Below are positions 1-26,374 of a stretch of DNA of 26,374 bases, piece after piece (position 1 is the stretch's first letter; each line of letters starts with the position of its first letter). Both the position numbers and the translations under genes were made by a program. The notes beneath the pieces are model-generated. The model had not been told where the DNA came from and did not search any database. It worked only from the letters and a program-made list of their open reading frames with translations. The stretch comes from a virus (Duplodnaviria > Caudoviricetes). The stretch covers positions 1 to 26,374 of IMG/VR virus record IMGVR_UViG_3300037225_000760. The stretch is one strand, 5' to 3'.

Positions 1-772
1 CCACTTTGTCTTCATGAGACTCTCCCTACATGAAGGAAACCCCGTGTCTATCAGTTTCTTCTCCTTGTGTCTCCAGCGTCCTTCTGGGAGAATGTCTATC
101 AAGAGTCTCCCGTCTGAGAAGTAATGTCTATCTTGAAATCCTTGGCTAGACGACCTTGCTCGTCCACAAACCTTTACGCATTGCGTGTGTTGGGAAGAGA
201 CGAAGGGACTCCTTCTCTCTCGGATCCATTCCGGTCGCCCCATGGACGAAGGATGAGATTCTCAGCGATGATAGACATGGATGAGATATGACTGATGGTG
301 GGACTGTCCTTGTAATGATGGAGACTGTGATGACAGAGGTCTCCCATGCGTGTCAATATGACGGACAGACATGGGAGATCATGGGATGATTGATAGACAT
401 GGGATTGTGTTGGTCCTCTATAGGAGGGTAGGCATAGATATGACTGGTCCTGTGACAGAAGGACACTCTCTGGTGTCTCCAGTGTCTAATGTCTGTCAAG
501 AAACCTTCATCAGATGTGGATAGACATTAGACGATGAGTGTACTCTGTGATATTGGGGTTACTGCGACTTGGCAGGAAGATATGACTGAAGGACTGTGCA
601 TAGACTGTGCATAGACAGGGGGATTGACAGGGGATTGGGAGGAGGGGAACAGACTCCTGGAATTCTGGTCTCAGTGGACAACACTGTGCTCGACAACACT
701 ACTGTGTCCACGTCTCAGCCGAAACCTTCGTGATTGGGGATAAAGAGGGGGATATGACGGGCTGGACTACTC
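1..772. repeat. Non-coding, repeat- and hairpin-rich region
   Basis: No convincing ORF. TGTCTATC at 45, 93 and 125; its reverse complement GATAGACA at 270, 392 and 519. Imperfect inverted repeats 340-354/364-378 and 484-497/519-532. Tandem GACTGTGCATA copies at ~592-615. Confidence 0.6.
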
Positions 773-1573
773 TTAATGAGAGATATGCCTAGACGTACGA
801 GGACCGACTCTATTGATGAGACTGAGAGAGAGAGAAGATGTCCCTGACGGGATTGTCAATCTCGGAGCCAGACGACTTCGTGAGACCTGTTTCTTGACGC
901 TCCTGAATGTCCTGAATGGTAACCAATCTGCACCTTGAGATTCACAAACTATGATCTGTCCTGATCTTGTCTGGCACCACTGCGACAACTTCTTGTAACT
1001 TCCTGGCTGATAGGGATAACCGTGTCCTTCATTCTGGTAAGGAGGATCGATGAACCATGTGGCTCTAAGATCTGGAGTGTATTCATAGCTTCTGCAATCC
1101 ACTCTCCAATGCCTGATGAGATTGACCTGGGATGCGATTCTATATCTGACTGCTTGTCCCCATTGGGAATCTGGGCGGATTCCCGACTTGGCCCAGGCAG
1201 AAGGAATCTTGCGAGGAGCGATGGATCCTTTATTCAGCCAATATCCGATCAACCACTTTGCTTCTTGGCACAGGTCATGGTCATCGACATGGAGAACTGG
1301 TATTGGCAGTCGCATGATCTCTTCTGATCTGACGTGGATCAGATAGTCCCAGACGCCACAGATGATGGGATTCAGATCGAACAATCTGATCTTCAAGGAA
1401 GGATACCAGAGAGAATAGCCAGCCTCGCCAGCGAATGGTTCTATGATCATGGAATGTCTTGGCTCAGGGTAGTATCTGCCAATCCTGTACTTGCCACCAA
1501 AGTAACAGAAGAACGGATGGAGGCCCAGGGACTTGAGTCTGGGAAATCTGAGCCTGGGGAATCTACGTGTCAT
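773..1573 (-). CDS. DNA N6-adenine methyltransferase (D12/Dam-like)
   Basis: YFGGK N-terminal motif, SAM-binding IEPFAGEAG and catalytic FIDPPY. The C-terminal tail runs into low-complexity (GA)n sequence. Confidence 0.85.
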   Translation of the reverse strand: MTRRFPRLRFPRLKSLGLHPFFCYFGGKYRIGRYYPEPRHSMIIEPFAGEAGYSLWYPSLKIRLFDLNPIICGVWDYLIHVRSEEIMRLPIPVLHVDDHDLCQEAKWLIGYWLNKGSIAPRKIPSAWAKSGIRPDSQWGQAVRYRIASQVNLIRHWRVDCRSYEYTPDLRATWFIDPPYQNEGHGYPYQPGSYKKLSQWCQTRSGQIIVCESQGADWLPFRTFRSVKKQVSRSRLAPRLTIPSGTSSLSLSLINRVGPRTSRHISH

Positions 1574-1610
1574 CTCGGTTCTCCCCCTCTGAGAGAAATA
1601 TGACGTGCTC

Positions 1611-2027
1611 TTACTCTTGTCTCATCTTGATTCGATCTCGCTTTATTCGTGGTGGCTTTAACTTCTCGGCTTCCTCTGAACTATGAGTTGCACGAAGGTC
1701 CATCAGCTCCAGCTTAATGTCGTGAATCGTGATCTGTCCACCAACGATTGACACCTCTGCTCTTACTGAAAACTCTACGTTGCCCATGTCAAGTGTGATA
1801 TTGCCATAGGTGCTGGTGGGCTCTCCTGCAATAAGATCGTCGTAATAGACGGTCTTTGTCTCAGATGTGCCACGAACATTGAATTTGATTCCTTGACTCT
1901 TGAGGAGCTTGAGCGCTATTTCAAGCTGATGAGGCCTTATCAGAAGACAGCGAGGCTCAACAGACTCAACAGAGACCGTGTCGTCTAGACTTGGGTCATC
2001 TGACTTCCAGACTTTATTCTTCGTCAT
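1611..2027 (-). CDS. Hypothetical protein
   Basis: 138 aa ORF with AAAGGGG RBS, co-oriented with neighbours. Confidence 0.7.
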   Translation of the reverse strand: MTKNKVWKSDDPSLDDTVSVESVEPRCLLIRPHQLEIALKLLKSQGIKFNVRGTSETKTVYYDDLIAGEPTSTYGNITLDMGNVEFSVRAEVSIVGGQITIHDIKLELMDLRATHSSEEAEKLKPPRIKRDRIKMRQE

Positions 2028-2205
2028 TAGGTTCCCCTTTCAAGATACTGCGACTCAGAAATGTAAGATAGATTGTTGGCGCACTTAGAAACGCCTTCTC
2101 GAATTTCTCGCAGCCAGGATTGCCACACTGGCAAAGCTGATGACTGGGCGTGATGTTGAGAAGGTCTAATGTGCAGCCACAACTCGGACACCGAGGCGAT
2201 TCCAT
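2014..2205 (-). CDS. Small Cys-rich putative zinc-finger protein
   Basis: CPSCGC...CQCGNPGC, with GGAAGG upstream of the ATG. Confidence 0.6.
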   Translation of the reverse strand: MESPRCPSCGCTLDLLNITPSHQLCQCGNPGCEKFEKAFLSAPTIYLTFLSRSILKGEPNDEE

Positions 2206-2254
2206 TGAATCCTTCCATCAACTCGTCGAAGATGACGAGACGCAATTTGCACAC

Positions 2255-2608
2255 TTATAGACGCTTCGGTCTATCATCCAACAAAACAAAGGTCTCTAGA
2301 TCCTTGAACTGGTTTTCCGGGACAACTGGTTTGTCCTCATCGTGTGGGTCATCACTAGTCCAGACCTTCGTCTGTCTCTTCTGGTCTTCTACAGTCTGAT
2401 CCTGCCTGATCTTCTGGTCAACTTGGTCCGCCAATGTTCTCAAAACAGCAGGAATCTTGGGCATGATCCCAACCGACATGTCAGCAGACAGAGAGCCAAA
2501 GAACTCATTGTCTTTCTCGCCTATCTCAATCGAGATGAGCAGTACTCCTGCCACACCCAGAGCTTTTCTCGTATGTGCACATATATTGTTTGCTTGGTCT
2601 TGGTCCAT
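2255..2608 (-). CDS. Hypothetical protein (start reassigned to MDQDQ)
   Basis: AAAGGAG RBS precedes the ATG at 2608, just after the stop of the upstream gene. Confidence 0.65.
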   Translation of the reverse strand: MDQDQANNICAHTRKALGVAGVLLISIEIGEKDNEFFGSLSADMSVGIMPKIPAVLRTLADQVDQKIRQDQTVEDQKRQTKVWTSDDPHDEDKPVVPENQFKDLETFVLLDDRPKRL

Positions 2609-2622
2609 GAGATTCTCTCCTT

Positions 2623-3039
2623 TCAGCTCATCGAGGATGACGATCCACAGTTCGTGCACTTATAGACTTGGCCTTCTTTCACCATGTTGACGCCACAATC
2701 AGCACAAGGCACTCCTGTCTCCTGAGAAGAGTCCTTTGAGCCAATTAAACCCTCTAGATCCGAGGTTTCTTCTGAGCCCTCAAATCTGGTCTGCTCAAGG
2801 AGATCTTTGAAGTACTCTTCTTTGAAAGCCAATTTTTTCCTACTCTCGGACCTCTTGGCCAAGAAGACTTCCGCATCTTCAAGATTGTGCTTACTTATCA
2901 TCTTCTCAAAACGAAGGTCAGTCTGCCACTTGATGACTTTCCTCCACGACCCGCCAAGGAGATCAATGATCTTGGGTGCAGCGAGAATTACGAGAATCGC
3001 AATTACAAACACCAATACGAACACTAATTGACCATCCAT
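2623..3039 (-). CDS. Membrane-anchored protein with C-terminal zinc ribbon
   Basis: Hydrophobic N-terminal helix LVFVLVFVIAILVILAA; C-terminal CADCG...YKCTNCGSSSSMS; strong AAGGAGG RBS. Confidence 0.75.
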   Translation of the reverse strand: MDGQLVFVLVFVIAILVILAAPKIIDLLGGSWRKVIKWQTDLRFEKMISKHNLEDAEVFLAKRSESRKKLAFKEEYFKDLLEQTRFEGSEETSDLEGLIGSKDSSQETGVPCADCGVNMVKEGQVYKCTNCGSSSSMS

Positions 3040-3061
3040 ATATGTTCCTCCTTAAAAGAGA

Positions 3062-3235
3062 GTTGGCAGCAGCCTGACTGTTGCTCGTGAAGAAAATCTC
3101 GTTTTAGAACAGTTCTGCTGTGCCTGTCTCTGTTCAGACGAGATTCGCTATAATGAGTATGCGGGTTAGGGCTGTCCAGCTGTCAGCGAGCAGCAGGACG
3201 ACGACTGCGTTCCCGTGTGGGGGTGATGCTGCGAC
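3062..3235 (+). ncRNA. Candidate structured RNA with three nested stems
   Basis: Pairings 3062-3071/3227-3235, 3073-3090/3183-3197 and 3095-3112/3130-3145. The mismatches are G-U wobbles only on the + strand. Confidence 0.4.
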
Positions 3236-3486
3236 TACTTTATGGTATAACCAAGTAGCACCAATTCGTTCGCGAATAGGTGAATTGTGTCGGGCCCGAG
3301 TCTGATTACTCGGGCGCCATCTAGCAGTGTGTGACCGACATGCGTCCCCTGCTTTGGAGGAACGTGGATCTTGAGACCATCAGACATCCACACCTTGACC
3401 TTTTCAGCGAGATCGGGGTCACTCGTGACGATGATACCTTCATCGTTGATAGACCCAATCAACTTGTCACTAGATAAGATCTTCAT
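3235..3486 (-). CDS. Hypothetical protein coupled to the upstream peptidase
   Basis: 83 aa, ATGA overlap with 3483..4295, GGAGG RBS. Confidence 0.7.
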   Translation of the reverse strand: MKILSSDKLIGSINDEGIIVTSDPDLAEKVKVWMSDGLKIHVPPKQGTHVGHTLLDGARVIRLGPDTIHLFANELVLLGYTIK

Positions 3487-4295
3487 GCTCCCTCCTTGAA
3501 GAATTTTCCATGCACAAACGAGTCTATGTAGTCAAACGTCTTTGGGCACAACTTCTCAAGCGCATCATGATGAGCCGGATTCGCATAGCGCATGAATGCT
3601 TCAGCGAACCACTCTCTTGGGTTGGTGACTGCATAAAATGTAGGAACCTTGGCCAGTGCTACGCCGCCACTAGGAGGGGCATCAGTCTTGAACTCTTTCT
3701 CTGTCTGGCCTAAGACTTTGAGAGCAGTGGCTCTGCCTTCTCTGAACTCTTCTAGCATACCGTTACGGCCATGTGCGACTGCTTCCTTGTCCATCCGGAT
3801 GCCATCGTTAGGCTCACCAAAGGAAGACCAACGCTGGAGAAACTGAAAGTCCAGATGATGGGCAAACTCGTGAGTGAAGCTGTTGACACTCCTCTCGTCA
3901 GCGAGAGCGATGCTCTGATCGCGCTCCTTGTAGAAACCGGCCAGACCTTTGGCGCCAAAAGATTTGTCAACAGCCAGACTCTGGAGTTGGCGATTCTCCA
4001 GCAGACGAGGATCAATCTTCATCCGCCTGAGAAATGAGATTCCTTCCTGGACTGCCATCGGTGCTGGCTTGCCATGGAGTGCTTTGTCGAACGTATGGCG
4101 TACACCCCACTTCATCCCTTTGATTCCTGCTTCTTGGAGGTCAACTTCCAGTGGGTCGAAGCCAAGGAGAGCTACGACATCAGAAGGTGTCTCTGCGAGT
4201 TCTTCGTCATCGTCAGCTGAGTTGTCTGTCAATTCATCGAACTCTGGCAGAGGAGCGTCTATTGCGCCAAAGTGAATGTCAGGTAGTTGGTTCAT
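3483..4295 (-). CDS. Zincin-like HExxH metallopeptidase-domain protein (lethal-factor-like) with GIKGMKWG tag
   Basis: THEFAHHLD plus downstream YAVTNPREWFAEAF (third ligand Glu). Acidic N-terminal segment followed by LQEAGIKGMKWGVRH. Start at 4295 from GGAGGAG RBS and ATGA overlap. Confidence 0.75.
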   Translation of the reverse strand: MNQLPDIHFGAIDAPLPEFDELTDNSADDDEELAETPSDVVALLGFDPLEVDLQEAGIKGMKWGVRHTFDKALHGKPAPMAVQEGISFLRRMKIDPRLLENRQLQSLAVDKSFGAKGLAGFYKERDQSIALADERSVNSFTHEFAHHLDFQFLQRWSSFGEPNDGIRMDKEAVAHGRNGMLEEFREGRATALKVLGQTEKEFKTDAPPSGGVALAKVPTFYAVTNPREWFAEAFMRYANPAHHDALEKLCPKTFDYIDSFVHGKFFKEGA

Positions 4296-5233
4296 TTTCT
4301 CCTCCATGGCGCAAAGATTACAGGGTTGATGTAACTCTGGAGAGCCACTGTCTTGGTGTTACCAAGCTTTTCAGACACGCGTTCCGCGATTACCTTGACT
4401 GCTTTCTTGTATTCCTTTTCACCCTTGGGCACAGACATCTTGGAGACTGTGTCCACTGCCAACTGGTTGGCCAAGAGCGTCCTAAAATCCTTGGTCTTAT
4501 AACGACCTTTTAGTTCTTCTCGGACGAAACCACGGATATTGCCACCATCGACTGCGCCAAACAGCCGGCCAGAGCTTCCTGCAATATCTGCACGCTTGCG
4601 GAGGTCTCCTGCAATCTTCGGGTCTTCAACTTGCAAATTGATCTTGACTCCACTCTTACCAGCGAAGCGCAGATATGTTTTGTCGCCTCTCTCGACGACA
4701 TGTCTGCCTTCCAATGTGGTAGCACCAAATGCTTCTTTCTTAGCTTTCGTGTCGGCATCAGTACCAGGCCGGAGTCCTGTCTGTAGAATAAGGCGGGCAC
4801 ACGCAGCAAGATCAGAGACCTTGGCCTCTCTGAATGTGTCCTTGCTCTTGCTCATGGTTGCAAGTTGCCGTTCAATCTCTGGCTTGTCTTTCTCGAGATT
4901 CTGGATGCGCGAATACTTTGCGGCGGTCGTGGACTCTTTGAACTTGTCAGAATAAACGTACTGATCGCGGCCAGCAGCGTCCTTGCCTATGGCAAGCAGA
5001 TCAGCTTTAGGGTCCATGGAAATGCGAACGTTTGTCCAGGCAGGCGGGATCACCAGATCCTTGATGTGTTTGGGCCAAGACTTTCTGTCCTTTGGCACGA
5101 GATCAGAAGCAGCATGGTGTTCTCCCCACTTTTGTCCTTTGATTCCGTGCTCCTGAAGTTGCTGTGCTTCCCTTAGCTGTCTGACCGTGGAAAGCTCTGT
5201 CAATTGAAAGATCGGAAGGCCAGTGTATGCCAC
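4292..5233 (-). CDS. Type IB DNA topoisomerase (bacterial/poxvirus-like) with N-terminal leader
   Basis: IPPAWTNV...GKDAAGRDQYVY, GLRPG, FAGKSG, KDFRT and LGNT...SYI give the catalytic pentad R,K,R,N,Y. GTG start at 5233 after GAGGT. Confidence 0.92.
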   Translation of the reverse strand: MAYTGLPIFQLTELSTVRQLREAQQLQEHGIKGQKWGEHHAASDLVPKDRKSWPKHIKDLVIPPAWTNVRISMDPKADLLAIGKDAAGRDQYVYSDKFKESTTAAKYSRIQNLEKDKPEIERQLATMSKSKDTFREAKVSDLAACARLILQTGLRPGTDADTKAKKEAFGATTLEGRHVVERGDKTYLRFAGKSGVKINLQVEDPKIAGDLRKRADIAGSSGRLFGAVDGGNIRGFVREELKGRYKTKDFRTLLANQLAVDTVSKMSVPKGEKEYKKAVKVIAERVSEKLGNTKTVALQSYINPVIFAPWRRK

Positions 5234-5238
5234 GAGAG

Positions 5239-5622
5239 TTACCTCTTTCCCATGAGCGCGGAATATAGAGGCTTGAAGTCCCTCCAATCTCCATCCTTCA
5301 CAACATTATCGATCTTGCCTTTGCTCAAATGCCACACGTCGTCATCCTGACTGTATCCCACAATAAGTCCCGGAGCTTTGGGGCTCGTAAAATATCTCGC
5401 GTCGCCTTCATCATCTTCAGTCCCTTTGGGATAGGAGATCTTGAACCCCAATTTGCCAAGAGCATCGTCTGGATGCATCTTGCCTAACTTCTCCACACTG
5501 ATTCCCCCTCCTTGTTTTCCCTTGCGTTGCCCCCACTTCATTCCTTTTACGCCTGCCTCCCTAAGTCTCCTGACTGAGGAAAGCTCTGCGAGACCAAGAG
5601 TCTGGATTCCTCGACAGGCCAT
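5239..5622 (-). CDS. Hypothetical protein with leader + GVKGMKWG tag
   Basis: LAELSSVRRLREAGVKGMKWG; lies directly downstream of the portal; GGAGGT RBS. Confidence 0.75.
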   Translation of the reverse strand: MACRGIQTLGLAELSSVRRLREAGVKGMKWGQRKGKQGGGISVEKLGKMHPDDALGKLGFKISYPKGTEDDEGDARYFTSPKAPGLIVGYSQDDDVWHLSKGKIDNVVKDGDWRDFKPLYSALMGKR

Positions 5623-5623
5623 G

Positions 5624-8152
5624 TTAGACCTCCTTCTTTGGCTCAGTGTATGCTGCTACTTTGTGCCCTCCGATTGGCATTACTGGAGGATTCTGGAGAT
5701 CCTCGCCGTCGGGTGGCTTCTGAGTGAATTGGCCAGTGACCTCTTTGATTTTCTTAGATTCGTGATATCCCTTACGAAGAGCACGCCTAGTCTTGGTGAT
5801 GTCAGCCCTGTCGTGAGACTTCTGGTCCATGAGCGCTTCAGGGCTTGGAGCCAAGGTTCTCTGGCGATCGATCTGAGGTCTGCCTCTATAACGCAGATTT
5901 GCAGCCTCTCTCTTGATGCCGATGGCTACATCACGAGGGTCTTTCAGAAATGCTGTCTTCCGACTGCCCGAAGTGGCTTCTCCTGTAATGATCCCTTCCT
6001 TAGCACCACCACCAGTACCAGCCGTTCCGTCGCCTCCACCTCCGCCAGTCGAATCCGGACCGCCTGCGCCAGCGCCACCTTTTCCAGCAGCTGGCGGAGC
6101 AGCTTGTCCTTTCGTGATTTGCTGGTATGCAGCGTCGATGAGAACAGCCTTCTGGGCATCCTCAGCCGCAATCTCCTCTTGCTCATCATCGTAGTTGTAG
6201 GATGTGACAGACATCTCGCGGGCAGACATGGTCGCTGCTCTTTCGTGGGAAATCCACGACATGGATTCCATAAATGCGAAGTTCTTGAGCGTCTCGCTCT
6301 TGTTCTCCTCAGCAATGGCAGCGTATGTAATCTCAACTTTGACCTTGAGTTGTTGCGGGATCTTTCCACGATCCTTGGCATCGTCGAATACTCTGGCAGA
6401 ATCCTGCTGGAAGAATGCTTCCATGATCTCTTGCCAGTCTTCGAATGACTTGATGTCTGGCTCTGTCCCCACAAGAGCGTCGGCCTTGGTGCCAGCCATG
6501 GGAAGGTTGAGATAGGTTTGAGAAATGCCGGCGCCACAAGCGACAATAACCATCATCATTTCCCAATCTGAAGTCACATCTGCCGATCCCACTTCAGCAC
6601 GAATACCTTGCAACTCCGCTGCCTTGTTATGGATCCAGACGGACCCAGGAGCCGGTGGCTGAGAAAGCTGGAGCTTCGCTTGGTCAACCTCAGTTTGGCC
6701 ACCTTCCACAGCGACGTCCAGAACGTAGAGATTAGCCACCTTATTGCGAATGACTCGATCCGACGCAAACTCTTTAATTCTTTTCAACCAACCCAGTATA
6801 GTGAACAATTCGCTGCGGCCGCGGACTTCACCAGAAGTCGTATTGATCTTCATGTGGAAATACTCAATCGCAGGAACTTGACGAATGATGAACTTGATGG
6901 TCGGGACCGGCAAATCTACGTACCACTGGTAACGTGTCGGATATTGTTGGTGGATGTAAAATTCTGTTTCGCAATCATCAGGATCTGTCACAACTTCCCA
7001 CACTGTAGACGGGTCTAATGACCTTACTTTCAGTCCCCACGGAGCTTTGAAATATCGGACGAACTGTTCACCAAAAATTGTGAGGTCACTAAGAATTTGC
7101 TTGGACCTCATGTTCATGCCATTCTTTTCCCAATGTTCATCAAGAATGTCTTGGCACTGGGCAGTGTAGTCCGCCACCTCCTCCATCTCTTCACCAGTGT
7201 CTGGGTGTTTCTTCATGTTCCCGGTTGAGATTTCAGCACGCACCACTGTGGCTTTGACTCCCTTGCCGAGGACAAATTGCTTGATGACCTTGACAACTCT
7301 TTTGGCGAGTGGATTGTGGGTAAAGCATTCAAACGCTTTTGAGTGCATATCCAAATAATCGTACCAATAAAGTTGTTTGTTGTATGGTCCAGCAAGCAGT
7401 GGGAGAAATTCCTGTGGCCGACCCATCTGTGTATCCCACGTGTTTGGCAACGCTCCGCCTGGAGACGCATCAAGAGCGAACGTGTCGCCACTGTCGAAGA
7501 AGGTGTTGTTGTCTTCTCGGAGCTTCCGAACGATGGAACCTTCTTTCTTGGCAGACTCTTTGAGGCGGGAGTAGATAGAAGCGTCCATGGTCTGGAATAT
7601 GTTAATCAGACGTGGGTCAAGTCTGATGTCTATCAATTGGCCATCTGTCAACGTGACCTTCTGCTTCTCTACAGCAGCCAACACATTCTTCATGATCAGG
7701 TTCGATTCGCGGAGTTTTCTGTACTCCGCGCTGTGAATCCAGGACTGGATGTTCGGGAAGTGAGACTCCTTGAAAATGCCTTTCCTCATGTCCTCAGGAG
7801 GGGATGTGATAATCTTGGCGTCGACATCCATCACAACAGCTTTGTCTAAGTAATGGATGGGGGTGCCCTGTGCCGATTCATCCATGTGAGAGAACTCTTG
7901 CGTCTCTTCCTGGGTAGGCGGCAGGATAACGCCATTCACTACACGGAAGGCAGACTTCAGAGGCACTCTGGCCACGATGTCTGAAGTCAGCAACGGTGCT
8001 CCTTCATCTGGATAGTCCTTCCCTGTGTTGAAGACGTCTTCCTTCTTGGCAGACTCAGCCGCAATCTTGCCACGCTTAGGCGACACCCAGGCTGTTGGTG
8101 TACTCGGAGTGTGTGGCGCATTCGTAGGATTGACTACGTTGGTAGTTGCCAT
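5624..8152 (-). CDS. Phage portal protein with long N- and C-terminal extensions
   Basis: Position after the terminase. Portal-like segments NPLAKRVVKVIKQFVLGKG, LTIFGEQF and RGRSEL...WLKRIKEF; Gly-rich C-terminal linker. Confidence 0.8.
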   Translation of the reverse strand: MATTNVVNPTNAPHTPSTPTAWVSPKRGKIAAESAKKEDVFNTGKDYPDEGAPLLTSDIVARVPLKSAFRVVNGVILPPTQEETQEFSHMDESAQGTPIHYLDKAVVMDVDAKIITSPPEDMRKGIFKESHFPNIQSWIHSAEYRKLRESNLIMKNVLAAVEKQKVTLTDGQLIDIRLDPRLINIFQTMDASIYSRLKESAKKEGSIVRKLREDNNTFFDSGDTFALDASPGGALPNTWDTQMGRPQEFLPLLAGPYNKQLYWYDYLDMHSKAFECFTHNPLAKRVVKVIKQFVLGKGVKATVVRAEISTGNMKKHPDTGEEMEEVADYTAQCQDILDEHWEKNGMNMRSKQILSDLTIFGEQFVRYFKAPWGLKVRSLDPSTVWEVVTDPDDCETEFYIHQQYPTRYQWYVDLPVPTIKFIIRQVPAIEYFHMKINTTSGEVRGRSELFTILGWLKRIKEFASDRVIRNKVANLYVLDVAVEGGQTEVDQAKLQLSQPPAPGSVWIHNKAAELQGIRAEVGSADVTSDWEMMMVIVACGAGISQTYLNLPMAGTKADALVGTEPDIKSFEDWQEIMEAFFQQDSARVFDDAKDRGKIPQQLKVKVEITYAAIAEENKSETLKNFAFMESMSWISHERAATMSAREMSVTSYNYDDEQEEIAAEDAQKAVLIDAAYQQITKGQAAPPAAGKGGAGAGGPDSTGGGGGDGTAGTGGGAKEGIITGEATSGSRKTAFLKDPRDVAIGIKREAANLRYRGRPQIDRQRTLAPSPEALMDQKSHDRADITKTRRALRKGYHESKKIKEVTGQFTQKPPDGEDLQNPPVMPIGGHKVAAYTEPKKEV

Positions 8153-8164
8153 AGACTAAACTCC

Positions 8165-8555
8165 TTATTGTTCTGTCGCGTTCGTCTCCAAGTCATCGAG
8201 CTCCCCATCTGCGTCATAGATGCGAACTTCCGCAAGATCGTGGTGCTTGGCAGCCATCTTAAAATTTCCCTTCTTGGCAAATGCAGTTGCTTTAGCCATA
8301 TGCGTATCCGCCATGCCAAGAAGATTGTCAGCTTGGCCGGTATCACCAAGCTCAGATGCCCCATTAGATCTATCATAGACAGCAGCAAGTTGCCCTTTGA
8401 GATCTTTGTGCCGATCATTATGCTCTTTCTTACTTCCCCACTTCATACCACGGACACCCTTTTCCTGTGTCTTGGCTGGGATCAGACTCGCGCATACGCC
8501 GGACTGATGTCAGTTCTGTCAATTGACAAAATGGCACGCCACTCATTGAACCCAT
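8165..8555 (-). CDS. Leader + GVRGMKWG-tagged protein split by a +1 frameshift (8430..8555 leader ORF; body to 8165)
   Basis: GGAGGT RBS, then ATG 8555 gives MGSMSGVPFCQLTELTSVRRMRE...; the +1 frame continues ...TQEKGVRGMKWGSKK... to the stop at 8165. Confidence 0.6.
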
Positions 8556-8589
8556 GTGTCACCTCCATAAGGAATTACTTTTGAGAGCG

Positions 8590-9231
8590 TCAATAGTTGC
8601 TAGGGAATACATCGAAAGCGTCGCCTCTTCTTCTACTCCCGACTCCTGCCGTAGCAATGGAAAATCCGCTGTTCTTGGCCCATGCCTGCTGCTGGCCTAA
8701 GAGCTCTACATCCATACACATCGAGACGAGGCCACACACTGCGTCCACTGTGTCGTTGTCCAAGCCAAACGGAAAGTCTGGCGCTTCAACTTCGCAAAAC
8801 TGTTTCAATGCAGGATGACAACGGATGATGCTACCTTCTTTGACTCCTCTGATGCGCACACGGCCTGTCTCGAAATGAGGCGTGACAAGCTGAACTTTGA
8901 AGACCTTGTCTCCTGGAACATTGACAGGTACACACGGAATACCTTTGGTCCATGCTTGCTGGCCAAGAGCCCACTGATATGCGTTGTTCTCGATGCCCAC
9001 ACGCCATGCCTTCCAGAATCTCCACTCCCGTTCCAGAGCTTTCACCTGTTCGGGAAATGGGATCTGTGCACGATAGAGATCGAGGAGTAAGACGAGCTCT
9101 CCTACACGAGCACCAGTGGCGATCACGAACCAATTGGCCTTGACAGACCCATCAGGATTCATCCGAACTCCTGGGTCATGCTCTGATTTCAGAGCGAGGT
9201 CAACGTATTGAAGACAGTGGAGTTGAATCAT
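8590..9231 (-). CDS. Terminase large subunit, C-terminal RNase H-fold nuclease domain (separate ORF)
   Basis: YVDLA, VGIENNAYQ, GDKVFKV...PHFETGRV and FPFGLDNDTVDA. Confidence 0.85.
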   Translation of the reverse strand: MIQLHCLQYVDLALKSEHDPGVRMNPDGSVKANWFVIATGARVGELVLLLDLYRAQIPFPEQVKALEREWRFWKAWRVGIENNAYQWALGQQAWTKGIPCVPVNVPGDKVFKVQLVTPHFETGRVRIRGVKEGSIIRCHPALKQFCEVEAPDFPFGLDNDTVDAVCGLVSMCMDVELLGQQQAWAKNSGFSIATAGVGSRRRGDAFDVFPSNY

Positions 9232-9251
9232 GAGCCTAGGCCATCACTCTT

Positions 9252-10472
9252 TCATACCAGCGTGATATCAGAAATATAGTGGAAGCCATCAGTCTGGTTG
9301 AATATCAGCTGGCTAGTGTCGAAAAATTTCATCCATTCCTTCTTAAACACCACACCAGACTCTCCAGAGATCTCATTCTGCTTCTCTCTGTTGAAGAACG
9401 TCTCACCCTGCGTAGCCAGGTCCATGAGAAGCTCTTTGATGCCCCAACCGAAGAGTCTTGGCCGGCCATCTTTCTCGTACTTAGGATTTCCGTCGCCATC
9501 AAGATCAGCGCTGCTGGGCCACAAAACTTGATAGTCGTCGGTCAGAATGCGCACATCGACAATCTTTTCACCGTCGCCATGCAGATCCTTGATTCCTTCG
9601 ATCTCTCGTTTCTTTGTAGTCTCGAAGAGCCAACCCTGTTTCAGTTCGCCAGGCTTCTCTGGATTCGGGATCATAGGATATCGGATGATGGCTCTATTTG
9701 TCAGGCATTGCCAAGTCGGCTTCTCCAAGATTTCGCTGTAGAGATCTCGACGATTCTTACGGGTGCCAACCACACTAAATTTCGTGGATGTCTCGCGCAG
9801 ATTCCAGATAGTGCCCCAAAACCAGTTGCTGACAGATATCATGCGCTCTACAGTCTTAGTATTTTCGTCGTCAAGAAGATCATCGCAGCATATGTGACTG
9901 AAGTGCCCTCCAGTAATCGCTCCAAGTACACCAACACTTTCATAGCTGTAATCTTTCTCGACGGATCCGCCAGACCAATCACGCTTGCATCGAAATAGAG
10001 TGGTGTACCAGCGTTTGGGATCGCGAATGTCACCAAAGTCCTCCGCAAGAAGCTCGTTCTTCTCAATGGTCTCCTTGATTTGGATTGCGAACTTTTCGGC
10101 TTGACCATCAGTCTTAGATATGCCGAGCAATCTGGAAAGTACAGAGGTGCAACCAGTTTCAATGTATGAGTCGTAGAGATCGTAGAGTGGCAGGCCATAG
10201 GAAAAGATCCAAGATTTGCCATGATCTCTAGGTGCCAAGAGCTCCAAAAAATCGCTGTTCCAGAGCTTGATCCACTCTCGCTGATGGTCAGGAAGACGAA
10301 ACCCCAGATAGTACATGAGAAAGAACTCTGCTGATTCCCTCGTTAATGCCATCCTGAACCCTGGCGGCAGATATTTGCGTATCAGATATCTGACCCCATT
10401 GAGTCCCTTGGCAGTATTGAGTTCCTCAAGCAGTTTCTCTTTCTTCTTTGTCTTGAACTTCGGTATCGTCAT
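9252..10472 (-). CDS. Terminase large subunit, N-terminal ATPase domain
   Basis: PDHQ...APRDHGKS (Walker A), ITGGHFSHICCDDLLD (Walker B), VGTRK and FKKEW. Start at 10472 after GGAG. Confidence 0.88.
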   Translation of the reverse strand: MTIPKFKTKKKEKLLEELNTAKGLNGVRYLIRKYLPPGFRMALTRESAEFFLMYYLGFRLPDHQREWIKLWNSDFLELLAPRDHGKSWIFSYGLPLYDLYDSYIETGCTSVLSRLLGISKTDGQAEKFAIQIKETIEKNELLAEDFGDIRDPKRWYTTLFRCKRDWSGGSVEKDYSYESVGVLGAITGGHFSHICCDDLLDDENTKTVERMISVSNWFWGTIWNLRETSTKFSVVGTRKNRRDLYSEILEKPTWQCLTNRAIIRYPMIPNPEKPGELKQGWLFETTKKREIEGIKDLHGDGEKIVDVRILTDDYQVLWPSSADLDGDGNPKYEKDGRPRLFGWGIKELLMDLATQGETFFNREKQNEISGESGVVFKKEWMKFFDTSQLIFNQTDGFHYISDITLV

Positions 10473-11118
10473 TATACTCCGGCAGCGCTTTGATATCGAT
10501 TGGTGGCGGCAGCGCTTTAGTCTCTTGAGCCTTGCCCACAAGAGCATTGACAAACATCATGACCATGTCTTTGTCCATGCCATGGGTATGAATCTCATGC
10601 TTGCCACTGATGGCCAAGCCTCCTGTGATTTCCTGCTTGGACATGACCGAGGTCTTGTACTTCGATCTACCTTTCAGTAGGTCACGCGCAGCGTCGTACT
10701 CGAAATATTGGTCGCCACTGTTCAGCGCATCCTCCACGACTTGAACAGCACGCGGGAGTTTGCTTTCCAGAGACTCATCCACATGACTGGCATATCTCAG
10801 GCAGGCTTTGGCCAAGAACTTGCGGAAAGGGAGATGTGACCGACGCCAACGATAGAACGTGTCTCGAGCCACGCCCACTATCTTGCATGCATCATGGTGG
10901 CTTATACCACGCGCTATCATCTTAGCTATTCTCTTCTGCTTCCCACTCAAACGATCGTATCCCTTTGGGATATCGCCAGCCGCAACACGCATCTCGTATC
11001 GCTCGATGCGAGACATTGTGCGGGTTGCAGGATCCTTCTGCTCTGCCCTGATCTGCTTGACAGACTTGGGTTGAATCAATCGTGGAAATCGCATTATCCC
11101 ATCTCTAGAAAGTGGCAT
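10426..11118 (-). CDS. Probable terminase small subunit (HTH)
   Basis: HTH-like DACKIVGVARDTFYRWRR; lies immediately upstream of TerL. Confidence 0.7.
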   Translation of the reverse strand: MPLSRDGIMRFPRLIQPKSVKQIRAEQKDPATRTMSRIERYEMRVAAGDIPKGYDRLSGKQKRIAKMIARGISHHDACKIVGVARDTFYRWRRSHLPFRKFLAKACLRYASHVDESLESKLPRAVQVVEDALNSGDQYFEYDAARDLLKGRSKYKTSVMSKQEITGGLAISGKHEIHTHGMDKDMVMMFVNALVGKAQETKALPPPIDIKALPEYNDDTEVQDKEERETA

Positions 11119-11135
11119 AGCTCCTCCACATGGAG

Positions 11136-11384
11136 TTACTTTGGTGTCCTCTTTGCCGGCTTGACCTCGTCTTCGGCAGTGATCTTTGTATAGTGTTTTG
11201 CCAAAATGACGTGCGCAGCAGCATAGAGTTGTCCAGCGACATGGCTGGATCGCATCTGGATAATTTCTTCAGTTCCCTTTTTGACGACCTGATGCCACAC
11301 ATCAAGATTTCCCAGACCATCTTCCGTGATCATAACACGGAGTTCGGTCACAACAGGCTCTAACTTAGTGGTTGTTTCAGCCAT
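11136..11384 (-). CDS. Hypothetical protein
   Basis: 82 aa, start/stop overlap with upstream gene, RBS present. Confidence 0.65.
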   Translation of the reverse strand: MAETTTKLEPVVTELRVMITEDGLGNLDVWHQVVKKGTEEIIQMRSSHVAGQLYAAAHVILAKHYTKITAEDEVKPAKRTPK

Positions 11385-11842
11385 CAGACATCCCCTTTCT
11401 TGTTATAGTTTCGTTGAGAATACTGCCAAGACTGGAACAGTTCCACGAAAAATGGCAGATCGACTGTGACGAGTGGGTTCACAAAATCCATTCTCCTGAG
11501 CTTCTTGCCTGTAGTCTTTTGGAACTTTGCCTTGAGCCGCTGCCACTTTACCCCTGTCTTCTTGGTGGCTGGCACACGTGTAGCCAAGATGATCTTGTCT
11601 TCAGCATCTTTCTTGTACTTGAGAGTCGCCTCTGCAAACATAGCGTGGATGTTGATTTGGCGCCTTTTCTTACACTCAATCTGGAGGTGCTTCAGCCAAG
11701 GACTTCCCATCCGCACATATTTTGGGAAAAAGACGTCAGTCGCTGTCTTACCAAAAGATTCCATGGTACGCAAGCGTCGCTTACCCCCAAGAGCTTGCGC
11801 TATCTCGCGTTCAAAATTTTTCCACTTCGACTTGTTGGCCAT
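11384..11842 (-). CDS. PD-(D/E)xK nuclease, Holliday junction resolvase-like
   Basis: KSKWKNFEREIA...D...IECK. Confidence 0.75.
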   Translation of the reverse strand: MANKSKWKNFEREIAQALGGKRRLRTMESFGKTATDVFFPKYVRMGSPWLKHLQIECKKRRQINIHAMFAEATLKYKKDAEDKIILATRVPATKKTGVKWQRLKAKFQKTTGKKLRRMDFVNPLVTVDLPFFVELFQSWQYSQRNYNKKGDV

Positions 11843-12252
11843 CAGATGCGACTCCTTTCTCGCTTACGTCTCTTCTTGATTTTAGCTGGCTTTTTGTGGG
11901 CGCTGACTTCCTGATCTGCATGAGCAAGTCTTACTTGCAACTTGGCAACACGACGCATCTTACGGTAGATACTGCGCACCTTTTTTGTAGAGAGATGGTA
12001 GGTCTCAGAGAGACGCTTACGCTCTCTCTTCCTCAAGCCCATGTCTTCAATAGGATCTATGGCTTCGAATATGAACAGATCGCGTTTCGCTTTCTCCAAA
12101 TCTCGAGTCCCAGGAACACGGAATGTCGCTCCCGCAAATATGGTCAAGAACTTCTCGGCCGTCTCTGGCCCAAACACCTTGTAAAATTCATTCACAAGAG
12201 ACTTCGGGTACATGAGTACGAGTTTTTCTAGCATACCTGGGGACAGTGACAT
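11842..12252 (-). CDS. Mor/C-family-like transcriptional regulator
   Basis: FGPETAEKFLTIFAGATFRVP...RDLFIF...LSETYHLSTKKVRSI follows the Mor architecture. Confidence 0.7.
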   Translation of the reverse strand: MSLSPGMLEKLVLMYPKSLVNEFYKVFGPETAEKFLTIFAGATFRVPGTRDLEKAKRDLFIFEAIDPIEDMGLRKRERKRLSETYHLSTKKVRSIYRKMRRVAKLQVRLAHADQEVSAHKKPAKIKKRRKRERSRI

Positions 12253-12895
12253 GCTGGGCCTCCTTTACATACTGATAGAGACTTCTCCGTATGAAGATCA
12301 TTGTGTGGTCGATGCAAAGGACTGACTCTTTTCTTGTCAAGCCTGTCTTTTTGAGATGAGCGATTACGTCCATCCTGTCGTTGAACAGGTCGCCATTGAT
12401 AACCGACTTTCTGATGTACCTGAATATCTTCTTGCGCTTCCGATGGACGATGTTCCCAAAGCTCTCTTCTGAAAAGACAGACTCGAGCTTCTTGGTAAGC
12501 AAATTCAATATATGAGTCCTATCAGGATCATCAACCGAGACGGATGACTCCTCAGCCTCTCTTCGATTTTGATCGTCAGACAGACTGTAGTTTCGCTTCA
12601 TAGAAAACTTTTTGTTTTGCGTGATCAGAGTGTTGCATATCACCGACCAAAGGAATGCGAAGGCAGAGCCACGGTTCGATCTGTATTTCGGAAGAGCTTG
12701 CAATATCCTCAGAGCGCAATCTTGCTCAAGATCAGCTTTGTTACGATACAGTCGCTTTTTAGCAATTGCAGCTTTTATCAATGGAAGAGAAAGTGTCATA
12801 ATCTCATCTCGAAGAGACCTCTTTTTCCTCTTACCTTTCACATACTGTGCCATCAGAGAGCTTACGAGCTTATTGTCAAAAATACGCTCTCTCAT
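12188..12895 (-). CDS. Sigma-70-like phage sigma factor (region 2)
   Basis: DLEQDCALRILQALPKYRSNRGSAFAFLWSVICNTL; start MRERIF by ATGA coupling. Confidence 0.65.
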   Translation of the reverse strand: MRERIFDNKLVSSLMAQYVKGKRKKRSLRDEIMTLSLPLIKAAIAKKRLYRNKADLEQDCALRILQALPKYRSNRGSAFAFLWSVICNTLITQNKKFSMKRNYSLSDDQNRREAEESSVSVDDPDRTHILNLLTKKLESVFSEESFGNIVHRKRKKIFRYIRKSVINGDLFNDRMDVIAHLKKTGLTRKESVLCIDHTMIFIRRSLYQYVKEAQHVTVPRYARKTRTHVPEVSCE

Positions 12896-13014
12896 TGGGG
12901 GCTCCTGAGAAACTTTATGCACTTTTGGATTTCTTTCCTAGAATATTTCCCTTTTGCAGAAATCCTAAGTACCTTCCAGCCAAGCTTTCTAAGATCACGA
13001 TCTCTCTTTCTCAT
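12892..13014 (-). CDS. Unlisted 40-aa ORF resembling the C-terminus of a Vsr/DUF559 endonuclease
   Basis: MRKRDRDLRKLGWKVLRISAK...; ATGA overlaps at both ends. Confidence 0.55.
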   Translation of the reverse strand: MRKRDRDLRKLGWKVLRISAKGKYSRKEIQKCIKFLRSPQ

Positions 13015-14780
13015 GTTGGCATCTCCAGAAAGGAAGCTCTATTCCTTTTCACTACGACCCAAATTTGACCCGTTTCAATCTTGACATCTCGCCTATGTGT
13101 AATCACAATAGTTGTCCCTTTGAAATCTCTCAAAATATCGAGAACAGAGTCTCGGCCTTCTTCGTCAAGAGAGTCAAGAAGCTCGTCCACAAGCAACAAG
13201 TTCGAAGATCTGGCAAGCCAAGAAAAAGTGAGCAAGATGCAAATGTCTGCTCTACGACGCCCTCCCGATGATTCTCCGAGATAGGTATTAGAGCCGTGTT
13301 TTGACTTGTATTCAATATGAAACAAGTCGATCTCTATCCCTTTCTTAGTCTGCTTGTTTGGGACAAATTCCACGTGGACGGAATTCTGAAAAAGGCGCGA
13401 TGTAAACTCTTGCAGCTTTTCATTCAAAGCAGGAAGAATTTCTTGGATAGCCAAAGACTTGATGCCACGATTGCCAAAGCCCACTTCCCAAAACTGAAGT
13501 CTCTTCAGCAAGCGACGAGATGACCAGAGCTTCTCTTCCAAAACGATTAGTCGCTTCGTCAGCTTAGACATCTTTAGAGCCGACGAAGAGAAATCTTTTG
13601 AGAAGTCAGAGTTGGTGCGGACGGTGCAGGATAAGACTTTCAATTGCCGCACCAACTCCTTCCTCTGACTACGCCAAATAGTCTGGACTTGGAATTGTTT
13701 ATCGCAAAGGTTAGATACCCGTTTTAGGCACTCGCGGGCATAGTTCACCTCCCTTTCTGTACTGGCCAAACGCTGTCTGAGGTCGTGAAGCGATTGTCTC
13801 AGTTTCTTGCGTTCGGCCAAGAAATGTTCATGGACATACTTCAGCGATTTCCCTTCAATCAAAGTACCACAAGTCGGACAGTGTTTACCAACAAGAGTTA
13901 CTCGCTGGACATCTTTGTCTGATATCTTTGCCAGCGTCTTCTCCCGCTGCTCACATTGCTCTTCCAGCGAGTATAAAGAAGCCTGCTTCTCGTTCAAAAC
14001 CTCTTGCGCTTCATCAAGATTGCGTTTAGGAAACTGCTCTGGCTCATGACTATTCAACTTCTTAAGAGCAATTGTCAGCCTCTTCAATTCCTGAAGTTGC
14101 CCTTTACGAATGGTCTTTTCGAATCCCTTCTGTGAGCGCAGATGCTCTCGCAACACTCCAATGTTTGTCTTGAGATTTGCAGTCTTGAGTGCTATAACAG
14201 ACTGCCCCTCCAAAACTTCGGAAATCCTCTGCTTAGTGCGCTTCAGAGCCAAATCGAACTGACCGAACCGCAAAAATGCTTCAAGAACTTTTTTCTGTTC
14301 TGAATCGGCTTTGAGTGCGAATGCCTTGTCTCCGCCAAAGACGATGCTGTTGACAAAGGAAGAGAAGTCCATACCAAGTATTGATTCTACCAACTCTTGG
14401 GTAGGACGCTTATGCCGACTCTGAAGTGGTTTTCCGTCACACTTCAGAAAAAGCTTGTGCTGATGCTTTGTATGCTTGCGATATCGTATGACAGAGTATG
14501 AGTGCTCTCGAGTCCTGAACCGCACACAGACCATACAGTCTTTCTTACTGGCAAATCTATAAACCACAGCATTGTGCCGAACACCCCGAAGCGTTCTGTC
14601 AAATAAACACCAGACGAGTGCATCTATAAGGGCTGATTTTCCTGCCCTGTTGCTGTCTGAGCCAGATTCATCCTCATTCCTCCCTTCTATAAGCACGAAG
14701 CCTTGGTCTCGCAGAGGAATGGTCTGCCGCTCATGGTAAGAAAGGAAATTCTGAATTGTGACGCTCTCAAACTCAATCAC
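13011..14780 (-). CDS. sbcC: SbcC/Rad50/gp46-like ABC ATPase
   Basis: IQNFLSY, NRAGKS, coiled coil with CPTCG zinc hook, SSGG signature, LVDE and ITH. Confidence 0.92.
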   Translation of the reverse strand: MIEFESVTIQNFLSYHERQTIPLRDQGFVLIEGRNEDESGSDSNRAGKSALIDALVWCLFDRTLRGVRHNAVVYRFASKKDCMVCVRFRTREHSYSVIRYRKHTKHQHKLFLKCDGKPLQSRHKRPTQELVESILGMDFSSFVNSIVFGGDKAFALKADSEQKKVLEAFLRFGQFDLALKRTKQRISEVLEGQSVIALKTANLKTNIGVLREHLRSQKGFEKTIRKGQLQELKRLTIALKKLNSHEPEQFPKRNLDEAQEVLNEKQASLYSLEEQCEQREKTLAKISDKDVQRVTLVGKHCPTCGTLIEGKSLKYVHEHFLAERKKLRQSLHDLRQRLASTEREVNYARECLKRVSNLCDKQFQVQTIWRSQRKELVRQLKVLSCTVRTNSDFSKDFSSSALKMSKLTKRLIVLEEKLWSSRRLLKRLQFWEVGFGNRGIKSLAIQEILPALNEKLQEFTSRLFQNSVHVEFVPNKQTKKGIEIDLFHIEYKSKHGSNTYLGESSGGRRRADICILLTFSWLARSSNLLLVDELLDSLDEEGRDSVLDILRDFKGTTIVITHRRDVKIETGQIWVVVKRNRASFLEMPT

Positions 14781-15840
14781 TCTCTTTGCCCTCGTATAAA
14801 TCTCGTCCTAATGAGGTGAGACTTTCCCTTTGCTTTTCACCTCCGACCTTAGTTCTAACAAATTTGTCAATAAGCTGCAAAGGAGAAGCTGCCCAAGAGC
14901 CAGTCTTGGAGCTAGGACTCTCTGAGTCGGCTTTCCTTTGGACTCTGACATGGACGTTGTTTTCTTCCGCAAACTTTTTGATGTCTTCGTCTGTGATTTC
15001 CTTCGAGAAGACGTCGAGGTGGAGATAGTTTCCTTTGGCCGTTTTCGTGACATCTTGCAGATCCTCCTGATCATAAATCTGGGCCCGCACGAACATCGGA
15101 AAATGGGTGTAGATCTTCTCGAGCCTGTACCCAGGCGAATGTGCCCACAAGGACACATCCCAGATACAAGGCTTGTGGGTCTCGCCAAACGTATGCTGCA
15201 ACGGAGAGCCAAGATACAGAACGTTGTCAGCCAGCCGTTGCGCCGTGTGGTAGTCGGATAGTAACACAATATCAAACTTTTCTGGATGCATGTCAGCGAG
15301 CTTCAGCTGATTCCTAACGAGATATCTCTTGGGCCCGACTGTGGCCCCTTGCACACCAGCATGGCAGACAAGAGCGAGAGGCCTTCCAATAGCAATCTCT
15401 TTGACAGCTTCCTTCACTTGTTCAGCTGGTAAATATGGCACCGCATAGAGATGCTCCCAAACCAATTGAGGCTTTTCTACAATCGTAGCGACCTTCCTGA
15501 ACGGTGTCAGTGTGTGAATGCGATTACCATTTGCTGACTTGAAGATATCGTGGTTCCCCAAGTTGATGACGACGTCCAATCCATCATCATGCATTCTTTC
15601 TATCTGCATGTACACACTGTTGTACACGTCAGTGGGATGATAGTCAGACTCCTCAAATATATCACCATTCAGCAAGACCTTGTCTATTTCTCTCTCTTTG
15701 GCCTCTTTCCGAATGAAGCCAAAGACCTTGAGGATATTGTGAAGACGAGAGTTGACCCCGTCCTTGCGGATGTAACTGAACTGACTCCAGTTATGGGCTT
15801 GAAAGTCTCCACTTGCGATGAACCTAAGCACTGTCTTCAC
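14773..15840 (-). CDS. sbcD: SbcD/Mre11/gp47-like metallophosphoesterase nuclease
   Basis: GDFQ, GDIFE, GNHD, CH, DYH and YLGSP...FGE; adjacent to the SbcC-like gene. Confidence 0.9.
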   Translation of the reverse strand: MKTVLRFIASGDFQAHNWSQFSYIRKDGVNSRLHNILKVFGFIRKEAKEREIDKVLLNGDIFEESDYHPTDVYNSVYMQIERMHDDGLDVVINLGNHDIFKSANGNRIHTLTPFRKVATIVEKPQLVWEHLYAVPYLPAEQVKEAVKEIAIGRPLALVCHAGVQGATVGPKRYLVRNQLKLADMHPEKFDIVLLSDYHTAQRLADNVLYLGSPLQHTFGETHKPCIWDVSLWAHSPGYRLEKIYTHFPMFVRAQIYDQEDLQDVTKTAKGNYLHLDVFSKEITDEDIKKFAEENNVHVRVQRKADSESPSSKTGSWAASPLQLIDKFVRTKVGGEKQRESLTSLGRDLYEGKESD

Positions 15841-15844
15841 GACA

Positions 15845-16333
15845 TCACCCCATTTTCATCATGCGAGGAAATCTCCGGACATCCCCTCCTAAGTGCTTGA
15901 ACAAATGCTTCTCGCCTTTCATGATGTCCTTGACATTCTCGCGCAAGATACCGTATGTGCTGAGCATGTGGGAAAAATCCTCTACGTCATGCTTCAAGAG
16001 CTTACGATAACCATCTCCTGGCTGATGGCCAAGAGCAGGAATATGGATAAGCTCGTGGACCATGACAAGCATCTGATGGTTGTCATCCATACTGTCAAAC
16101 CTGGTGCCCCAAAACATAATACAGTAATCGTAATCTGGCAAGAGGAGGCACCAAGGACGCTTGTTCGCACAGATAGAGGCCACACCCTTTGACTTTCTAC
16201 CTGTGTACGAGCAGAGAAATATCTTCTTCGTCTGCACATGCCCCAACATTGTGGGGAAGAGTTTCTTTGCCCTGATGAGCAGTGGCCGTAAATCCTCCCG
16301 AGTCTTCCACATCGTTCTACGTCTGCGTTTCAT
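15845..16333 (-). CDS. Putative phage metallopeptidase (HExxH...HDVEDF)
   Basis: LVMVHELIHIP...KHDVEDF; start at 16333 from AGGAGG RBS and ATGA overlap. Confidence 0.75.
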   Translation of the reverse strand: MKRRRRTMWKTREDLRPLLIRAKKLFPTMLGHVQTKKIFLCSYTGRKSKGVASICANKRPWCLLLPDYDYCIMFWGTRFDSMDDNHQMLVMVHELIHIPALGHQPGDGYRKLLKHDVEDFSHMLSTYGILRENVKDIMKGEKHLFKHLGGDVRRFPRMMKMG

Positions 16334-16626
16334 TTCTTCCTCCTTAGACGTGGGAATCTCTTGATGATGTAGAATCTTCCTGACTTCATACCAGACTTGA
16401 TCTCGTCGAATTTCTTGGCTTTCCAATGGTAAGATTCCCGGCCAGTCAGCACCAAATACAGATCGTGGCATTCTCCAGAGCAAAATGACTGCCACTCGCC
16501 TTTCTCCGAGTAATGAAGATGAGGAGCCATGCCACAGATACAAGTATTGACTGCTTTCGACTTTCTGAAGCGTGGAAATCTGTACAGACGAGGGAATCGT
16601 TGCGGCCACCACAGCTTCTTGATCAT
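16330..16626 (-). CDS. Small basic protein with CxC...FCSxxC metal site and three RFPR motifs
   Basis: CICG...FCSGEC; ATGA overlaps on both sides. Confidence 0.7.
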   Translation of the reverse strand: MIKKLWWPQRFPRLYRFPRFRKSKAVNTCICGMAPHLHYSEKGEWQSFCSGECHDLYLVLTGRESYHWKAKKFDEIKSGMKSGRFYIIKRFPRLRRKK

Positions 16627-16877
16627 ACAATCACTCCAAAACTTCTGAGCACTTTCTTATCCTCATCTGTTAGAAAAGCCAAATCTTCAGAGCTCCTTTG
16701 TCGCCTCTCAATCATATGCCTCTGCTGCAACATGTGATCAACGATCCCTTTCCAATAACCAATGTCTTTACCAATCTCCTTCCCATTTCGGAACGCTTTC
16801 CTGATGGCGTAGTCTGCCCAAGCAGAGTGGGCAAAGAGTGCCACAAGCAAAATAATGATCGCCAAATATGTGAACAT
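16623..16877 (-). CDS. Small membrane-anchored hypothetical protein
   Basis: Hydrophobic N-terminus MFTYLAIIILLVALFA; GGAGG RBS. Confidence 0.65.
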   Translation of the reverse strand: MFTYLAIIILLVALFAHSAWADYAIRKAFRNGKEIGKDIGYWKGIVDHMLQQRHMIERRQRSSEDLAFLTDEDKKVLRSFGVIV

Positions 16878-16879
16878 TG

Positions 16880-17818
16880 TCACGCCTCCAAATCTTGGAA
16901 TGGCTCTATCCAAGACGCGAAGTCTTGGAGTAGAGTGTAGAATTTCCTTCTCAGAAAATACTTCTTCACATAGACCTTGTCAACCTTACGAGGTTTCTTC
17001 ATCTCAGTTCGAAGGAGATTCGTGGCTGTCTCACTCTTTACAAGAGAGAGGTCCGTCAATTTCATATTGCGTACGATAGCCTCTTCGGCCCCCTCCGCAA
17101 AGAACAGCTGGTATCTGTTTCCTTTGCTCTCAAGCTTCTTCCGAATAGACTTCGAGTGATAGATCTTGCCGATGGAGCCATACCTCTTGATGACCTCAAA
17201 CGCTGTCACTTCGCCAAGACCACGAGCGATTCCAGGAATGCCATCCGTCTTGTCACCTGTAATGACACGAGTCTCCAAATACTGTCTCGGTGTAAGTCCT
17301 TCAAAGAGCCCCGCAAAATTCTTGCCTGTGTACAACTGGAGCTTCTTAGGAGACCAAACGCTCACGTCTGGAGACACAAGCTGTAGCATGTCTCGGTCAC
17401 TTGACACGATTGTCTTTTGTCCATCAAGCGTTGCACAAGCCATCGCCATGAGGTCGTCTGCTTCCACATTGGGAATCTCAAACTGACAGACAGCCATCTT
17501 CTTGAGCACGGACTTCACTAGTATGAGTTGCCTCTCGATAGAGTCAGCAGCCTCTCTTCTGCCCTCCTCAGAATTTCTCCGGTATTCGCGGTCGGCTTTG
17601 TATCGGTCGTAAATGCTGCGACGAAGAATCGGCCGACCAGAATCCCAGCACACCAGCGCTGTCTCTGGTTCAAATTTCTCAAGCGCGGTACGAATCAACT
17701 TCAGAACGCCAAATACCACTTGGATCGGTTGGTCCTTGACCGTCAGTTCAGGAACAGCATGGAACACACGCCAAGCAGCATTGTGCCCATCGAAAATGAG
17801 CGCTGTACCAGCTTCCAT
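16880..17818 (-). CDS. 5'-3' exonuclease / flap endonuclease (PolI N-terminal, T4 RNase H-like)
   Basis: IFDGHN, CWD, YKADR, EADD, SSDRDMLQL and GDKTDGIPGI. Confidence 0.93.
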   Translation of the reverse strand: MEAGTALIFDGHNAAWRVFHAVPELTVKDQPIQVVFGVLKLIRTALEKFEPETALVCWDSGRPILRRSIYDRYKADREYRRNSEEGRREAADSIERQLILVKSVLKKMAVCQFEIPNVEADDLMAMACATLDGQKTIVSSDRDMLQLVSPDVSVWSPKKLQLYTGKNFAGLFEGLTPRQYLETRVITGDKTDGIPGIARGLGEVTAFEVIKRYGSIGKIYHSKSIRKKLESKGNRYQLFFAEGAEEAIVRNMKLTDLSLVKSETATNLLRTEMKKPRKVDKVYVKKYFLRRKFYTLLQDFASWIEPFQDLEA

Positions 17819-17830
17819 AAGGCACCTTCC

Positions 17831-18112
17831 TTACTGAGCAGTCTCTAAATTTCCATTCAGCCACTCCCAAGCGGGAAGAGGCATAAATCCAGCATACTCT
17901 TTAGAGGCTTTCATTATGAGGACCCTATCTCCATCCAACATATGTGGAGCTAGCTCCTGGTAGAGCTCGTCTGGGGATTTACTGGTTTTGACTAGCCAAC
18001 AAGGAGCTATCATATAACGGCTCCATCCATCTTGGCTCTTCAACACGTCAATGAACTTCTCATAGCCGAGAATAGATCGCCTAAATTCGTACACTACAAC
18101 AAGGACGTTCAT
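17831..18112 (-). CDS. Small protein, probably Cas2-like ferredoxin fold (often annotated SinR-like)
   Basis: VVYE...Y...W...WLVKT...L...D.DRVLI...WEWL pattern recalled from memory. Confidence 0.5.
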   Translation of the reverse strand: MNVLVVVYEFRRSILGYEKFIDVLKSQDGWSRYMIAPCWLVKTSKSPDELYQELAPHMLDGDRVLIMKASKEYAGFMPLPAWEWLNGNLETAQ

Positions 18113-19218
18113 TCCGATTCACCCCTCTCCTTCATCAGAGTTTCCTGAATCAAGAGTCGGTTGATCAATTTCCTATTCTCGCGATAGAACTGTGGGAATT
18201 TCTTCCGCGTGACAAGCTTTCCTTCAAATCTGTAGAATCGTCCTTTGAGCTTCAAGACATTCATGGCAATCGCATATTCCCACACGGCCCAATCGTTGTC
18301 GATGCCACGATCCCAGAATATGGGCACCTTACAAGTCTTTAACGGTGCGGCCCCGAACTTGTTTTTGATGGTCTTGAGCTCACACATGAAGCCAATCTCA
18401 TTGTCCTCCTTGCCCTTAATGATCCCAATCCTAGCAATACGGCAGCGCACCCACGCATAGAACTTCAGAGCCTTGCCTCCATAAGTGGTTTCTTTAGAGC
18501 CATACATCTGAGCCAAATTAGTACGAGTCTGGTTGATACAAATGAGACAGACGTTGTTCTTGAAGAGAAAGCGCACCATCCTACGAAAGAGCTTGGATAT
18601 CTGTCTTGCTGCACCCCCCATATCGCTAGTCTCCAAACTGGCCTTGTCAGTTCCCTTCTTAGCTCTCAATTCCGCTCTGGTTGGCGTTGCTGCCACAGAG
18701 TCCCACCCTATGACGATTGGTGCATCTTTGTCCTTCTCACGAATGCTAAGAACGATATCCCTGATTTGTTCATAGACATCCTCAATAGTGGCAGCATCAC
18801 CTACAATAAGCCTATTCTCGTCGAGCCCAACAGTCTTCACGCGTCTGTAATTCAACGAGAACTCCGTCGGAAATATGATTGCGTAATAATTCAGTTGCTG
18901 AGCTTTGGAGAGTGCCTTCTCAAGAACGGCAGTCTTTCCAGAGCCTTCAGGGCCAAATATCTCAATGATGCCAGAAGGAAATCCTTGGCCATAAGATACG
19001 ATGGCATCAATAGGTACGATGCCAGTCTTGACGAAGATCCTTGGAGTAGAGAATATAGACTCTTTGAGAGTGGACAAGACTCCATCCGCACTCTTCTTAT
19101 GATATTTCTTGTTGACCTTCTCGACAACTCCACGAACAACCTTGAGCGTGAACCTCTGCTCAGACGTATATTTGCGGGCAGGCGTAAGTCGCGGAAATCT
19201 AAGTGCCCTCACGGTCAC
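18109..19218 (-). CDS. recA: RecA/UvsX-like recombinase
   Basis: EIFGPEGSGKT, WDSVAA, CINQTR, YGGKALKFYA and KNK. Confidence 0.93.
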   Translation of the reverse strand: MTVRALRFPRLTPARKYTSEQRFTLKVVRGVVEKVNKKYHKKSADGVLSTLKESIFSTPRIFVKTGIVPIDAIVSYGQGFPSGIIEIFGPEGSGKTAVLEKALSKAQQLNYYAIIFPTEFSLNYRRVKTVGLDENRLIVGDAATIEDVYEQIRDIVLSIREKDKDAPIVIGWDSVAATPTRAELRAKKGTDKASLETSDMGGAARQISKLFRRMVRFLFKNNVCLICINQTRTNLAQMYGSKETTYGGKALKFYAWVRCRIARIGIIKGKEDNEIGFMCELKTIKNKFGAAPLKTCKVPIFWDRGIDNDWAVWEYAIAMNVLKLKGRFYRFEGKLVTRKKFPQFYRENRKLINRLLIQETLMKERGESE

Positions 19219-19397
19219 CTCACAGGATCAAACCTGACAGAAAGGGATTTGAGCTTATCCTCTTCATCTGGAAGCAGAGGAGTGCCCTCCGCAATGTGAT
19301 CACAAATATTGCGGAAGGCACTCGCGTCCGATGACGTCATGTACGGACTCATCAGACGAAGAAATTCGATGTGGACCAACAATTCCTCAAGCTTCAT
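19215..19397 (-). CDS. Hypothetical protein
   Basis: 60 aa, start/stop overlaps with both neighbours. Confidence 0.55.
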   Translation of the reverse strand: MKLEELLVHIEFLRLMSPYMTSSDASAFRNICDHIAEGTPLLPDEEDKLKSLSVRFDPVR

Positions 19398-20605
19398 TCG
19401 TCATCGTCCTCTTCATCATCGTCCTCTTCATCATCATCAGACTTCTTCTTTTTCTTGCCCTTGATGGACTTTTTCATTTCGTCGAAGATGGCCTCAGCGT
19501 CATCTTCATCCTCATCTTCGTCCTCATCTTCATCCTTTGACTTCTTTTTCTTCTTTTTCTTTTTGGACTTGGATTTGGACTCTTCATCGTCATCATCGGA
19601 GTCATCTTCATCTTCCTCGTCATCTTCCTCGTCATCTTCCTCGTCACCGTCTTTAGACTTCTTTTTCTTCTTTTTCTTTTTGGAGGAAGACTCATCGTCA
19701 TCGTCGGAAGAGGACTCTTCATCCTCATCCTCATCCTCATCTTCGTCATCCTCTTCGTCGTCAGAGTCTTCATCTTCATCCTCCGACTTGGACTTCTTTT
19801 TCTTCTTGGACTTTGGCTCTTCGTCTTCATCCTCGTCCGACACGTCAGCACCAGTGTCTTCATCATCGTCATCATCGCCACCATGCTTAGCTTTCTTGAG
19901 CATACTGCGGACGAAGGCCTCCAATTCCTCGTCGCTCGCCCCTTGAGAAGCTGCGTCAAGGTCGTTGAGGGTCTTGAGAAGAGCTTCCATCCGATCAGAA
20001 TCCTTGCTGATTGGGGACGGGTCCAAAACCTTGAACTTGTACTTCGTGTCTTTCATCCCACTGCCAACACGCTCAACACGGATTGGCCGGCCAGATTTCT
20101 TAGCGGCAACACTAAAAGCTGACTTCTTGCGATAGTCCTCGTCAGCAAATATGTCAACCAAATCCAGGTGCCACTGTTGAGAGACTCTCCAGATCTTGAA
20201 TTTGCCATCAGCATACCCAACAACACGGAGCTTCCCTTCATCCGATTTCTTCATCTTGCATTCGAGAACGTTCCAGAGACCTTCGGACTTCTGTCTCAGA
20301 TATCCGGAAAGCCTTCTCGCAACCTTTGACTTGTCCCCTTTTAGTCCCTTATATTTCTTGCATGCTGGACAAGAGCGAGGCTTGCCTGTCTTCTCGTTGG
20401 CGTCGTTGTGTGCACAATTGAGCTTGTTGGGATACTTGCCGTGATACAGTCGATCTCGCCAACACTCAGCGTTCTTAGACCAAGGAGGGCCAATTCGAAC
20501 GTACTTTGTACCCTCCTCTACACCAAAATATTGGCCGCCACCCGATTCCCGATCTTTCAGCTGTTTGTTGCGATACTCTTTCACCTCATCAGCCGTCATG
20601 ACCAT
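19394..20605 (-). CDS. Probable gp32-like single-stranded DNA-binding protein with very long D/E/K tail
   Basis: VRIGPP...H...C...CPAC metal site, GRPIRVER...TKY and acidic tail; lies between the UvsY-like and RecA genes. Confidence 0.75.
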   Translation of the reverse strand: MVMTADEVKEYRNKQLKDRESGGGQYFGVEEGTKYVRIGPPWSKNAECWRDRLYHGKYPNKLNCAHNDANEKTGKPRSCPACKKYKGLKGDKSKVARRLSGYLRQKSEGLWNVLECKMKKSDEGKLRVVGYADGKFKIWRVSQQWHLDLVDIFADEDYRKKSAFSVAAKKSGRPIRVERVGSGMKDTKYKFKVLDPSPISKDSDRMEALLKTLNDLDAASQGASDEELEAFVRSMLKKAKHGGDDDDDEDTGADVSDEDEDEEPKSKKKKKSKSEDEDEDSDDEEDDEDEDEDEDEESSSDDDDESSSKKKKKKKKSKDGDEEDDEEDDEEDEDDSDDDDEESKSKSKKKKKKKKSKDEDEDEDEDEDDAEAIFDEMKKSIKGKKKKKSDDDEEDDDEEDDDE

Positions 20606-20629
20606 AAGCTATATTCCTCCTTTGAAATG

Positions 20630-21085
20630 TTATTCACTGTAGTCAGATTCCGTCTTCTCGCGACGATCGTTAGCGTTCAGAGAACGAAGAGTTTCCGTTC
20701 TCTTGTCGAATGTCTTCTCAATATACTTGAACATTCGCTCAGCGTCTCTCCAACGACGAAGCACTTTCTGCAATTCCATATACTCCGAATTGCAGTAGAT
20801 CAGAGCCTTAATATCTTTGACTCGGGACCTCCGAACACCCTCCGATTTCTTACTATACTTAACACTGAGTTCGGCTTCCAGGTGTTGAATCTTGTCACTG
20901 AGACGATCCACCATTTCGCTGACCTTCGCGTACAGCGAGGCATAGTATAGGTAGAGAGATGGAGCCTCTCTCAACTGGCGGCCGATATCGTGACGAGATA
21001 TCCGCGAATGTCTGAATGGGTCGATTTCTGTGACCCCACGTGGCATGGTAATCTGGATCTTCGGTGGTTCAGGAAGACGATTCAT
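20630..21085 (-). CDS. UvsY-like recombination mediator
   Basis: Helical 151 aa protein ending ...FDKRTETLRSLNANDRRE; lies between polymerase and SSB. Confidence 0.55.
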   Translation of the reverse strand: MNRLPEPPKIQITMPRGVTEIDPFRHSRISRHDIGRQLREAPSLYLYYASLYAKVSEMVDRLSDKIQHLEAELSVKYSKKSEGVRRSRVKDIKALIYCNSEYMELQKVLRRWRDAERMFKYIEKTFDKRTETLRSLNANDRREKTESDYSE

Positions 21086-21267
21086 GACCGTTCCTCTTTT
21101 AGAAGAAAAGCTGCGTCAAGGCGACTTTGGACGATGTTGAGATCCACGTTATCGGCCAAGACAAGACATATTTCTATGTCGCCTGACACTTCAGAGAGAG
21201 GCTCTCGCTTGAAGAGAGTGTATAGCCCTTCGCCCGTAATCTTGACAGTGATCTTCCTATTGGCCAT
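21082..21267 (-). CDS. Hypothetical protein
   Basis: 61 aa, AAGGAGG RBS, ATGA overlap. Confidence 0.6.
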   Translation of the reverse strand: MANRKITVKITGEGLYTLFKREPLSEVSGDIEICLVLADNVDLNIVQSRLDAAFLLKEERS

Positions 21268-21306
21268 AACGCCTCCTTATACAATGAAATCCTCTAGACA
21301 CGAGTT

Positions 21307-23940
21307 TCAACGGAACTGACTAGGCACAACGAAACTACAGGTCATCGGTGTTGTACGCTCCAACTCAATCATGTGGCCAAGATCCTTGTCTGTCAACTTA
21401 AAATCAACATCGAATGGCACCTTGCAATACCACCCGATTTTCTCTTTCAGGAAGTCTCGGTCGGTCATGAACTCGTAAAGCTTAGGGATCACATCGTCAG
21501 TTTCCTTACGGTGTACCATGAGATAATTGGCGTCGTGGACCACATTGATAGGCTTCGTTTTCATTCTATTCTTCATGAGCCACTTTGCCATCCGATTGCC
21601 AGCCACCCATGTGAGATCTGAAGCGTCGCCCTGAATAGGCGCATTTATTCCTTGACGAACAGCTTCGTTTGCGGCACCCGGCCTAGAGTCATCTACAGCA
21701 GGCAGGTGTCTGATGCGGCCAAAGTAAGATACCACAAATTTGTTAGCCCGGATAAGCTCTTCTTGGTCATACCGATACTGCAAGCAGTTGTCGTATTTAC
21801 CAAAATACCGATCAATGAATTGTTGGGCTTTCTTAAGTGGCCAACCCATGTCAGCAGCCAAGGCTCTGGCAGAGCGACCATAGAGTAAACCAAAGGATAT
21901 GGCGTTCTTAGAGAAGTTCCTCTGATCCTTTGTTACTTGCTCTTCTGGAATCTCGAATCCAGCTGCTGCGCCCATCCGATGAGGATCCTTACCAGCCAGG
22001 AACTCTTCTAACATCTTGTCATCGTTAGCTCTGTCACAAAAGAGACGCATCTCGAGTTGTTTCTCGTCACCTTCCAGAAATAGATAGTCATCGCTGTCCG
22101 GAACGAACTGCGCTTTCAGAACGGAAGCGATATGGACTCTACTTGGGAAGTTCTCGTGATTAGGATTTTCACTCGAGACCCTTCCAGTCAGAGTACCATG
22201 TACTTTGAACGACGTATGGGTCTTGTCATCACTCCCAATCCAACCATCCACAGGCAGAACGTATTTTGTATAGCCATAATAGAATTCATTTCTCTTGAAG
22301 ATGAGTTGCAACGTTCTGTCATTCCTGTGCCTACGCTCAAGCCTTTGAAGGGACTTCTTGTTAACAGAAGGCTTGCCTGTTTTCGTCTCTAAGACTGGCT
22401 CCCAATCCTTGACTTTGAACAAGAGAGTACGAATGGTCTCGGTATTGAATTTGACGCCTTTCCAAGACTTCGTGAACAGTTCTATGGCTTTGGCCTTGGG
22501 ATTCTTAGGCTCTCTCTTATAGTTTTGGACCCTCCCAAGAATCTTCTTCATCAGATTCCATTTATAGATGGCCTCAACTTTTTTGAAGTCCCCAAAGCCG
22601 CGAATCTGGTCCTCATACTCTTTTATTTTCTGCGGAAAGAGCTCAAGCAACCTGTCATTCTCTTCACGAGAGATCTTTACGCCATTAATCTCCAGATAGC
22701 AAGCTAATTCGTTGTGCCACATGATTGGGAACCGAAATGGATTCTCGTACAGACCTTGCTTCACCAATCGATGCTTGACAATGGCCAACATCCTCCAGTC
22801 TGCAATGCAATCCCTGCCATTATAGTCGTACAAGATATCGGCCGGCACAAGGCACAGATTTCCACCATGTTCTGGATTAGTTTCTGGATGGTCTCTCTGG
22901 TAAACTCTGAGAGGTTCATCATACCCGCCCATATCTAGTTTCCACGCCCATTGCTTCAATCCGTGGGTGCCCTTCTGTTCGTTCAGAGCATAAGAGCCAA
23001 GGCCAGTGTCAAGCCAATAGTTCCGCAACCAGATTCCGTGTAGGACATACATATACACACGGTCGTACTTGCCAAACTGCAGTGCGAACCTGATGTGTTC
23101 GTCCTCCCAAAGCTCTTTGATCGCTTCCAGACACTCTTCAGGAGAGACGTGGATCTTCTTCCCAAGAGAGCCAATTCTCGAGTGTATAGGATAACAGGCC
23201 GCAGACCATTCATCCCAGCCAAAACCAACAACGCCAACGACAGGCTTGATAAAGCGATTGAATGGGCTGAGCGTGCTACCCTCGATATCCGTTGTTAGGA
23301 TAATTTGTTTCTTCAAAAAATCCGTTGTCTCTTGAAGCTGCTTCTTGTCTTTGACAACGTCACACTTGAACTTGCTTTTCTTTAGAGAGACATTCCTCTT
23401 AGTATCGTTACCCAATTCTTTGGCCGCTCTCAGCGCCTGGAGGAAATCTCTCTCGTTCTTCGGAACGTCTCTCAAGACATAGCTAGGATGGACGACGCAG
23501 ATGTAAGCACGGCCATGCGCCCGGAACACCTCACCATTCAGGCGCGTGATGCCCGTCCTATTGAGGACTGATTTTATGGCGACGTTGCCAAGCAAGACTA
23601 CGACCTTTGGATTGTAGAAATGGATCTCTCGAAGGATCTTAGCTCGGCAGAACTCTATGGCATATTTGTGGGCCTGGATATTGTTGTTCGGAGGTCGGCA
23701 CCTGACAGCATTAGAGAAGCGGCATTTCTGAATCAGGAACCCAAGCTCCTCAATCTTCTCACGAAGATATTGCCCAATCTTACCGATGAAAGGAAATCCT
23801 CGGTTGTCCTCTTCCGCACCGGGAGCCTCGCCCACAAAGAGGAAGACTGGATTCTCTGAACCTTCGCCATTCATGACAACAGACTTGCACGTGCGAAAGA
23901 GGCCACACTTTAGGCAGTCTTCATCCGACTTTCTTGTCAT
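21307..23940 (-). CDS. polA: Family A DNA polymerase with N-terminal family-4 uracil-DNA glycosylase domain and 3'-5' exonuclease
   Basis: UDG: CxxC...VGEAPG...NAVRCRPP...C...HPSY. Exonuclease: DIE, KYD, YNGRD. Polymerase: TGRVSS, DEKQLEMR, K...FGLLYG, NAPIQG, VHD. Confidence 0.95.
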   Translation of the reverse strand: MTRKSDEDCLKCGLFRTCKSVVMNGEGSENPVFLFVGEAPGAEEDNRGFPFIGKIGQYLREKIEELGFLIQKCRFSNAVRCRPPNNNIQAHKYAIEFCRAKILREIHFYNPKVVVLLGNVAIKSVLNRTGITRLNGEVFRAHGRAYICVVHPSYVLRDVPKNERDFLQALRAAKELGNDTKRNVSLKKSKFKCDVVKDKKQLQETTDFLKKQIILTTDIEGSTLSPFNRFIKPVVGVVGFGWDEWSAACYPIHSRIGSLGKKIHVSPEECLEAIKELWEDEHIRFALQFGKYDRVYMYVLHGIWLRNYWLDTGLGSYALNEQKGTHGLKQWAWKLDMGGYDEPLRVYQRDHPETNPEHGGNLCLVPADILYDYNGRDCIADWRMLAIVKHRLVKQGLYENPFRFPIMWHNELACYLEINGVKISREENDRLLELFPQKIKEYEDQIRGFGDFKKVEAIYKWNLMKKILGRVQNYKREPKNPKAKAIELFTKSWKGVKFNTETIRTLLFKVKDWEPVLETKTGKPSVNKKSLQRLERRHRNDRTLQLIFKRNEFYYGYTKYVLPVDGWIGSDDKTHTSFKVHGTLTGRVSSENPNHENFPSRVHIASVLKAQFVPDSDDYLFLEGDEKQLEMRLFCDRANDDKMLEEFLAGKDPHRMGAAAGFEIPEEQVTKDQRNFSKNAISFGLLYGRSARALAADMGWPLKKAQQFIDRYFGKYDNCLQYRYDQEELIRANKFVVSYFGRIRHLPAVDDSRPGAANEAVRQGINAPIQGDASDLTWVAGNRMAKWLMKNRMKTKPINVVHDANYLMVHRKETDDVIPKLYEFMTDRDFLKEKIGWYCKVPFDVDFKLTDKDLGHMIELERTTPMTCSFVVPSQFR

Positions 23941-24463
23941 TAGAGCCCTCTGTTCCAAGACTCTGAATATTCTTCAGCCAAGCATCAAACTCCATCGGTG
24001 CCACAGCCGCTTGCCAGCTGAGAGCTTTGATCGCGTACACTGCCAAATCGCCAAGGGTCTCAGTAAGAGTTTCTTCGGCCTCACTGTCTCCCCCAGCCAC
24101 AGCATCAATTCGGTCAAACTTCCGAGCTATGTTTGCAAAGATCCCTGGCCAACCACGCCTACACCAAGACGCTTGGTAGTGTTTGCCTTTGAATGCCTCC
24201 AATTTTGTGAGGAAGGCACACATAGCTGCAAACAAAGAAGCACTCTCACAATTTCCATTGACAGGAAGATAGAATTGTGCAACCAAAGAATCCGGTGAGG
24301 AGACCATCGAGATAGCGTTCCTGAAGCCTATTTCGGCAGCTTGAACTAATTCATCTCCATCAGTCGGCCTTCTGATAGCTGCTTCGCGAGAGGCTTCGTA
24401 GATTCCCTTCTCGAGCTTCTGTTTTTCTTCTTTCAGCTTTTGCAATGTAGCTTCATCCAACAT
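23921..24463 (-). CDS. Nucleotide modification-associated domain 1 (Nmad1/DUF1599)-like protein
   Basis: KGKHYQASW...GIFANIARKFDRI...ETLGDLAVYAI; start at 24463 after AAGGAGG. Confidence 0.7.
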   Translation of the reverse strand: MLDEATLQKLKEEKQKLEKGIYEASREAAIRRPTDGDELVQAAEIGFRNAISMVSSPDSLVAQFYLPVNGNCESASLFAAMCAFLTKLEAFKGKHYQASWCRRGWPGIFANIARKFDRIDAVAGGDSEAEETLTETLGDLAVYAIKALSWQAAVAPMEFDAWLKNIQSLGTEGSNDKKVG

Positions 24464-25613
24464 GGTTAGGTTCCTCCTTCCTGAATTTGAGAACGATCTC
24501 TTTCGCGAGAGGATTCTTATCAATCTGTCCCTTGTAGAAATCCAGCACCAACCACTTGAACAACTCTGGAAGAGATGCAATCGAACCCATGAGCCAGGCA
24601 TACTGGTCTGGAGTGAATACTGCTCCTGTCTTCACAGAGCAGTAGATGAGAAGCATCTTTGGTATAAGGAGGCCCCAGTAGCCAACCCCTGGCAAGATAT
24701 TTGCATAATGCAATGGGTCAACGAGATTCCCCTTTCCGTAAGCTTCAACCAATTGGTTGACATAGTCGATTGTCGGCTTCAGCTTCTCGTCAGATATGGG
24801 CTCAAAACTAGAGATCTTGCAGGCCACTAAGCCTTGAACGCCTACACTGCGCACAACGGATCCTAGAGCGTCTGACTGATTGGTGTCAGAAGGATGGATT
24901 AGTATTGCGTCATGAATCGTGCCCCTGCCTTCATACTCAGCATACACATGAAGATTCTGGACGAAATAGGTTATCGCTCCACACTGCACACCAAGATTAC
25001 CTGCAACCAGGGCCAGCAAGTGGGTAAATTGGACGGCATTATAGGGAGTGCCCCAAATGATATCATTAGAACGGATAGCGACAGACATATTCAGCTTGCC
25101 ATCCCGAAGCGAGAAAGCCACCCAATTGTTACAAGGGTAGTCATTTGACTCTGGCTTATTGTCAGAGATTGGGTCCCACAAGGAGATAATCGCTTGTCTG
25201 GAAAAGGGGTCTTCCTTGAGCTTGTTACAGACAGCCTCTATCTGATCCACGTAGATAGAATGGCCTACATAGCTGCCTCTACAATCCCGAATCCTCTTGC
25301 CGTAGGCCCCATGAAAATCAGGCTGGCCTTCATCAGCAAACTTCCTCATGTTAGAGTTGAAGAAGGATATCCACTCCACATTTCCGTTACCAGAGAGAAT
25401 CCATATAACCTCAGCCAGAGCGAAGAAGATGTTGAACCTCCGGCCCGGAATCTTCATAAAGCAGGCGCCAGGTGTCTCATACTGAAGAACCACAGGCACT
25501 GTCATCTCGATGCATCGCCGATCACGAACTGTGACTTGCCTACCATGGGCAATCAGATCAGCGAACAATTCTTGGTAGAACGAACCTAATCCTACTCCGG
25601 AATAGACCTTCAT
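24453..25613 (-). CDS. Thymidylate synthase-fold enzyme, probably dUMP hydroxymethylase
   Basis: GAYGKR, DQI, SRQA, DYPCN (catalytic Cys), RSND..WGTPYN and NLHVY. Asn at the specificity position indicates a dUMP substrate. Confidence 0.8.
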   Translation of the reverse strand: MKVYSGVGLGSFYQELFADLIAHGRQVTVRDRRCIEMTVPVVLQYETPGACFMKIPGRRFNIFFALAEVIWILSGNGNVEWISFFNSNMRKFADEGQPDFHGAYGKRIRDCRGSYVGHSIYVDQIEAVCNKLKEDPFSRQAIISLWDPISDNKPESNDYPCNNWVAFSLRDGKLNMSVAIRSNDIIWGTPYNAVQFTHLLALVAGNLGVQCGAITYFVQNLHVYAEYEGRGTIHDAILIHPSDTNQSDALGSVVRSVGVQGLVACKISSFEPISDEKLKPTIDYVNQLVEAYGKGNLVDPLHYANILPGVGYWGLLIPKMLLIYCSVKTGAVFTPDQYAWLMGSIASLPELFKWLVLDFYKGQIDKNPLAKEIVLKFRKEEPNHVG

Positions 25614-25858
25614 TCCTTGACTCCTCTCTTCTTTAGATAGTCCACTAGATCCTGGACCGTGACAAACTTTTGGGCATCCCCATCATCTATCTCGGCAATC
25701 TCGAAGATCTCTTCCAGATCGATTACCAACTCTACCAAGTCAATAGGGTCGGCTCCTAGATCTTCATTGAGCTTGGATTTCAGCATGACCTCTTCTTCAG
25801 ACGAACCAAGTTGCTCTACGACGATTCTTCTGACCCGATCTTCAAGAATTTCCGCCAT
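25610..25858 (-). CDS. Acyl carrier protein homolog lacking the phosphopantetheine Ser
   Basis: VRRIVVEQLG...EDLGADPIDLVELV..LEE.F...I.D.DA.K..TVQD is AcpP-like, but DSL is replaced by DPI. Confidence 0.85.
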   Translation of the reverse strand: MAEILEDRVRRIVVEQLGSSEEEVMLKSKLNEDLGADPIDLVELVIDLEEIFEIAEIDDGDAQKFVTVQDLVDYLKKRGVKE

Positions 25859-25901
25859 ATTTAGATCCCCCTTATAAGAATGAAACCCCTCGATGGGCAG
25901 G

Positions 25902-26138
25902 TTACGATTTCCTAGGAAATCTCTGAATAGGAAAGTTTAGGTTGGCAAATTGTCCATGAAAGAGGAGCGCAGCCGCATCGTATGTCTGAGCAGCTTCAAT
26001 AATGTCAGCATAAGTTCCTAAATAGACCCTCCTGCCTTTGCTGAGGTCTATTCGAGATTGCCACAGCCTTTCGCGAAGGTCAAAGAAATCCTCTTCATGA
26101 CTTCGCCTTGAACAGCGATCCGTGGTAGAGTTCGTCAT
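25902..26138 (-). CDS. Stand-alone AP2 DNA-binding domain (likely HNH-AP2 endonuclease remnant)
   Basis: WQSRI...RVYLGTY...EAAQTYDAAALLFHGQFANLNFP; start uncertain. Confidence 0.7.
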   Translation of the reverse strand: MTNSTTDRCSRRSHEEDFFDLRERLWQSRIDLSKGRRVYLGTYADIIEAAQTYDAAALLFHGQFANLNFPIQRFPRKS

Positions 26139-26373
26139 CTCGCGGAGTGAACTTTATTCTGGCCTTACCACAGTTGTGTCTCATCTTCCAAATCTTAGCG
26201 AAGCAACACAGTGAGTGTTCGATCTCCCGTAGAGTGAGCCTCTTCTCTTTGCCGCCCACAACCAGATATGGGAATTTCAGGCCAAGCCTCTCAAAGTGCT
26301 GCTCCTGCTCAGTACAAAGCTTCTTGATTGCATCGACGAAGGAAACATAGCTTCTGTCCGGAAAGATGATTGA
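26095..26373 (-). CDS. Partial (C-terminal) aGPT-Pplase1 / 5-hmdU DNA kinase helical-domain-like protein
   Basis: Not in the ORF track (runs off the window). My translation gives ...EQEQHFERLGLKFPYL...LTLREIEHSLCCFAKIWKMRHNCGKARIKF, resembling the IEHSLCEFxKY motif as I recall it. Confidence 0.65.
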   Translation of the reverse strand, partial: SIIFPDRSYVSFVDAIKKLCTEQEQHFERLGLKFPYLVVGGKEKRLTLREIEHSLCCFAKIWKMRHNCGKARIKFTPRDDELYHGSLFKAKS

Positions 26374-26374
26374 G

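Follow-up and report, generated by a model that had tools for sequence, protein, structure and literature searches.

The stretch of DNA analysed here (the window, 26,374 nucleotides) comes from a tailed phage (Caudoviricetes; IMG/VR record IMGVR_UViG_3300037225_000760). It encodes a portal protein, terminase small subunit (TerS), metallopeptidase, RecA/UvsX, SSB, DNA polymerase and base-modifying enzymes, together with several smaller ORFs (Table 1). A first-pass annotation of this DNA had noted that the tetrapeptide RFPR recurs nine times at the ends of six unrelated proteins, and all nine copies were verified, in frame and on the minus strand.

Table 1. RFPR copies and other features of the window
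Feature	Coordinates	Strand	Remarks
RFPR copy 1, residue 4 of DNA methyltransferase-like ORF (773-1573)	1553..1564	-	weak D12 MTase match; SD upstream
RFPR copy 2, residue 9 of methyltransferase-like ORF (773-1573)	1538..1549	-	tandem, period 5
RFPR at residue 10 of TerS (10426-11118)	11080..11091	-	I-x-RFPR invariant in 7/7 aligned orthologs
RFPR 5 residues from C-terminus of phage metallopeptidase (PF18894; 15845-16333)	15863..15874	-	in 7/10 orthologs
C-terminal RFPR of 98-aa protein	16348..16359	-	5 residues from stop
Two N-terminal RFPR copies of 98-aa protein	16570..16599	-	residues 10 and 16; period 6
RFPR at residue 7 of RecA/UvsX (18109-19218)	19189..19200	-	in 14/14 distinct in-clade RecA N-termini
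RFPR 2 residues from end of AP2-domain ORF (25902-26138)	25911..25922	-	DNA is a 16-bp palindrome
98-aa protein	16330..16626	-	CxC...FC-x3-C zinc-finger-like small core between three RFPR copies
HMUDK_hel DNA base-modifying transferase, C-terminal part	26095..26373	-	tail HGSLF with invariant Phe
Enzyme of the thymidylate synthase family, likely a dUMP hydroxymethylase (cf. syntenic SP-10)	24453..25613	-	no RFPR
UDG-fused family A DNA polymerase	21307..23958	-	RFPR absent, also from five relatives
SSB with long Asp/Glu tail interrupted by Lys runs	19394..20605	-	no RFPR; weighed as reader
Portal protein	5624..8152	-	no RFPR here; C-terminal-region RFPR in 5/5 relatives

Of all 4-mers in the window, RFPR is shared most widely, with 9 copies in 6 ORFs against 0.07 expected (36 plausible ORFs, 8,574 aa). 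In the shuffled control proposed by the annotation, 2,000 within-protein shuffles yielded at most 2 copies. The copies had been placed within about 20 aa of a terminus; with ORF starts inspected, all nine lie no more than 16 residues from an ORF end, and positions within 20 aa of an end make up 15% of the window ORFs. One detail needed correction: the TerS peptide MRFPRL is not the N-terminus, as its Met is residue 9 and not the start.

The 98-aa protein has syntenic homologs in four relatives, and an R-aromatic-P-R precedes the core in all of them; one homolog gave a weak zf-FCS match below the cut-off (E 0.0012). A homolog search with the 98-aa protein recovered the query alone (one of two candidates), and one with the metallopeptidase recovered one relative. 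For the metallopeptidase, a strong SD and the length of its orthologs make 16333 the most likely start (162 aa), and its gene therefore comes after the 98-aa gene. The AP2 ORF is probably the remnant of an HNH-AP2 gene that has lost its HNH part and likely started in another frame, and so its RFPR copy may be untranslated.

RFPR across the phage clade

The phage belongs to a clade of uncultured ~100-kb phages with DNA base-modifying genes, in which RFPR sits on the ends of about 20 unrelated DNA-handling proteins. In six genomes (569 called proteins) we counted 70 copies against 1.0 expected, 60 of them no more than 25 aa from an end, a share slightly inflated by surrogate starts, which were placed 12 residues ahead of any motif lying upstream of the called start. 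The phage records are 43-72% complete (CheckV). The rule is strict (Arg, aromatic, Pro, Arg): the first Arg is never Lys and Phe is swapped only for other aromatics, with KFPR absent, RFPK found once, and RYPR, RHPR and RWPR found 9, 5 and 2 times in the six genomes. Around it, I, P or V occupies position -2 in 77/127 copies and L occupies position +1 in 42/127. Tandem copies are spaced 5-8 residues apart in 23 of 28 close pairs, and in 5/127 copies RFPR forms the last four residues, with the stop directly after.

Carriage is close to constant on some families and variable on others. The motif is present on in-clade RecA N-termini (14/14), TerS (8/8), FtsK (8/8, one as RYPR, in an internal linker), portal (5/6) and a protein encoded ahead of the helicase (38/57 representatives). 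Its occurrence varies on the Holliday junction (HJ) resolvase, two methyltransferase families, the hmdU kinase, transferase, deacetylase and radical SAM proteins, and on the endonucleases EndoVII, NUMOD3 and AP2. Carriers of recognisable function act on double-stranded DNA. Polymerase (R[FYW]PR in 0/6), helicase, SSB, 5' exonuclease, capsid and tail proteins carry no RFPR. Copy number falls as protein length rises (Spearman -0.50, n=57; some of the proteins are related, so that the points are not phylogenetically independent). The 222-aa pre-helicase protein is modelled as all helical (pLDDT 91); Foldseek against PDB and BFVD matched nothing at E<=0.001, and cultured phages gave no match either.

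The motif has been gained and lost on unrelated proteins and is confined to the clade. RecA proteins of 16 outgroup loci lack it, and an RFPR excess is missing from 60 of 61 outgroup transferase loci. Bacillus phage SP-10, the closest cultured match (RecA 31%), shares the gene order hydroxymethylase, polymerase, UvsY-like, SSB, RecA, exonuclease, and its SSB also ends in an acidic tail with a Lys run, yet it has no excess: its 144 kb contain 8 matches to the pattern, compared with 5 for the control, and the ligase motif is the sole RFPR in the 25 kb that were read. A DNA scan of viral contigs for tandem RFPR gave at least 119 loci, at least 37 with a tandem RFPR reading; among the matches listed, 2 fit clade proteins and none gave a sign of the tag outside the clade, and the other loci look mostly like low-complexity or antisense repeats. 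Among 39 candidates in GTDB genomes none was related to the phage, so no host could be assigned. The literature searched, which included few subscription journals, held no phage RFPR tag.

Selection acts on the peptide, as the first-pass annotation had argued from codon variation among the window copies, which we also see. Orthologs keep RFPR while flanks diverge, and all synonymous codons are used. The nucleotide pattern MGATTYCCNMG, which the annotation proposed to count in six frames, falls 60 times in the RFPR frame of five relatives and 15 and 5 times in the other sense frames; the window adds two plus-strand matches, at 25905, as the counterpart of the AP2 copy within the palindrome, and at 11305, on the strand opposite a gene. 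The reported restriction of the first Arg to AGA or CGA holds for the nine window copies but not beyond them: 61 copies in five relatives use AGG 16, AGA 14, CGA 13, CGC 9, CGG 5 and CGT 4 times, and CGG and AGG also occur in upstream copies of this same phage. None of the three computational observations that the annotation had named as counting against its proposal was made.

Candidate readers of the motif

We tentatively favour RFPR as a portable docking tag for a phage-encoded, DNA-bound hub. The carrier list fits the hub recruitment suggested by the first-pass annotation, whereas the reader protein is one that we infer. One phage-encoded partner would concentrate tagged proteins on newly replicated phage DNA, with the tag on flexible ends and linkers of unrelated DNA-acting proteins. 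The peptide, with hydrophobics favoured at -2 and +1, would bind a pocket, possibly as an aromatic-cis-Pro turn. Binding may be weak and raised by avidity: ring- or filament-forming proteins (RecA, TerS, FtsK, portal) mostly have a single copy, small proteins between two and four. Because the motif is clade-specific, its reader is presumably clade-specific too. Where a protein bears RFPR together with a beta-clamp motif, it would bridge the hub and the host clamps that stay behind on new DNA, an arrangement that would suit recombination, base modification after replication and the passage to packaging. A spacing of 5-8 residues between tandem copies fits a continuous lattice, DNA for instance, at least as well as a hub, and a Phe common to RFPR and a clamp-like motif is more simply explained by the host clamp.

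The leading candidate for the reader, on gene content and chemistry, is an acidic low-complexity protein of 260-450 aa, whose assignment as reader we regard as doubtful. Its acidic zinc finger is conserved, and most members add a C-terminal domain that resembles MotA/YjbR (one member lacks it). An overlapping record shows that this phage encodes the protein, as does every clade record covering the locus. A search with its zinc finger found eight viral loci, all of them clade contigs, and 5 of 17 invariant finger positions are acidic. Stand-alone copies of the finger exist, and an outgroup locus without RFPR (L245) gave a weak match (E 3.6e-5). The finger modelled poorly; the C-domain resembles YjbR (Z 6.6) and T4 MotA-CTD (Z 6.3), both under Z 8 and not conclusive. 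A homolog search with the C-half returned nothing, and Atlas look-ups of two domains, an HU-like N-domain and the C-domain of the acidic protein, gave matches under the bar only. Complex predictions of the TerS tail with the SSB core, the acidic protein's C-half or the E. coli beta-clamp (median 0.26, mark 0.32) gave no answer either way. Many genes are clade-restricted, and co-distribution thus does not single out the acidic protein. The acidic SSB tail is weakened as sole reader, since SP-10 has such a tail without RFPR. A comparable arrangement is found in NPM1, whose acidic tracts bind Arg-rich R-motifs (PMC4786410, in excerpt): there, as proposed here, multivalent client Arg motifs meet an acidic nucleic-acid-binding scaffold, although the phage motif is fixed in sequence and not merely Arg-rich.

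A somewhat less probable reading makes RFPR a direct DNA hook, its Args and aromatic ring gripping the minor groove and backbone in the manner of an AT-hook and tethering tagged proteins to phage DNA, in which modified thymines would occupy the major groove. The DNA-acting carriers, the intolerance of Lys at the first Arg, the tandem period and the hmdU kinase and transferases encoded by the clade are all consistent with this. AT-hooks, built on the core R-G-R-P (HMGA), are likewise Arg-specific, Pro-containing and repeated in small basic proteins, but RFPR lacks the Gly-Arg-Pro core, and RGPR occurs at chance level (2 observed, 1.8 expected). The same tetrapeptide occurs in an OB-domain strand of ATP-dependent DNA ligase that contacts the minor groove (LRFPRF in 6RAU, aligned to LRHPRF of a clade ligase), where the equivalent Phe packs on a minor-groove deoxyribose (PMC6212786, in excerpt). 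The ligase peptide, however, belongs to a folded barrel, whereas the phage tag is a free peptide outside any OB barrel and restricted to one clade. A universal ligand such as DNA does not explain that restriction, given SP-10 and the outgroup transferase loci; a shared modified base is doubtful, since modifying enzymes vary among members; and the preference for hydrophobics at -2 and +1 points to a pocket.

Alternatively, RFPR might bind the host beta sliding clamp as a non-canonical ligand and bring enzymes that act after replication to the clamps on new phage DNA, which we consider rather unlikely. The argument for it comes from the transferase tail, whose Phe is invariant in 8/8 aligned sequences and belongs either to RFPR (QTVLRFPR, QGQIRFPR, QLVFRFPR) or to a beta-clamp-like motif: QIPLTF and QLPLSF, both without RFPR, fit the hexameric consensus Q-aliphatic-x-L/M-x-F/L. 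Three other RFPR tails, on small proteins with both motifs, carry QLDLF, QLKLF and QFEMF. Phage Mu uses the host clamp (PMC12867686, in excerpt), and no phage clamp was detected here: PF02767 had no match in 5/5 incomplete records while controls matched, and PF02916 matched neither records nor controls. Like the beta-clamp motif (QL[SD]LF; Q-aliphatic-x-[LM]-x-[FL]) and the LDFL motif of T4 gp45 partners (gp33/gp55), RFPR is short, lies on disordered tails or loops of unrelated DNA-acting proteins and is sometimes multicopy. In contrast to them it is basic, has a fixed Pro, is used at N-termini, C-termini and linkers and usually lacks Gln (Q at the matching position in 4/70 copies), departing from both Q-aliphatic-x-[LM]-[FL] and its hexameric form; and the phage polymerase and 5' exonuclease lack it, unlike the replicative polymerase in a gp45-type system. 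The PCNA motif APIM, [KR]-[FYW]-[LIVA]-[LIVA]-[KR], also opens with a basic residue and F/Y/W and binds the beta pocket weakly (PMC11139829, in excerpt), but RFPR has Pro-Arg in place of its aliphatic positions 3-4 and never Lys at position 1. The E. coli beta pocket is lined by Arg152, Arg176 and Arg246. The same phages already use canonical clamp motifs, and both motifs on one tail suggest two partners; the figure for their co-occurrence (8/101, odds ratio 15) is raised artificially by five orthologs and by the Phe that the two motifs share.

RFPR might instead be read in the host, by a protease, adaptor, unfoldase or modifying enzyme, as a degron, Cdc48-like N-domain ligand or Arg modification site that sets the lifetime or state of the tagged proteins, an idea we find improbable. 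Degrons are typically terminal, as RFPR is, but the degron suggested by the first-pass annotation fits poorly with portal, TerS and FtsK (internal linker) as carriers. Its cleavage-site suggestion is unlikely for cleavage after the motif, since the 5/127 copies that end a protein rule out a useful cut there. UBX cofactors dock into a hydrophobic pocket of the p97/Cdc48 N-domain through a cis-Pro turn with the same F-P-R triad, R...FPR (PMC5389986, in excerpt); in these cofactors the first Arg lies far off in the chain and the loop is within a ubiquitin-like fold, whereas the phage Arg is contiguous and that fold is absent. Pfam scans of the carriers gave no UBX match, RFPR lies outside folded cores, and no Cdc48-like ATPase was found in the phage records, five of which, all incomplete, matched the AAA family PF00004 in FtsK only.

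Very improbably, the peptide is a by-product of a DNA-level element or of chance: the first-Arg codons of the window (AGA/CGA in 9/9 copies against 7/22 other Arg-Phe pairs), the raised antisense GATTYCC (14 observed, 7.1 +/- 2.4 expected) and one palindromic copy point that way, but we reject it on codon use in relatives and frame bias, with pattern matches mostly on one strand and a peptide retained amid diverging flanks.

Implications for phage DNA transactions

To our knowledge, proteome-wide short linear motifs in phages are known mainly for sliding clamps. Extending the docking-tag reading, we can picture, as an unlikely scheme, a private addressing system in which an abundant acidic scaffold with a MotA-like DNA anchor and a new zinc finger reading RFPR would form a shell-less cytoplasmic replication and packaging factory. 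Any RFPR-tailed protein, invading homing endonucleases included, would enter, and bivalent proteins would link the factory to host beta-clamps.

A single four-residue code covers recombination, base modification, packaging and selfish endonucleases and skips the replisome. RFPR offers a test of how DNA transactions are organised in a mid-sized phage without a protein shell and, if portable, would serve in bacterial cells as a minimal localisation tag. Judging from the transferase tails, some base-modifying enzymes may travel with the host beta-clamp, a point relevant to how post-replicative hypermodification keeps pace with the fork.

RFPR in the window and across the clade

The window covers a fragment of the genome of a tailed phage and holds nearly all its genes on the minus strand. 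The first-pass annotation had reported nine in-frame copies of the Arg-Phe-Pro-Arg peptide (RFPR) in six ORFs, and all nine were recovered where it had placed them. Only 0.07 copies are expected over 8,574 residues, and 2,000 shuffles yielded at most two, bearing out the claimed excess. The proposed terminal placement also held, with every copy no more than 16 residues from a protein end (15% of positions lie within 20). In TerS the motif is N-terminal as described, but the Met preceding it is residue 9 and not the start. For the metallopeptidase, 16333 is the most likely start. Because the HNH part that relatives have is missing from the AP2 ORF and the ORF's likely start reads in a different frame, this ORF may be a gene remnant. 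The reported restriction of the first Arg to AGA or CGA is true of the window (9/9 copies, compared with 7 among 22 other Arg-Phe pairs) but not of relatives, where 61 copies bear out synonymous variation by using all six codons for Arg at each position, both for Phe and all four for Pro.

RecA searches returned the clade, uncultured phages of about 100 kb, at 49-61% identity, followed by a gap down to 36% or less. RFPR lies among the first residues of all 14 distinct in-clade RecA proteins with an intact N-terminus (one further sequence was truncated) and on RecA at none of 16 outgroup loci. Among 569 called proteins from the window and five larger records of relatives we counted 70 copies against 1.0 expected, and in the five relatives the nucleotide pattern occurred 60 times in the RFPR frame versus 15 and 5 in the other sense frames. 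Single substitutions were at background except for aromatics at position 2 (RYPR 9, RHPR 5, RWPR 2); KFPR occurred 0 times and RFPK once. In stop-to-stop frames, residue -2 was I, P or V in 77 of 127 copies and residue +1 was L in 42. SP-10, whose RecA is the closest among cultured phages (31%), has the gene order common to the clade and no RFPR excess. Together the RecA orthologs, codon use, frame bias and SP-10 control establish that RFPR is selected at the peptide level and limited to the clade; the feature is genuine and under strong selection.

Carrier proteins

The constant carriers are TerS (8/8), RecA, FtsK (8/8 in the linker ahead of the motor, one as RYPR), portal (C-terminal region, 5/6, missing only from the window's portal) and, adjoining DnaB, a helical protein of 222 aa. 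Clustering of this last protein at 50% identity gave 57 representatives, of which 38 have R[FY]PR; many of the 19 motif-free ones apparently start past the motif position or are fragments. Variable carriers include the metallopeptidase (7/10), Holliday junction resolvase, two methyltransferase families, hmdU kinase, HMUDK_hel transferase, PIG-L deacetylase, a radical SAM enzyme, endonuclease VII, and endonucleases of the NUMOD3 and HNH-AP2 types; several small proteins, also variable carriers, have between two and four copies each. In the syntenic family of the window's 98-aa protein, the motif flanks a small core rich in Cys. RFPR was absent from polymerase, DnaB, primase, SF2 helicase, SSB, SbcCD, 5' exonuclease, sigma/Mor factors, the thymidylate synthase-family enzyme, HU and capsid/tail proteins.

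Locus L206, which over 6,878 bases is identical to window 19497-26374, carries the same phage's genome further upstream. Together with locus L286 it adds FtsK, a frame of 134 codons that holds three RFPR copies, and a pair of proteins bearing RYPR, RWPR or RHPR. Longer proteins have fewer copies (rho -0.50, n=57, points not independent), and of 28 close repeats, 23 have a spacing of 5-8 residues. A 211-aa gene encodes R[YW]PRP[LF]R[FWY][PA]R, and in five genomes a second open frame overlapping its 3' end finishes with several RFPR copies, a possible case of overprinting or frameshifting.

Other features of the window and its relatives

A second shared motif, G[IV]KG[MQ]KWG (DUF7211-like), lies near the N-terminus of proteins around portal: a zincin, topoisomerase IB, a 127-aa protein and, as MKWG, a 93-aa protein. 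It mostly directly follows an (L/F)xE-A/H sequence and may be a capsid-targeting and maturation-cleavage signal; T4 cleaves after Glu. The 274-aa zincin matches the Pfam ATLF family (E 1.9e-7), has HExxH and is probably a virion-internal metalloprotease. The terminase large subunit is split into ORFs of 433 and 213 aa, between which relatives carry unrelated genes. Glycosyltransferases, methyltransferases and an epimerase, none bearing RFPR, cluster between head and tail genes in L030 and L029, suggesting virion glycosylation.

HMUDK_hel transferase tails often end in a beta-clamp-like sequence, in the clade and a few unrelated phages, suggesting that DNA hypermodification may be coupled to the clamp. 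Clade polymerases share a C-terminal F-[IV]-[IVL]-P-x-x-F, which may serve as a separate docking tail. The gene for an acyl carrier protein adjoins base-modification genes in the window and the exonuclease in L002. An HU/IHF-like protein has an invariant PKKK tail and, at its N-terminus, a conserved domain of 115 aa that matched no family. Downstream of the methyltransferase, a long non-coding stretch with many TGTC/GACA-type short repeats is a possible origin or terminal region. GATTYCC occurs at about twice expectation on the window's antisense strand (14 vs 7.1); on both strands, counts of GCCAAG/CTTGGC are raised and those of A6/T6 runs and CTTAAG lowered.

Coordinates of features in the window and in compared viral loci or records (L numbers)
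Feature	Record	Coordinates	Strand
Non-coding stretch	window	1-770	
G[IV]KG[MQ]KWG region, 274-aa zincin	window	3483-4307	minus
G[IV]KG[MQ]KWG region, further genes	window	4292-5287; 5239-5622; 8165-8446	minus
Terminase large subunit ORFs	window	8590-10553	minus
Polymerase C-terminal motif region	window	21307-21390	
Acyl carrier protein	window	25610-25858	minus
Acyl carrier protein	L002	12334-12606	
HMUDK_hel transferase	window	26095-26373	
HMUDK_hel transferase	L002	217-1191	
HMUDK_hel transferase	L041	13191-14168	
HMUDK_hel transferase	L265		
HMUDK_hel transferase	L236		
Glycosyltransferase cluster	L030	2764-7795	
Glycosyltransferase cluster	L029	13756-19755	
211-aa gene	L027	16984-17619	
211-aa gene	L071	9082-9825	
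211-aa gene	L206	406-1060	
HU/IHF-like protein	L027	17698-18387	
HU/IHF-like protein	L286	10410	

Candidate readers of the motif

Docking, as first proposed, fits the data best, with a partner that we infer. Our leading reading, held tentatively and with less than even confidence, is that RFPR is a weak, avidity-driven docking tag for one phage-encoded DNA-bound protein. An aromatic-cis-Pro-Arg turn may dock into a pocket of this reader: F, Y, H and W ahead of Pro favour a cis peptide bond, and the residues tolerated at position 2 match them. UBX domains dock into a pocket by an F-cis-P-R turn (PMC5389986), and the tag would work like the clamp-binding code of T4 gp33 and gp55, which share an LDFL tail for gp45 (PMC9690074). 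RFPR fails sequence tests of the beta-clamp motif, APIM, AT-hook and UBX, so we assign it to none of them.

Since RFPR is clade-specific, its reader is probably so too. All records that span the locus encode an acidic protein of 260-450 aa. Lys runs interrupt its long tracts of Asp, Glu and Ser, and it has a four-Cys module and, in most members, a C-terminal domain of 100 aa. The module (55-86% identity, five invariant acidic residues, an invariant Phe) was found in eight viral loci, 8/8 of the clade, with one weak outgroup match; this phage and one relative also have it as a gene of its own. The high-confidence model of the C-terminal domain is similar to YjbR (Z 6.6; rmsd 3.4 with 92 aligned) and to the DNA-binding domain of T4 MotA (Z 6.3; rmsd 5.9 with 99 aligned), both below the level that settles a fold. 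This protein is our leading candidate, although that it specifically is the reader is doubtful. Weaker still is the case for the acidic tail of SSB, since SP-10 has such a tail without RFPR.

The main rival, direct DNA binding by RFPR, is unlikely but draws on an identical tetrapeptide within the OB domain of ATP-dependent ligases, whose Phe lies in the minor groove, packed against deoxyribose (PMC6212786), and on a short tandem period that fits a DNA lattice; it leaves the clade restriction unexplained.

A host beta-clamp partner is less probable still. APIM has the same R-aromatic head and weak beta-pocket binding, and phage Mu uses the host clamp (PMC12867686). The tail Phe is invariant across eight aligned transferases: two tails (QIPLTF, QLPLSF) fit the hexameric clamp consensus (PMC11139829), three have RFPR on that Phe with Gln ahead at the clamp position, and the others are an RFAR, a QKILEF and the window's HGSLF. 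Another subfamily has QGNLRFPR, QDTLRFPR and one member without a tail; QLDLF, QLKLF or QFEMF stands beside RFPR on three unrelated small proteins, and two or three of 61 distinct outgroup transferase tails have a clamp-like motif. The five records gave no beta-clamp family match. Against a host clamp, Gln is rare at RFPR, polymerase lacks the tag and these phages already use canonical motifs. We read the carriers as working on new DNA, where host clamps sit; the tail pattern does not decide between the clamp and another protein as reader. A degron or modification site, fourth in order, is improbable.

No description of a phage RFPR tag was found in the literature covered, which was incomplete. 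New here are the exchange of RFPR and clamp-like motifs at one Phe, the SP-10 control, the extended genome of this phage and a named candidate reader. By analogy with eukaryotic NPM1, an acidic scaffold with Arg-motif clients (PMC4786410), the acidic protein may be a DNA-anchored scaffold for RFPR clients, and there is a small chance that the clade possesses a new scaffold-based addressing system.
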